From Raphidiopsis brookii D9 (lineage in GTDB: Bacteria > Cyanobacteriota > Cyanobacteriia > Cyanobacteriales > Nostocaceae), in NCBI GenBank assembly GCA_000175855.1, contig ACYB01000040.1, positions 1 through 32,000 on the forward strand: a DNA stretch of 32,000 nucleotides, read 5' to 3'. Numbering within the stretch: position 1 is the first letter of the stretch; every line of letters starts with the position of its first letter. The translations under genes were made by a program, and so were the position numbers. Below are positions 1-32,000 of the stretch, one piece after another. The notes beneath the pieces are model-generated. The model was not told the DNA's origin. It saw nothing but the letters and a program-made list of their open reading frames with translations, and ran no database searches.

Positions 1-81
1 AAAGAGCAGGAGCAACTAAAGTATCAAATCTTGCTATCACAATTAAAAGCGAAGGGTATTGATATTACTGCACTCGAATAA
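1..81 (+). CDS. 3' end of an unidentified CDS entering from upstream of the window (...KEQEQLKYQILLSQLKAKGIDITALE*)
   Basis: Frame 1 is open from base 1 to TAA at 79-81. It is too short to identify and is absent from the ORF track because it has no start in the window. Confidence 0.25.
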   Translation, partial: KEQEQLKYQILLSQLKAKGIDITALE

Positions 82-469
82 ACTATTAGAGGGTATTTAA
101 TAAAGAAGACAAAATCACTGTAGCTTGTTCTGGTTTTATTTGTCCTACCTGGGACAAGTTTTTGCCTTCTATATATTCTTGAACCAGATAAAACTCTCCC
201 ACTTCTGAAAAAGAGCTGTAAAGTTATTGCACTGCATTCACGATATGGCATTTAATAGGGACATCAGAATACTAATTTTATTTAAAGTTTTGTGTCTTTA
301 AAGAATGTGCTGTATTGGGGTGTGGTTCCATTAATTCCACTTTCTAGGACAAAGCGGGGTTAATTGTATTTCATCAATTTTCATTAGTGCCAGGTATGGA
401 AAAAGCTAGGAATAGCAAGCCTTCATCAAAATCTGGTAATTTGCAAGTGTTTACAGATGCTGGCAATCC

Positions 470-1045
470 TTATGTATTACACCTGAAAAGCATGGAGGGA
501 AAATTATCCGTTATAAAAATTGTTTGGTACGTCCTCATTCTATCAGAAAAAAATATACGTCGAGGCAAGTGACCTGACGGGGCTTTTTGTGAAAAGTTTA
601 GTCGGTCGTAACCGATCCACGAGCCCGTGCGCGAAACCCATCCTACTCGTTTTGCGAAAGACCAATCTAGTTCACTACTATTAATCCCTTCTACTCCCCC
701 CAGACTTTCGTATATCTTTTGCCGGACGGAAATACCAAATTTGCCCCTACTGTACTTTAACCACAACTTGTCAATAATGCGCAGTTCTCTACAGGGAAAT
801 TTTTCTACATCTTCTGCTGTTAGGAAACCTTCTTTTTGTCGGTTTGCTAGTGCTAGCATGACTTTGCTAGTTTCTGTATCTGCTCCTTTGAAGTTTTGTG
901 CTTTTAATAAGCTCTCTAGTCTTGTGTATCTGCTGGTCGGATTTTGAGACAGCTTCGTGGTGTTTTGTGCTATTACATCATTAAGAGGAGTTAATACTGT
1001 AAGGATTGATAATAGAACAAGTTTTGTTGATGTTTCGAGGTTCAT
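470..1045 (-). CDS. GUN4 domain-containing protein with hydrophobic N-terminus
   Basis: 191-aa ORF. N-terminal hydrophobic stretch KLVLLSILTVLTPL. GUN4-type core FPCRELRIIDKLWLKYSRGKFGISVRQKIY and GHLP near the C-terminus. Confidence 0.75.
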   Translation of the reverse strand: MNLETSTKLVLLSILTVLTPLNDVIAQNTTKLSQNPTSRYTRLESLLKAQNFKGADTETSKVMLALANRQKEGFLTAEDVEKFPCRELRIIDKLWLKYSRGKFGISVRQKIYESLGGVEGINSSELDWSFAKRVGWVSRTGSWIGYDRLNFSQKAPSGHLPRRIFFSDRMRTYQTIFITDNFPSMLFRCNT

Positions 1046-1222
1046 TGGTAAGTTACTTGGTGATAATTTTGTTAAACCTGTACGTAAACAATAAAACTTG
1101 TAGTGTTACAAAATCATCTATCTTAGGATAGATATTTTTAATGGATTATGTAACATAAGTTTGGGATTAAAAGCAATGGTTATTATAAGTTATGTGTATG
1201 AGTTTGATTTATATTGATAAAC

Positions 1223-1822
1223 TTATCTTATTGTTAGGATAAAACAGATCCGCACTTGGTTTACCTTGGTGAAGGGTGGTTTACCCGCTGCACTCCATTC
1301 CCTATGCTGTATTTGACTATGTGCTTCCCGACCATCAGAATTATAAATATCTGCTTGGATGGGTATTCGCATTAGTTGTCTATCTAAACGAGAAGTTAAA
1401 TCTCCGGTAATTTCTTCCTCTATACCCAGGGGGATATGATGGGGGTGAATCATGGGGATCCAAAAAGATGCGTTTTCACTGGTTGTAGGTGAATTCTGAG
1501 CTAAATATTCTAATTTTTGCCAAAGATAGCGAATTACTATGGCTAATAAGGCTAATAAGCGCAATGCTCCCCTGGTCCTTTGGAAATTAGGAATGGATGC
1601 TATCTTCTTAGTCAGTAGATTAAATAGTTCTGGGTGAAATGGATAGCTCTGAGCACAACTACTATCCTTACATCCACTGGGTAGAACTAAACGACTCTTT
1701 TTATAAACTTCCATATATTCCCCTGCTGCATTGGAACATATACTACTAAACATTCTTTGCTTGACTATATTGTATATCTCTTCAGGTGTAAAAAACCGGT
1801 CCTGTTCTGTGACTGCAATCAT
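1223..1822 (-). pseudogene. Isolated internal fragment of a DUF499-type (BrxC/PglY-like) ATPase gene
   Basis: The 199-aa ORF carries SYPFHPELFNLLTKKIASIPNFQRTRGALRLLA, which I recognise as the central conserved block of ~1000-aa DUF499 ATPases. There is no P-loop N-terminal part and no C-terminal half. Flanks (1046-1222, 1823-1988) are AT-rich and non-coding. Confidence 0.5.
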
Positions 1823-2045
1823 ATTCTAATACTATCCTAACTTTCGCATCTTTTAATTTTAATCTGGTTAAATGCTAAATGATCCCATAGGCGATCGCAG
1901 GTGCATTGTGATTAATTGATGTTCTACGACTAGAACCAGAACAAATGAGAAATAGAAAATAAAAAATAAGGTTGTATTTTCTCGCGGTATGTGTGATACT
2001 CTAATAGTCGTTATCTACGATTACTCTATCAAGTATTCGTACTTT

Positions 2046-3212
2046 ATGAAAACCACTTCCGACTACATAGTTACCAAATATCCACCAAGTAAAATCATGC
2101 AACTAAAATCATTCACGTTGTCGAAGCTACATGCAAAAGTATTTAAATACAAACCTGAATTGTGGCAGAAATACGAGGTAAAAAGCATTCGTACCTTATC
2201 CCTGCTATTTGGTATGGGATTGGGTTTAACCTTTCTTATTACTGCTTGTTCTCCTAATAGTACAAACAATGCGGGAAACAATCAGACTTCATCACCAAAT
2301 GAAGCTGCTAACTCTAGTCAAAGTTCGAGATTAACTAATAGTAGCACAGTAATTCGTATTGGCTACCAAAAAGCTGCAACTGTTCTCTACGCATTAAAGG
2401 CAAAAGGAGAATTAGAGAAAAGTCTGCAGAAATCAGGAGTTTCAGTGACCTGGACTGAATTTCCTGCGGGTCCACCGATGCTAGAAGCGTTAAATGCTGG
2501 GAGTATTGACTTTGGATATACCGGGGAAGCGCCACCAGTTTTTGCTCAAGCTGCAGGTACACCACTTTTATATGTAGCTTATGATCCTTTAGCAACTAAA
2601 GCGGAAGCAATTATTGTTCACAAAGATTCACCCATAAAAAGTGTAGCTGACCTCAAGGGCAAAAAAGTGGCCTTTGCCAAAGGTTCTAATACTAATTACC
2701 TAATAGTCAAAGCATTAGAAAAGGTTGGCTTGAAGTATAGTGATATCAAACCGACCTTCTTACTTCCAGCGGATGCTCGGATAGCATTTGAGGGTAAAAA
2801 TGTGGATGCTTGGGCAATTTGGGATCCTTTTTTAGCCGCAGCACAAAAAGCTACTGATGCAAGAATTCTTACGGATGCAACCGGACTAGCTCCTAATCTT
2901 GGTTATTATTTAGCGGCGAAATCCTTTGTAGATAAAAATCCAGAAGGATTAAAAACTGTTTTACGTGATGTTGATGAAGTTAGCAAGTGGGCTAAAAATA
3001 ATCCTTCGGATGTTGCTAAGTTATTGTCACCTGTTTTGGGTATAGATGTTGGAGTTTTGGAAATATCAGAACGACGACGTGATTATGGGGTGTTACCTTT
3101 AACAGAAGAAGTAATTAACAACCAACAGAAGGTAGCTGATACTTTCTACCAACTTAAATTAATCCCCAAACAAATTAATGTTCGGGAAGTGGTGACCAAG
3201 ATAGATTTTTAG
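2046..3212 (+). CDS. ssuA: Aliphatic sulfonate-type ABC transporter substrate-binding lipoprotein (SsuA family), paralog 1
   Basis: The ORF track starts at 1989; ATG 2046 and ATG 2097 are alternative starts and I cannot choose between them. Lipobox LITAC is followed by an Asn/Ser/Gln-rich linker. SsuA/NMT1-type core FPAGPPMLEALNAGSIDFGYTGEAPPVFAQAAG and C-terminal QQKVADTFYQLKLIPKQINV. Clearly paralogous to 15770-16813. Confidence 0.85.
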   Translation: MKTTSDYIVTKYPPSKIMQLKSFTLSKLHAKVFKYKPELWQKYEVKSIRTLSLLFGMGLGLTFLITACSPNSTNNAGNNQTSSPNEAANSSQSSRLTNSSTVIRIGYQKAATVLYALKAKGELEKSLQKSGVSVTWTEFPAGPPMLEALNAGSIDFGYTGEAPPVFAQAAGTPLLYVAYDPLATKAEAIIVHKDSPIKSVADLKGKKVAFAKGSNTNYLIVKALEKVGLKYSDIKPTFLLPADARIAFEGKNVDAWAIWDPFLAAAQKATDARILTDATGLAPNLGYYLAAKSFVDKNPEGLKTVLRDVDEVSKWAKNNPSDVAKLLSPVLGIDVGVLEISERRRDYGVLPLTEEVINNQQKVADTFYQLKLIPKQINVREVVTKIDF

Positions 3213-3223
3213 ATTTTGGGTTT

Positions 3224-4966
3224 ATGAATTATAGAACTACTCAAACCACTCATCAAACTACTCAATTAGTGAAAACTGATGTACTTGTAATTGGTGGTGG
3301 TACCGCAGGAACAATGGCAGGAATTAAAGCAAAGCAGGTAAACCCAGATGCTGACATTTTAATTTTAGAAAAAGCAAATATTCGCCGCAGCGGTGCAATT
3401 GCTATGGGTATGGACGGGGTGAATACAGCAGTTATTCCCGGAAACTCCACCCCAGAACAATATGTCCGTGAGGTAACTATTGCTAATGATGGTATTTTGC
3501 ACCAAAAAGCAGTTTATCAAACTGCAAAACTAGGCTATGAAACTATTAAGGAATTAGAAAGTTGGGGGGTGAAATTTCAGAAAGATCCCCACGGTAATTA
3601 TGATGTCAAACAAGTACATCGCGTCGGCAAATATGTTTTACCAATGCCAGAGGGCAAAGATTTAAAAACAATTCTCACTCGTCAGGTTAAGCGTCACCAG
3701 GTGAAAGTAATCAACCGGGTTATGGCAACTAGAATATTAGTGGAAGATGGTAAAGCAATTGGTGCAGTTGGATTTGATGTACGCAGTGGAGATTTTGTAG
3801 TTATTCAAGCCAAGGCTGTTGTCCTTTGTACAGGTGCTTGTGGAAGATTAGGGTTACCAGCTTCTGGTTATCTTTATGGGACTTATGAAAATCCCACCAA
3901 TGCTGGAGATGGTTACTCTATGGCTTATCATGCAGGAGCAGAATTAACTAACATTGAATGCTTCCAAATTAACCCACTAATTAAGGATTACAATGGCCCA
4001 GCATGTGCCTATGTAGCAGGACCCTATGGAGCATATACTGCTAATAGTCAAGGAAACCGCTTCATTAATTGTGATTACTGGAGTGGTCAAATGATGTTAG
4101 AGATTTGGAGGGAATTAAACTCTGGGAAAGGTCCAATTCAAATGAAAATGACCCATTTAGATGAGGATACAATTTCTGAAATTGAAAGCATTTTGTGGGC
4201 TAACGAGCGTCCAAGTAGAGGTAGGTTTCATCAAGGCAGAGGAGAAAATTATCGCACTCATGGTGTGGAGATGAATATTTCCGAAATTGGCTTATGTAGT
4301 GGACATAGTGCATCCGGTGTTTGGGTGAATGAAAAAGCGGAAACTACAGTTCCTGGACTTTATGCAGCTGGAGACATGGCCAGTGTTCCACATAATTATA
4401 TGATTGGCGCATTTGTTTTCGGAAGATTGGCTGGAGAAAATGCTATGGAGTACATTCAGAATTTAGAAACCGTAGAACATATAAAACCAGATCCCGATCT
4501 TTTAGAAACTGAAAAAAACCGGATTTATTCACCATTAAATCAACCAAATGGCATTCCCCATACCCAAGTTGAATATAAGTTGCGCCGGCTGATTAACGAT
4601 TACCTACAACCACCAAAATCTGGCAAAAAAATGGAAATTGGGCTAAATCATTTTATTCGTTACCATGAAACACTATCGGAAATGGGAGCACGAGATCCTC
4701 ACGAATTGATGCGCTGTATGGAGGTATATTTTATTCGTGATTGTGCAGAAATGGCAGCACGAGCATCTTTATATCGTCAAGAGAGTCGTTGGGGACTATA
4801 TCATTACCGGTTAGATTATCCCGATCAAAATGATCTTGAATGGCTATGTCATGTTAATTTGAGGAAAACTGAAGGGGGAGAAATGATTTTATTCAAACGT
4901 GCAATTGAACCTTATGTGGTATCTGTTGATTTGTCCAACGAACTTTATGATGTGGCTGTAAAATAG
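3224..4966 (+). CDS. AprA-like FAD flavoprotein (adenylylsulfate reductase alpha-like; FrdA/SdhA superfamily)
   Basis: 580 aa, starting 11 nt after the ssuA stop. N-terminal dinucleotide fold DVLVIGGGTAGTMAG. ILEKANIRRSGAIAMGMDGVNTAV resembles the AprA block ...EKA.IERSGAVAQGLSAINT. Also PGLYAAGDMA and C-terminal RQESRWGLYHYRLDYP. Confidence 0.75.
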   Translation: MNYRTTQTTHQTTQLVKTDVLVIGGGTAGTMAGIKAKQVNPDADILILEKANIRRSGAIAMGMDGVNTAVIPGNSTPEQYVREVTIANDGILHQKAVYQTAKLGYETIKELESWGVKFQKDPHGNYDVKQVHRVGKYVLPMPEGKDLKTILTRQVKRHQVKVINRVMATRILVEDGKAIGAVGFDVRSGDFVVIQAKAVVLCTGACGRLGLPASGYLYGTYENPTNAGDGYSMAYHAGAELTNIECFQINPLIKDYNGPACAYVAGPYGAYTANSQGNRFINCDYWSGQMMLEIWRELNSGKGPIQMKMTHLDEDTISEIESILWANERPSRGRFHQGRGENYRTHGVEMNISEIGLCSGHSASGVWVNEKAETTVPGLYAAGDMASVPHNYMIGAFVFGRLAGENAMEYIQNLETVEHIKPDPDLLETEKNRIYSPLNQPNGIPHTQVEYKLRRLINDYLQPPKSGKKMEIGLNHFIRYHETLSEMGARDPHELMRCMEVYFIRDCAEMAARASLYRQESRWGLYHYRLDYPDQNDLEWLCHVNLRKTEGGEMILFKRAIEPYVVSVDLSNELYDVAVK

Positions 4967-5016
4967 CAGTGTGGTTTCACAGTAAAATAATTTCACTACG
5001 GAGTAATGATAAACCT

Positions 5017-5244
5017 ATGACCTTAATTAATCAAAGAGTAGATGTCCCAGTAATTGTGGATGAATCCAAGTGTCTGGAAAAATGCGTGGCCTGTATTGAG
5101 GTTTGTCCTTTAGATGTGCTGGCTAAAAATCCAGAGACTGGCAAAGCTTACATGAAGTATGATGAATGTTGGTTCTGTCTACCCTGTGAAAAGGAGTGTC
5201 CAACCAATGCTATTACAGTACAAATTCCTTTTTTACTACGGTAG
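5017..5244 (+). CDS. Small 2x[4Fe-4S] ferredoxin, AprB-like
   Basis: The track ORF begins at GTG 4969. ATG 5017 has a GGAG 13-16 nt upstream and gives 75 aa. Cluster motifs are CLEKCVACIEVCP and DECWFCLPCEKECP; the latter closely resembles the AprB motif ECWECYSCVK.CP. Confidence 0.75.
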   Translation: MTLINQRVDVPVIVDESKCLEKCVACIEVCPLDVLAKNPETGKAYMKYDECWFCLPCEKECPTNAITVQIPFLLR

Positions 5245-5253
5245 AGACTCAAA

Positions 5254-6276
5254 ATGTCTACGGATTCTAATTACCAGGTGAATCAGTGGTTGGAGATGTT
5301 GCGATCGCCTGAAGTGGGCGATCGTCTAGTAGCGGTAAAGTCCTTACAGCATCTGGGGGAAGATCTAGCTATAGAAGGTTTAATAACTGCTTTGAAAGAT
5401 GAAAGCACCGCCGTGCAAAAAATTGCAGTATCTGCACTTTGGGAACTGGGTAATCCTCAAGCGGTTCCAGCTTTACTCGAACATCTTGGTGATTGGGATC
5501 CAGAGGTTAGAATCGAAGCTCTATCAGCTTTGGGTGAATTAATAAGTTCCCATCACTTATCGTTGTTGTTGGACGCATTAGGAAAAGAAAATGTTAATCT
5601 TCAGCTTAACATTCTGATTTTGTTGCGTAAGATCCACGATATAGGATCCCTAGATGCTGTATTATCCTTCTTCAATTCTCAACACCCAGAATTGCGAGAG
5701 GCTGCTGTGACTACTTTGCGCTATTTAAATCAAGTGCAAATATGTCCAAAAGCGTTGTCACTACTCAATGACGCTGACAACAACGTGCGACGAGCAACAG
5801 CCATAACTTTAGGATATTTAAAGGATGGAAAAATTCCTGGGTTACTCAGTCAATCAATCAGCCATGATTCCGACTGGCAAGTCCGAAAAAACGCAGCCAT
5901 ATCCCTAGTCAATCATGCTAACTCAGTGGCAGTCTCCACCCTAAAAAATGGCATAACAGATGAAAATTGGCAAGTGCGAAAATCGATCATTCAACTGTTA
6001 CAAAAAGCTCCCCAAATAGAATTATTGCCTTTATTAATTGAGAGTTTAAGGAGTGATCAGTATTCTGATGTCAGAAAAGAAGCAGCTGTAGCACTTAGTC
6101 ACCTAACAATTGGTCATCCAAGTAGTCTTGAAGCTCTGGATGCTCTAAGGACCGGATTAAATGACGAAGACACAGAAGTGCAAATTTGTTGCCAAAAGGC
6201 AATAGAGAAAATTGAATCCAATGTTAAACAACGGTCTACAGCATCTAAACCAGATGTGTCCACCGTTGATGGGTAA
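5254..6276 (+). CDS. HEAT-repeat protein (PBS-lyase/E-Z type HEAT repeats, ~10 repeats)
   Basis: 340 aa, starting 9 nt after the ferredoxin stop. Recurring D..VR..A..AL units: DPEVRIEALSALGEL, HPELREAAVTTLRYL, DNNVRRATAITLGYL, DWQVRKNAAISLVNH, NWQVRKSIIQLLQKA, YSDVRKEAAVALSHL. Confidence 0.8.
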   Translation: MSTDSNYQVNQWLEMLRSPEVGDRLVAVKSLQHLGEDLAIEGLITALKDESTAVQKIAVSALWELGNPQAVPALLEHLGDWDPEVRIEALSALGELISSHHLSLLLDALGKENVNLQLNILILLRKIHDIGSLDAVLSFFNSQHPELREAAVTTLRYLNQVQICPKALSLLNDADNNVRRATAITLGYLKDGKIPGLLSQSISHDSDWQVRKNAAISLVNHANSVAVSTLKNGITDENWQVRKSIIQLLQKAPQIELLPLLIESLRSDQYSDVRKEAAVALSHLTIGHPSSLEALDALRTGLNDEDTEVQICCQKAIEKIESNVKQRSTASKPDVSTVDG

Positions 6277-7042
6277 AACGAAGAACAGCATCTAAAAAGT
6301 AACCAATTAGTCCAATGATCACAATTACTGCTGCCAACTCCGAATATGCCAAGCGATCGCGGGTATCGAGGATAAAATAGCCAAGTCCTGCATTTACTCC
6401 TAGCATTTCTGCAGGTACTAAAACGATCCAAATCACCCCCATAGCAAGGCGAATCCCAGTCAGCAAGTGAGGAATAATGGCAGGGATTATCACCTGACTA
6501 ATTGTTTCCCACTTTGTTGCACATAGACTTTTGGATAGTAGCAACCACTGAGTATCAACGGCAGTGACCCCTGCTGAAGTATTGAGAATTACAGCCCAAA
6601 TAGCAGAAATGCTTAGTAAAAAGTAAACGGGTAAATCCCCAATACCCAAAACCATAACTGCTATGGGCATCCAAGAAAGAGGCGAAATCATACGCACTAA
6701 CTGGAATAAAACGGAGGTTGCCAGATCTAAGGATCGATACATTCCTAAAAAGATACCCATAGGAACGCCTAAACTAATTGCTATTAGTAAACCTACTAAC
6801 ACCCGGCGTAGACTGGCAAATATATGGGGAAAAATGGAGTGGCTATTAAATAATTGAAATAAGGAAACAATGCACCGCTCCAAGGAAAAGTCAACTAGCA
6901 TTAGATCCCGGTGCCATAGGGGAGTAGTGCATATCCACCAAATACTCAAACCGACCATTAGTCCGGATAGGGGTAGGGGAATTTTTTTAACAAGGTGTAG
7001 TTGCAAGGCAATAAGAAACCGGGTGACGATTTTGATGGTCAT
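6245..7042 (-). CDS. ABC transporter permease (NitT/TauT family, SsuC/TauC-like)
   Basis: 265 aa and multi-pass hydrophobic. Conserved loop [44 protein letters not shown]. Its ATG overlaps the upstream stop (ATGA at 7039-7042). Confidence 0.85.
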
Positions 7043-7620
7043 TCAACTTTTCCAACTACTGTGGCTTCAGGAATTTCAATTAACTTTCCAGTCTTTACAT
7101 CATAAATGTAACCATAAATGACAATGTCTTTAGGAACTAGGGGATGATATCTTATCCTTCTAACATCTTCATAAACACTTTTGGCTTGATTGCTTATTGT
7201 TAACCAATTAATGAAATCCCCCTCTTGTGAACCTGGTCCGATACCCACATCATGCCAACCTCTCTCATCTAACTGGGCAGTTTCTAGACTGTTTGCCAAT
7301 AGTTTTCGAATAATTTCATCTGTGAAGGTTTCCATTCCACAATCCGTATGGTGAATAATAAACCATTCACGAGTACCTAAAAGCTTGTAAGAAATCACCA
7401 AAGAGCGAATGGCATCATCACTAGCTCTACCACCAGCATTCCGAATAACATGGGCATCTCCTTCAACCAGACCAGCAAATTTTGCCGGATCAAGGCGAGC
7501 ATCCATGCATGTCAAAATGGCAAATTTACGACCAGGAGGTAGGGGTAAATTTCCCTTATCCCCAAAGATTTCAGTATACTTTTGATTGGCATGAAGAACT
7601 TCTTGAACTAACTGACTCAT
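7039..7620 (-). CDS. Beta-class carbonic anhydrase (Rv1284/COS-hydrolase-like clade)
   Basis: I place the start at ATG 7620 (MSQLVQEVL...), with GAGG upstream; the track ORF extends to 7665. Zinc-site motifs are intact: [11 protein letters not shown] and [38 protein letters not shown] resembles the mycobacterial Rv1284 type. Confidence 0.85.
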
Positions 7621-7671
7621 AAAAAACCTCAATTTTTGACGAAAAGTCGCATCGAATAATATCAAAATAAT

Positions 7672-8922
7672 TTAGATAGCAAAGGTTTCAGAACGCAAAA
7701 GTTCTTTCGGTAATCCAAAAACCTCTGGACCTCCAATCTGTTGTAAAGCAGATTTAACAAAGGAATCATCCACTAAATCTGCAGCCACCTGCTTTGGCTC
7801 TAAGGTTTGCAAAAAGTTTGTTTCCCCTTCTACTTGAGTTTCTCTAAGTAATTCAACTAATTTCTCCGTGTAAGAGGGAAAAGGATAAGGTTGAAAGTCA
7901 ATTCTATTTATTCCCCAATCAGGATGGGTAATTGCTTGTTGATAAAACTTTGAGTCATAGTAGCCAAGGGATCTTTGTAAGGCACCTAGGGGATGGGGTG
8001 TGTACTTGCCTCCATCCTTAGAAAGAATTTTGGCTACTTCTAAGCGATTATTTCTTGCCCAGGATTGTGCTTTAACTATTGCATTAACTACTTTTTGAGT
8101 CCATTCTCGTCTTTGGGTAATATCTTCTTCATGAACAAATACTACACAGCAGGCATGATCTTTCCAAACATCTCCAGTAAACCGCAGAACCTTACCAGTT
8201 TTCAAATTTTCAGCCACTGCATTAAATGGCTCTGCGACTATATATCCTCCAATACTTTTATTAGCTAATGCCGAAACCATATCGGGAGGAGGTAATACAA
8301 CTAAGTTAACCTCGTTACTACCAATAGGAGCATCCTGGGCCTTACGAACCACGCTTAGTCCTTGCTGTTTGAGGATTTGTTGTAAGACTACGTTGTGGAT
8401 GGAATACCAAAACGGAACAGCTATTGTCCTTCCACCTAAATTTTTGGCACTTTCAATCTCTGGTGCCACGGTTAAAGCTGAACCATTGGTATGATTCCAG
8501 GCAATAACTTTTGCCGGAAACTTACGTCCATACCTAATCCAAATGGTAACCGGCATCAGGACATGAATTACATTGATTTGACGCGCTAAAAAAGCTTCCA
8601 CAATTTGTGACCAAGATCGAAATAGCCGTGGCTGTTCGCTAGTTAGTCCTTCCGCTTCATACAGTTTACGAGAGTGTGCAACTAATAGGGGGGCAGCATC
8701 AGTAATAGGTAAGTAACCTACTTTTACGGGCTGATCGTCTGAAAAAACTGGTTTAGTCGTAGATTGTTGAGTATTATTTGGTGGGAAGGACTTTTGCTCA
8801 CAGCCGCCCATACCTATTGTTGCTGTTAATGAAGTGGTGAAAAAACTAGTAAGCTTGAGAAAGTCTCTTCTGTTCATACCGCAGCACAGACAAGTGTAAG
8901 GATTAAAAAATGGTTTATTCAT
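7672..8922 (-). CDS. NrtA/CmpA/CynA-type ABC transporter substrate-binding protein with twin-arginine signal
   Basis: 416 aa. NRRDFLKL Tat motif followed by ...TIGMGGC (possible lipobox). NrtA-type core KVGYLPITDAAPLLVAHSRKLYEAEGL and IAVPFWYSIHNVVLQQILKQQGL. Confidence 0.8.
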   Translation of the reverse strand: MNKPFFNPYTCLCCGMNRRDFLKLTSFFTTSLTATIGMGGCEQKSFPPNNTQQSTTKPVFSDDQPVKVGYLPITDAAPLLVAHSRKLYEAEGLTSEQPRLFRSWSQIVEAFLARQINVIHVLMPVTIWIRYGRKFPAKVIAWNHTNGSALTVAPEIESAKNLGGRTIAVPFWYSIHNVVLQQILKQQGLSVVRKAQDAPIGSNEVNLVVLPPPDMVSALANKSIGGYIVAEPFNAVAENLKTGKVLRFTGDVWKDHACCVVFVHEEDITQRREWTQKVVNAIVKAQSWARNNRLEVAKILSKDGGKYTPHPLGALQRSLGYYDSKFYQQAITHPDWGINRIDFQPYPFPSYTEKLVELLRETQVEGETNFLQTLEPKQVAADLVDDSFVKSALQQIGGPEVFGLPKELLRSETFAI

Positions 8923-8992
8923 ACACTAATTTCAGATGAGTTGAATGTTAATCAATTAGAATTTAGAAGTGACAACACTTAGGAATGACAGG

Positions 8993-9817
8993 TTATTTTC
9001 CCCAATCCATTAAACTTGAAAGTTCCTCGAAAATAGTTAGTCGCATTTCGGCTAAGGTGTGTGCTTCCTTAAAACGGGGTTTCGGTTGCATAATCCGCCA
9101 TTCTCGATCAATTGCCCCCGGATAACGACTCATTAAAAATATGCGATCGCCTAGCAGAAGGGCTTCGTCAATATCATGAGTCACGAGCAAGATTGTACTT
9201 TGATGCTGCTCAATTACCTCTAATAAAAGCTTCTGCATTTCTAGTCGGTTAATGGCATCAAGTCCGCTAAAAGGCTCATCCAGCAACAATAGTTTGGGTT
9301 GACGAGCAAGCGCACGTCCTAAAGCTACTCGCTGTGCCATACCTCCAGATAACTGATGAGGATACGCTTGTTCAAATTTATCTAGGTTAACACTAGTAAT
9401 TGCTAAGTTAATACGCGATTCTAGTTCAGCTTTGGATAAAGAGTCCATCCGGGTGAATTGTAATCCAAAACCAATATTTTGCCTAACACTCAACCAGGGA
9501 AGTAATGCCGCCTGCTGAAAGACTAAACCAATTTGGGGGTGCGGGGAAGTCAGGGGACGACCCTCTAAATAAATTTGTCCTTTATTGGCAGATTTTAAAC
9601 CGGCGATCGCCATTAGCAGTGAAGACTTTCCACATCCACTGGCACCTAAAAGACATACCACTTCTCGATGACAAACATCTAAATTGATATTGGCAAAAGC
9701 AGTATAAGTCCCTCGACGAGTCTTATAATTCATCTGTAAACCTTCTACTTTCAGCAGAGGCTCACTTCCTACAGAGGTTAGTCTTGACCTAGTGACAGTT
9801 GTATGGTAATCCATCAC
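8993..9817 (-). CDS. ABC transporter ATP-binding protein (NitT/TauT family)
   Basis: Walker A GASGCGKSS, signature LSGGMAQRV, Walker B LLLLDEPFSGLD, H-loop VTHD. The start overlaps the upstream gene end by 29 nt. Confidence 0.9.
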   Translation of the reverse strand: MMDYHTTVTRSRLTSVGSEPLLKVEGLQMNYKTRRGTYTAFANINLDVCHREVVCLLGASGCGKSSLLMAIAGLKSANKGQIYLEGRPLTSPHPQIGLVFQQAALLPWLSVRQNIGFGLQFTRMDSLSKAELESRINLAITSVNLDKFEQAYPHQLSGGMAQRVALGRALARQPKLLLLDEPFSGLDAINRLEMQKLLLEVIEQHQSTILLVTHDIDEALLLGDRIFLMSRYPGAIDREWRIMQPKPRFKEAHTLAEMRLTIFEELSSLMDWGK

Positions 9818-10889
9818 TTTTTTCCTTAACCAATCTGTGTCGATACAATTCAGTTTCTAATTGAACCAAGCTAGGGGTTAACACAGGTAAAAATGCCACC
9901 TCTCTTAGTCGTCGAGCTGTGCCGCTCGGTTTCAAATATCCAGTACCTCCTTTGGCCTCTAATTCCATTTGAACCACTTCAACTGCTAAACGGGTTAATT
10001 TAACTCGTACTTCAAATAGCTGACGCATTTGTGTCAAAGTAAAGGCTGATAAGTTGCTCAAATAGGAAATATGATTTTCCAGATTTGACAATGTTGCTGT
10101 ACTAGCTCCTAATCGTGAGGCTAACACCTCCCGGTTATTGGTATTTATACTTTGCCTAGTTTCTTTCAGAGATCTCCGTGCCATACCCAGAGCTAATCCA
10201 CATTGCATTAGCAAAAATGCGGGACGAATTTTGGGTAAGAATTCTGCCCCATTGTCACTAATAATCCAAGAATGGCAAAGCTGCACATTATTGAATTTCA
10301 GGCTACTTGTCCAGGATGCCTGTAACCCAAGTAGCTGTAGATCCTCTCCCCGATTTAATCCAGAGATGTCAGCAGGAACTGCAATTACCATGGACTTCCC
10401 ACAGTCGGTTTGCCCTGCAACTGCAATCACAAATTTTTCCGGACGTAGATTGGAGGCCCAGGGCAAAAAACCGTTGATAGTCACATTTTCGTTATCGATC
10501 TCGACTTGTAGCCGCAGTTTTTCAATCCCTGCCAGATATTTCATCGCATTAGACAGACCAGTAGCACCTGATAACTCTCCTTTGAGTACCATGGGCAAAA
10601 TTTCTGACTGGAGGTAATGGTTACCACTAGCAGATAGATATTCCATAAATGCTCTTTGGCACCAAAACACAAAACCACTGGTAAGACATTGTTCAGAAAC
10701 ACTGGCGATCGCCTCTACCACATCTGATAAACCACCCCCGGAACCACCTAAAGAAGAAGATAGTCCCAATGCTAAGTAACCCGATCGTGCCAGGGTAATC
10801 AGAGACTTATCAATACTGAATCCATTTAATCCATCATTAAAGTATCCGGCACATTCAGATAATTGCAGTGTTGAATCTTGGAGGAGCAT
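9789..10889 (-). CDS. Acyl-CoA dehydrogenase-fold protein, probably a flavin-dependent monooxygenase of the MsuC/SfnB/DszC type
   Basis: Start placed at ATG 10889 (MLLQDSTLQ...), 10 nt after the upstream stop; the track ORF reaches 10934. Length and layout match ACADs, including ELSGATGLSNAMKY and a C-terminal four-helix region. It lacks the YEGT/catalytic-Glu region of true ACADs and has GGTGYLKPSGTARRLREVAF instead. Confidence 0.7.
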   Translation of the reverse strand: MLLQDSTLQLSECAGYFNDGLNGFSIDKSLITLARSGYLALGLSSSLGGSGGGLSDVVEAIASVSEQCLTSGFVFWCQRAFMEYLSASGNHYLQSEILPMVLKGELSGATGLSNAMKYLAGIEKLRLQVEIDNENVTINGFLPWASNLRPEKFVIAVAGQTDCGKSMVIAVPADISGLNRGEDLQLLGLQASWTSSLKFNNVQLCHSWIISDNGAEFLPKIRPAFLLMQCGLALGMARRSLKETRQSINTNNREVLASRLGASTATLSNLENHISYLSNLSAFTLTQMRQLFEVRVKLTRLAVEVVQMELEAKGGTGYLKPSGTARRLREVAFLPVLTPSLVQLETELYRHRLVKEKSDGLPYNCH

Positions 10890-10899
10890 AAAACTTTCC

Positions 10900-11427
10900 T
10901 CAGTGTAGATTACGGATGGAAGTAAGAGCATCAATGGGCGCGCCTAGGATTTCCCGGGCCTGCTTAACAGTAGACTCATCAGGGCTTTCATATAAACATA
11001 AGCACTTACTTAAGTCTTCACAAACATAAGTACGTTCAAATTTTACCTGTGGCACCTGAGCGTAGAGAGGCGACTTTTCTGCTTTTCGCTGCAAGTAACC
11101 CTCCATGGTCAACCCAGCTGGTAAATTCCACTCTACTAAGTAGTTGGCATTGTGTTTGCGTGCCTTCAAAGTTGTTAAATCCTGTCCCAGGAGACGTACT
11201 GGCTTAACTGTAGTAGTAGCTAACCCACCTGCTTCAAAACTTTTTTGGGCGATCGCCGGTTCAAGGGCATCAATCACCACAAACAGTCGTTGCAAATCTT
11301 CTCCTACCTGGGCCTCGATTAATTCTGCACCAAAGTTGATTGCAGCAGTAGCAATGACATCCAGGGACTGTCCGATCTTTTCCGCTTGCAGTTCCGTAAT
11401 AAATCCCTCAATTAAGTACAGTGACAT
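10900..11427 (-). CDS. DUF4242-like protein (SCO4226 nickel-binding-protein family), possibly two tandem domains
   Basis: 175 aa. The second half, YLVEWNLPAGLTMEGY...VKFERTYVCEDLSKCLCLYESPDESTVKQAREILGAPIDAL, fits the DUF4242 pattern as I remember it. The first half is weaker. Confidence 0.45.
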   Translation of the reverse strand: MSLYLIEGFITELQAEKIGQSLDVIATAAINFGAELIEAQVGEDLQRLFVVIDALEPAIAQKSFEAGGLATTTVKPVRLLGQDLTTLKARKHNANYLVEWNLPAGLTMEGYLQRKAEKSPLYAQVPQVKFERTYVCEDLSKCLCLYESPDESTVKQAREILGAPIDALTSIRNLH

Positions 11428-11698
11428 TTCATCTAAACCTCACAGAAGTCAGTGAACCACCAGTTAAAGCCTGGTGAAGAAACAATAGTTACTACACTAC
11501 ATTTATACTACTGTTACTTGGTAGGTTTATTGTAGTTATATAAATCATACAGGGCAAAGATAAAAAAAGCAACAAAGTTAGATTTTTTAAACAAAAAAAT
11601 AGGCTTATTTAGATAACAAGAATTTCATTTCCAAATACGCCTATATTTTTTAATGAGGATGGTAAAGAGTAAAAATAGACCCTAAAGTTGAAGGAGGC

Positions 11699-12301
11699 TC
11701 AGGAAACCACAGCAGCCACATTTTGGAAGTAGACTGGCTCATTTCCCAATCGCCACTTGATGTTACAACCAATGCTAGGCTTCTGGTTATGACTCACCTG
11801 GTGACCAGCTAAAATAGCTGTAATGGCAGCTCGTAAATCTTTGCCAGTTACGGGGATACCATTTTGAGGACGACTATCATCTAACTGTCCACGGTAGATA
11901 AGCTTCCGTTCAGCATCAAACAAAAAGAAATCAGGGGTACAAGCAGCAAAAAAGTCCTTTGCGGTTTTTTGTGTTTCATCAAAAAGCACAGGATAAGCCA
12001 GATCTAATTCCTGGGCAAAAGCCTTCAAAAATTCTGGTGCATCATCGGGATGACTACTAATATCATTAGCACTAATAGCCAGGATTCCCAAATTACTTTC
12101 TAGATAATCTTTTCCTAACTGGGCCAATTCAAACTTAATGTGTTGCACAAAGGGACAGTGGCGACTCAAGAATATGACTAGTAAAGCTCTTTTATCGGCA
12201 AAGTCAGCCAGGGAAAATGACTTACCAGAAACCACATCTGGTAAGTAAAAATTCGGAGCTAAGGTGCCCAAAGGTAACATTGTCGAAGCAGTTTTGACCA
12301 T
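11699..12301 (-). CDS. Thioredoxin-fold, peroxiredoxin-like protein (PRX_like1 type, single active-site Cys)
   Basis: Start placed at ATG 12301 (MVKTASTMLPLG...), which removes the overlap with tauD; the track ORF reaches 12388. AhpC/TSA-like LAPNFYLPDV...ALLVIFLSRHCPFVQH. Confidence 0.65.
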   Translation of the reverse strand: MVKTASTMLPLGTLAPNFYLPDVVSGKSFSLADFADKRALLVIFLSRHCPFVQHIKFELAQLGKDYLESNLGILAISANDISSHPDDAPEFLKAFAQELDLAYPVLFDETQKTAKDFFAACTPDFFLFDAERKLIYRGQLDDSRPQNGIPVTGKDLRAAITAILAGHQVSHNQKPSIGCNIKWRLGNEPVYFQNVAAVVS

Positions 12302-12344
12302 AAAACATGTATCCTTGAAATAATTGACGCAAATCTGACGTAAA

Positions 12345-13262
12345 TCAAACACCCACAGGTACACGCTTATTATAATAAATAGAGGCATCCCCTTTCACGG
12401 CTTGACTTTTTTGACCATTAACACTAACGGGTACATCACCTACAATAGTAACTCTCTGAACCCGACGAGGCTGATTACCATAATCTGCTATGGCATAGTG
12501 TTGGGTAGCGCGATTATCCCAAAATGCCACATCACCCACTTTCCAACGCCAACGGACTGTATTTTCTGGGCGCGTTACATAGGACTGCAACAATTGAATA
12601 ATATGATCTGACTCCGTTGTAGATAGTCCCCTAATCTGTCTGACGAAACCACCGATAAATAATCCTTTTTCCCCAGACTCAGGATGAACACGTACTACTG
12701 GATGTAAAGTTTCATACACAGTTGAGGTAAAAACTTCTCGATAAGCCTTGAGATCCTCGGAAAGATTGACTGCAGCTTCGGCATAGTCATAGGCATTGCT
12801 GTGAACTGCCCATAGCTCATCAGCAAGTTGACGCAGGTGTTCTGGTAAGTCGCGATATGCTGTTACGGAATTGCCCCAAATAGTATCACCACCATAAGCC
12901 GGAATTTCTAAGGCCCGCAAAATAGAACCCAGAGGAGGACGGTCCACAAATGTGACATCAGTATGCCAATTGTTTGCACGAGCAGCTGTTTTCCCATAGT
13001 CCAAATCTAATATTTCTGGGTGACCTGTTAAAGATGGAACTGTAGGATGAGCTGTTGTAATTTCTCCAAATCGACGGGCAAAATCGATTTGATTCTCAGC
13101 ACTAAGATGTTGATTACGGAAAAAGATTACTTTATATTCAACAAGGGCACGACGAATTTCACTAATAATTGCATCACTGAGATTTTCTTGCAAATCAATT
13201 TCTAAGATCTTGGCACCGATACGTCCAGCAATTGGCTTAATCTTTAAGTATTGATAAGTCAT
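12345..13262 (-). CDS. tauD: TauD/TfdA-family Fe(II)/2-oxoglutarate dioxygenase (taurine/alkyl-sulfonate or sulfate-ester dioxygenase)
   Basis: 305 aa. Facial-triad region NNWHTDVTFVDRPPLGSILRALEIPAYGGDTIW, distal WAVHS, and FWDNRATQHYA. Substrate cannot be assigned from sequence. Confidence 0.9.
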   Translation of the reverse strand: MTYQYLKIKPIAGRIGAKILEIDLQENLSDAIISEIRRALVEYKVIFFRNQHLSAENQIDFARRFGEITTAHPTVPSLTGHPEILDLDYGKTAARANNWHTDVTFVDRPPLGSILRALEIPAYGGDTIWGNSVTAYRDLPEHLRQLADELWAVHSNAYDYAEAAVNLSEDLKAYREVFTSTVYETLHPVVRVHPESGEKGLFIGGFVRQIRGLSTTESDHIIQLLQSYVTRPENTVRWRWKVGDVAFWDNRATQHYAIADYGNQPRRVQRVTIVGDVPVSVNGQKSQAVKGDASIYYNKRVPVGV

Positions 13263-13335
13263 TTTCAGCTCCTAAATACTATCCGTTATAAAAGACTTAC
13301 CCAAACTTACCCAGCACTAGACCTAATTATACAAA

Positions 13336-13364
13336 ATAACTGGAACTAAGGGGTAGTTGGTGAT
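13336..13364. repeat. Copy 1 of a 29-nt direct repeat with AACTA-N5-TAGTT palindromic core; candidate operator
   Basis: ataactggaactaaggggtagttggtgat. It is 27/29 identical to 13523-13551, and both mismatches lie in the 5-nt spacer of the palindrome. Confidence 0.45.
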
Positions 13365-13522
13365 CTATTTCTGCTTTGTCTTAACTACAAAATATTTAAA
13401 CACTAAATGCCTATCGATATTTAGCAGTATTAATGTATATTCCCAGGAAATTATTCAAAAAACAAGTATCTATCAATACATTTTTTGATTCAATACATTT
13501 CTTTATTTATTGAAAATGATTC

Positions 13523-13551
13523 ATAACTGGAACTAAGCGATAGTTGGTGAT
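13523..13551. repeat. Copy 2 of the 29-nt direct repeat; candidate operator
   Basis: ataactggaactaagcgatagttggtgat, starting 187 nt downstream of copy 1, in the tauD/porin divergent intergenic region. Confidence 0.45.
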
Positions 13552-13898
13552 TTTTGCCCTACCAGTAAAAATACAAAAATGTATTCCCTAATACTTGACT
13601 TTTATATTTTTTATGCAGTAGTATCAGGGGCGTGATTTAAATACGGTTACTCTATCGAGTTTTAGTAGATAACTAAAACCAATGGGTGTAACCATTTTGT
13701 TTGAGCAATCATGTTATCGCGTCTGACTAAGGCGTGCAAGTCTACTGAGGGATAACCGCTCGCTCCCGTTGAAGTAGAAAGTAAAGTCTAGTTTCGTCTA
13801 GGTTTTATGTAGCAGAATGTGTAGAACTTTTCCATTTCAAAGTTTTTACGCTTTTTTGAACAAAAAATGTGTTCTTTTGTATATGTGTGGTGAGAGGA

Positions 13899-15575
13899 AT
13901 GAAAAAACCCGCTGAAAATTTATTAATTGTTTTGCCCATATCCCTAGGATTATTAGCCATAACCAGTGGACCTAAGACTATTGCCAGTGAATCAAGAAAA
14001 GAAAATGAGCAGATAAATCAGCAACTAGATGTTTTATACACACAGAATCAAGATAGCGGGTCCCAAACTACATCAGTTTCGCAGTTTTCAGATGTACAGC
14101 CAACAGATTGGGCATTTCAAGCATTACAGTCCTTAATTGAGCGATACAACTGTATTAGTGGTTATCCAGACAGTACATTTCGTGGTGGACGCACGTTGAA
14201 CCGCTATGAATTTGCCGCCAGTCTGAGTGCCTGTTTAGAAAGAGTTAATGAAATAATTAGTTCTGCAACATCAGATTTAGTGCCTAGATCTGATTTAGAC
14301 AAAATTGATCAACTAACTGGTGAGTTTAAGAATGAACTTAGTCAATTTAGGGGAAGACTAGATAAGTTAGAAAGAAGACTAGATAAAGTGGAAGCCAATC
14401 AGTTTTCCACAACAACAAAATTACAGGGTGCAGTCCAGTTTGTACTGGGAGGAGTTTTAAGAGGGAATAACGTTATAACTAAACAACCTGCCCCCCGTAA
14501 TATCACATTTCAAGAGCAAGCTCGTTTAATACTAAACAGTAGTTTCACGGGTAAGGATCAGCTGCGGTTAACCCTTGTGGGTGGCAATATTGAGTCATTA
14601 GGAAATGCCAGTGGAGCTGGTGTTTTTGGAACATTCGATGGAAGAACAGCAGACAATCGTAGCCCTGCTTTTGCAGCTAATCAGATTGTCCTAGCTGGTG
14701 TTCGTTATCGTTTCCCCATCGGGAAAAACACACAATTCAATATTTTTGCTCAGTCTGATGGAGCGAACGAAATTGGTTTAAGTGGTCCGACCAATCCATT
14801 TGAAGGGTCTGCTTCCAATGGAATATCAAGATTTTCTCGACGCAACATGGTTTATAACTATGGGGATACAGGCCCGGGAATTGCTATTCTTCACAATTTA
14901 AGTGACCAATGGCAATTAGGTTTATCATACACAGCTCCCAATGGTGACAATCCCGCAGTTAATAATGGACTGTTTGCTGGTAGATATGTAGCTTTTGGAC
15001 AAATAACATATTTTAGTCCTAAGAAAAATTTCCGTTTTGGTCTAAGCTATGCCAACACTTACAGTCCAGCAGGTACCATTGGTCAGGGTGGAACCAACTT
15101 TGGACCTGCTGCAGGTAGTAATTTGGCTAACAGTATTATTCCCACAGAAAAAGGTGGTGCAGGAACACTTGGTAATCTATATGGTGTTGGTGCATTGTAT
15201 AGGATTAATCCTAGATTGACCTTTAATGTTTTTGGGGGCTACTCGGCACATCGATACCTAAGAAATGGTGACGGTGAAGTCTGGAACTGGGGTGCAGGGT
15301 TAACATTCCCTGACTTAGGTAAAAAGGGTAGTCTAGGTGCTATTTTTGCTGGTATGGCACCGAAATTGACTGGTTTAAGTTCCAATATTGATTTGGGAGC
15401 AGGTAAAGGTAAAACTGATAAAGATACCTCCTTACATATTGAAGGATGGTACCAATATAAGCTGACTGATAATATTCAAATTACACCTGGATTTATTTGG
15501 ATAACAGCACCGAATTCAAATAGTACTAATCCCGCCAGTTTGGTTGGTTGGCTACGTACAACTTTTACCTTCTAG
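13899..15575 (+). CDS. Outer-membrane porin, SLH domain + coiled coil + OprB-family beta-barrel
   Basis: The track ORF starts at GTG 13869; ATG 13899 (MKKPAENLLIVLPISLGLLAI) is preceded by GAGAGGA. SLH block FSDVQPTDWAFQALQSLIERYNCISGYPDSTFRGGRTLNRYEFAASL, coiled-coil RGRLDKLERRLDKVEANQFSTTTKL, a Gly/Asn/Tyr-rich barrel, and a C-terminal ...TTFTF. Confidence 0.85.
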   Translation: MKKPAENLLIVLPISLGLLAITSGPKTIASESRKENEQINQQLDVLYTQNQDSGSQTTSVSQFSDVQPTDWAFQALQSLIERYNCISGYPDSTFRGGRTLNRYEFAASLSACLERVNEIISSATSDLVPRSDLDKIDQLTGEFKNELSQFRGRLDKLERRLDKVEANQFSTTTKLQGAVQFVLGGVLRGNNVITKQPAPRNITFQEQARLILNSSFTGKDQLRLTLVGGNIESLGNASGAGVFGTFDGRTADNRSPAFAANQIVLAGVRYRFPIGKNTQFNIFAQSDGANEIGLSGPTNPFEGSASNGISRFSRRNMVYNYGDTGPGIAILHNLSDQWQLGLSYTAPNGDNPAVNNGLFAGRYVAFGQITYFSPKKNFRFGLSYANTYSPAGTIGQGGTNFGPAAGSNLANSIIPTEKGGAGTLGNLYGVGALYRINPRLTFNVFGGYSAHRYLRNGDGEVWNWGAGLTFPDLGKKGSLGAIFAGMAPKLTGLSSNIDLGAGKGKTDKDTSLHIEGWYQYKLTDNIQITPGFIWITAPNSNSTNPASLVGWLRTTFTF

Positions 15576-15635
15576 GCCATTTCTTCAGGGGGTTGGGTAA
15601 AAGTATAATTTATTGCAATAAGCTGTAATCTTTTC

Positions 15636-15664
15636 GATGCGTTAGGTGATAGCCGTAACGCATC
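15636..15664 (+). other. 9-bp stem-loop downstream of the porin gene (possible non-canonical terminator or RNA processing site)
   Basis: gatgcgtta / taacgcatc pair perfectly around an 11-nt loop. It is followed by ctaccccccc, so there is no U-tract. Confidence 0.3.
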
Positions 15665-15769
15665 CTACCCCCCCATACATTACTTAATAGTAAATTGCTA
15701 AACTGGCTAATTTTTAAGTCTTTTTGAACTGCAGTCTACTGTAACAGTTAATTAATTATCCGTAAAACC

Positions 15770-16813
15770 ATGAAAATACCATTTCTTTCCCAACGTCGTG
15801 CGGCCTTAAAACGCATTCTTCAATACTCAGTTCTAGGATTATTTAGCTTGTCTTTCCCCTTATTAAGTATTAGTTTGCAGCCAACTCAAGCACAACAAAA
15901 ATCCGGTTTTAGTTCTAAGGAGATTAACTTGGCATATCAAACATCAGGAGACATTGTTAAGGTGAAAAAGGTTGTTGAACCGAGATTTCAAGCTCTAGGT
16001 GTAAAGGTAAATTGGATTGGTCCATTTCCAGCAGGTCCCCAATTGATAGAAGCCATGAATGCAGGCAAAGTGGATATTGGTACTGTAGGAGAAACACCAC
16101 CAATTTTTTCTCAAGCTGCTGGAATCACGGAAGTGATTTATATTGCTGGCAGAGTGCCTAGTAGAGGATTAGGGCAAGGTGTTATTGTGAGGGCTAATTC
16201 TCCTATTAAAAAATTAGCTGATATTAAAGGTAAGAGGGTTGCTTTTCAAAGAGGATCTAATGCCCACTACTTATTAGCCAAAGCCCTAAAAGAAGTAGGA
16301 CTAAAAATCAGTGATGTCACAGTAGTTGGGTTAACACCATCGGAAGCTCGTGATGCTTTTGTACAGGATAAGGTAGAGGTTTGGGTAGGTGGTGACCCCT
16401 TTTTAGCACTCGTGGAAAAAACCATTCCCGTTCGTAATCTCAGAAATGCAGCAAGAATTAATACTCTAGGTGGTTTTTATTTAGGTAGACGGGAGTTTAT
16501 CAACAAAAACCCCCAATTGGTACGTATATTTCTAGAAGAGGCGGATAAGATTGGGGAGTGGGCAGAGAATAATCCCAAGGAAGTGGCTAAGGCGTTTGCA
16601 CCTGAATTAAAAATAGATGAGTCAGTTTTAGAAACCGTGGCACGGAGACGTACATATAGACTCAGAAAGCTGACACCAGCAATTATTGCCGAACAACAGC
16701 AGGTTGCTGATTTCTATTTCGAAGAAAAAATCATCCCGCGTAAAATTAACGTCAAAGATACAACTCTTCCTTCTGAATTATCTAGGGTAATCACACCTGA
16801 CCGTTTGAAGTGA
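15770..16813 (+). CDS. ssuA: Aliphatic sulfonate-type ABC transporter substrate-binding protein (SsuA family), paralog 2
   Basis: 347 aa with a signal peptide (SQRRAALKRIL...SISLQPTQAQ). FPAGPQLIEAMNAGKVDIGTVGETPPIFSQAAG and QQQVADFYFEEKIIPRKINV parallel paralog 1. Confidence 0.85.
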   Translation: MKIPFLSQRRAALKRILQYSVLGLFSLSFPLLSISLQPTQAQQKSGFSSKEINLAYQTSGDIVKVKKVVEPRFQALGVKVNWIGPFPAGPQLIEAMNAGKVDIGTVGETPPIFSQAAGITEVIYIAGRVPSRGLGQGVIVRANSPIKKLADIKGKRVAFQRGSNAHYLLAKALKEVGLKISDVTVVGLTPSEARDAFVQDKVEVWVGGDPFLALVEKTIPVRNLRNAARINTLGGFYLGRREFINKNPQLVRIFLEEADKIGEWAENNPKEVAKAFAPELKIDESVLETVARRRTYRLRKLTPAIIAEQQQVADFYFEEKIIPRKINVKDTTLPSELSRVITPDRLK

Positions 16814-16904
16814 TTTGTAGGTAGTATATTAACCTCAATTTGGGTTAAGCGCTTAGATACATTCCGTTAAAAGCCATTTACATTTATTCAATAGTGAGTT
16901 TTTT

Positions 16905-18713
16905 ATGCAACAAGGTCATAATTCCGATGCAGAAGATTCTTCCCCACATCATGAGAATAACAAGAAGGGGAAACGCCTTAATTCTAACCTGGGTATAAAT
17001 AGACGTTCATTTATTGGTCGTGGCGGTCTTGCCGGAGGCTTTCTCATCGGTATAACAGGTGCATCCTTGATTGAGAACGGCAAAACAAGTGTTGTTCAAG
17101 CTCAGAACACGGCAATTAAGGGTAAATACCCCAAGTTATTAGAGAAAACCTACAATATACGTGTATCAGCAGCGAAAGCAAATCGAGAAACTCCTGTTCC
17201 CCCCCAACCAACAAATGGTGATGAGGATCTCTATCCTAACAAAATAGGTTCTGATTCAAGAGGTTTGCCCCATAATAATTTGGGTGAAGTCGACCTCAAG
17301 GCTTATGAAACCTTAACCAAAGCGATAAGAACTCATAATCATGATGATTTTGAAAATGTTATTTTGGGTGGTACAAGGAAATTGGTTAATGCTCAGGCTC
17401 CTCTAGCTGTCAGTTTAGAAGGGACTAGCCCGTTACAAGTATCAGTTCCACCACCACCTAACTTAACAAGTCCAGAAAGAGCTCATGAAGCAATTGAGCT
17501 TTATTGGCAAGCTTTACTACGAGATATCCCTTTCCACAAACTGCAAAATAACACTGATGATCCTCTGGTTTTAGCTGCGGTTGAGGAACTAAATCAACTC
17601 TCTAATTTTAAAGGTCCCAAGGAAAATGGACGTGTGACCCCCCAAAGTCTATTTCGTGGTAGTGTTACCTATGTTGACAAAAATGATCGGTCTGGAAAGA
17701 CTTCAAAACACGTTACCCCACCGGGAGTACTTATTGGACCTCATATCTCCCAATTTGCACTGCTAAATATACCTTGGGGAGTCCAATATGTTCCACCTGT
17801 AATTCGCACCACTGTGTCGGGCAATGACTTTCTGACTGATTATGAGGAATGGTTAAATGTACAGAATGGTGGTACCCCAAAACAGTCCACTTTTGATCCG
17901 ATCCGCCGTTACATTTCTACTATTCGTGACCTGTCAGAGTTTTCCCATACCCCCGGCGCTTCATTTTATGGTGCCTCTTTAATTCTTGCTACCACCAGAA
18001 ATGCTAAAGATCCCCTGAGTGGAGGGATTGGTGCACCCTTTAATCCGGGCAATCCATTCGTCAAATCAAAAACTCAACAGGGTGGTAATGGTTCTTTTGC
18101 TGTTGGACACCTACAAGCTTTATTAAGCTTGAGTACATCCCGTGCCATCAGGGTAGCATATTGGCAAAAATATTATGTACACCGCATACTGCGTCCTGAA
18201 GCATATAGTGGGTTAGTCCACCACAATATTCTCAATAGAACTCAATATCCAGTTCATAGAGCTATCTTGAATTCTAAAGCTCTGGCTAGGAGTTTTAGCA
18301 AGTTTGGTTCTTATTTGTTACCCCATGGATATCCTGAAGGATCACCTATTCATTCATCTTATGTTGGTGGTGCAGCTGCGATCGCAGGTGCAAATGTCAC
18401 CATTCTCAAGGCATATTTTGATGAGAATTTTGTCATTCCCAATCCCGTAATTCCCGATCCAAATGACCCAACTAAAGTTATTCCCTATAACGGAGATCCC
18501 TTAACCATAGGTGGTGAGTTGAATAAGCTAGCTACAAATTATGCTCTCGGTCGCGGACATGGTGGTATTCACTGGCGTACGGACGGTTCTGCTGGACTGG
18601 CTTTAGGAGAAGAAGTTGCTATTGCCATTCTTAAGGATGAGTCCTTGGGTTACAATGAGAAGTTTGCGGGCTTTACCTTCACCAAATTTGATGGCACTAA
18701 GGTTACGGTTTAA
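16905..18713 (+). CDS. Tat-exported vanadium-haloperoxidase/PAP2-superfamily-like protein
   Basis: 602 aa. Tat motif NRRSFIGRGGLAG. PAP2/VHPO motif 1 WQKYYVHRILRPE (K-x7-RP) and motif 3 GRGHGGIHWRTD (R-x5-H-x3-D). Motif 2 reads HSSYVGGAAA where HPSYPSGHA is expected. Confidence 0.7.
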   Translation: MQQGHNSDAEDSSPHHENNKKGKRLNSNLGINRRSFIGRGGLAGGFLIGITGASLIENGKTSVVQAQNTAIKGKYPKLLEKTYNIRVSAAKANRETPVPPQPTNGDEDLYPNKIGSDSRGLPHNNLGEVDLKAYETLTKAIRTHNHDDFENVILGGTRKLVNAQAPLAVSLEGTSPLQVSVPPPPNLTSPERAHEAIELYWQALLRDIPFHKLQNNTDDPLVLAAVEELNQLSNFKGPKENGRVTPQSLFRGSVTYVDKNDRSGKTSKHVTPPGVLIGPHISQFALLNIPWGVQYVPPVIRTTVSGNDFLTDYEEWLNVQNGGTPKQSTFDPIRRYISTIRDLSEFSHTPGASFYGASLILATTRNAKDPLSGGIGAPFNPGNPFVKSKTQQGGNGSFAVGHLQALLSLSTSRAIRVAYWQKYYVHRILRPEAYSGLVHHNILNRTQYPVHRAILNSKALARSFSKFGSYLLPHGYPEGSPIHSSYVGGAAAIAGANVTILKAYFDENFVIPNPVIPDPNDPTKVIPYNGDPLTIGGELNKLATNYALGRGHGGIHWRTDGSAGLALGEEVAIAILKDESLGYNEKFAGFTFTKFDGTKVTV

Positions 18714-18806
18714 TAGTTGACTTCAAATTCAACTTGATCAATTAGGAATATGGGGAATATACTTTTCTCATATTCCGGCAATTTAATAAACCATAGTAAA
18801 CATATA

Positions 18807-19634
18807 ATGAATATGACTAGTGCTAATCAATTACTAAATCATCGGTATGGGAATGGCAATTTTAATTCGGATGTACCTTGGAATGATACTTTGGAGACCT
18901 TGCTATCCCATCGGTCAATTCGTGGGTATCTAGGAAATAGTTTGCCCTCGGGCACCTTAGAAATTTTAATTGCTGCAGCTCAATCAGCATCCACATCCTC
19001 TAATCTCCAAACCTGGAGCGTTATAGCAGTGGAAAATACGGACCGTAAACAACAATTGTCCCAACTGGCTAATAATCAACCCCACATTCGTCAGTGTCCT
19101 TTATTTCTAGTCTGGTTAGCGGATTTAGCTAGACTAGCACATATCGCTGAAGAGCGGGGACTACCCCATGAAGGATTGGACTATCTGGAAATGTTCCTTA
19201 TGGCTGCTCTGGATACCGCCTTGGCAGCACAAAATGCTGTTGTAGCAGCAGAATCCTTAGGATTAGGAACCGTTTACATTGGTGCATTAAGAAATAACCC
19301 TCTGGAAGTGGCACGTTTACTCAATTTGCCTTCCCATGTTGTGGCTGTATTTGGTTTGTGTGTTGGCTATGCTGATCCAGTTATAAATGTGGATATAAAA
19401 CCTCGTTTGCCTCAATCTGTGGTCTTACACAGAGAAAACTATCAACTACAAACCCAAAATGAAGGAATTGCTCGGTATAATCAAGTGATGGAAGAATTTT
19501 ATAGTTCACAAAATATGAATGTTCCGGGTGATTGGTCAGAACATTCTAGCAAAAGAGTTGCCAATGCCAATTCTTTAACCGGTAGACAAAACCTACGGGA
19601 AATTCTCACAAAACTTGGATTTCAACTGCGCTGA
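18807..19634 (+). CDS. NfsA/Frp-family NADPH-dependent flavin oxidoreductase (nitroreductase fold)
   Basis: Start placed at ATG 18807 (MNMTSANQ...); the track ORF starts at 18750. It aligns by eye along its length with E. coli NfsA: LLSHRSIRGY, AAQSASTSSNLQ, AAQNAVVAAESLGLGTVYIGALRNN, LFGLCVGY..D.KPRLP. Confidence 0.85.
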   Translation: MNMTSANQLLNHRYGNGNFNSDVPWNDTLETLLSHRSIRGYLGNSLPSGTLEILIAAAQSASTSSNLQTWSVIAVENTDRKQQLSQLANNQPHIRQCPLFLVWLADLARLAHIAEERGLPHEGLDYLEMFLMAALDTALAAQNAVVAAESLGLGTVYIGALRNNPLEVARLLNLPSHVVAVFGLCVGYADPVINVDIKPRLPQSVVLHRENYQLQTQNEGIARYNQVMEEFYSSQNMNVPGDWSEHSSKRVANANSLTGRQNLREILTKLGFQLR

Positions 19635-19665
19635 GAATGGTGACCCAATCCTCAACCATTTTTTC
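19634..19665 (+). terminator. Putative intrinsic terminator in the 29-nt convergent gap
   Basis: agaatggt (19634-19641) pairs with accatttt (19655-19662): 8 bp including one G-U, with a 13-nt loop. It runs into a T7 tract at 19659-19665. Confidence 0.4.
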
Positions 19666-20617
19666 AATAGCCAGCATTTTTGTCTACCACGTTCTGTAAT
19701 GGCTTTCCCTCAAGATAGCGAGTAAGATTTTCCAGAAATAAATCAAATGTTCTTTGTTTAGTTTTGGGGGAATCCCCGGAATTATGGGGTGTAATTAGCA
19801 AATTGGGCAATTTCCATAAGGGGCTTTCCGGTGGTAAGGGTTCTGTTAATACAGTGTCTAAAGCCGCCCCAGCAATGCGGTTTTCCTCCAATGCTTGGAT
19901 TAGTGCTTGCTCATCTACAATTCCCCCTCTGGCAATATTAATCAAATAGGAATTAGTCCTAAACAATGCCAAGGTATTAGCATCAATCATGCCCTTAGTT
20001 TCTGGAGTTAATGGTGTGGCAATAACTACAAAATCTGCTTGAGGTAAAAGTTGTCTCCATTCATTAACTCCTACCACCTGATCAAAGTTTGGCAGTTGTT
20101 TGGGATGGCGAGAACTGCCAAAAACTTTCATGCCAAAAACCTTTGCTCGCACAGCTATTTCCTTTCCAATTCCACCCGCACCAATAATTAATAAGGTTTT
20201 TTCAGATAGCTCATTTAAGGGGACACCTCGTTGCCATTTATTTTCACTATGTAGCCGATAAAATTTTGCCAGTTGCTTGACATGAGCCAGAATATAGGTT
20301 ATCACAAACTCAGCTATGGGAATACCATGAATTCCTGCACCGTTAGTTAAAATTAAATCTCGCTCTAAATATTTTTGGGTGAGAATATGATTAACACCTG
20401 CATTGGGAGCGTGATGCCATCGCAGTGAAGGTGCAGCTTCTAAAACTCGATGTAAGGTTGTTGGCTTAAGGTAAAACCAGCTGAAGTAAACTTCTGCATC
20501 TGTTGCATCACCATCTAAATTACCATCACTGTCCACGCGGATAACTTTAATTTCAGTTTCCTTTGGTAAATGTGGTTCAATTTCTTCAGCAATTTCTACA
20601 GGTAATATTAGCTTCAC
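19664..20617 (-). CDS. D-isomer-specific 2-hydroxyacid dehydrogenase family, NAD(P)-binding
   Basis: 317 aa. LLIIGAGGIGKEIAVRAKVFGMKV (GxGxxG), INIARGGIVDEQAL, and AALDTVLTEPLPPESPLW..PNLLITPHNSG. Confidence 0.85.
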   Translation of the reverse strand: MKLILPVEIAEEIEPHLPKETEIKVIRVDSDGNLDGDATDAEVYFSWFYLKPTTLHRVLEAAPSLRWHHAPNAGVNHILTQKYLERDLILTNGAGIHGIPIAEFVITYILAHVKQLAKFYRLHSENKWQRGVPLNELSEKTLLIIGAGGIGKEIAVRAKVFGMKVFGSSRHPKQLPNFDQVVGVNEWRQLLPQADFVVIATPLTPETKGMIDANTLALFRTNSYLINIARGGIVDEQALIQALEENRIAGAALDTVLTEPLPPESPLWKLPNLLITPHNSGDSPKTKQRTFDLFLENLTRYLEGKPLQNVVDKNAGY

Positions 20618-20678
20618 GACAAATTATTCCTAAATACTTGATAGTTAACAAAGTCTTAATGAGCCATATTTTAGTATC

Positions 20679-20999
20679 TTAATTTATTATTAGATACGTA
20701 GAGTCCTGGTTAGAAGTGTTCCTCTGCAACTCTGTCCAACCAATATTTTTTCTGTAACTGCCTAAAAGTGCTGCTTCTTCCAGAAATTTTTCATCTATTT
20801 GTGCCAAAGGATCCACCTCTGGTGCAACGTATAGTGCATCTACTGGACAGTATAACTCACACATGAAACAAGTTTGACAGTCATTTTGTCTAGCTATTAT
20901 TGGAGGTCCATTTACTACTTTATCAAACACATTGGTTGGACAAACTTTGACACAAATATTACATTTAATACACCTGGATTCACTGACTAGTTCAATCAT
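20679..20999 (-). CDS. 2x[4Fe-4S] dicluster ferredoxin
   Basis: 106 aa, with CIKCNICVKVCP and CQTCFMCELYCP. Confidence 0.8.
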   Translation of the reverse strand: MIELVSESRCIKCNICVKVCPTNVFDKVVNGPPIIARQNDCQTCFMCELYCPVDALYVAPEVDPLAQIDEKFLEEAALLGSYRKNIGWTELQRNTSNQDSTYLIIN

Positions 21000-21108
21000 G
21001 ATTTGTTAGTAGGTTTTGACAATAGATAGGATCATTAGTAGAATCATTATTTGAGGTGGAGCAGAAATAACTCCACCAGAAGCTTGCTTATACTGAATTC
21101 AAACCATA

Positions 21109-22743
21109 TTAGAGAGAAGTCTTATCCAGATGTGTCCTCATGGGTATGGTTATGCTTTTGACCCAAACTTGGTCCAAACCTCCACTAATTAAGTGGTGTT
21201 GTTGAGCTGCATCAAGTTCTGGATAGTCCTGGCGTCTGTGCATCCCACGGGTTTCTCTTCTTTCTAAAGCACTACTATACATCCATCTGGCAGTGGCCAC
21301 CATAGCCGCAGCTTCCCTTGTTCGTAGAAGATTATTGTTACTTGCTACTTCACCTTGACGAATTGCCTTCCATAGAGAATCTAATTTCCCCAGTGATGTG
21401 GTCAATCCCTCTTCATTACGGAAATAGTTGCGATTATATGGAAAGACCTCTGCTTGAGTAGCTTTGACAATTTCTTCACTTTCAACCTGATTGCTACTAC
21501 CGGATGTTAATCCGGCCCCCTCTAAAAATTCCACATATCTCTCGTTGGCTGCTATGCCCATATCCTGAGAGTATTTTGCAGCAAATTTCCCCGCCCAGTA
21601 TCCCGAAGACAATGCCCAGGCAGCATTATGACTACCACCACCAGTAAAACCACCACAAATTAATTCTCTTGTTGCAGCATCCCCAGCTGCATACAGTCCA
21701 GGGACAGAGGTAGCACAGGTGTAGTCTGTAATTCTAATGCCACCCGTTCCCCTTACGGTACCTTCCAAACGCAAAGTAACAGGAAACCTTTGGGTAAACG
21801 GATCAATTCCTAGGCGATCAAAAGGTAGAAAGAAGTTTGGTTGAGATAATCGCATTGTTGACCGCATTTGTTCTGAGGCCTTATCAATAATCGCATAAAC
21901 CGGTTGAGTTAATAGGGTTTGAGCAATGACAGAACGACCTTTCTGAGATCCAGCACCAGGTATGAGCGTGCCATCTTCGTAAGTAAAACTGGCCCAGTTA
22001 TAGAATAGAGTTTTGGTGACTGAAGAAAACGCGGGAGCAATGGCGTAGGCGTTGGAAAATTCCATCCCCGACATTTCCGCTCCCATCTCCGCTGCCATTA
22101 AGTATCCATCCCCAGTTAACACATTACAACCCAGAGCTTTACTTAAAAATGCACAACCACCCGTAGCAATTACTACTGCATGCGATCGCACAATCCAATT
22201 CTCTCCAGTTTGACGATTAATTCCCCTGGAACCAGCTACTGCGCCCTCTTTATCTACCAACAATTGCAAAGCAGGACTATGGTCTAAAATTTTCACTCCT
22301 GCTTGTTTAACTTTTTTTCTCATGAGACGCATATACTCAGGTCCTTGAAGACTGCGTCTGTAGGATTTACCTTCCTCATCTGTGGGAAAAGGATAGCCCC
22401 AATCAGCTAATTGGTTAACGTTTGTATAGGTCTGATCTAACACACGCTCCATCCAATCTCTTAAGGACAAAAATCCCCCCAGAGATTCTCTAGAAGCCAT
22501 TGCTGCTTCTCTGCTTTCAGGTTCCGGTGGCACATACCACACACCGTTACCAGCCGCTGCTGCACAACCACTAGTACCACAATAGCCTTTATCTACTAAC
22601 ACTACTTTAGCTCCGGCATTAGCAGCGCTCCATGCTGCCCAAGCGCCAGCTGGTCCACCACCAATTACTAATACATCAGCTACTAAAGTTTCGTGACTGT
22701 TCTTCTTGGAGGAAACCGAAAAAGAAAACTTTTCCTGAGTCAT
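21109..22743 (-). CDS. FAD-dependent oxidoreductase, fumarate reductase/succinate dehydrogenase flavoprotein superfamily
   Basis: 544 aa. DVLVIGGGPAGAWAAWSAANAGAKVVLVDKG, PGLYAAGDAA, and C-terminal ERRETRGMHRRQDYPELD. Confidence 0.8.
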   Translation of the reverse strand: MTQEKFSFSVSSKKNSHETLVADVLVIGGGPAGAWAAWSAANAGAKVVLVDKGYCGTSGCAAAAGNGVWYVPPEPESREAAMASRESLGGFLSLRDWMERVLDQTYTNVNQLADWGYPFPTDEEGKSYRRSLQGPEYMRLMRKKVKQAGVKILDHSPALQLLVDKEGAVAGSRGINRQTGENWIVRSHAVVIATGGCAFLSKALGCNVLTGDGYLMAAEMGAEMSGMEFSNAYAIAPAFSSVTKTLFYNWASFTYEDGTLIPGAGSQKGRSVIAQTLLTQPVYAIIDKASEQMRSTMRLSQPNFFLPFDRLGIDPFTQRFPVTLRLEGTVRGTGGIRITDYTCATSVPGLYAAGDAATRELICGGFTGGGSHNAAWALSSGYWAGKFAAKYSQDMGIAANERYVEFLEGAGLTSGSSNQVESEEIVKATQAEVFPYNRNYFRNEEGLTTSLGKLDSLWKAIRQGEVASNNNLLRTREAAAMVATARWMYSSALERRETRGMHRRQDYPELDAAQQHHLISGGLDQVWVKSITIPMRTHLDKTSL

Positions 22744-22821
22744 GATTATTGTCTCCCAAATTGTAGTATGAACTGCGATAAAAATGTAGTAAAAACTATC
22801 AGCAAAAAACTTTGATCCTAA

Positions 22822-23865
22822 TTACGGTGCTGGATTAGGATAACGAGTATTAACAGCATCTATTTCTTGGAAAATCTCTGGTTCTAAGACTATATTCACA
22901 CTATCTATATCTTCTTGCAGTTGAGCCAAGGTCGTAGCCCCAATAATTGTGCTTTTTACAAACCAACGACTTCTCACAAAGGCAATAGATAATTGAGCAG
23001 GTTTGAGATTATATTTTTTCGCAATCTCGATATAGGAAATTACAGCTTCTTTCACATTGGGTTTCAAATAACGCTGCCCAAAACCCGGAAACAAGGATAT
23101 ACGAGTGTTTTTTACCTCTTCATTCTCTATGTATTTACCAGTTAAAAACCAAAATGCTAGGGGACTGTAAGCGAGCAGTCCCACATCAGTATGGCGAGCA
23201 ACTTCTGCTAAACCTGAATCAAAACTGCGATTAAGCAAATTGTAAGCATTTTGAATCGAAACAACTTTCGGAAGTTTCAATTCCTTAGCAATACGGACAA
23301 ACTCAGTTACCCCCCATGGGGTTTCATTACTTAAACCAAGATAACGAATCTTACCTGCGTCAATTAGCTTGGCAAAAGCAGTTAACTGCTCACTAATTGG
23401 CACGCTATCCCTTTCCAAATCGGGATTATATACTGTTTGTCCAAAGGTTGGAACATAACGTTCCGGCCAATGAATTTGATACAAATCTATATAGTCAGTT
23501 TGTAATCTTTTTAAACTTTCCTCAACTGCTTGTTGAATATTTTGCTGATCAACCTTATTATTTCCCCCTCGTAACCAGGTAAACGGACGACCAGGTCCGG
23601 CAATCTTTGTTGCTATTATCAGCTTATCTCTTTGCTGATTCTTTAGCCACTCACCAATATAGACTTCTGTTTTTCCCTGGGTTTCACCACGAGGGGGCAC
23701 TGGATACATTTCCGCAGTGTCTATAAAATTTATCCCCTTGTCAACAGCATAATCAAGTTGTTCATATGCTTCCGACCCGGTATTTTGATGACCATAGGTC
23801 ATGGTCCCTAGACAAATATCAGAAACGTAAAGATTACTTTCCCCAAGTTGATTGTATTTGACCAT
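22822..23865 (-). CDS. tas: NADP(H)-dependent aldo-keto reductase, Tas-like
   Basis: 347 aa. LGTMTYG..N...A..QLDYAVDKGINFIDTAEMYPVPPRGETQGKTE closely follows E. coli Tas as I remember it. Also DLYQIHWP and LGLSNETPWG. Confidence 0.85.
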   Translation of the reverse strand: MVKYNQLGESNLYVSDICLGTMTYGHQNTGSEAYEQLDYAVDKGINFIDTAEMYPVPPRGETQGKTEVYIGEWLKNQQRDKLIIATKIAGPGRPFTWLRGGNNKVDQQNIQQAVEESLKRLQTDYIDLYQIHWPERYVPTFGQTVYNPDLERDSVPISEQLTAFAKLIDAGKIRYLGLSNETPWGVTEFVRIAKELKLPKVVSIQNAYNLLNRSFDSGLAEVARHTDVGLLAYSPLAFWFLTGKYIENEEVKNTRISLFPGFGQRYLKPNVKEAVISYIEIAKKYNLKPAQLSIAFVRSRWFVKSTIIGATTLAQLQEDIDSVNIVLEPEIFQEIDAVNTRYPNPAP

Positions 23866-23969
23866 GTTACTAAATTATCCTCGTTACAAGAAAATAACTA
23901 AATTATCTGCAAATTCCACAAGCAGCTTTAAAATGCTTTTGTAGTTCATAACAAAAATCTAATAAACGA

Positions 23970-25190
23970 CTAATAAATAGCTGCCAAAACCCTATCCACT
24001 CCAGCGCGCAACGCTGTAGCAGCACCAGAACTCATATCTCGTGGCGCGCAAATACGATTTCTCAAATATGCTAGTGTAATGGCCCCTACAGCTGCAAAAT
24101 TTGGATCCACACCTTCTTTTCCACCCGCATTACCACCCAATAAAAGTTTGTTATCACCATTAACTAAATAATCTGCTAACAATCTCAGATAATATTCCAC
24201 GGACTCTCGAATACTGACAACATCACCCAAAAGCTCTAATCCAGAGTTCTTAACTATGTCTTTAATGGCAGCATCACGATTATTAGCCAGTCTTTCACTA
24301 GCTTCTGCTCTGTATTCTAGAAGCTCACTTTCTGCTAAATTCAAGGGTAAGGGACTACCAATAGGTTTTAACCCAAATCTCCGTCTTAAAAGCAAATTGT
24401 TAGTGATGGGATCGGACTTCACCCTGCTAAATGCGGGACGCTCTTTAAAAGCTGCAAACCAGGTATTAATTCTAGGGAAACGGGGATTTCCTAAAAGGGC
24501 ATAATCCCGATATACAGGCAAATTTGCTGCTAGTCTATCCAAATGGGGAATATACATGATATCAACCAAGCTAAAGGTTGACAAAAAATAAGGCCCCGGA
24601 TATTGACCTAAATCTTCCTCAAATTCATCTAATTTACTTTCCAATTCTAGTTCTAACTTTGCTAACTCATTTTTATCCTCCGGAGGTTGTCGCAGCAGCT
24701 TGTAGGCAACAGTTTGCAATTCATTGGTTTCTGCTTTTTCGACCCATTGTCTGGCTACTTGATTTTCCTGTGGATCCTCAGGAAGCAAAGTCTCATCAAA
24801 ATGCTCTTCTATAGCTAGAAGAATATCCTTGGATTCATAAACTAGTCTCCCCTCTATTTTGGCAGCAGGAACAAGAGTTGTGGGTACTAAATCTGTATAC
24901 CATTTCGGCTTATTAGTTAAATCAATAAACTCTGTGCTGAATGGTATCTGCTTTTCTTCCAAAGCTAACCAAACTCGCTCACAAAATGGACACCAAGAAT
25001 TACTGTCACGGTAAAGTAGAATCGGAGGTTGACCATCTGGTGGTAGTTTATTCCAACCAGCAGGAATGGGTGCACTTGAGGGATTCTGTCCCCATCTTTT
25101 TATTCGACGAGCAGAAGTGTACTTCTGCGCAGTTTCTAGCAGTTCCTCCCAATCGGGTATTGTAGAACTGGGTATTGTAACAGGGGACAT
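23970..25190 (-). CDS. Cys-type glutathione S-transferase-like protein (CPFC active site) with long C-terminal extension
   Basis: 406 aa. Thioredoxin-fold N-domain ILLYRDSNSWCPFCERVWLALEEKQIPF...PAAKIEGRLVYESKDIL, then a GST C-domain-like helix region, then ~150 further residues with no motif I recognise. Confidence 0.65.
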   Translation of the reverse strand: MSPVTIPSSTIPDWEELLETAQKYTSARRIKRWGQNPSSAPIPAGWNKLPPDGQPPILLYRDSNSWCPFCERVWLALEEKQIPFSTEFIDLTNKPKWYTDLVPTTLVPAAKIEGRLVYESKDILLAIEEHFDETLLPEDPQENQVARQWVEKAETNELQTVAYKLLRQPPEDKNELAKLELELESKLDEFEEDLGQYPGPYFLSTFSLVDIMYIPHLDRLAANLPVYRDYALLGNPRFPRINTWFAAFKERPAFSRVKSDPITNNLLLRRRFGLKPIGSPLPLNLAESELLEYRAEASERLANNRDAAIKDIVKNSGLELLGDVVSIRESVEYYLRLLADYLVNGDNKLLLGGNAGGKEGVDPNFAAVGAITLAYLRNRICAPRDMSSGAATALRAGVDRVLAAIY

Positions 25191-25304
25191 TTTTACCTCG
25201 CTTTTTCCGCAATTCCAGAAAATACAAATGGTTTGGATTATTAATCCCCGGTCAAAAATCCCTGGTTTTTAACCTGGGGAAGCTAAAATATTCGACCGTA
25301 TATT

Positions 25305-25340
25305 AAAAGTACTGTGAATTTATCGGATAACAGTACTTTT
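25305..25340. promoter_or_regulatory. Perfect 10-bp inverted repeat (aaaagtactg N16 cagtactttt) in the GST/GST divergent region
   Basis: Arms at 25305-25314 and 25331-25340. A related half-site, gataaacagtactt, occurs at 25662-25675, ~50 nt before the 25727 start. Confidence 0.3.
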
Positions 25341-25726
25341 CAAGATGAGGTAACCATACTACAGAAGTTTGGGATAAATCAAGTATTGGATATTACAAAA
25401 TTCCCATAACCTGATTTTTTTTGCAAGTAGCTTTGATAGAAACACTCTTTTGAGATTTGTTATAGCTTCTTAGCTATTAATTACATCCCATGTGGGTAAA
25501 TGGCGATCGCTTGATTATTCTTGATTATTTAGGTTCCTAAGAGGAAAAAACAGACCTTACCATGATTTGGGACCTACAAAGATAAAAAATCAATGTTGAC
25601 AAAAATACTTGCTTTTTTGCCTGGACTATGAAACAATCATCTAATATACGGTAAACCGACAGATAAACAGTACTTATTGATTACCAGGTAACGAAGTTTC
25701 AATCGCAAGAGTAAGGAAATAATTTG

Positions 25727-26398
25727 ATGACCAACCTAAAACTATATTTTGCCAAGGGATCCACCTTTTCTCAAAGGACCCGCGTTGTGTTACTGGAAAA
25801 AGGGGTTGAATTTACACCTATTGAAATTGATCTACAAAATAAACCGGAAATATTCACCCAAACTTCTGCATACGGCAAGGTTCCCGCTATTAAGCATGGA
25901 GACTTAGCAATATACGAATCAGCAATTATCAATGAGTATCTAGAAGAAGTATTCCCTCAGCCAGCCCTATTACCCAAAGATCCAGGAGCAAAAGCATGGG
26001 CCAGAATTTGGATTGATTACGCTAATACGCGGCTAGTTCCAGCCTTTAATAAGTTACTGCGTGGTAAAAATAATGAGGAACAAGAGCAAGGGCGTAGAGA
26101 ATTTTCAGAATCCTTACTGTATATTGAGAACAAAGGACTGGGACAAGTCTCCGGCAATGGACCCTACTGGCTAGGGGAAAATCTGAGTTTAGTGGATATT
26201 AGTTTCTATCCTTGGTTTGAAAGATTACCGGTTTTAGATAAATTCCGTAATTTTTCCCTTCCGGAAGAAACTCCCCGATTACAGGAGTGGTGGCAGAACT
26301 TGCGTCGTCGAGAATCAATTCAAAGTGTGGCTAATCCCACGGAATTTTATATAGATAGGTTTACTAGGCTGTTCGGATTAACAGGTCTATCAAAATGA
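25727..26398 (+). CDS. Glutathione S-transferase family protein (omega/lambda-like fold with Ser in the active-site position)
   Basis: The track ORF starts at TTG 25724; ATG is at 25727. [48 protein letters not shown], and C-domain [15 protein letters not shown]. Confidence 0.8.
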
Positions 26399-26407
26399 AG
26401 AACTTGT

Positions 26408-27433
26408 ATGGCGCAATTTACCGACAATTTACTGCTCACACATGGAATTAGGCCGATAGTCACATTGACTATCTGGTTACTATGGTCACTGAGTAGTTGG
26501 CTATGGATAGATTTACCAGCTTTGGCAGTAAATAATCCTTGTCCGCAGGGCATGATACTAATTCCCGGAGGTACCTTGAAAATGGGGACAGACAATTCTG
26601 TTTTTGCAGAAGAGAGACCCTCTAAGAATGTGACAGTTGATTCCTTTTGTATGGATAAATACGAAGTAACAAATGCTGAATTTGCTAAATTTGTTACAGC
26701 TACCGGGTATATAACAGTTGCAGAATTACCCCTGTCCAAGGAACAATTTCCCGATCTAACTGAGCAACAAAGATCACCGGGATCTCTAGTGTTTAAAATG
26801 CCAAGACAGGGTGAAATTCCCTTTTTGAGTTGGTGGCATTGGCTTCCTGGGGCTAACTGGCAGCATCCCCTGGGCAATAAAAGCGAAATATTAGATAACT
26901 ATCCTGTTGTCCACATAGCATATCAAGATGCCCTGGTTTTTGCTGATTGGTTGGGCAAGTCCTTGCCAACGGAAGCTCAGTGGGAATACGCTGCACGGGG
27001 TGGTTTAGAGGATGCAACTTATACCTGGGGTAATAAATATTCAGAAATAAAAGCTAACACTTGGCAGGGGACATTTCCGTTTCTGAACACTAAAGTTGAT
27101 GGTTATGTAGGTCTGGCTCCAGTGGGTTCTTTCCCGGCTAACGGTTACGGATTGTATGATATGGCGGGTAATGTTTGGGAGTGGACTGTCGACTGGTTTA
27201 CTGTAGAAGATAAACACTCTGTTAATCAAGTCTCAGAACATGAAATCTCAAAAACAAGAAAAAGTTTTGATCCAAACAAACCTGGAGAAACTTTACTACA
27301 TGTTATCAAAGGTGGCTCTTACCTATGTGCGCCCAATTACTGTAGTCGTTACCGTCCAGCTGCGCGGGAATCTCAAGCACCAGATACAGGGACGAATCAC
27401 ATTGGGCTTCGCCTGGTAAAAAATTTGTATTAG
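26408..27433 (+). CDS. Formylglycine-generating enzyme (SUMF1/FGE-sulfatase domain) with N-terminal signal/anchor
   Basis: 341 aa, starting 9 nt after the GST stop. MILIPGGTLKMG, VTNAEFAKFV, PVVHIAYQDALVFADWLGKSLPTEAQWEYAARGG, NGYGLYDMAGNVWEWT, and GGSYLCAPNYCSRYRPAAR. Hydrophobic N-terminus IVTLTIWLLWSLSSWLWIDLPALA. Confidence 0.9.
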   Translation: MAQFTDNLLLTHGIRPIVTLTIWLLWSLSSWLWIDLPALAVNNPCPQGMILIPGGTLKMGTDNSVFAEERPSKNVTVDSFCMDKYEVTNAEFAKFVTATGYITVAELPLSKEQFPDLTEQQRSPGSLVFKMPRQGEIPFLSWWHWLPGANWQHPLGNKSEILDNYPVVHIAYQDALVFADWLGKSLPTEAQWEYAARGGLEDATYTWGNKYSEIKANTWQGTFPFLNTKVDGYVGLAPVGSFPANGYGLYDMAGNVWEWTVDWFTVEDKHSVNQVSEHEISKTRKSFDPNKPGETLLHVIKGGSYLCAPNYCSRYRPAARESQAPDTGTNHIGLRLVKNLY

Positions 27434-27544
27434 TTCCCGAAATTGCCTATGGGAATTTTTGCCTCATTTTTCATACACGAGTTTATATACAATTTCATAG
27501 ATAAGTTCATACACAAATTCAAAGCTTTATAATTAGGCAAGTCT

Positions 27545-29887
27545 ATGCTGTATACAATATTGCATAAAGTTTCACGATTACTCTTTTCGTTATTTTTTGT
27601 GTCATGGCTAGCTGTAACTAGTCCTGCTCTTGCGAGTACACCCAGTGTTCTACCAATTGAGCCACCCTCTTTTGAAGGTAAAATTGGTTTATCTTACAAA
27701 GATTCTAAACCAGACTTTCCTAAGCAAATTAGGGCTCCAGAAAAAGCTCCTAATGTATTACTAGTTCTGTTAGATGATGTAGGTTTTGGACAAGCCAGTA
27801 CCTTTGGTGGACCAATAGAAACTCCCAACTTGACTCGTTTAGCACAACAGGGACTGCAATACAACCACTTTCACACCACTGCTCTTTGCTCACCTACAAG
27901 AGCTGCTTTACTCACTGGAAGGAATCATCATGCTGTTGGGACAGGGGTAGTGTCCGAATTGGCTACGGGTTATCCTGGCTACACGACCATTTTACCTAAA
28001 AGTGCTGCCACCGTAGCCGAAATTCTGCGCCAGAATGGTTATAATACAGCAGCCTTCGGTAAGTGGCACAATACACCAGATTACGAAACCAGTGCTGCTG
28101 GACCTTTTGACCGTTGGCCAACAGGATTAGGATTTGAATACTTTTACGGCTTTTTAGGCGGCGATACTAACCAATGGAGTCCTGCTTTAGTAGAAAATAC
28201 CCAGCGAATTACACCACTTAGTAATCAATCTAACTATCATTTGACTCCGGATTTAGTTGACCATGCCATTAGCTGGATTCGTACTCAAAACTCCATAGGA
28301 CCAAATAAGCCCTTTTTTGCATATCTAGCCACTGGAGCCACCCATGCACCTCACCATGCGCCCCAGAATTGGATTGAAAAATATCGAAGCAAATTTGATC
28401 AAGGTTGGGATAAATTACGTCAAGAAACCTTTGCCCGTCAGCAACAACTGGGTGTAATTCCCCGGGATGCCCAACTTACTCCTCGTCCGAAGGAACTACC
28501 CGCCTGGGATTCCCTCACCCTAGAGGAGCAAAAAATCTATAGCCGGGAAATGGAAGTATTCGCCGGCTTTTTGTCTCACACAGATTATGAAGTGGGAAGA
28601 TTAATTAATGCCATTGATCAATTAGGAGAATTAGCTAATACATTAATTATTTATATTGTAGGTGATAACGGGGCTAGTGCTGAAGGTGGTCTAACTGGTA
28701 GTGTTAATGAATTGAAGGTATTCAATGGAATAAAGGAAACAAAAGAACAAATTTTAGAATCCTTAAATGATTTAGGCGGTCCTCAGACCTTTAATCATTA
28801 TCATGCAGCCTGGGCATGGGCCGGAAGTACCCCCTTTCAATGGACAAAGCAAATAGCATCTCACTTTGGTGGTACCCGCAATCCCTTGATAATTACTTGG
28901 GGTGAAAAAATTAAACAGCCAGGACTGCGCAGTCAATTCCACCATGTAATTGATATTACGCCTACTATTCTGGAAGCAGCGGGAATTACTTTACCCAGTA
29001 AGGTTAATGGTGTAAAACAACAAAAGATTGATGGCACGAGTTTGGTCTATACATTTAAGGATTCCCAAGTAGCTTCCCAACGGCAAACTCAGTATTTTGA
29101 AATATTTGGCAATCGAGCTATTTATGACCATGGTTGGATAGCAGCTGCTCGTCATCCCCGATTACCTTGGCAAGGTACAATTAAAGCTGATTTTGATCAA
29201 GATCAATGGGAACTATATAACATCGAAAAAGATTTTAGTGAAGCTAATAACCTAGCAGATACAAATCCCCAGAAGCTCCAAGAACTACAAAAATTATTCC
29301 TATCGGAAGCCAAGAAAAATAATGTTTTACCCCTAGATGATCGAATTTCTGAAAGGTTTGGCGTTCAAAATCGTCCCTCCCTAGCTGCAGGGCGTGCAAG
29401 ATTCACCTATTATAGTGATGTTAGCATTCCCGAAGGTAGTGCGCCTAACATTAAAAATCGGTCATTCAGTATTATTGCTGAAATAGACACGTCAGAAAAC
29501 GGTGCATCAGGCGTTCTATTGTCACAAGGTGGAAGATTTGCCGGTTGGGGGTTGATTGTGGATGATAGTAAACCAGCGTACGTATATAACTTGGCTAATA
29601 CGGAGCGATACATTATCCAATCTCCCGAAAAATTACCAGTGGGTAAATCCACTGTCCAATTTGAGTTTGATTATGACGGTGGTATAGGTGCTGGAGGGAC
29701 TGGGAAATTATTTGTCAACAATCAACAGGTAGCAGTAGGTCGAATAGCAAAAACCATACCCTATCGTATTGCTCTGGATGAAACTTTCGATGTTGGTCGA
29801 GATACAGGAACACCAATTATTGATAGCTATCAAGTTCCCTTTGCATTTACAGGTAACCTGAAAAAAATTACCTTGGATTTACGTTAA
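27545..29887 (+). CDS. Cys-type arylsulfatase (type I sulfatase, large 780-aa form) with Sec signal peptide
   Basis: Signal LLFSLFFVSWLAVTSPALAS. NVLLVLLDDVGFG, FGly motif ALCSPTRAALLTGRNHH, GKWHN, and VGDNGAS. Confidence 0.95.
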   Translation: MLYTILHKVSRLLFSLFFVSWLAVTSPALASTPSVLPIEPPSFEGKIGLSYKDSKPDFPKQIRAPEKAPNVLLVLLDDVGFGQASTFGGPIETPNLTRLAQQGLQYNHFHTTALCSPTRAALLTGRNHHAVGTGVVSELATGYPGYTTILPKSAATVAEILRQNGYNTAAFGKWHNTPDYETSAAGPFDRWPTGLGFEYFYGFLGGDTNQWSPALVENTQRITPLSNQSNYHLTPDLVDHAISWIRTQNSIGPNKPFFAYLATGATHAPHHAPQNWIEKYRSKFDQGWDKLRQETFARQQQLGVIPRDAQLTPRPKELPAWDSLTLEEQKIYSREMEVFAGFLSHTDYEVGRLINAIDQLGELANTLIIYIVGDNGASAEGGLTGSVNELKVFNGIKETKEQILESLNDLGGPQTFNHYHAAWAWAGSTPFQWTKQIASHFGGTRNPLIITWGEKIKQPGLRSQFHHVIDITPTILEAAGITLPSKVNGVKQQKIDGTSLVYTFKDSQVASQRQTQYFEIFGNRAIYDHGWIAAARHPRLPWQGTIKADFDQDQWELYNIEKDFSEANNLADTNPQKLQELQKLFLSEAKKNNVLPLDDRISERFGVQNRPSLAAGRARFTYYSDVSIPEGSAPNIKNRSFSIIAEIDTSENGASGVLLSQGGRFAGWGLIVDDSKPAYVYNLANTERYIIQSPEKLPVGKSTVQFEFDYDGGIGAGGTGKLFVNNQQVAVGRIAKTIPYRIALDETFDVGRDTGTPIIDSYQVPFAFTGNLKKITLDLR

Positions 29888-29973
29888 CAAAAACTTTGGG
29901 TAGACAATTCCTATGAATCAAATTACCTCCCTTCTTTTCCCCATATTCGATAAAAATTGCATTCCTATTATTT

Positions 29974-30891
29974 GTGGTTGCCACAATGTTTGGCACTGGA
30001 TTAAAACTAACTTTACAGGAAATTTGGCAACCATTAGCTAATACTCGTTTAGTGATATTTTCCTTGATCACAAATTTTTTGCTAGTTCCTGTTTTCGTGT
30101 ATTTGCTTTTGACTGTAATATCTGTAACCGAACCAGTAAAAGATGGTTTTATGATTATGGCATTAGCTTCTGGACCTCCAGCTCTACCAAAACTTGCAGA
30201 AATAGTCAAGGGTAATTTGGCCTTTGCTACTGGACTGATGATGCTATTAATGCTGGGTACGGTATTTTATCTGCCAATTACACTACCCTTCTTTATAGAA
30301 GGGGTGCAAATAACCCCTTGGGATATTGGTAAACCTTTGATATTTATGATGATTATCCCTTTAGTGATTGGGCTATCGATTAAATTAATTAAATTTGAAT
30401 CCGAAGATATAGTGATCAAACTGCAAGCAATTACTTTTCAAATATCTAACTTCGGGTTGCTATTAGGTTTGGGAGTGAGGTTGATAGTACATTTTGACGA
30501 AATTCTTCTTCTGTTGAAAACCGGTGTAATTTTTATCTGTGCTGTTTTTATTATCTTTTCCTTCAGTGTGGGTTATTTGTTAGGTGGACCAGGCGTTGAC
30601 ACTCAAAGAGTTTTAGGCGTAGGAACTGCTCAACGTAATTTTGCTGCAGCATTATTAATAGGTACAAGTAATTTTGATGATCCTAATGTTGTAAGTATCA
30701 TTATGGTGACAAGTTTATTAATGATGGTTTCTGTGCTGGTTCTAGGAAAAAATCTTACTGAACTGGAACCAGCTACCACGAAAAGAATTACAAATCTAAA
30801 GAGTTACAGATCTTTTGATTTCCACTTGTTGTACATTAATTCCATAAAATGTATTAGTAAATACATTATTTCCTTTTCCCCTACTGCGTGA
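29974..30891 (+). CDS. Bile acid:sodium symporter (BASS/SBF) family transporter, 5' end disrupted or atypical
   Basis: ORF from GTG 29974. ATMFGTGLKLTLQEI and ALASGPPALPKLAEIVKGNLAFATGL fit the SBF signature blocks; multi-pass hydrophobic. A candidate N-terminus lies in another frame (see findings). Confidence 0.7.
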   Translation: MVATMFGTGLKLTLQEIWQPLANTRLVIFSLITNFLLVPVFVYLLLTVISVTEPVKDGFMIMALASGPPALPKLAEIVKGNLAFATGLMMLLMLGTVFYLPITLPFFIEGVQITPWDIGKPLIFMMIIPLVIGLSIKLIKFESEDIVIKLQAITFQISNFGLLLGLGVRLIVHFDEILLLLKTGVIFICAVFIIFSFSVGYLLGGPGVDTQRVLGVGTAQRNFAAALLIGTSNFDDPNVVSIIMVTSLLMMVSVLVLGKNLTELEPATTKRITNLKSYRSFDFHLLYINSIKCISKYIISFSPTA

Positions 30892-30918
30892 AAATCCCCA
30901 GTTGTTATTGGGGATTTT
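30891..30918 (+). terminator. Intrinsic terminator after the BASS gene
   Basis: aaaatcccca (30891-30900) pairs perfectly with tggggatttt (30909-30918) around an 8-nt loop. This gives a GC core UCCCCA/UGGGGA followed by UUUU, immediately after the TGA at 30889-30891. Confidence 0.55.
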
Positions 30919-31096
30919 CAGTAAAAAAAATCTATTTTTCTGCACGAAAATACTTGCACTTTTATTTTTTTTATGGCACAATCTATAAAAGTACAGTAAA
31001 TCAGTAGATTTTATGTAGATTTTGTGTGAAGTTTGGGAGCAGCTAATCTGAACATTACCCAAGCGTAAGGAAAATTATCAATTAGGAGGTTTTGAC

Positions 31097-31903
31097 ATGG
31101 TGTCTCAGGTTAAGGGGATGAAATTAAACTTGGAGCGGTTAAGTAAGTCTTTTGGGACAAAGAAAGTATTGGAAAATGTGGATTTAGAAGTTCGTCCAGG
31201 AGAGTTCGTGGCAATTGTTGGTCGCAGTGGCTGCGGTAAAAGCACAATGTTGCGTTTAATTGCTGGATTGGAAGAAACTACTAATGGTAGTGTCCTTTTA
31301 AATAATAAGCATACAGAACAGCGAATTAATCCAAGTATTCGGATGATGTTTCAAGATGCCAGACTATTACCTTGGCAAAAAGTATTAACAAATGTTGAGT
31401 TGGGTTTATTGGGTTCTAACTCCCAGGTTTATGCAAAGCAAACTGCTTTACAAATATTGCGCGAGGTAGGACTAGAAGACAGATCTCATGAATGGCCATC
31501 AGTTTTGTCCGGTGGACAAAGACAAAGAGTGGCTTTAGCCAGAGCTTTAGCAAGTAAACCCTCCTTATTACTACTAGATGAGCCTTTGGGAGCGCTAGAT
31601 GCTTTAACGAGAATTGAAATGCAGCAATTAATAGAAAGATTATGGCAAGAACAGGGATTCACAGCACTCTTAATTACCCATGATGTAGAAGAGGCAGTAG
31701 TGTTAGCAGACCGTGTGGTTCTCATAGAAAATGGCAGCATTGTCCTGGACGAAAAAATTTCTTTACCCCGTCCGCGAGCCAGAGGTGATGCGGAATTTGC
31801 TAAGACCGTAGAGAAGATTCTAAACCGAGTTATGGGAGAACCAAAAATTCAGCGAGAGTTTGATTATGTTCTGACCACTGCCACTTCCTCGCTGCACAAT
31901 TAG
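31097..31903 (+). CDS. ssuB: Aliphatic sulfonate/taurine-type ABC transporter ATP-binding protein
   Basis: 268 aa, with AGGAGG 8-13 nt upstream of the ATG. Walker [10 protein letters not shown], signature [15 protein letters not shown], Walker [13 protein letters not shown], and ITHD. Confidence 0.9.
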
Positions 31904-31904
31904 T

Positions 31905-31931
31905 TGTTAATTGAGTGTTAATTGAGTGTTA
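31905..31931. repeat. 11-nt tandem repeat (tgttaattgag x2 plus partial third unit) overlapping a small hairpin
   Basis: Units at 31905-31915 and 31916-31926, then tgtta. agtgtt (31925-31930) pairs with aacact (31934-31939) over a 3-nt loop, followed by agtttctc. Confidence 0.5.
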
Positions 31932-32000
31932 AAAACACTAGTTTCTCATCTCACAAGTTATTTAATGACTGACTTAATTATGAAAAGCATCATGAACAGT

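What the first reader, a model, noticed from the sequence alone, without database searches (positions are those of the whole stretch)
2046..6276. ssuA operon carrying a dissimilatory-type AprA/AprB-like pair plus a HEAT-repeat protein where ssuD would be expected
Seen in sequence: four co-directional genes with gaps of 11 nt, 50 nt (2 nt if GTG 4969 is used) and 9 nt. They encode an SsuA-type lipoprotein, a 580-aa flavoprotein with AprA-like blocks (ILEKANIRRSGAIAMGMDGVNT; RQESRWGLYHYRLDYP), a 75-aa di-cluster ferredoxin whose second motif DECWFCLPCEKECP resembles AprB, and a ~10-repeat HEAT protein. Established: AprAB is the adenylylsulfate reductase of dissimilatory sulfate reducers and sulfur oxidisers, and its FAD N5 forms a sulfite adduct. 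Cyanobacteria assimilate sulfate through CysH-type enzymes, not AprAB. The canonical sulfonate operon (E. coli ssuEADCB) pairs SsuA with the luciferase-like monooxygenase SsuD. I recognised no SsuD/luciferase-like gene anywhere in this 32 kb despite two ssuA genes. Inference: this trio may be an uncharacterised sulfite-handling or C-S-cleaving module. It could oxidise sulfonate-derived sulfite to APS, or act reductively on a sulfonated substrate, with the HEAT protein as scaffold or maturation partner. HEAT proteins of this type in cyanobacteria include NblB, which acts during nutrient starvation. One caveat is that the flavoprotein is Met/Cys-rich, unlike the S-spared genes nearby.
Basis: partly seen in the sequence, partly recalled or inferred. 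Interest (0 to 1): 0.8.

Follow-up and report, generated by a model that had tools for sequence, protein, structure and literature searches.

The report
Uncharacterised AprAB-like iron-sulfur flavoenzyme module
Next to a sulfonate-uptake gene sits a three-protein iron-sulfur flavoenzyme that databases call succinate dehydrogenase but which is closest to sulfate-reducing (AprAB-type) enzymes, is found in hundreds of bacterial species always tied to sulfonate-type importers, and has no function that I could find described.

Summary
Four co-directional genes lie at the stated coordinates: an SsuA-family lipoprotein, a 580-aa flavoprotein, a 75-aa 2x[4Fe-4S] ferredoxin and a ~10-repeat HEAT protein.

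The flavoprotein belongs to NCBIfam PRK08275, which is named "fumarate reductase/SDH flavoprotein" but has no studied member that I found. Every SdhA/FrdA/NadB catalytic residue is replaced. Its nearest solved relatives are the AprAB-type PAPS reductase of Methanothermococcus (TM 0.88-0.92) and Archaeoglobus AprA.

It is not an APS or PAPS reductase either. It scores below those HMM cut-offs. The invariant Arg-A265 is Leu. Mapped nucleotide-channel positions are substituted (Arg-A317 could not be mapped). Flavin-side residues (Asn-A74, probably His-A398, His-A446) and the electron-transfer Trp-B48 of the ferredoxin are kept.

In 80 species-level loci from cyanobacteria and several other bacterial phyla, the ferredoxin accompanies the flavoprotein in 78, HEAT in 76, an SsuA/TauA-type binding protein in 75, and an ApbC/Mrp or DUF971 gene in 59. 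In Streptomyces the flavoprotein and HEAT are fused.

Best reading, by inference: a ferredoxin-driven enzyme that frees sulfite from an imported sulfo-compound. No paper on it turned up.

The parts
2046..3212 (+). SsuA-family aliphatic-sulfonate ABC substrate-binding lipoprotein (388 aa from ATG 2046; alternative ATG at 1989)
   Evidence: TIGR01728 scores 244 bits, above the 163.5 cut-off. PRK11553 scores 297 against a cut-off of 299. Lipobox LITAC. It is low in sulfur, at 1.3% Cys+Met. Orthologues of 59-74% identity sit directly upstream of the flavoprotein in Nostocales and Oscillatoriales loci.
3224..4966 (+). 580-aa FAD flavoprotein of family PRK08275 (NF006131). This is the AprA-like catalytic subunit.
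   Evidence: NF006131 scores 994 bits, above the 587 cut-off. aprA scores 201 against 642, PRK06854 321 against 557, and SDH/FRD/NadB models are far below their cut-offs. PDB 8a8o_A gives E 5e-70 and 1jnr_A gives 6e-47. The AF2 model has pLDDT 88.7, and Foldseek gives TM 0.88/0.92 to 8a8o_A and 0.89/0.80 to 1jnr_A. In the NJ tree it is sister to the PAPSR-like clade.
5017..5244 (+). 75-aa 2x[4Fe-4S] ferredoxin, equivalent to the AprB core without the AprB beta-sheet and tail segments
   Evidence: Pfam Fer4_7, Fer4_10 and others match. PDB hits include AprB 3gyx_B, 8a8o_C and 1jnr_B. The ungapped 14-69 to 10-65 mapping to 1jnr_B puts W52 on Trp-B48. The gene is present in 78 of 80 related loci, at 88-99% identity within cyanobacteria.
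5254..6276 (+). 340-aa protein of about ten PBS-type HEAT repeats. It is a partner subunit, fused to the flavoprotein C-terminus in Streptomyces.
   Evidence: HEAT_2 scores 145 bits. It matches positions 612-896 of the fusion model PRK13800. The fused 925-aa protein P0122 scores 1585 bits on PRK13800, and the fusion is common in Streptomyces. The gene is present in 76 of 80 loci. Conserved positions are repeat-structural only, with no conserved Cys or His.
6245..9817 (-). Neighbouring convergent operon: ABC permease, beta-carbonic-anhydrase-like protein, NMT1_2-type binding protein and ATPase. It is not shown to belong to the module.
   Evidence: The 416-aa binding protein is not the orthologue of the long binding protein that accompanies the module elsewhere. 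It has few hits among the 80 loci.

Best explanation
The three genes after ssuA encode a cytoplasmic iron-sulfur flavoenzyme built like the AprAB alpha-beta unit. A FAD subunit is fed electrons one at a time through two [4Fe-4S] clusters and a conserved Trp of a minimal ferredoxin subunit.

A HEAT-repeat protein is a third component. It is either a structural subunit or a maturation partner. In most genomes a dedicated Fe-S delivery factor (ApbC/Mrp or DUF971) accompanies it. In oxygen-exposed lineages HEAT and the Fe-S factor probably stabilise or load the clusters.

The enzyme acts on the small sulfo-compound brought in by the SsuA/TauA-type ABC importer with which it is always encoded. That compound could be an aliphatic sulfonate or a sulfate ester. 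The enzyme releases the sulfo group as sulfite, most simply by attack of reduced flavin N5 on sulfur. This would form an N5-sulfite adduct, as in APS reductase, but with a non-nucleotide leaving group.

What is shown: the architecture, the family placement, the residue pattern, the conserved synteny, and the links to sulfur-starvation genes and composition.

What is inferred: the direction of electron flow, the substrate class, sulfite as the product, and the role of HEAT.
For: Fold and kinship to AprAB-type enzymes:
- PDB sequence hits, Foldseek TM 0.88-0.92 and the NJ tree all place it there.
- Flavin-side residues of A. fulgidus AprA, as listed in PMC2211403, are kept. Asn-A74 equals N67. 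Leu-A70 is similar to M63. Trp-A234 becomes Y221. His-A446 equals H390. The invariant G/S-G-H motif (H361) is probably His-A398.
- Trp-B48 of the ferredoxin subunit is kept.

Nucleotide-side residues are replaced, so the substrate is not APS or PAPS. Arg-A265 is L252, and this Leu is invariant in the family while the PAPSR-like clade has Arg. Tyr-A95 is E83, Glu-A141 is V134, Trp-A144 is Y137, Gln-A145 is V138, and Val273/Gly274/Leu278 are A260/C261/A265.

Synteny in 80 species-level loci from at least 586 genomes:
- Fd in 78, HEAT in 76, an SsuA-type or long SsuA/TauA-like binding protein in 75, and Mrp or DUF971 in 59.
- The flavoprotein and HEAT are fused in Streptomyces, where the fused gene lies directly after the ferredoxin and ABC importer genes.
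- The long binding proteins hit SsuA_fam and taurine-binding models best.

Sulfur context:
- The window itself is a sulfur-scavenging island of sulfur-spared proteins.
- TauD, LLM monooxygenases, SrpI encapsulin with cysteine desulfurase and CysE, and YeiH/TauE exporters recur nearby in other genomes. The SrpI system is sulfur-starvation induced (PMC8049743).
- HEAT and the binding protein are depleted in Cys+Met in proteobacteria, at 0.9-1.1% against a 2.7% background.

A sister clade in strict anaerobes keeps the flavoprotein plus ferredoxin next to organic-anion transporters but lacks HEAT. This suggests oxygen-independent chemistry, with HEAT and Mrp as an adaptation to aerobic life.
Against: - No experiment, expression data or paper bears on this family.
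- Flavin N5 attack on a sulfonate would need a carbanion leaving group, which is chemically hard. That favours sulfate esters or activated sulfonates, but the binding protein here is SsuA-like.
- Loss of the cationic Arg-A265 removes a residue that polarises the sulfo group in AprA.
- In marine Prochlorococcus and other cyanobacteria the module sits with a putative sulfate exporter, and in 11 loci with an allophanate-hydrolase-like amidase. The amidase could point to nitrogen or carbon recovery instead.
- GntR/HutC-type regulators in proteobacteria suggest induction by substrate rather than CysB-type sulfur control.
- The flavoprotein itself is not sulfur-spared.
- His-A398, Asp-A361 and Arg-A317 could not be mapped rigorously because no bona fide AprA sequence was available to align.
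Confidence: 0.4

Rival explanations
1. It is a carbon-skeleton oxidoreductase in the manner of SDH/FRD, TcuA, urocanate reductase or acrylate reductase. It would desaturate or saturate a C-C bond of an imported organic anion, sulfonated or not (for example a succinate analogue such as 3-sulfopropanoate). Any sulfite release would be spontaneous or done by another enzyme.
For: It belongs to the fumarate-reductase superfamily fold. The anaerobe sister clade lies beside TctABC and NhaC-type organic-anion transporters. GntR/HutC regulators are typical of catabolic operons. Arg-A265 is lost.
Against: All dicarboxylate-binding and catalytic residues of SdhA/FrdA/NadB (H242, T254, E255, R286, H354, R399) are replaced. 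The nearest relatives by sequence, structure and tree are sulfur-acting AprA-type enzymes. The electron partner is a low-potential dicluster ferredoxin, not an SdhB type. No second, sulfur-releasing enzyme is conserved in the minimal operon.
Confidence: 0.22
2. It is a sulfite-oxidising or detoxifying enzyme. This would be the reverse AprA reaction with water instead of AMP as the nucleophile, passing electrons to ferredoxin, with sulfate exported by YeiH/TauE-type carriers.
For: Asn-A74 and the His residues near N5 are kept while AMP contacts are lost. YeiH is found in 12-14 loci and TauE in 4. From general knowledge, the sulfate/sulfite couple is low enough in potential to reduce ferredoxin.
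Against: This does not explain why an importer with an SsuA/TauA-like binding protein is the constant partner in 75 of 80 loci while no desulfonating enzyme is. Oxidising sulfite is counter-productive in sulfur-scavenging islands such as this window. Exporters are present in only a minority of loci.
Confidence: 0.1
3. It is an L-aspartate-oxidase-like amine dehydrogenase acting on an amino-sulfonate or amino-sulfinate such as taurine, cysteate or cysteine sulfinate. It would yield ammonia and a keto-sulfo compound that loses sulfite.
For: NadB is in the same superfamily. Cysteate and cysteine sulfinate are isosteric with aspartate (general knowledge). The module occurs in nitrogen-limited marine Prochlorococcus, and amidases occur in 11 loci.
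Against: The NadB model scores only 121 bits against a 453 cut-off, and NadB substrate residues are replaced. Oxidases do not need a dicluster ferredoxin. The module is closer to AprA than to NadB.
Confidence: 0.08
4. It is a genuine assimilatory APS or PAPS reductase of the AprAB type, as in Methanothermococcus thermolithotrophicus.
For: The best solved homologue is that enzyme (PMC10322725). AprAB-like pairs in Clostridia and others have been proposed to be assimilatory (PMC8477390).
Against: It scores below the cut-offs of PRK06854, aprA and aprB and forms a separate clade. The invariant Arg-A265 is Leu, and mapped nucleotide-channel positions are substituted. None of the recurrent neighbour clusters that were annotated is sat, cysC or qmo. 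The constant partner is an organosulfonate-type importer.
Confidence: 0.04

Closest known systems
AprAB-type PAPS reductase of Methanothermococcus thermolithotrophicus (PDB 8A8O; NCBIfam PRK06854 clade, the 'AprAB-like' proteins of the DiSCo paper)
   Same: It has the same two-subunit plan: a FAD alpha subunit of the fumarate-reductase fold plus a short dicluster ferredoxin beta subunit without the long AprB tail. It is the best sequence and structure match (E 5e-70; TM 0.88/0.92). The flavin-side Asn and G-G-H His are shared, as is the electron-transfer Trp.
   Different: It is a separate clade and HMM family (321 bits against a 557 cut-off). Arg-A265 is Leu. Foldseek structural-alignment identity is 28%. 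This module has a HEAT partner, Fe-S delivery genes and an SsuA-type importer instead of sat/cysC neighbours.
Dissimilatory APS reductase AprAB (A. fulgidus 1JNR/2FJA; D. gigas 3GYX)
   Same: The fold is shared (TM 0.89/0.80). Asn-A74, His-A446 and Trp-B48 are kept, and FAD is non-covalent (Gly at the SdhA His45 position).
   Different: There are no capping-domain insertions (580 aa against 643 aa). The AprB beta-sheet and tail are absent (75 aa against 150 aa). Arg-A265 and the mapped channel positions Tyr-A95, Glu-A141, Trp-A144, Val273, Gly274 and Leu278 are replaced (the adenine-clamp partner Arg-A317 was not mapped). No Qmo or AprM partner is present. The hosts are aerobes and oxygenic phototrophs.
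Succinate dehydrogenase / fumarate reductase flavoprotein (the current database name of this gene)
   Same: The superfamily fold and the FAD_binding_2 plus Succ_DH_flav_C domains are shared.
   Different: Covalent-FAD His45 and the substrate and catalytic residues H242, T254, E255, R286, H354 and R399 are all replaced. Scores are far below family cut-offs. The partner is a 2x[4Fe-4S] ferredoxin, not SdhB/FrdB. There are no membrane anchors.
E. coli ssuEADCB alkanesulfonate system
   Same: An SsuA-family binding protein heads the operon, and the context is sulfur scavenging.
   Different: No SsuD/SsuE genes are present. The enzyme encoded after ssuA is an Fe-S flavoprotein with ferredoxin and HEAT partners.

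Membership tests
NCBIfam NF006131 / PRK08275 (named 'fumarate reductase/succinate dehydrogenase flavoprotein subunit'; no studied member that I found) | Whole-protein HMM score above the curated cut-off | tested here: met
   994.4 bits against a cut-off of 587.
Dissimilatory APS reductase AprA (TIGR02061) | HMM score above the curated cut-off | tested here: not met
   200.8 bits against 641.75.
Dissimilatory APS reductase AprA | Invariant active-site Arg-A265 | tested here: not met
   HMMER coordinate mapping to 1jnr_A puts L252 at position 265. Leu is invariant in the family, while the PAPSR-like clade has Arg. The residue's role is taken from PMC2211403.
Dissimilatory APS reductase AprA | Asn-A74 and Trp-A234 at the re-face of FAD | tested here: met
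   N67 is identical to Asn-A74. Trp-A234 is conservatively replaced by Y221.
Dissimilatory APS reductase AprA | Invariant His-A398 | tested here: inconclusive
   The region was not aligned by phmmer to 1jnr_A. The invariant S/G-G-H motif (H361) aligns with the G-G-H of the PAPSR-like clade and of 8a8o_A. No bona fide AprA sequence was available.
Dissimilatory APS reductase AprA | AMP/APS channel residues (Tyr-A95, Glu-A141, Trp-A144, Val-A273, Gly-A274, Leu-A278, Arg-A317) | tested here: not met
   The equivalents are E83, V134, Y137, A260, C261 and A265. Arg-A317 could not be mapped.
AprB (TIGR02060) | HMM cut-off; ferredoxin core plus beta-sheet and C-terminal tail; Trp-B48 | tested here: not met
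   35 bits against 135.65. The protein is 75 aa, against 150 aa for 1jnr_B, so only the ferredoxin core is present. Trp-B48 itself is conserved as W52.
AprAB-type PAPS reductase / AprAB-like (NF005331, PRK06854) | HMM score above the cut-off and a retained catalytic Arg | tested here: not met
   320.6 bits against 557. True members P0146 and P0160 score 674-805 bits and carry Arg where this protein has Leu.
SdhA/FrdA flavoprotein | Covalent-FAD His and dicarboxylate-binding and catalytic residues (E. coli SdhA H45, H242, T254, E255, R286, H354, R399) | tested here: not met
   The equivalents are G57, N250, V264, A265, S287, I355 and S387 in a MAFFT alignment with E. coli SdhA, FrdA and NadB. 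HMM scores are 161-180 bits against cut-offs of 567-826.
L-aspartate oxidase NadB (TIGR00551) | HMM cut-off and substrate residues shared with SdhA | tested here: not met
   121 bits against 452.75. The residues are replaced.
SsuA family substrate-binding protein (TIGR01728) | HMM score above the cut-off | tested here: met
   244 bits against 163.5. Ligand specificity was not tested.
ssuEADCB-type alkanesulfonate monooxygenase system | Presence of an SsuD (luciferase-like monooxygenase) and an SsuE reductase | tested here: not met
   No LLM or SsuD hit was found in the 32 kb. An NfsA-like nitroreductase exists at 18750-19634, but no SsuD.
NblB / CpcE-CpcF bilin-lyase HEAT proteins | HMM score above the curated cut-offs | tested here: not met
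   NblB scores 70.5 against 300, CpcF 51 against 220, and CpcE 45 against 330. The best PDB matches are consensus alphaRep repeats.

The most novel reading that the evidence does not exclude
The module is a new enzyme class: a ferredoxin-dependent, oxygen-independent 'sulfo-group reductase'. It would cleave the C-S or O-S bond of imported sulfonates or sulfate esters at flavin N5 and deliver sulfite directly. This would bypass both O2-dependent SsuD/TauD chemistry and ATP-dependent sulfate activation. It would operate in aerobes from Nostoc and Prochlorococcus to Acinetobacter baumannii and Streptomyces, with a HEAT plus ApbC/DUF971 system that loads or shields its clusters.
Probability: 0.3. 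Interest if true: 0.85.

Novelty: new variant of a known kind. Interest (0 to 1): 0.7.

Why it matters
Known aerobic routes from organosulfonates to sulfite use oxygenases (SsuD, TauD, MsuD). Known anaerobic routes use glycyl-radical enzymes or lyases. An AprAB-derived Fe-S flavoenzyme dedicated to an imported sulfo-compound would add a new branch to the sulfur cycle.

It would also correct a widespread misannotation. Hundreds of species-level genomes carry this gene under the name "succinate dehydrogenase/fumarate reductase flavoprotein".

It would give a function to a conserved HEAT-repeat plus ApbC/DUF971 pairing. That pairing resembles the eukaryotic cytosolic Fe-S targeting logic of an NBP35-type ATPase, a DUF59 protein and the HEAT protein MMS19.

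Finally, it would explain how many cyanobacteria with ssuA but without ssuD use sulfonates. The operon is also present in A. baumannii, rhizobia, Paraburkholderia and Streptomyces, where genetics is easy.

Tried and rejected
- **Literature.** Ten full-text searches used these terms: AprA-like and APS reductase-like; PRK08275/PRK13800; HEAT + sulfonate + ferredoxin; cyanobacterial sulfur limitation/starvation; desulfonation + flavoprotein. None returned a paper on this family. The Gordonia and Rhodococcus sulfur-source omics papers do not mention it. The supplements of the SrpI encapsulin paper list no FAD_binding_2 or HEAT neighbours.
- **'Sao' names.** The weak NCBIfam hits of the neighbouring transporter refer to a selenoprotein-associated system and are below cut-off. 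I dropped them.
- **pANL.** I tested whether the sulfur-regulated plasmid pANL of Synechococcus elongatus carries the gene, which would have given expression evidence. It was not among the 40 of 57 plasmid hits that were listed.
- **Promoter and terminator scans.** Results for 1700-6700 were no better than shuffled sequence.
- **HEAT as a metal enzyme.** I considered a role like deoxyhypusine hydroxylase. I rejected it because no Cys, His or Glu positions are conserved beyond the repeat scaffold.
- **Direct residue alignment to A. fulgidus AprA.** The PDB tool prints no target sequence. Mapping therefore relied on HMMER coordinates and match lines. His-A398, Asp-A361 and Arg-A317 stay unresolved.
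- **Fusion structure.** I did not predict the Streptomyces fusion, because the available fused sequences are at least 84% identical and would not inform the interface.

Full report
**Observation.** The four co-directional ORFs exist as described.
- ssuA runs 2046-3212 and has the lipobox LITAC.
- A 580-aa flavoprotein runs 3224-4966.
- A small ferredoxin runs 5017-5244.
- A 340-aa HEAT protein runs 5254-6276.
- The gaps are 11, 50 and 9 nt.

Orthologous ferredoxins are 75 aa wherever a gene call was available, so ATG 5017 is the likely start.

Profile searches confirm the types:
- SsuA_fam scores 244 bits against a cut-off of 163.5.
- The flavoprotein has FAD_binding_2 plus Succ_DH_flav_C.
- The ferredoxin has a dicluster Fer4 domain.
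- The HEAT protein scores 145 bits on HEAT_2.

**The window.** The whole 32 kb is a sulfur-scavenging island. It contains:
- TauD
- an SfnB/acyl-CoA-dehydrogenase-like gene
- a second ssuA
- an NfsA-like reductase
- an FGE plus sulfatase pair
- GSTs
- ssuB
- a second ABC system

Many of its proteins are extremely poor in Cys+Met, at 0.2-1.5%. The flavoprotein is not, at 5.2%.

TauD is present, however.

**What the flavoprotein is.**
- It is a full member of NCBIfam PRK08275, at 994 bits against a cut-off of 587.
- It matches the first 570 positions of PRK13800, an 898-position model of a flavoprotein-HEAT fusion. The HEAT protein matches that model's C-terminal part.
- Models for AprA, the AprA-like PRK06854 family, SdhA/FrdA, TfrA and NadB all score far below their cut-offs.
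- Among solved structures, the best match is the alpha subunit of the AprAB-type PAPS reductase of Methanothermococcus thermolithotrophicus (8a8o_A, E 5e-70).
- A. fulgidus AprA follows at 6e-47, and E. coli SdhA and FrdA trail at about 1e-22 to 1e-24.
- An AlphaFold2 model has mean pLDDT 88.7 and pTM 0.91.
- It superposes best on 8a8o_A (TM 0.88/0.92, rmsd 2.4) and 1jnr_A (0.89/0.80), ahead of FrdA at 0.81.
- A neighbour-joining tree without bootstrap places the family, together with an anaerobe sister group, next to the PAPSR-like clade. E. coli SdhA, FrdA and NadB fall outside.

**Residues.** The roles of A. fulgidus residues come from Meyer and Kuever 2008 (PMC2211403). Positions were mapped from the HMMER alignment coordinates to 1jnr_A and 1jnr_B and from a family alignment.

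Kept or conservatively changed:
- Asn-A74 equals N67.
- Leu-A70 is similar to M63.
- Trp-A234 becomes Y221.
- His-A446 equals H390.
- Phe-A448 is similar to Y392.
- An invariant S/G-G-H motif (H361) aligns with the G-G-H of the PAPSR-like clade and is probably His-A398.
- In the ferredoxin, W52 falls exactly on Trp-B48, the residue that relays electrons to FAD.

Replaced:
- The invariant Arg-A265 becomes L252. This Leu is invariant in the family, while every PAPSR-like representative has Arg.
- Tyr-A95 becomes E83.
- Glu-A141 becomes V134.
- Trp-A144 becomes Y137.
- Gln-A145 becomes V138. This is the residue that Jespersen et al. discuss for APS/PAPS discrimination.
- Val-A273, Gly-A274 and Leu-A278 become A260, C261 and A265.

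All SdhA catalytic and substrate residues, and the covalent-FAD His, are also replaced.

The protein is therefore neither an SDH/FRD/NadB enzyme nor an APS/PAPS reductase. It keeps the flavin environment and the electron inlet of AprAB.

**Distribution and synteny.**
- The 80 best loci cover Nostocales, Oscillatoriales, Leptolyngbya-like and Pseudanabaena cyanobacteria, and two Prochlorococcus single-cell genomes at 72-73% identity.
- They also cover methanotrophs, Paraburkholderia, Herbaspirillum, Pseudomonas, Acinetobacter, Verrucomicrobia and Polyangiaceae at 62-66% identity.
- Plasmid and other replicon records add rhizobia, Cupriavidus, Ralstonia and A. baumannii.
- Streptomyces carries the fusion.

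tblastn of reference proteins against the 80 loci gave these counts:

| Neighbour | Loci out of 80 |
|---|---|
| Ferredoxin | 78 |
| HEAT | 76 |
| SsuA-type or long SsuA/TauA-like binding protein | 75 |
| ApbC/Mrp-type Fe-S carrier or DUF971 protein | 59 |

The few misses are mostly at truncated contigs.

Two layouts exist:
- In Nostocales and Oscillatoriales, a short SsuA (59-74% identical to the window's) sits directly upstream of the flavoprotein, as it does here.
- Elsewhere, a complete ABC importer accompanies the module. Its binding protein is 470-508 aa long. Its best family hits are SsuA_fam and taurine-binding models, below cut-off, and it has a weak NosL-like C-terminus.
- The usual proteobacterial order is GntR/UTRA, flavoprotein, Fd, binding protein, permease, ATPase, HEAT, DUF971.
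- Non-heterocystous cyanobacteria have a divergent LysR regulator fused to a binding-protein-like domain. They often also have a YeiH-family putative sulfate exporter or TauE.

An anaerobe sister group occurs in Desulfobacterales, Bathyarchaeota and Heimdallarchaeota. It keeps the flavoprotein plus a 64-66-aa ferredoxin beside TctABC or NhaC-type transporters, with no adjacent HEAT gene.

**Link to sulfur.**
- The window is itself a sulfur-scavenging island.
- Related loci hold TauD (8-9 loci) and LLM monooxygenases (11-13 loci).
- Six loci also carry the SrpI family-2A encapsulin with its cysteine desulfurase and a CysE-like gene. That system is induced by sulfur starvation in Synechococcus (PMC8049743).
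- In proteobacteria the HEAT and binding proteins contain 0.9-1.1% Cys+Met. The background of other ORFs is 2.7%, and the adjacent LLM monooxygenases have 1.1%. The background includes some spurious ORFs.

Some points argue against a pure sulfur-scavenging role:
- The module occurs in marine Prochlorococcus.
- An allophanate-hydrolase-like amidase occurs in 11 loci.
- The regulators are substrate-type.
- The long binding proteins of cyanobacteria are not sulfur-spared, at 2.4%.

**The HEAT protein.**
- It has about ten 31-residue PBS-type repeats.
- Its conserved positions are structural only, and no Cys or His is conserved.
- It is not NblB or CpcE/F by score, and it resembles consensus alphaRep proteins.
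- Its fusion to the flavoprotein in Streptomyces, and its presence in 76 of 80 loci, argue for physical partnership.
- It co-occurs with ApbC/Mrp (DUF59 plus a NUBPL-type ATPase) or DUF971, and it is absent from the anaerobe sister group.
- From this I infer a role in loading or protecting the clusters in oxygen-exposed cells. This is not shown.

**Mechanism.** The following is inference. The simplest extension of AprAB chemistry runs as follows:
1. Electrons enter through the two clusters and W52 and reduce FAD.
2. Reduced N5 attacks the sulfur of the imported sulfo-compound.
3. The leaving group departs, and the N5-sulfite adduct breaks down to sulfite. His and Asn assist, as in AprA.

The hydrophobic replacements in the former nucleotide channel fit a small, non-nucleotide substrate.

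- Sulfate esters, S-sulfonates or activated sulfonates would be chemically easier than plain alkanesulfonates.
- From my own knowledge, the Pseudomonas sulfate-ester binding protein AtsR is also an SsuA relative, so the importer family does not decide between these.
- I put about 0.4 on [quoted passage not shown].
- I put about 0.8 on the weaker statement that this is a conserved, uncharacterised AprAB-derived Fe-S flavoenzyme functionally coupled to SsuA/TauA-type uptake.

**Rivals.**
- A carbon-skeleton oxidoreductase acting on a (sulfo)organic anion, 0.22.
- Sulfite oxidation, 0.10.
- An amino-sulfonate dehydrogenase, 0.08.
- A true APS/PAPS reductase, 0.04.

**Novelty and limits.** No paper on the family was found in ten searches. 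The 'AprAB-like' proteins discussed in the DiSCo paper come from Clostridia, Negativicutes, Deltaproteobacteria, Nitrospira and Archaeoglobi. By taxonomy and by their tail-less AprB-like subunit, I infer that they correspond to the PRK06854 clade rather than to this family.

The library is incomplete, so a published characterisation could have been missed. No multimer prediction, no bona fide AprA sequence and no expression data were available.

I class the finding as a new variant of a known kind: AprAB-type architecture with a different active site, different partners and a different context.

Noticed in passing
window 20679-22743 (- strand), with neighbours 19664-25190: A second flavoprotein of the fumarate-reductase superfamily (544 aa, 21109-22743) is followed by its own 106-aa 2x[4Fe-4S] ferredoxin (20679-20999). 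The pair lies in an apparent operon with an aldo-keto reductase, a GST-like protein and a 2-hydroxyacid dehydrogenase. In the tree it falls outside both PRK08275 and the PAPSR-like clade. This is a second AprAB-style FAD+Fd pair in the same sulfur island.
   Followed up: partly
window 16905-18713 (+): A 602-aa protein has a Tat signal (RRSFIGRGG), no Pfam or NCBIfam hit, and only one Met and no Cys. By eye it has PAP2/vanadium-haloperoxidase-like motifs (KYYVHRILRP, GRGHGGIHWRTD). It lies between the second ssuA and an NfsA-like nitroreductase.
   Followed up: partly
window 6245-9817 (- strand): A beta-carbonic-anhydrase-like gene (7039-7665) sits inside an ABC importer operon with an NMT1_2-type binding protein. 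COS and CS2 hydrolases are beta-CA relatives, so this could be another sulfur-acquisition device. The 416-aa binding protein has few relatives among the 80 related loci.
   Followed up: no
window 10900-13262 (- strand): TauD (12345-13262) has 0 Cys and 1 Met. It is followed by a thioredoxin-like (ResA-like) ORF and a SCO4226-like nickel-responsive-domain protein (10900-11427), upstream of an SfnB/acyl-CoA-dehydrogenase-like gene (9789-10934).
   Followed up: no
L069, L072, L076, L081, L082, L087 (within 10 kb of the flavoprotein): An SrpI-type family-2A encapsulin lies next to the module in Acinetobacter, Paraburkholderia, a betaproteobacterial MAG and a Polyangiaceae genome. It comes with a long cysteine desulfurase and a hexapeptide (CysE-like) acyltransferase. 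This links two poorly understood sulfur-starvation systems.
   Followed up: partly
L050, L051 (Prochlorococcus SAGs) and 9 other loci (L021, L026, L034, L040, L041, L044, L064, L071, L073): An allophanate-hydrolase-like amidase (NF006043, 539 bits in L034) recurs near the module. The two Prochlorococcus single-cell genomes carry the module with a long binding-protein importer, a YeiH-type exporter, a LysR-SBP regulator and, where the contig extends far enough (L050), an Mrp gene. A sulfur-scavenging role is not obvious in sulfate-rich seawater.
   Followed up: no
L094 (A. baumannii CM018764.1, 33148-40359): Clinical A. baumannii carries the complete operon: UTRA/GntR, flavoprotein, Fd, a binding protein annotated as 'nitrate ABC transporter', permease, ATPase, HEAT and DUF971. 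It lies next to chrA and a TSUP (TauE-like) transporter. The binding-protein annotation is probably misleading.
   Followed up: partly
window 1223-1822 (- strand): A 199-aa ORF weakly matches an internal part of the anti-phage-associated DUF499 protein (26 bits; the model has 1025 positions). It is probably a gene remnant at the edge of the island.
   Followed up: no

Follow-up and report, generated by a model that had tools for sequence, protein, structure and literature searches.

A conserved five-gene importer module in a cyanobacterial sulfur-scavenging island, with an accessory beta-carbonic anhydrase-family gene

We examined a 32,000-nucleotide stretch of the Raphidiopsis brookii D9 genome (contig ACYB01000040.1, positions 1 to 32,000; 'the window') and found that five of its genes, encoding a DUF4242 protein, an ACAD-fold flavoprotein, an ABC transporter ATPase, a substrate-binding protein (SBP) and a permease, form a self-contained, widely distributed and so far uncharacterized module. 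A sixth gene, which encodes a member of the beta-carbonic anhydrase (CA) family and lies within the module in the window, is an accessory, later-added gene outside the conserved core. Our preferred, though tentative, interpretation is that the cluster encodes a sulfur-starvation importer for a zinc-coordinating, probably reduced-sulfur ligand, together with an accessory clade D CA-family carbonyl sulfide (COS) hydrolase.

Table 1. Genes and junction of the cluster, with positions in the window.
Feature	Position	Strand	Basis or remark
TauD-family 2-oxoglutarate dioxygenase	12345..13262	-	Pfam TauD E = 8e-67; first gene of co-directional cluster
AhpC/TSA-family redoxin	11699..12301	-	200 aa if start is Met30 of the ORF
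DUF4242 / SCO4226-like protein, 175 aa	10900..11427	-	Pfam PF14026; opens conserved five-gene core
Non-canonical ACAD-fold flavoprotein, 366 aa	9789..10889	-	AlphaFold2 model and Foldseek
ABC transporter ATPase, NitT/TauT type	8993..9817	-	Pfam ABC_tran E = 4e-32
Tat-exported SBP, NrtA/CmpA fold, putative Zn site	7672..8922	-	Pfam NMT1_2 E = 1e-45
Clade D beta-CA-family protein, 193 aa, without signal peptide	7039..7620	-	Pfam Pro_CA
ABC transporter permease, 265 aa	6245..7042	-	Pfam BPD_transp_1 E = 2e-23
ATGA overlap, CA stop codon / permease start codon	7039..7042	-	read from sequence, '...GTTGAATGACCATC...'

A check of open reading frames and profile searches confirmed the coordinates and family assignments that a first-pass annotation had given for the six minus-strand genes from DUF4242 to permease (Table 1), as well as their junctions: a 10-nt gap between the DUF4242 and ACAD genes, a 29-nt overlap between the ACAD and ATPase genes (or 26 nt with the ATG at 9814 as the ATPase start), and the ATGA shared by the CA and permease genes. 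The ATPase and SBP genes are separated by 70 nt and the SBP and CA genes by 51 nt. GAGG precedes the start codon of the CA gene, an ATG at 7620. The permease gene begins at 7042 with the first codon past an in-frame stop, which in alignment matches an 'MT...' start of a sister strain. Upstream, the operon probably takes in the redoxin and TauD genes as well, in the order TauD, redoxin, DUF4242, ACAD-fold protein, ATPase, SBP, CA and permease. The best NCBIfam matches of the permease (SaoP, NtrB and TauC) and of the ATPase (ntrCD, TauB and SaoA) all scored under their cutoffs.

The arrangement of the six genes is not due to chance. A check of neighborhood conservation showed that at least 80 genome loci, spread over five phyla, keep the five core genes in one order between variable flanks, with hosts among cyanobacteria, Armatimonadota, Nitrospira, Bradyrhizobium/Afipia and ∼50 Pseudomonas genomes. 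A CMD/AhpD-like CxxC protein with the motif HGCxFCVAGH takes the place of DUF4242 in the proteobacterial modules. The original annotators knew of no characterized system with this composition, and none turned up in the searchable literature.

The CA gene is present in the cluster in only some cyanobacteria and is missing from most module loci. Four arrangements were seen: between the SBP and permease genes (the window, L005, L023 and L091), between the SBP gene and a TauE–permease pair (L010 and L011), in the order TauD-redoxin-CA-X (L008, L009 and L173–L177, in which the TauD-redoxin pair lies directly upstream of CA or DUF4242), and divergent upstream (L016). Strain S07 is collinear with the window at 71–76% nucleotide identity, except for the position of the CA gene. 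Because the CA of the sister strain, a Cylindrospermopsis raciborskii, follows TauD-redoxin and lies outside the transporter genes, we consider the CA to be tied to the whole sulfur cluster rather than to the SBP/permease junction. Modules without a CA occur in Microcystis, Synechococcus elongatus, Limnothrix and Pantanalinema, and in the Armatimonadota, Nitrospira and ∼50 Pseudomonas genomes. Homologs of the CA at 72–80% identity are nearly always stand-alone genes in unrelated contexts (with the module alongside in only 1 of 80 metagenome loci), so the CA family may serve some general housekeeping function.

The proposed sulfur-scavenging setting was borne out by the gene content of the window, which includes TauD, a sulfatase plus FGE, GSTs and several binding proteins of the SsuA-like type. 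The proteins of the island are extremely sulfur-poor: TauD contains no Cys and 1 Met in 305 residues, and another island protein of 602 residues also contains no Cys and 1 Met. TauD scored 281 bits with the NCBIfam taurine dioxygenase model and is hence under its cutoff of 313; the redoxin matched Pfam AhpC-TSA (2e-16) and Redoxin (4e-15), and its 200-residue homologs are always found downstream of TauD. In Nitrospira the module adjoins TusA, DsrE and an SrpI encapsulin with its cysteine desulfurase, in Pantanalinema and Limnothrix a rhodanese lies next to it, and SsuD-like monooxygenases too are among its neighbors outside the window. The cluster is presumably under sulfur regulation.

The SBP, which is 100% identical to an NCBI protein from Cylindrospermopsis raciborskii, carries a Tat motif (NRRDFLK) and a lipobox-like GGC. 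Its structural model (pLDDT 84) gave top Foldseek matches to NrtA (2G29) and to a zinc-bound Staphylococcus aureus SBP (3UN6), both at ∼1.7e-20, and its score with the SsuA_fam model was under the cutoff. The part of the first-pass annotation that assigned it to an NrtA/CmpA rather than an SsuA fold therefore stands, but the nitrate/bicarbonate/cyanate type of ligand pocket does not: among five nitrate ligands of NrtA checked by alignment, Gln155, Gly240 and Lys269 are replaced by Ser, Ala and Cys, and Trp102 and probably His196 are retained. The SBP instead shares an HACC motif with 3UN6, and its putative zinc site comprises His144, His176, Cys258 and Cys259, which, together with His256, are invariant across 40 homologs. 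This conserved motif and the one related crystal structure suggest that the SBP binds zinc.

The ACAD-fold protein (AlphaFold2 model pLDDT 95) superimposed on IVD and SCAD with a Foldseek TM-score of 0.85 at an identity of no more than 20%. A nearly invariant Thr338 (VLTPS) stands in place of the catalytic Glu of the MCAD/SCAD type, and Ala occupies the position of IVD Glu254, so that both catalytic glutamates are missing. It had been likened to the sulfur oxygenases MsuC, SfnB and DszC, but is no nearer to them than to ordinary ACADs (40.7 bits with NCBIfam SfnB, against a cutoff of 431). The DUF4242 protein matched PF14026 over residues 96–170 (67.7 bits, cutoff 28.5) and contains a Cys motif, YVCEDLSKCLC, that is invariant among 13 aligned orthologs.

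The CA (Pro_CA 42.5 bits, cutoff 25.7) has the complete zinc site claimed for it, with zinc ligands Cys38, His91 and Cys94 and an Asp40/Arg42 dyad located in CMDAR and HHTDCG. Its predicted affinity to the Rv1284-like clade (clade D) also held, with PDB matches to 5ZTP (2e-44), CafC (6e-40), Rv1284 (1e-36), the COSase 3VQJ (5e-30, in an alignment that spans residues 8–111 only) and the CS2 hydrolase 3TEN (9e-28). It shares ∼52% identity with CafC, which is COSase-like and has little CA activity (PMC12035519), and it retains the equivalents of CafC Leu25 and Leu78. Within clade D, sequence and modelled tunnels or tunnel-lining residues fail to separate COSases from true CAs (PMC12035519). A fungal clade D COSase allows growth on COS as the only source of sulfur, and E. 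coli gains COS assimilation from it (PMC10880591).

In the interpretation that we tentatively prefer, the Tat-exported SBP, with its putative Cys-Cys and two-His zinc site, would capture a small zinc-coordinating ligand, probably sulfur in a reduced or sulfane-level form, which the NitT/TauT-type permease and ATPase would bring into the cell. Processing of the ligand would fall jointly to the ACAD-fold flavoprotein and a small protein with a cysteine motif (DUF4242, or the AhpD-like CxxC protein in proteobacteria). Several cyanobacterial lineages would have recruited the CA into the sulfur cluster at differing positions, most likely as a cytoplasmic clade D COS hydrolase that converts COS and H2O to H2S and CO2; by analogy with the fungal enzyme, the sulfide may feed cysteine synthesis directly, with COS coming from the environment or from metabolism. 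We infer both the nature of the SBP ligand and the COSase activity of the CA from these comparisons. Dissolved COS is very dilute in natural waters, so its contribution to the sulfur supply may be small. If the COSase reading is true, the cyanobacterium may draw sulfur from carbonyl sulfide.

The ATGA overlap of the CA gene with the permease start, and the placement of the CA within the transporter genes in several lineages (at least four), would also fit coupling of the CA to the transported substrate. An imported anion (thiocyanate, thiocarbamate or a monothiocarbonate-like compound) would then give rise to COS or CS2 in the cytoplasm, from which the CA would form H2S, much as in Thiobacillus thioparus the COSase acts after thiocyanate hydrolase. 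The first-pass annotation had argued along these lines from the embedding of the CA in the importer, taking the anion to yield COS, CS2 or CO2; that idea is possible but weakened by the most common form of the module, which lacks an adjacent CA, and by the position of the CA in the sister strain. Another cellular CA could substitute, so the missing neighbor is not decisive. The SBP represents a thiophilic-metal version of the fold found in bicarbonate/nitrate/cyanate binders, and orphan ABC transporters of the 3UN6 type accompany clade B Ni-CODHs (PMC6344411, PMC13592312), whose real substrate is presumed to be some small molecule that is imported (PMC13592312). However, thiocyanate hydrolase or dehydrogenase and cyanase were not found among the ORFs scanned, a literature search returned no thiocyanate-as-sulfur-source system of this kind, and we consider such coupling unlikely.

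It is similarly doubtful that the CA acts as an ordinary beta-CA on CO2 and bicarbonate, either handling inorganic carbon for or from the cluster (such as CO2 from TauD) or as a sulfur-sparing substitute for a housekeeping CA in sulfur starvation. The catalytic site is complete, Rv1284 is an active CA, and close homologs are found in many non-sulfur contexts. The family averages 4.4 Met and the CAs of sulfur islands contain 3, but this difference is small, and in all members the two Cys serve as zinc ligands. No enzyme of the cluster needs bicarbonate, and a carbon role leaves the repeated recruitment to sulfur clusters, in four arrangements, unexplained. Cytosolic CA activity reportedly collapses the cyanobacterial CO2-concentrating mechanism (a result ascribed to Price and Badger, 1989), and therefore a signal-less enzyme with low activity on CO2 fits better.

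Import of zinc or nickel, with the Cys2His2 site of the SBP binding the transported cation, DUF4242 acting as a metallochaperone and the CA as a client, appears very improbable. 3UN6 was crystallized with zinc, nickel import has been proposed for the CODH-linked transporters (PMC6344411), and Pfam names DUF4242 'nickel responsive protein SCO4226-like'; but a 2026 study argues against nickel (PMC13592312), and SCO4226 itself has no Cys and binds nickel weakly (Kd 10 µM), by way of surface residues whose conservation is limited to Streptomyces. The permease and ATPase moreover belong to the anion-type NitT/TauT family, the neighbors are sulfur rather than metal-homeostasis genes, and metal import would leave an ACAD-fold flavoprotein without a role. 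It is scarcely credible that the CA came to the cluster by chance and has no functional tie to it: the majority of its family members stand alone, but in at least four genera of cyanobacteria it lies beside the module or TauD-redoxin, and it remains in the same cluster despite shifts of position, far over random expectation for a single-copy gene.

The NrtABCD, CmpABCD and CynABD systems resemble the cluster in the fold of the SBP, including its C-terminal extension, in the Tat-type signal and lipobox, and in their permease and ATPase families, but the ATPase described here has no fused regulatory domain. 3UN6, the best PDB sequence match of the SBP, represents orphan-transporter SBPs that are likewise lipid-anchored, and both systems place a transporter beside an enzyme presumed to act on an imported small molecule. 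The SBP is, however, ∼100 residues longer and has a C-terminal region like that of NrtA, its partner enzyme is an oxygen-compatible ACAD-fold flavoprotein rather than a CODH, and the module belongs to aerobes and phototrophs in sulfur contexts. The ssu, tau and msu-sfn operons (SsuABC-SsuDE, TauABCD, MsuEDC and SfnB, with an LsfA/AhpC-type peroxiredoxin) also combine a NitT/TauT-family importer, a flavoenzyme and a peroxiredoxin-like protein, and share TauD and sulfur-poor proteins with the cluster. They differ in that the SBP described here has a Cys2His2 motif and scores under the SsuA and TauA cutoffs, the flavoenzyme is unrelated to SfnB, MsuC and DszC at the family level, and the operon contains a CA and no flavin reductase.

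For the CA itself, E. coli cynTSX similarly places a beta-CA inside an operon for a small-anion pathway, but CynT belongs to a different clade, the context there is nitrogen rather than sulfur, and the cluster has no cyanase. The T. thioparus COSase and the Acidianus CS2 hydrolase share its clade and catalytic residues; their specificity hangs on extra loops or oligomeric tunnels, and they serve energy metabolism in sulfur oxidizers, unlike the assimilatory role proposed here. The COSase of Trichoderma harzianum is a cytoplasmic enzyme of the same clade with the same Cys-His-Cys and Asp/Arg site (PMC10880591, PMC8209446, PMC12035519), and CafC is ∼55% identical to it. Its gene is constitutive and solitary, whereas the bacterial CA is embedded in a sulfur-starvation operon and has an insertion of ∼15–22 residues (residues 105–135) relative to CafC, 5ZTP and 3LAS. 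The conversion of COS to H2S for assimilation, as carried out by the fungal enzyme, is the role that by analogy we propose for the CA of the window.

Family scans bore out the six minus-strand ORFs described in the first-pass annotation, together with the family assigned to each, and genes for TauD and a redoxin sit directly upstream of this six-gene set on the same strand. For the carbonic anhydrase (CA), the ATG at 7620 with GAGG in front of it is the most likely start codon, and the sequence reads ATGA where the CA stop codon overlaps the permease start. The permease ATG (7042) is the first codon past an in-frame stop and matches the 'MT' start of the sister strain in alignment. The remaining junctions are a gap of 10 nt, an overlap of 26 or 29 nt, and gaps of 70 and 51 nt. 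An Rfam scan of the entire window returned no riboswitch and no other RNA family. Promoter and terminator scans of positions 5900-13900 gave counts at or below shuffle expectation, with no clear promoter or terminator, so that the boundaries of the operon could not be set.

Features of the gene cluster and of its surroundings in the window
Feature	Positions	Strand	Basis
Permease	6245-7042	minus	family scans
CA stop/permease start overlap (ATGA)	7039-7042		sequence
beta-CA	7039-7620	minus	family scans
NMT1_2 binding protein (SBP)	7672-8922	minus	family scans
CxCC-containing N-terminus of the SBP	8878-8922	minus	
ABC ATPase	8993-9817	minus	family scans
ACAD-fold protein	9789-10889	minus	family scans
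DUF4242/SCO4226-like protein	10900-11427	minus	family scans
DUF499-matching ORF	1223-1822	minus	
AprA-like flavoprotein, ferredoxin, HEAT-repeat protein	3224-6276	plus	
602-aa protein	16905-18713	plus	
Nitroreductase-family gene	18750-19634		
Second FAD flavoprotein with ferredoxin	20679-22743	minus	
2-hydroxyacid dehydrogenase, aldo-keto reductase, two GST-like proteins	22822-27433		

The window is a sulfur-scavenging island, presumably under sulfur regulation. Family scans located three further SsuA-like binding proteins, an FGE with a sulfatase and an OprB porin, along with two GST-like proteins and two AprA-like flavoproteins with ferredoxins. TauD contains no Cys and one Met, and one of the island binding proteins no Cys and two Met; such a near-absence of sulfur residues is typical of sulfur-starvation proteins.

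Several other genes in the island deserve mention. One AprA-like flavoprotein (NCBIfam PRK08275, 994 bits) forms a trio with a small 4Fe-4S ferredoxin and a HEAT-repeat protein; the trio is convergent to the permease gene, the 3' ends overlapping by 32 nt. It also adjoins the module in a homologous locus (L005) and lies ~6 kb upstream of it in Alkalinema (L023), and its flavoprotein and HEAT parts are fused elsewhere (PRK13800). The second flavoprotein, of the succinate-dehydrogenase/AprA type, has its own ferredoxin, and the dehydrogenase, aldo-keto reductase and GST-like genes listed in the table come before the FGE-sulfatase pair. The 602-aa protein, with no Cys, one Met and no Pfam match, is encoded between an SsuA-like binding protein gene and the nitroreductase-family gene; the island of the sister Cylindrospermopsis raciborskii strain S07 (locus L176) encodes a 593-aa protein with a weak VCPO_2nd match between its sulfatase and OprB genes. 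The 199-aa DUF499-matching ORF covers just positions 183-300 of a 1024-residue profile and is probably a gene fragment.

With the ACAD-fold family as seed, a genome scan yielded at least 80 loci, onto which the window proteins were then mapped. One invariant order was found across the mapped loci (small protein, ACAD-fold protein, ATPase, SBP, permease), and this core module occurs both in cyanobacteria (Microcystis, Pantanalinema, Limnothrix, Alkalinema, Pannus, Leptolyngbyaceae and Synechococcus elongatus) and outside them (Armatimonadota, Nitrospira, Afipia, Bradyrhizobium and ~50 Pseudomonas genomes). Staphylococcus aureus probably carries it as well; locus tags in an expression table place a DUF4242 protein beside 'ssuB' in the operon of the SBP of known structure 3UN6, which we take as a hint only. 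The small protein is of two types: DUF4242, whose YVCEDLSKCLC motif is invariant, in the cyanobacterial, Armatimonadota and Nitrospira modules, and CMD/AhpD-like, with HGCxFCVAGH, in those of proteobacteria; it looks as if one cysteine-motif protein has been displaced by another.

The flanks of the module vary everywhere, yet are repeatedly sulfur-related. In Nitrospira sp. KM1 (L171, 5112-19071) the module lies between AhpC-TSA, DsrE and TusA and a sulfur-starvation nanocompartment, the latter consisting of a 607-aa class V aminotransferase (cysteine-desulfurase-like) and an SrpI-like encapsulin shell gene. A two-domain rhodanese gene directly adjoins the module in Pantanalinema and Limnothrix (L012, 14054-15148, and L030, 8044-9039; both without a CA), luciferase-like monooxygenases lie beside it in Alkalinema, Pannus and Bradyrhizobium, and cysteine synthase and gamma-glutamyl transpeptidase are encoded nearby in S. 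elongatus. The flanks of the Microcystis module are not sulfur-related. Divergently upstream of the module in another locus (L011, 7389-9349) are methionine-salvage genes, encoding an MtnB-like aldolase, a HAD enolase-phosphatase-like protein and an ARD dioxygenase.

The CA lacks a signal peptide and scored 42.5 bits against Pro_CA (PF00484; cutoff 25.7). Its site is complete, with zinc ligands Cys38, His91 and Cys94 and an Asp40-Arg42 dyad located within the CMDAR and HHTDCG motifs. The best PDB matches (5ZTP, CafC, 3LAS, Rv1284, COSase and CS2 hydrolase) agree with the Rv1284-like clade proposed initially, and on sequence grounds we assign the protein to the clade D/Cab-type beta-carbonic anhydrase family. 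It is ~52% identical to 5ZTP and to CafC (a COSase-like protein of low CA activity), keeps the equivalents of CafC Leu25 and Leu78, and carries an insertion at ~105-135 (15-22 residues relative to CafC, 5ZTP and 3LAS) that is common to all family members. The match to the Acidianus CS2 hydrolase (3TEN) is one of sequence only (9e-28); in CS2 hydrolases, a catenane or hexadecamer is formed through terminal extensions, and its tunnel is long and hydrophobic. The alignment with the Thiobacillus thioparus COSase (3VQJ) ends at residue 111. In COSases of the T. thioparus type an extra loop (Gly150-Pro158) narrows the tunnel. Fungal COSases lack this loop (PMC12035519).

Homologues with 72-80% identity to the CA are abundant in cyanobacteria, gammaproteobacteria and soil metagenomes. 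This 193-aa family is unusually conserved across cyanobacteria, Nitrosococcus, Thiodiazotropha, Acidiferrobacterales and many soil metagenomes. Stand-alone CA genes are found in Nitrosococcus, Nostoc C052, Thiodiazotropha and one further cyanobacterium, and only 1 of 80 metagenome loci places the gene in a module context. In a rough neighbor-joining tree the sulfur-linked CAs fall into two cyanobacterial groups, beside stand-alone cyanobacterial copies. The Thiodiazotropha gene (L004) adjoins one for ATP sulfurylase.

COSases are defined biochemically, by high COS hydrolysis and low CO2 hydration. Cytosolic CA activity harms the cyanobacterial carbon-concentrating mechanism, which favors a CA with low CO2 activity. 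Clade D includes true CAs (Rv1284), proteins that are barely active as CAs (CafC), COSases and CS2 hydrolases (PMC12035519), and a fungal clade D COSase allows growth on COS as sole sulfur source, an ability that can be transferred to E. coli (PMC10880591). We tentatively favor hydrolysis of COS to H2S as the role of the CA, with a presumed preference for COS as substrate; such COS may come either from the environment or from the compound that the module imports. A 2025 study concluded that activity within clade D cannot be predicted from loops, gate residues or the hydrophobicity of the tunnel, and it reports no marker in sequence or tunnel that tells COSases and CAs apart (PMC12035519). It is possible that the protein is instead an ordinary CA or a sulfur-sparing isoenzyme, although for the latter the difference in methionine content (3, versus a mean of 4.4) is too weak. 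A literature search for a connection between CA and sulfur limitation in cyanobacteria turned up nothing relevant.

The CA is an accessory gene rather than a member of the core module, and it occurs in cyanobacterial sulfur clusters in four arrangements.

Arrangements of the CA gene in cyanobacterial sulfur clusters (L-numbers denote homologous loci)
Arrangement	Loci
SBP-CA-permease	window, its 99% twin L005, Alkalinema L023, L091
SBP-CA-TauE-permease	L010, L011
TauD-redoxin-CA, then DUF4242, sulfatase or unknown gene	L008, L009, L173-L177
CA divergent, upstream of module	Pannus L016

Strain S07 and a Raphidiopsis genome have the order TauD-redoxin-CA-DUF4242-ACAD-ATPase-SBP-permease; the S07-type cluster is collinear with that of the window (71-76% nucleotide identity) except for the position of the CA. 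A search of the 271-nt gap at 11428-11698 for a CA pseudogene remnant found none. In the Leptolyngbyaceae-type loci L010 and L011, the gene inserted with the CA between the SBP and permease genes encodes a TauE/SafE-family membrane protein (9607-10413 and 13939-14769, respectively). The variable placement ties the CA to the sulfur cluster as a whole, and not to the SBP-permease junction. The first-pass annotation had coupled the CA to the substrate of the importer, with COS, CS2 or CO2 derived from the imported compound. That possible coupling agrees with the location of the CA inside the transporter genes in some lineages, and is weakened by its shifting position and because most modules lack a CA.

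The SBP matched Pfam NMT1_2 (E = 1e-45) and has an NrtA-type fold with a C-terminal extension; an NCBI protein from Cylindrospermopsis raciborskii matches it at 100% identity. In Foldseek searches its predicted model (pLDDT 84) matched NrtA (2G29, ranked top) and 3UN6 equally well, with CmpA after and SsuA and TauA clearly lower, so that the NrtA/CmpA/CynA type initially suggested holds for the fold. It does not hold for the pocket: NrtA Gln155, Gly240 and cationic Lys269 align to Ser, Ala and Cys, and only Trp102 and, probably, the equivalent of His196 are kept. On these ligand residues we reject a nitrate, bicarbonate or cyanate transporter. The scanned window ORFs do not include the cyanate lyase (CynS) of a cyn-type cyanate operon, and the SBP falls under the NCBIfam cutoffs for SsuA_fam (88.9 versus 163.5) and TauA (32.6 versus 490).

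Residues His144 (AWNH), His176 (YSIH) and Cys258-Cys259 (HACC) align with H, H and CC of 3UN6, for which zinc has been reported, and do not vary among 18 orthologues or among 40 homologues; they form a putative zinc site at the cleft. SBPs resembling 3UN6 are conserved transporter partners of clade B Ni-CODHs (PMC6344411, PMC13592312). A July 2026 paper models Zn in a CODH-linked SBP, coordinated by two Cys together with one or two His in a site that resembles those of beta-CAs, and states that the SBP ligand is unassigned (PMC13592312). The SBP carries NRRDFLK, a Tat motif, together with a lipobox-like GGC, and Tat export would fit the export of a folded, metal-loaded protein. Cyanobacterial orthologues share a CxCC motif just before the twin arginines, with Cys11 and Cys14 kept in at least 90% of 40 homologues. 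This implies use of the long start, giving 416 aa, and an unexplained cysteine cluster in the n-region of the Tat signal.

The predicted model of the ACAD-fold protein (pLDDT 95) adopts the three-domain ACAD fold, with a TM-score of 0.85 to IVD and SCAD at no more than 20% identity. A nearly invariant Thr338 (in VLTPS) occupies the position of the MCAD Glu376-type base and Ala that of the IVD Glu254-type base, and GLSNAMKxLxGIE stands where ACADs have their signature around 'E-x2-G-S-D'. A true acyl-CoA dehydrogenase is excluded, because the catalytic Glu is missing at both known positions. The protein scores below every curated family cutoff (for SfnB, 40.7 bits versus 430.9), its profile matches IVD (E = 4e-18) far better than MsuC (1.7e-5) or DszC (1.7e-4), and its model has a TM-score of 0.76 to TdsC versus 0.85 to SCAD. 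The S-oxygenase comparison made earlier (MsuC, SfnB, DszC) therefore does not extend to family membership, the protein being no closer to these enzymes. No flavin reductase is encoded among the eight cluster genes; the nitroreductase-family gene lies elsewhere in the island. The model points to a flavoprotein-fold enzyme without an assigned reaction.

Residues 96-170 of the DUF4242 protein match Pfam PF14026 (67.7 bits; cutoff 28.5). SCO4226 binds nickel through residues that are conserved in Streptomyces alone, none of them a Cys, so neither the 'nickel' label nor a nickel-chaperone function transfers to this protein. Three points make import of a metal by the module unlikely: its permease family is of the anion type, SCO4226 binds Ni weakly and with residues that are not conserved, and the neighborhoods are sulfur-related.

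A more far-reaching interpretation, which we consider improbable, is that importers with zinc-site SBPs provide a widespread, unrecognized uptake route for reduced one-carbon sulfur or sulfane species (candidate ligands being thiocyanate, monothiocarbonate or a COS-derived anion, hydrosulfide and polysulfide). Sulfide would be released from the imported compound in the cytoplasm, alternatively or successively, by the ACAD-fold and Cys-motif proteins in aerobes, by CODH in anaerobes, and by the clade D CA/COSase in some cyanobacteria. A literature search found nothing relevant on thiocyanate as a cyanobacterial sulfur source. If this uptake route exists, sulfur starvation would be the missing physiological clue to what clade B CODH operons and 3UN6 act on.

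The sulfur neighbors of the module (TauD, sulfatase, rhodanese, TusA/DsrE and SrpI encapsulin) offer a testable direction for the ligand of CODH-linked orphan SBPs. If the CA is a sulfur-controlled COS hydrolase, it would represent the first bacterial nutrient use of COS via a dedicated, regulated enzyme, and bloom-forming cyanobacteria would join the biological COS sink. The uncharacterized core module itself spans cyanobacteria to Pseudomonas, probably with S. aureus, and its carriers include the tractable S. elongatus and P. putida.

The cluster may plausibly be viewed as a sulfur-starvation importer-plus-oxidoreductase operon to which a new bacterial COS-assimilation enzyme is attached. 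A literature search returned nothing relevant on the ACAD/DUF4242 module. Its combination with the CA is not described in the searchable literature, though the parts are known families, and a connection of the module with the orphan CODH-associated transporters seems not to have been made before.

Follow-up and report, generated by a model that had tools for sequence, protein, structure and literature searches.

Several proteins encoded by an organosulfur-acquisition island of Raphidiopsis brookii D9 are severely depleted in Met and Cys; this depletion is not a matter of chance, and very probably these residues were removed by selection, i.e. the proteins are sulfur-spared. Direct observation covers the composition itself, the fact that orthologs keep it and distant homologs do not have it, and the linkage of the genes in the genome. 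The island, found in a 32,000-nt stretch of DNA (hereafter the window), comprises two SsuA genes, TauD, a sulfatase with its formylglycine-generating enzyme (FGE), an SfnB-like ACAD, an FMN-reductase-like nitroreductase and parts of an ABC transporter (Table 1). Counts were obtained by re-translating the window's 27 ORFs of 100 aa or more. They reproduced what a sequence-only reading had reported: Cys and internal Met are both absent from TauD, from a vanadium-haloperoxidase-like (VHPO-like) protein and from a glutathione S-transferase (GST), the arylsulfatase has one internal Met (Met336) and a lone Cys (Cys115) in CSPTR, and the values for the 2-hydroxyacid dehydrogenase, the 558-aa porin and the Tas-like reductase are as given. 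Among the contrast proteins, the AprA-like protein is sulfur-rich, and the 544-aa flavoprotein, FGE, nitroreductase and the ACAD-fold protein with its 10 Met and 7 Cys are indeed ordinary. The same reading credited both SsuA paralogs with one Met and no Cys past the signal peptide; this holds for SsuA2 (TIGR01728, 199.6 bits, above the cut-off of 163.5) and fails for SsuA1 (243.8 bits), which retains its lipobox Cys87 (LITAC).

Table 1. Genes of the island and sulfur amino acids of their products (internal Met and Cys)
Product	Coordinates	Strand	Length and content
SsuA1, SsuA-family lipoprotein	1989..3212	+	mature form with lipobox Cys87 and Met164
AprA/SdhA-like flavoprotein	3224..4966	+	580 aa; sulfur-rich, 20 Met, 9 Cys
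TauD-family Fe(II)/2-oxoglutarate dioxygenase	12345..13262	-	305 aa; 0 Met, 0 Cys
SLH-OprB porin	13899..15575	+	558 aa counted from ATG 13899; 2 Met, 2 Cys (0.7%)
SsuA2, SsuA-family sulfonate-binding protein	15770..16813	+	347 aa; 1 Met, 0 Cys
VHPO-like protein, Tat-exported	16905..18713	+	602 aa; 0 Met, 0 Cys
NfsA-like nitroreductase / FMN reductase	18750..19634	+	294 aa; 6 Met, 2 Cys (ordinary)
D-2-hydroxyacid dehydrogenase	19664..20617	-	317 aa; 2 Met, 0 Cys (0.6%)
2x[4Fe-4S] ferredoxin and FAD protein	20679..22743	-	106 aa, 8 Cys; 544 aa, 15 Met, 6 Cys; both unspared
Tas-like aldo-keto reductase (AKR)	22822..23865	-	347 aa; 2 Met, 1 Cys (0.9%)
Ser-type (Tau/Omega-like) GST, by sequence	25727..26398	+	223 aa; 0 Met, 0 Cys
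FGE	26408..27433	+	341 aa; 5 Met, 4 Cys (ordinary)
Secreted formylglycine-type arylsulfatase	27545..29887	+	780 aa; 1 Met, 1 Cys

The background was estimated from 149 ORFs (150 aa or longer) in 250 kb of plasmid alpha of Nostoc PCC 7120, a plasmid of another Nostocales strain. Met+Cys amounted there to 2.30% when pooled (median 2.6%); two ORFs (195 and 238 aa) had none, and among the 89 that reach 250 aa there was no such case. Against this background the binomial P was 8e-7 for the VHPO-like protein, 2e-6 for the sulfatase, 8e-4 for TauD and 6e-3 for the GST, with a joint P of 1e-21 for the eight sulfur-poor proteins (0-0.9% Met+Cys). The chance probability of 1e-9 proposed earlier for a protein of about 600 aa has to be revised: it assumed 3.5% Met+Cys, and the measured 2.3% makes it about 1000 times weaker, which is still decisive for a non-chance origin.

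Comparison with relatives gives firmer evidence for selection, since ortholog clades without Met or Cys face distant relatives at about 2%. In the VHPO-like clade, 120 ortholog clusters are close to sulfur-free; the 116 full-length ones (53-97% identity) have on the average 0.7 Met+Cys, with at most one in 85% of them, and all 116 carry a Tat motif; in the outgroup of 139 haloperoxidase representatives at 35-48% identity the median is 2.2% Met+Cys and only one falls at or below 0.5%. At sites where 46-67% of the outgroup have Met or Cys, the VHPO-like clade has Ala, Gln, Asn or Ser. A Bradyrhizobium homolog shares the active-site variant described below and the Tat signal, yet has 4 Met and 4 Cys. 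Neither Met nor Cys is found in 18 of the 19 TauD orthologs from related loci nor in a Rhizobium homolog, as against 2.8-4.1% Met+Cys for TfdA, SdpA and other distant dioxygenases of the family. Both residues are also absent from 114 of 120 GST ortholog clusters, which show the motif (A/G)STFSQR, and from 4 of the 10 orthologous porins; in the AKR orthologs the medians are 2 for Met and 0 for Cys, and the eight sulfatase orthologs all have exactly one Cys, each time in CSPTR. As the related loci are orthologous, counts across them are not independent, and the outgroup comparison is quantitative for the VHPO-like clade and TauD, that of the GST being among orthologs. The claim that the depletion points to selection is thus borne out: it is kept in VHPO-like, GST and TauD orthologs, at 53-100% identity, and distant family members are ordinary. 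Eradication is therefore lineage-specific and not a property of the folds.

The notion that low Met and Cys is intrinsic to such families or to periplasmic, Tat or Sec substrates, or fortuitous, is largely refuted and now highly improbable. Five of the sulfur-poor proteins are indeed exported, and secreted repeat proteins (RTX, PEP-CTERM) can be free of Met and Cys. However, the cytoplasm is the location of TauD, the GST, the AKR and the 2-hydroxyacid dehydrogenase, and in the outgroup the median Met+Cys content of the 86 haloperoxidase homologs bearing a Tat motif is still 2.1%. Distant VHPO and TauD homologs are ordinary, and chance is excluded by the binomial test and by the Fisher test given below.

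Met and Cys might also have been lost not for want of sulfur but near strong oxidants, namely hypohalous acid or peroxide for the VHPO-like protein and ferryl chemistry for TauD. In favour of this, HOBr-making enzymes are among the homologs of the 602-aa protein, a peroxiredoxin gene adjoins TauD, and sulfur starvation is linked with antioxidant responses in Pseudomonas (PMC12581299). We consider this explanation improbable: the canonical HOX-making VHPOs are the ordinary outgroup sequences (the alignments with 1qhb and 1qi9 show both residues), the ordinary TauD-family oxygenases perform the same chemistry, the VHPO-like clade lacks the catalytic His that halide oxidation needs to be efficient, and the depletion extends to binding proteins, a porin, a GST of the cytoplasm and a sulfatase, which is a hydrolytic enzyme.

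The genomic setting bears on a third alternative, in which chronically low-sulfate water would have trimmed sulfur from abundant proteins generally, with no specific link to a starvation regulon. Depletion is indeed a fixed sequence property, and a literature search for transcript or protein data on these genes under sulfur limitation returned none. Yet this constitutive thrift is unlikely, as the depletion is limited to a subset of genes clustered with those for organosulfur uptake; the adjacent non-sulfur genes (GUN4, DUF499 and a HEAT protein) and the Nostoc background have ordinary Met+Cys. A similar restriction is seen in E. coli, where TauABCD and SsuEADCB are induced by sulfate starvation and the pattern is specific to such genes: TauA has neither Met nor Cys and TauD a single Met, whereas TauB/TauC and SsuB/SsuC, i.e. 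permease and ATPase, are ordinary (about 2%). TauD and the SsuA/TauA-type binding proteins are common to the two systems. Three island proteins go further, to complete eradication, and the island and related genomes add families beyond the enterobacterial set: the VHPO-like protein, the Tau/Omega-like GST, a formylglycine sulfatase in which the catalytic Cys is the only one left, an OprB porin, and reductases of the AKR, SDR and Zn-ADH types.

In other cyanobacteria, 46 of 79 VHPO-like loci have an SsuA, TauD, SsuD-like, FGE, sulfatase or ACAD gene within 10 kb. Zero Met+Cys was found for 66 of 706 otherwise unclassified neighbours (29 protein clusters), against 2/149 in the background (Fisher P = 2e-4); these include SDR, Zn-ADH, a second GST, ACAD, amidase, alpha/beta-hydrolase, arylsulfotransferase and luciferase-like monooxygenases. 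The proposed tie of the VHPO-like gene and the GST to sulfur genes is upheld, both co-occurring in other cyanobacteria with organosulfur genes and with genes for other sulfur-free proteins. A regulatory motif shared by the regions upstream of the sulfur-free genes was looked for and none was found.

TauD matches Pfam PF02668 (E = 8e-67) and has the His-x-Asp...His iron triad (WHTD, QHYA); with 281 bits it is below the cut-off (313) of the NCBIfam taurine dioxygenase equivalog, and is a close relative with no assured substrate. The arylsulfatase (PF00884, E = 3e-66) has its Cys115 in LCSPTRAALLTGR, and this sole Cys is the CSPTR formylglycine precursor, the substrate of the FGE (Pfam FGE-sulfatase, E = 1.6e-75) encoded directly upstream. 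The 223-aa protein, 100% identical to one from Raphidiopsis brookii D9, has both GST_N and GST_C domains and is under the cut-off of every NCBIfam equivalog (SspA, 90.7 bits versus 314). In the alignment with plant Tau-class GSTs (E = 1e-29), its Ser12 coincides with their catalytic Ser, which supports the label of Ser-type, Tau/Omega-like GST. Plant Tau- and Omega-class GSTs and bacterial SspA are its nearest structural relatives by sequence (E = 1e-29 to 1e-25); unlike them, it belongs to a cyanobacterial clade entirely without Met or Cys.

Judged by alignment, the 602-aa protein is clearly homologous to vanadium bromoperoxidases (V-BPOs); profile searches of Pfam and NCBIfam gave zero matches. 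Over residues 82-601 it matches the enzymes of Corallina officinalis (1qhb, phmmer against PDB, E = 1.5e-62), Ascophyllum nodosum (1qi9, E = 1.5e-59) and Acaryochloris marina (5lpc), with E values from 1e-62 to 1e-49. The vanadate ligands Lys, Arg, Arg and His are retained, WQKYYVHRILRPE and GRGHGGIHWRTD aligning with the corresponding motifs, and the additional His typical of bromoperoxidases is conserved. What differs is the active-site motif, HSSYVGGAA, where Ala replaces the catalytic His, which we take to have an acid-base role in a Ser-Gly-His motif, and Gly replaces Ser; the Tat signal and the absence of Met and Cys are further differences from V-BPOs. In the Curvularia enzyme, His496 is the vanadate ligand, Lys353, Arg360 and Arg490 form the cage and His404 is a conserved active-site residue (PMC10278073). 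Ala occupies the His404-equivalent position in about 113 of 120 ortholog clusters (the motif was located in all of these, the remaining 7 having no motif match), and xGH is kept by nearly all of the 139 outgroup sequences. With the catalytic His lost, the clade, which counts at least 120 clusters (90% identity) across Nostocales, Pseudanabaena and Leptolyngbya, is probably no canonical haloperoxidase.

Its gene context, organosulfur uptake genes, also departs from the natural-product or algal contexts of V-BPOs. In the island, the porin gene is the first of a string that continues with SsuA2, VHPO-like and nitroreductase genes; in about 20 Nostoc genomes the gene that follows the VHPO-like one encodes a CxxCH protein anchored in the membrane, indicative of redox chemistry rather than hydrolysis. 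Tentatively, and with some way to go before we would call it probable, the clade could be an undescribed periplasmic organosulfur-scavenging enzyme, its vanadate/oxyanion pocket put to new use with the acid-base His gone. Substrates would enter via the co-transcribed OprB porin and products would be passed to SsuA, a candidate reaction being the oxidation of reduced organosulfur to an importable sulfonate or sulfate.

Sulfur sparing itself is textbook knowledge, with TauD and SsuA/TauA-type proteins among its examples: it is established for Calothrix/Fremyella phycocyanin, yeast, E. coli, Pseudomonas putida and Rhodococcus (PMC4357790; PMC8557817), the latter source citing Scott et al. 2007 for the 'low-sulfur-content proteins' of Pseudomonas. 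The sulfur-depleted phycocyanin cpc3 of Calothrix PCC 7601 / Fremyella diplosiphon (Mazel & Marliere 1989 and Gutu et al. 2011, as cited in PMC4357790) likewise concerns a filamentous cyanobacterium in which Met and Cys are eradicated from proteins made when sulfate is scarce. There an abundant housekeeping protein is swapped for a low-sulfur paralog, whereas here it is the sulfur-acquisition machinery itself that is spared; the window contains no phycobiliprotein paralog. What appears to be new, as far as sequences tell, is the extension of sulfur sparing to a Tat-exported VHPO-like clade and to a Ser-type GST.

Under the sulfur-sparing explanation, saving matters because such proteins must be made when the cell is nearly sulfur-free, and each sulfur atom dispensed with would make the starvation response cheaper. 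The spared class would consist of soluble, periplasmic and outer-membrane proteins (binding proteins, porin, sulfatase, TauD, VHPO-like protein, GST and small reductases), which we infer to be abundant and induced by sulfur limitation. Three of them would require the initiator Met alone, and in the exported ones that Met would be cut off with the signal peptide. Sparing would not extend to proteins in which Met or Cys is required by the chemistry or the location: Fe-S proteins and flavoproteins, FGE, membrane permeases and ABC ATPases. The nitroreductase, FGE and flavoproteins are unspared despite presumably similar expression, which counts against the explanation.

To conclude, composition may offer a sequence-only route for assigning unidentified genes to the sulfur-starvation response in bloom-forming and symbiotic Nostocales, an assignment that would place the 602-aa VHPO-like protein and the Ser-type GST within that response. 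There may be an annotation problem as well, in that hundreds of 'vanadium-dependent haloperoxidase' entries are without the catalytic His and probably have another function. If the VHPO-like clade does scavenge organosulfur in the way suggested above, 'zero Met+Cys' would more generally be a sequence-only predictor of the cyanobacterial sulfur-starvation regulon, one that already flags the 29 further protein clusters found near VHPO-like loci.

Positions 1989-31903 form an organosulfur-acquisition island that encodes a pair of SsuA-family binding proteins, ABC-transporter permease and ATPase subunits, an SfnB-like protein of ACAD fold, TauD adjoining a peroxiredoxin, a single gene string made of a porin, SsuA, a haloperoxidase-like protein and an NfsA-like FMN reductase, two SdhA/AprA-like flavoproteins with a ferredoxin, an aldo-keto reductase, two glutathione transferases (GSTs), and FGE with an arylsulfatase. 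The DNA is cyanobacterial, as seen from its GUN4 protein, its porin of SLH-OprB type and its HEAT repeats of PBS-lyase type, and the G+C content is ~40%; the 223-aa GST is 100% identical to a Raphidiopsis brookii D9 protein, which points to that strain or one almost the same. One module comprises an ABC permease, a beta-carbonic-anhydrase-like protein, a binding protein (NrtA/CmpA-like, NMT1_2) whose signal is Tat-like, and an ABC ATPase; behind it come an ACAD-fold protein and an SCO4226-like one. This module may serve the use of cyanate, thiocyanate or carbonyl sulfide. The longer GST, GST406, has a CPFC motif and a C-terminal part (aa 330-404) that weakly matches the alpha subunit of phycoerythrin (NF058506, E = 3.8e-5).

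All window ORFs of at least 100 aa were re-translated for Met and Cys counting (initiator Met left out). The sequence-only reading had described TauD, the haloperoxidase-like protein and the shorter GST as free of both residues past the initiator, and the arylsulfatase as having one internal Met and a single formylglycine-motif Cys: both statements were reproduced, that Cys lying within LCSPTRAALLTGR, the formylglycine signature. The ordinary content of the contrast proteins was found as well. One detail needs amending: mature SsuA paralogs with 'one Met, no Cys' holds for SsuA2 and for the Met of SsuA1, but SsuA1 is a lipoprotein, and its lipobox Cys87 remains in the mature form together with that Met.

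Coordinates of the features discussed and sulfur residues of the island proteins
Feature	Coordinates	Strand	Length	Internal Met and Cys
TauD	12345-13262	-	305 aa	no Cys, no Met
Haloperoxidase-like protein	16905-18713	+	602 aa	no Cys, no Met
GST	25727-26398	+	223 aa	no Cys, no Met
Arylsulfatase	27545-29887		780 aa	Met336, single Cys115
SsuA2				1 Met
2-hydroxyacid dehydrogenase				2 Met
Aldo-keto reductase				2 Met, 1 Cys
Porin (read from ATG at 13899)				2 Met, 2 Cys
AprA-like protein (contrast)				20 Met, 9 Cys
Flavoprotein (contrast)			544 aa	15 Met, 6 Cys
ACAD-fold protein (contrast)				10 Met, 7 Cys
FGE (contrast)				5 Met, 4 Cys
Nitroreductase (contrast)				6 Met, 2 Cys
ABC/carbonic-anhydrase-like module	6245-9817	-		
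GST406	23970-25190	-	406 aa	
Direct repeat, two copies	13336-13364, 13523-13551		29 nt	
Palindrome	25308-25337			
Third palindrome half-site	25667-25674			

Neighbours of related loci were dropped as a null because their flanks are full of sulfur-free proteins; an unrelated Nostoc plasmid was used instead (250 kb of PCC 7120 plasmid alpha, 149 ORFs of at least 150 aa). There, the median Met+Cys content was 2.6%, with pooled internal Met and Cys at 1.23% and 1.08%. Only two of the 149 ORFs had neither residue (195 and 238 aa), and all 89 ORFs with a length of 250 aa or more in this background had at least one. At p = 0.0230, the probability of finding none in 602 aa is 8e-7 for the haloperoxidase-like protein; the values for the sulfatase, TauD and the GST are 2e-6, 8e-4 and 6e-3, respectively. 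The eight sulfur-poor proteins jointly have 12 Met/Cys in 3479 residues (P = 1e-21), and ORFs at or below 1% Met+Cys make up 8/26 in the window versus 11/149 in the background (Fisher P = 0.002). The earlier chance estimate of 1e-9, which assumed 3.5%, was thus too strong, the measured rate giving a result ~1000 times weaker, but depletion beyond chance stands.

Comparison with orthologs and relatives, proposed by the sequence-only reading, gave a consistent picture: depletion is kept in the orthologs of the haloperoxidase-like protein, TauD, the GST and the sulfatase, whereas more distant haloperoxidase and TauD-family relatives are ordinary. The 120 closest clusters of the haloperoxidase-like protein (53-97% identity; Nostoc, Anabaena, Scytonema, Fischerella, Leptolyngbya and others) nearly all have 0-1 Met+Cys, and the clade mean is 0.7, with 85% at one or fewer. 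An exhaustive search of 50%-identity representatives yielded 3514 relatives, from which 139 full-length representatives at 35-48% identity served as outgroup. Their median Met+Cys is 2.2%, typically ~8 Met and 5 Cys, and a single one of the 139 has 0.5% or less. Where the outgroup has Met in 46-60% or Cys in 67% of its sequences, the clade has Ala, Gln, Asn or Ser. A Bradyrhizobium iriomotense homolog (locus L080, 9941-11728, 50% identity) has 4 Met and 4 Cys while sharing the Gly-Gly-Ala active-site variant and the Tat signal of the cyanobacterial clade; it adjoins a LysR regulator and a TctC-type binding protein. Because the outgroup and Bradyrhizobium homologs keep Met and Cys, such residues are tolerated by the fold, and their removal is specific to the cyanobacterial lineage.

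TauD lacks internal Met and Cys in 18/19 orthologs from related loci and in a Rhizobium homolog at 55% identity, whereas family members in other roles (TfdA, SdpA, homologs at 27-35% identity) have 2.8-4.1% Met+Cys. A 62%-identical homolog in Planktothrix agardhii NIES-204 plasmid1 (L089, 5950-6912) has 1 Met and 1 Cys; its neighbours (glycine amidinotransferase, sulfotransferase, carbamoyltransferase) form a biosynthetic-looking cluster of ordinary sulfur content, and it looks like a sulfur-spared TauD recruited into another pathway. The GST has neither residue in 114/120 ortholog clusters. Its nearest relatives are plant Tau-class (Ser-type) and Omega-class GSTs (E = 1e-29 to 1e-26), and in the alignment its Ser12 corresponds to the catalytic Ser of the Tau enzymes. 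Three things tie it to sulfur: its composition, its place beside FGE and the sulfatase, and its co-occurrence with the haloperoxidase-like gene in 22 of 79 loci. All eight sulfatase orthologs have exactly one Cys, always in CSPTR.

Two other explanations of the loss can be judged from these comparisons. Resistance to oxidation fails as its driver, since genuine haloperoxidases and other TauD-family oxygenases have an ordinary sulfur content and since hydrolases, binding proteins and the GST share the depletion. A bias linked to export fails too, because median Met+Cys is still 2.1% in the 86 outgroup homologs that bear a Tat motif and because four of the sulfur-poor proteins are cytoplasmic.

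Sulfur content is ordinary in membrane permeases, MFS transporters, ABC ATPases, flavoproteins, ferredoxin, FGE and FMN reductase. The same split exists in E. coli, where internal Met/Cys counts are 0/0 for TauA, 1/0 for TauD and 3/0 for SsuA versus ~2% for TauB, TauC, SsuB and SsuC; the split agrees with what is known of sulfate-starvation-induced proteins. A constitutive thrift, making proteins sulfur-poor irrespective of starvation, is less likely, because the depletion affects particular genes and these are clustered. Precedents for sulfur sparing are the 'low-sulfur-content proteins' of Pseudomonas putida (Scott et al. 2007, as cited in PMC8557817), Rhodococcus (as described in PMC8557817), and Calothrix/Fremyella phycocyanin, yeast and the analysis of Baudouin-Cornu et al. 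2001 (as cited in PMC4357790). Our literature search found no cyanobacterial expression data for the sulfur-free island genes; in a red alga, haloperoxidase-like transcripts mostly fall under sulfate deprivation (PMC5402284), which is uninformative for this clade.

In 46 of the 79 loci with a haloperoxidase-like gene, SsuA, TauD, an SsuD-like monooxygenase, FGE, sulfatase or ACAD lies within 10 kb. Among neighbours without a match in the window, 66/706 ORFs of at least 150 aa (29 protein clusters) have no Met or Cys against 2/149 in the background (P = 2e-4), an enrichment that gives only qualitative support because the loci are orthologous and the counts not independent. These neighbours include an SDR, a Zn-ADH-type reductase, a second GST, an ACAD, an amidase, an alpha/beta-hydrolase, DUF2808, an arylsulfotransferase and luciferase-like monooxygenases. 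In three Pseudanabaena loci (L071, L074 and L078, ~11830-13290), a 475-aa amidase without Met/Cys lies directly downstream of the sulfur-free haloperoxidase-like gene.

The 602-aa protein had no match in Pfam or NCBIfam even at E <= 10, and its family assignment rests on PDB sequence matches: with E-values of 1.5e-62 (Corallina, 1qhb) and 1.5e-59 (Ascophyllum, 1qi9), its homology to vanadium bromoperoxidases is clear. A twin-arginine signal (NRRSFIG) is present, as it is in 116/116 full-length orthologs; with cleavage likely after VQA, the mature protein would have no sulfur atom. It keeps the Lys and Arg (WQKYYVHRILRPE), the bromoperoxidase-type extra His, and the Arg and vanadate-binding His (GRGHGGIHWRTD), but residues 483-491 are HSSYVGGAA where vanadium haloperoxidases have HPSYxSGHA: Ser-Gly-His has become Gly-Gly-Ala, Ser being replaced by Gly and the acid-base His by Ala. 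The equivalent of His404 counts among the conserved active-site residues of vanadium haloperoxidases (PMC10278073). It is Ala in every ortholog with a locatable motif among the 120 clusters and His in almost all 139 outgroup representatives. Mutation of the acid-base His cripples halide oxidation in haloperoxidases, and in the related PAP2 phosphatases the equivalent His is the proton donor to the leaving group. We conclude that the protein belongs to the VHPO superfamily but lacks a defining active-site feature of a canonical haloperoxidase. Public records call proteins of this xGA-type clade 'vanadium-dependent haloperoxidase'; our literature search found no prior description of the clade.

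Gene order (porin, SsuA, 602-aa protein, FMN reductase) puts the protein at the periplasmic stage of organosulfur uptake. In ~20 Nostoc loci (e.g. L050, 11909-12952), the next gene downstream encodes a conserved 347-aa protein that has a membrane anchor at its N-terminus, a CxxCH motif that is invariant and an RMPPP motif that is conserved, but no Pfam or PDB match; it is probably a monoheme c-type cytochrome partner, which hints at redox chemistry. An MFS_3 transporter is found upstream in 18 of these loci. Our tentative proposal, held at less than even confidence, is that the 602-aa protein may be an enzyme working in the periplasm with an oxyanion cofactor, where it would turn external organosulfur, by oxidation or some other conversion, into forms importable by SsuABC.

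Non-coding elements yielded no common regulatory signal. The spacer between the divergent GST genes contains a AGTACTGT-N14-ACAGTACT palindrome and a third copy of ACAGTACT, dropped as a shared regulatory motif because it is missing upstream of orthologous GSTs. Enriched k-mers upstream of sulfur-free genes were mostly conserved leaders of haloperoxidase-like orthologs, without a shared motif. In many Nostoc loci, an ACTGGAA-containing GTTAC-N11-GTAAC element precedes the haloperoxidase-like gene by ~160 nt; this element was rejected as a shared motif, not being common to different gene families. Between TauD and the porin-SsuA-haloperoxidase-like gene string there are two copies, with 187 nt from one to the other, of a direct repeat of 29 nt, ATAACTGGAACTAAG(G/C)G(G/A)TAGTTGGTGAT; the window holds no further copy, and none is expected by chance. 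No Rfam family reached its gathering threshold in the window, and the TauD-porin spacer had no match at E <= 1 either.

To conclude, re-translation and background statistics bear out the Met/Cys depletion, and every available test supports interpreting these sequences as the product of sulfur sparing. Sparing is already known, and has been documented before for TauD and SsuA-type proteins. What is new is that in Nostocales it reaches a whole haloperoxidase-like clade, the GST, several reductases and a sulfatase with minimal sulfur. New, too, is the absence of the catalytic His from this clade.
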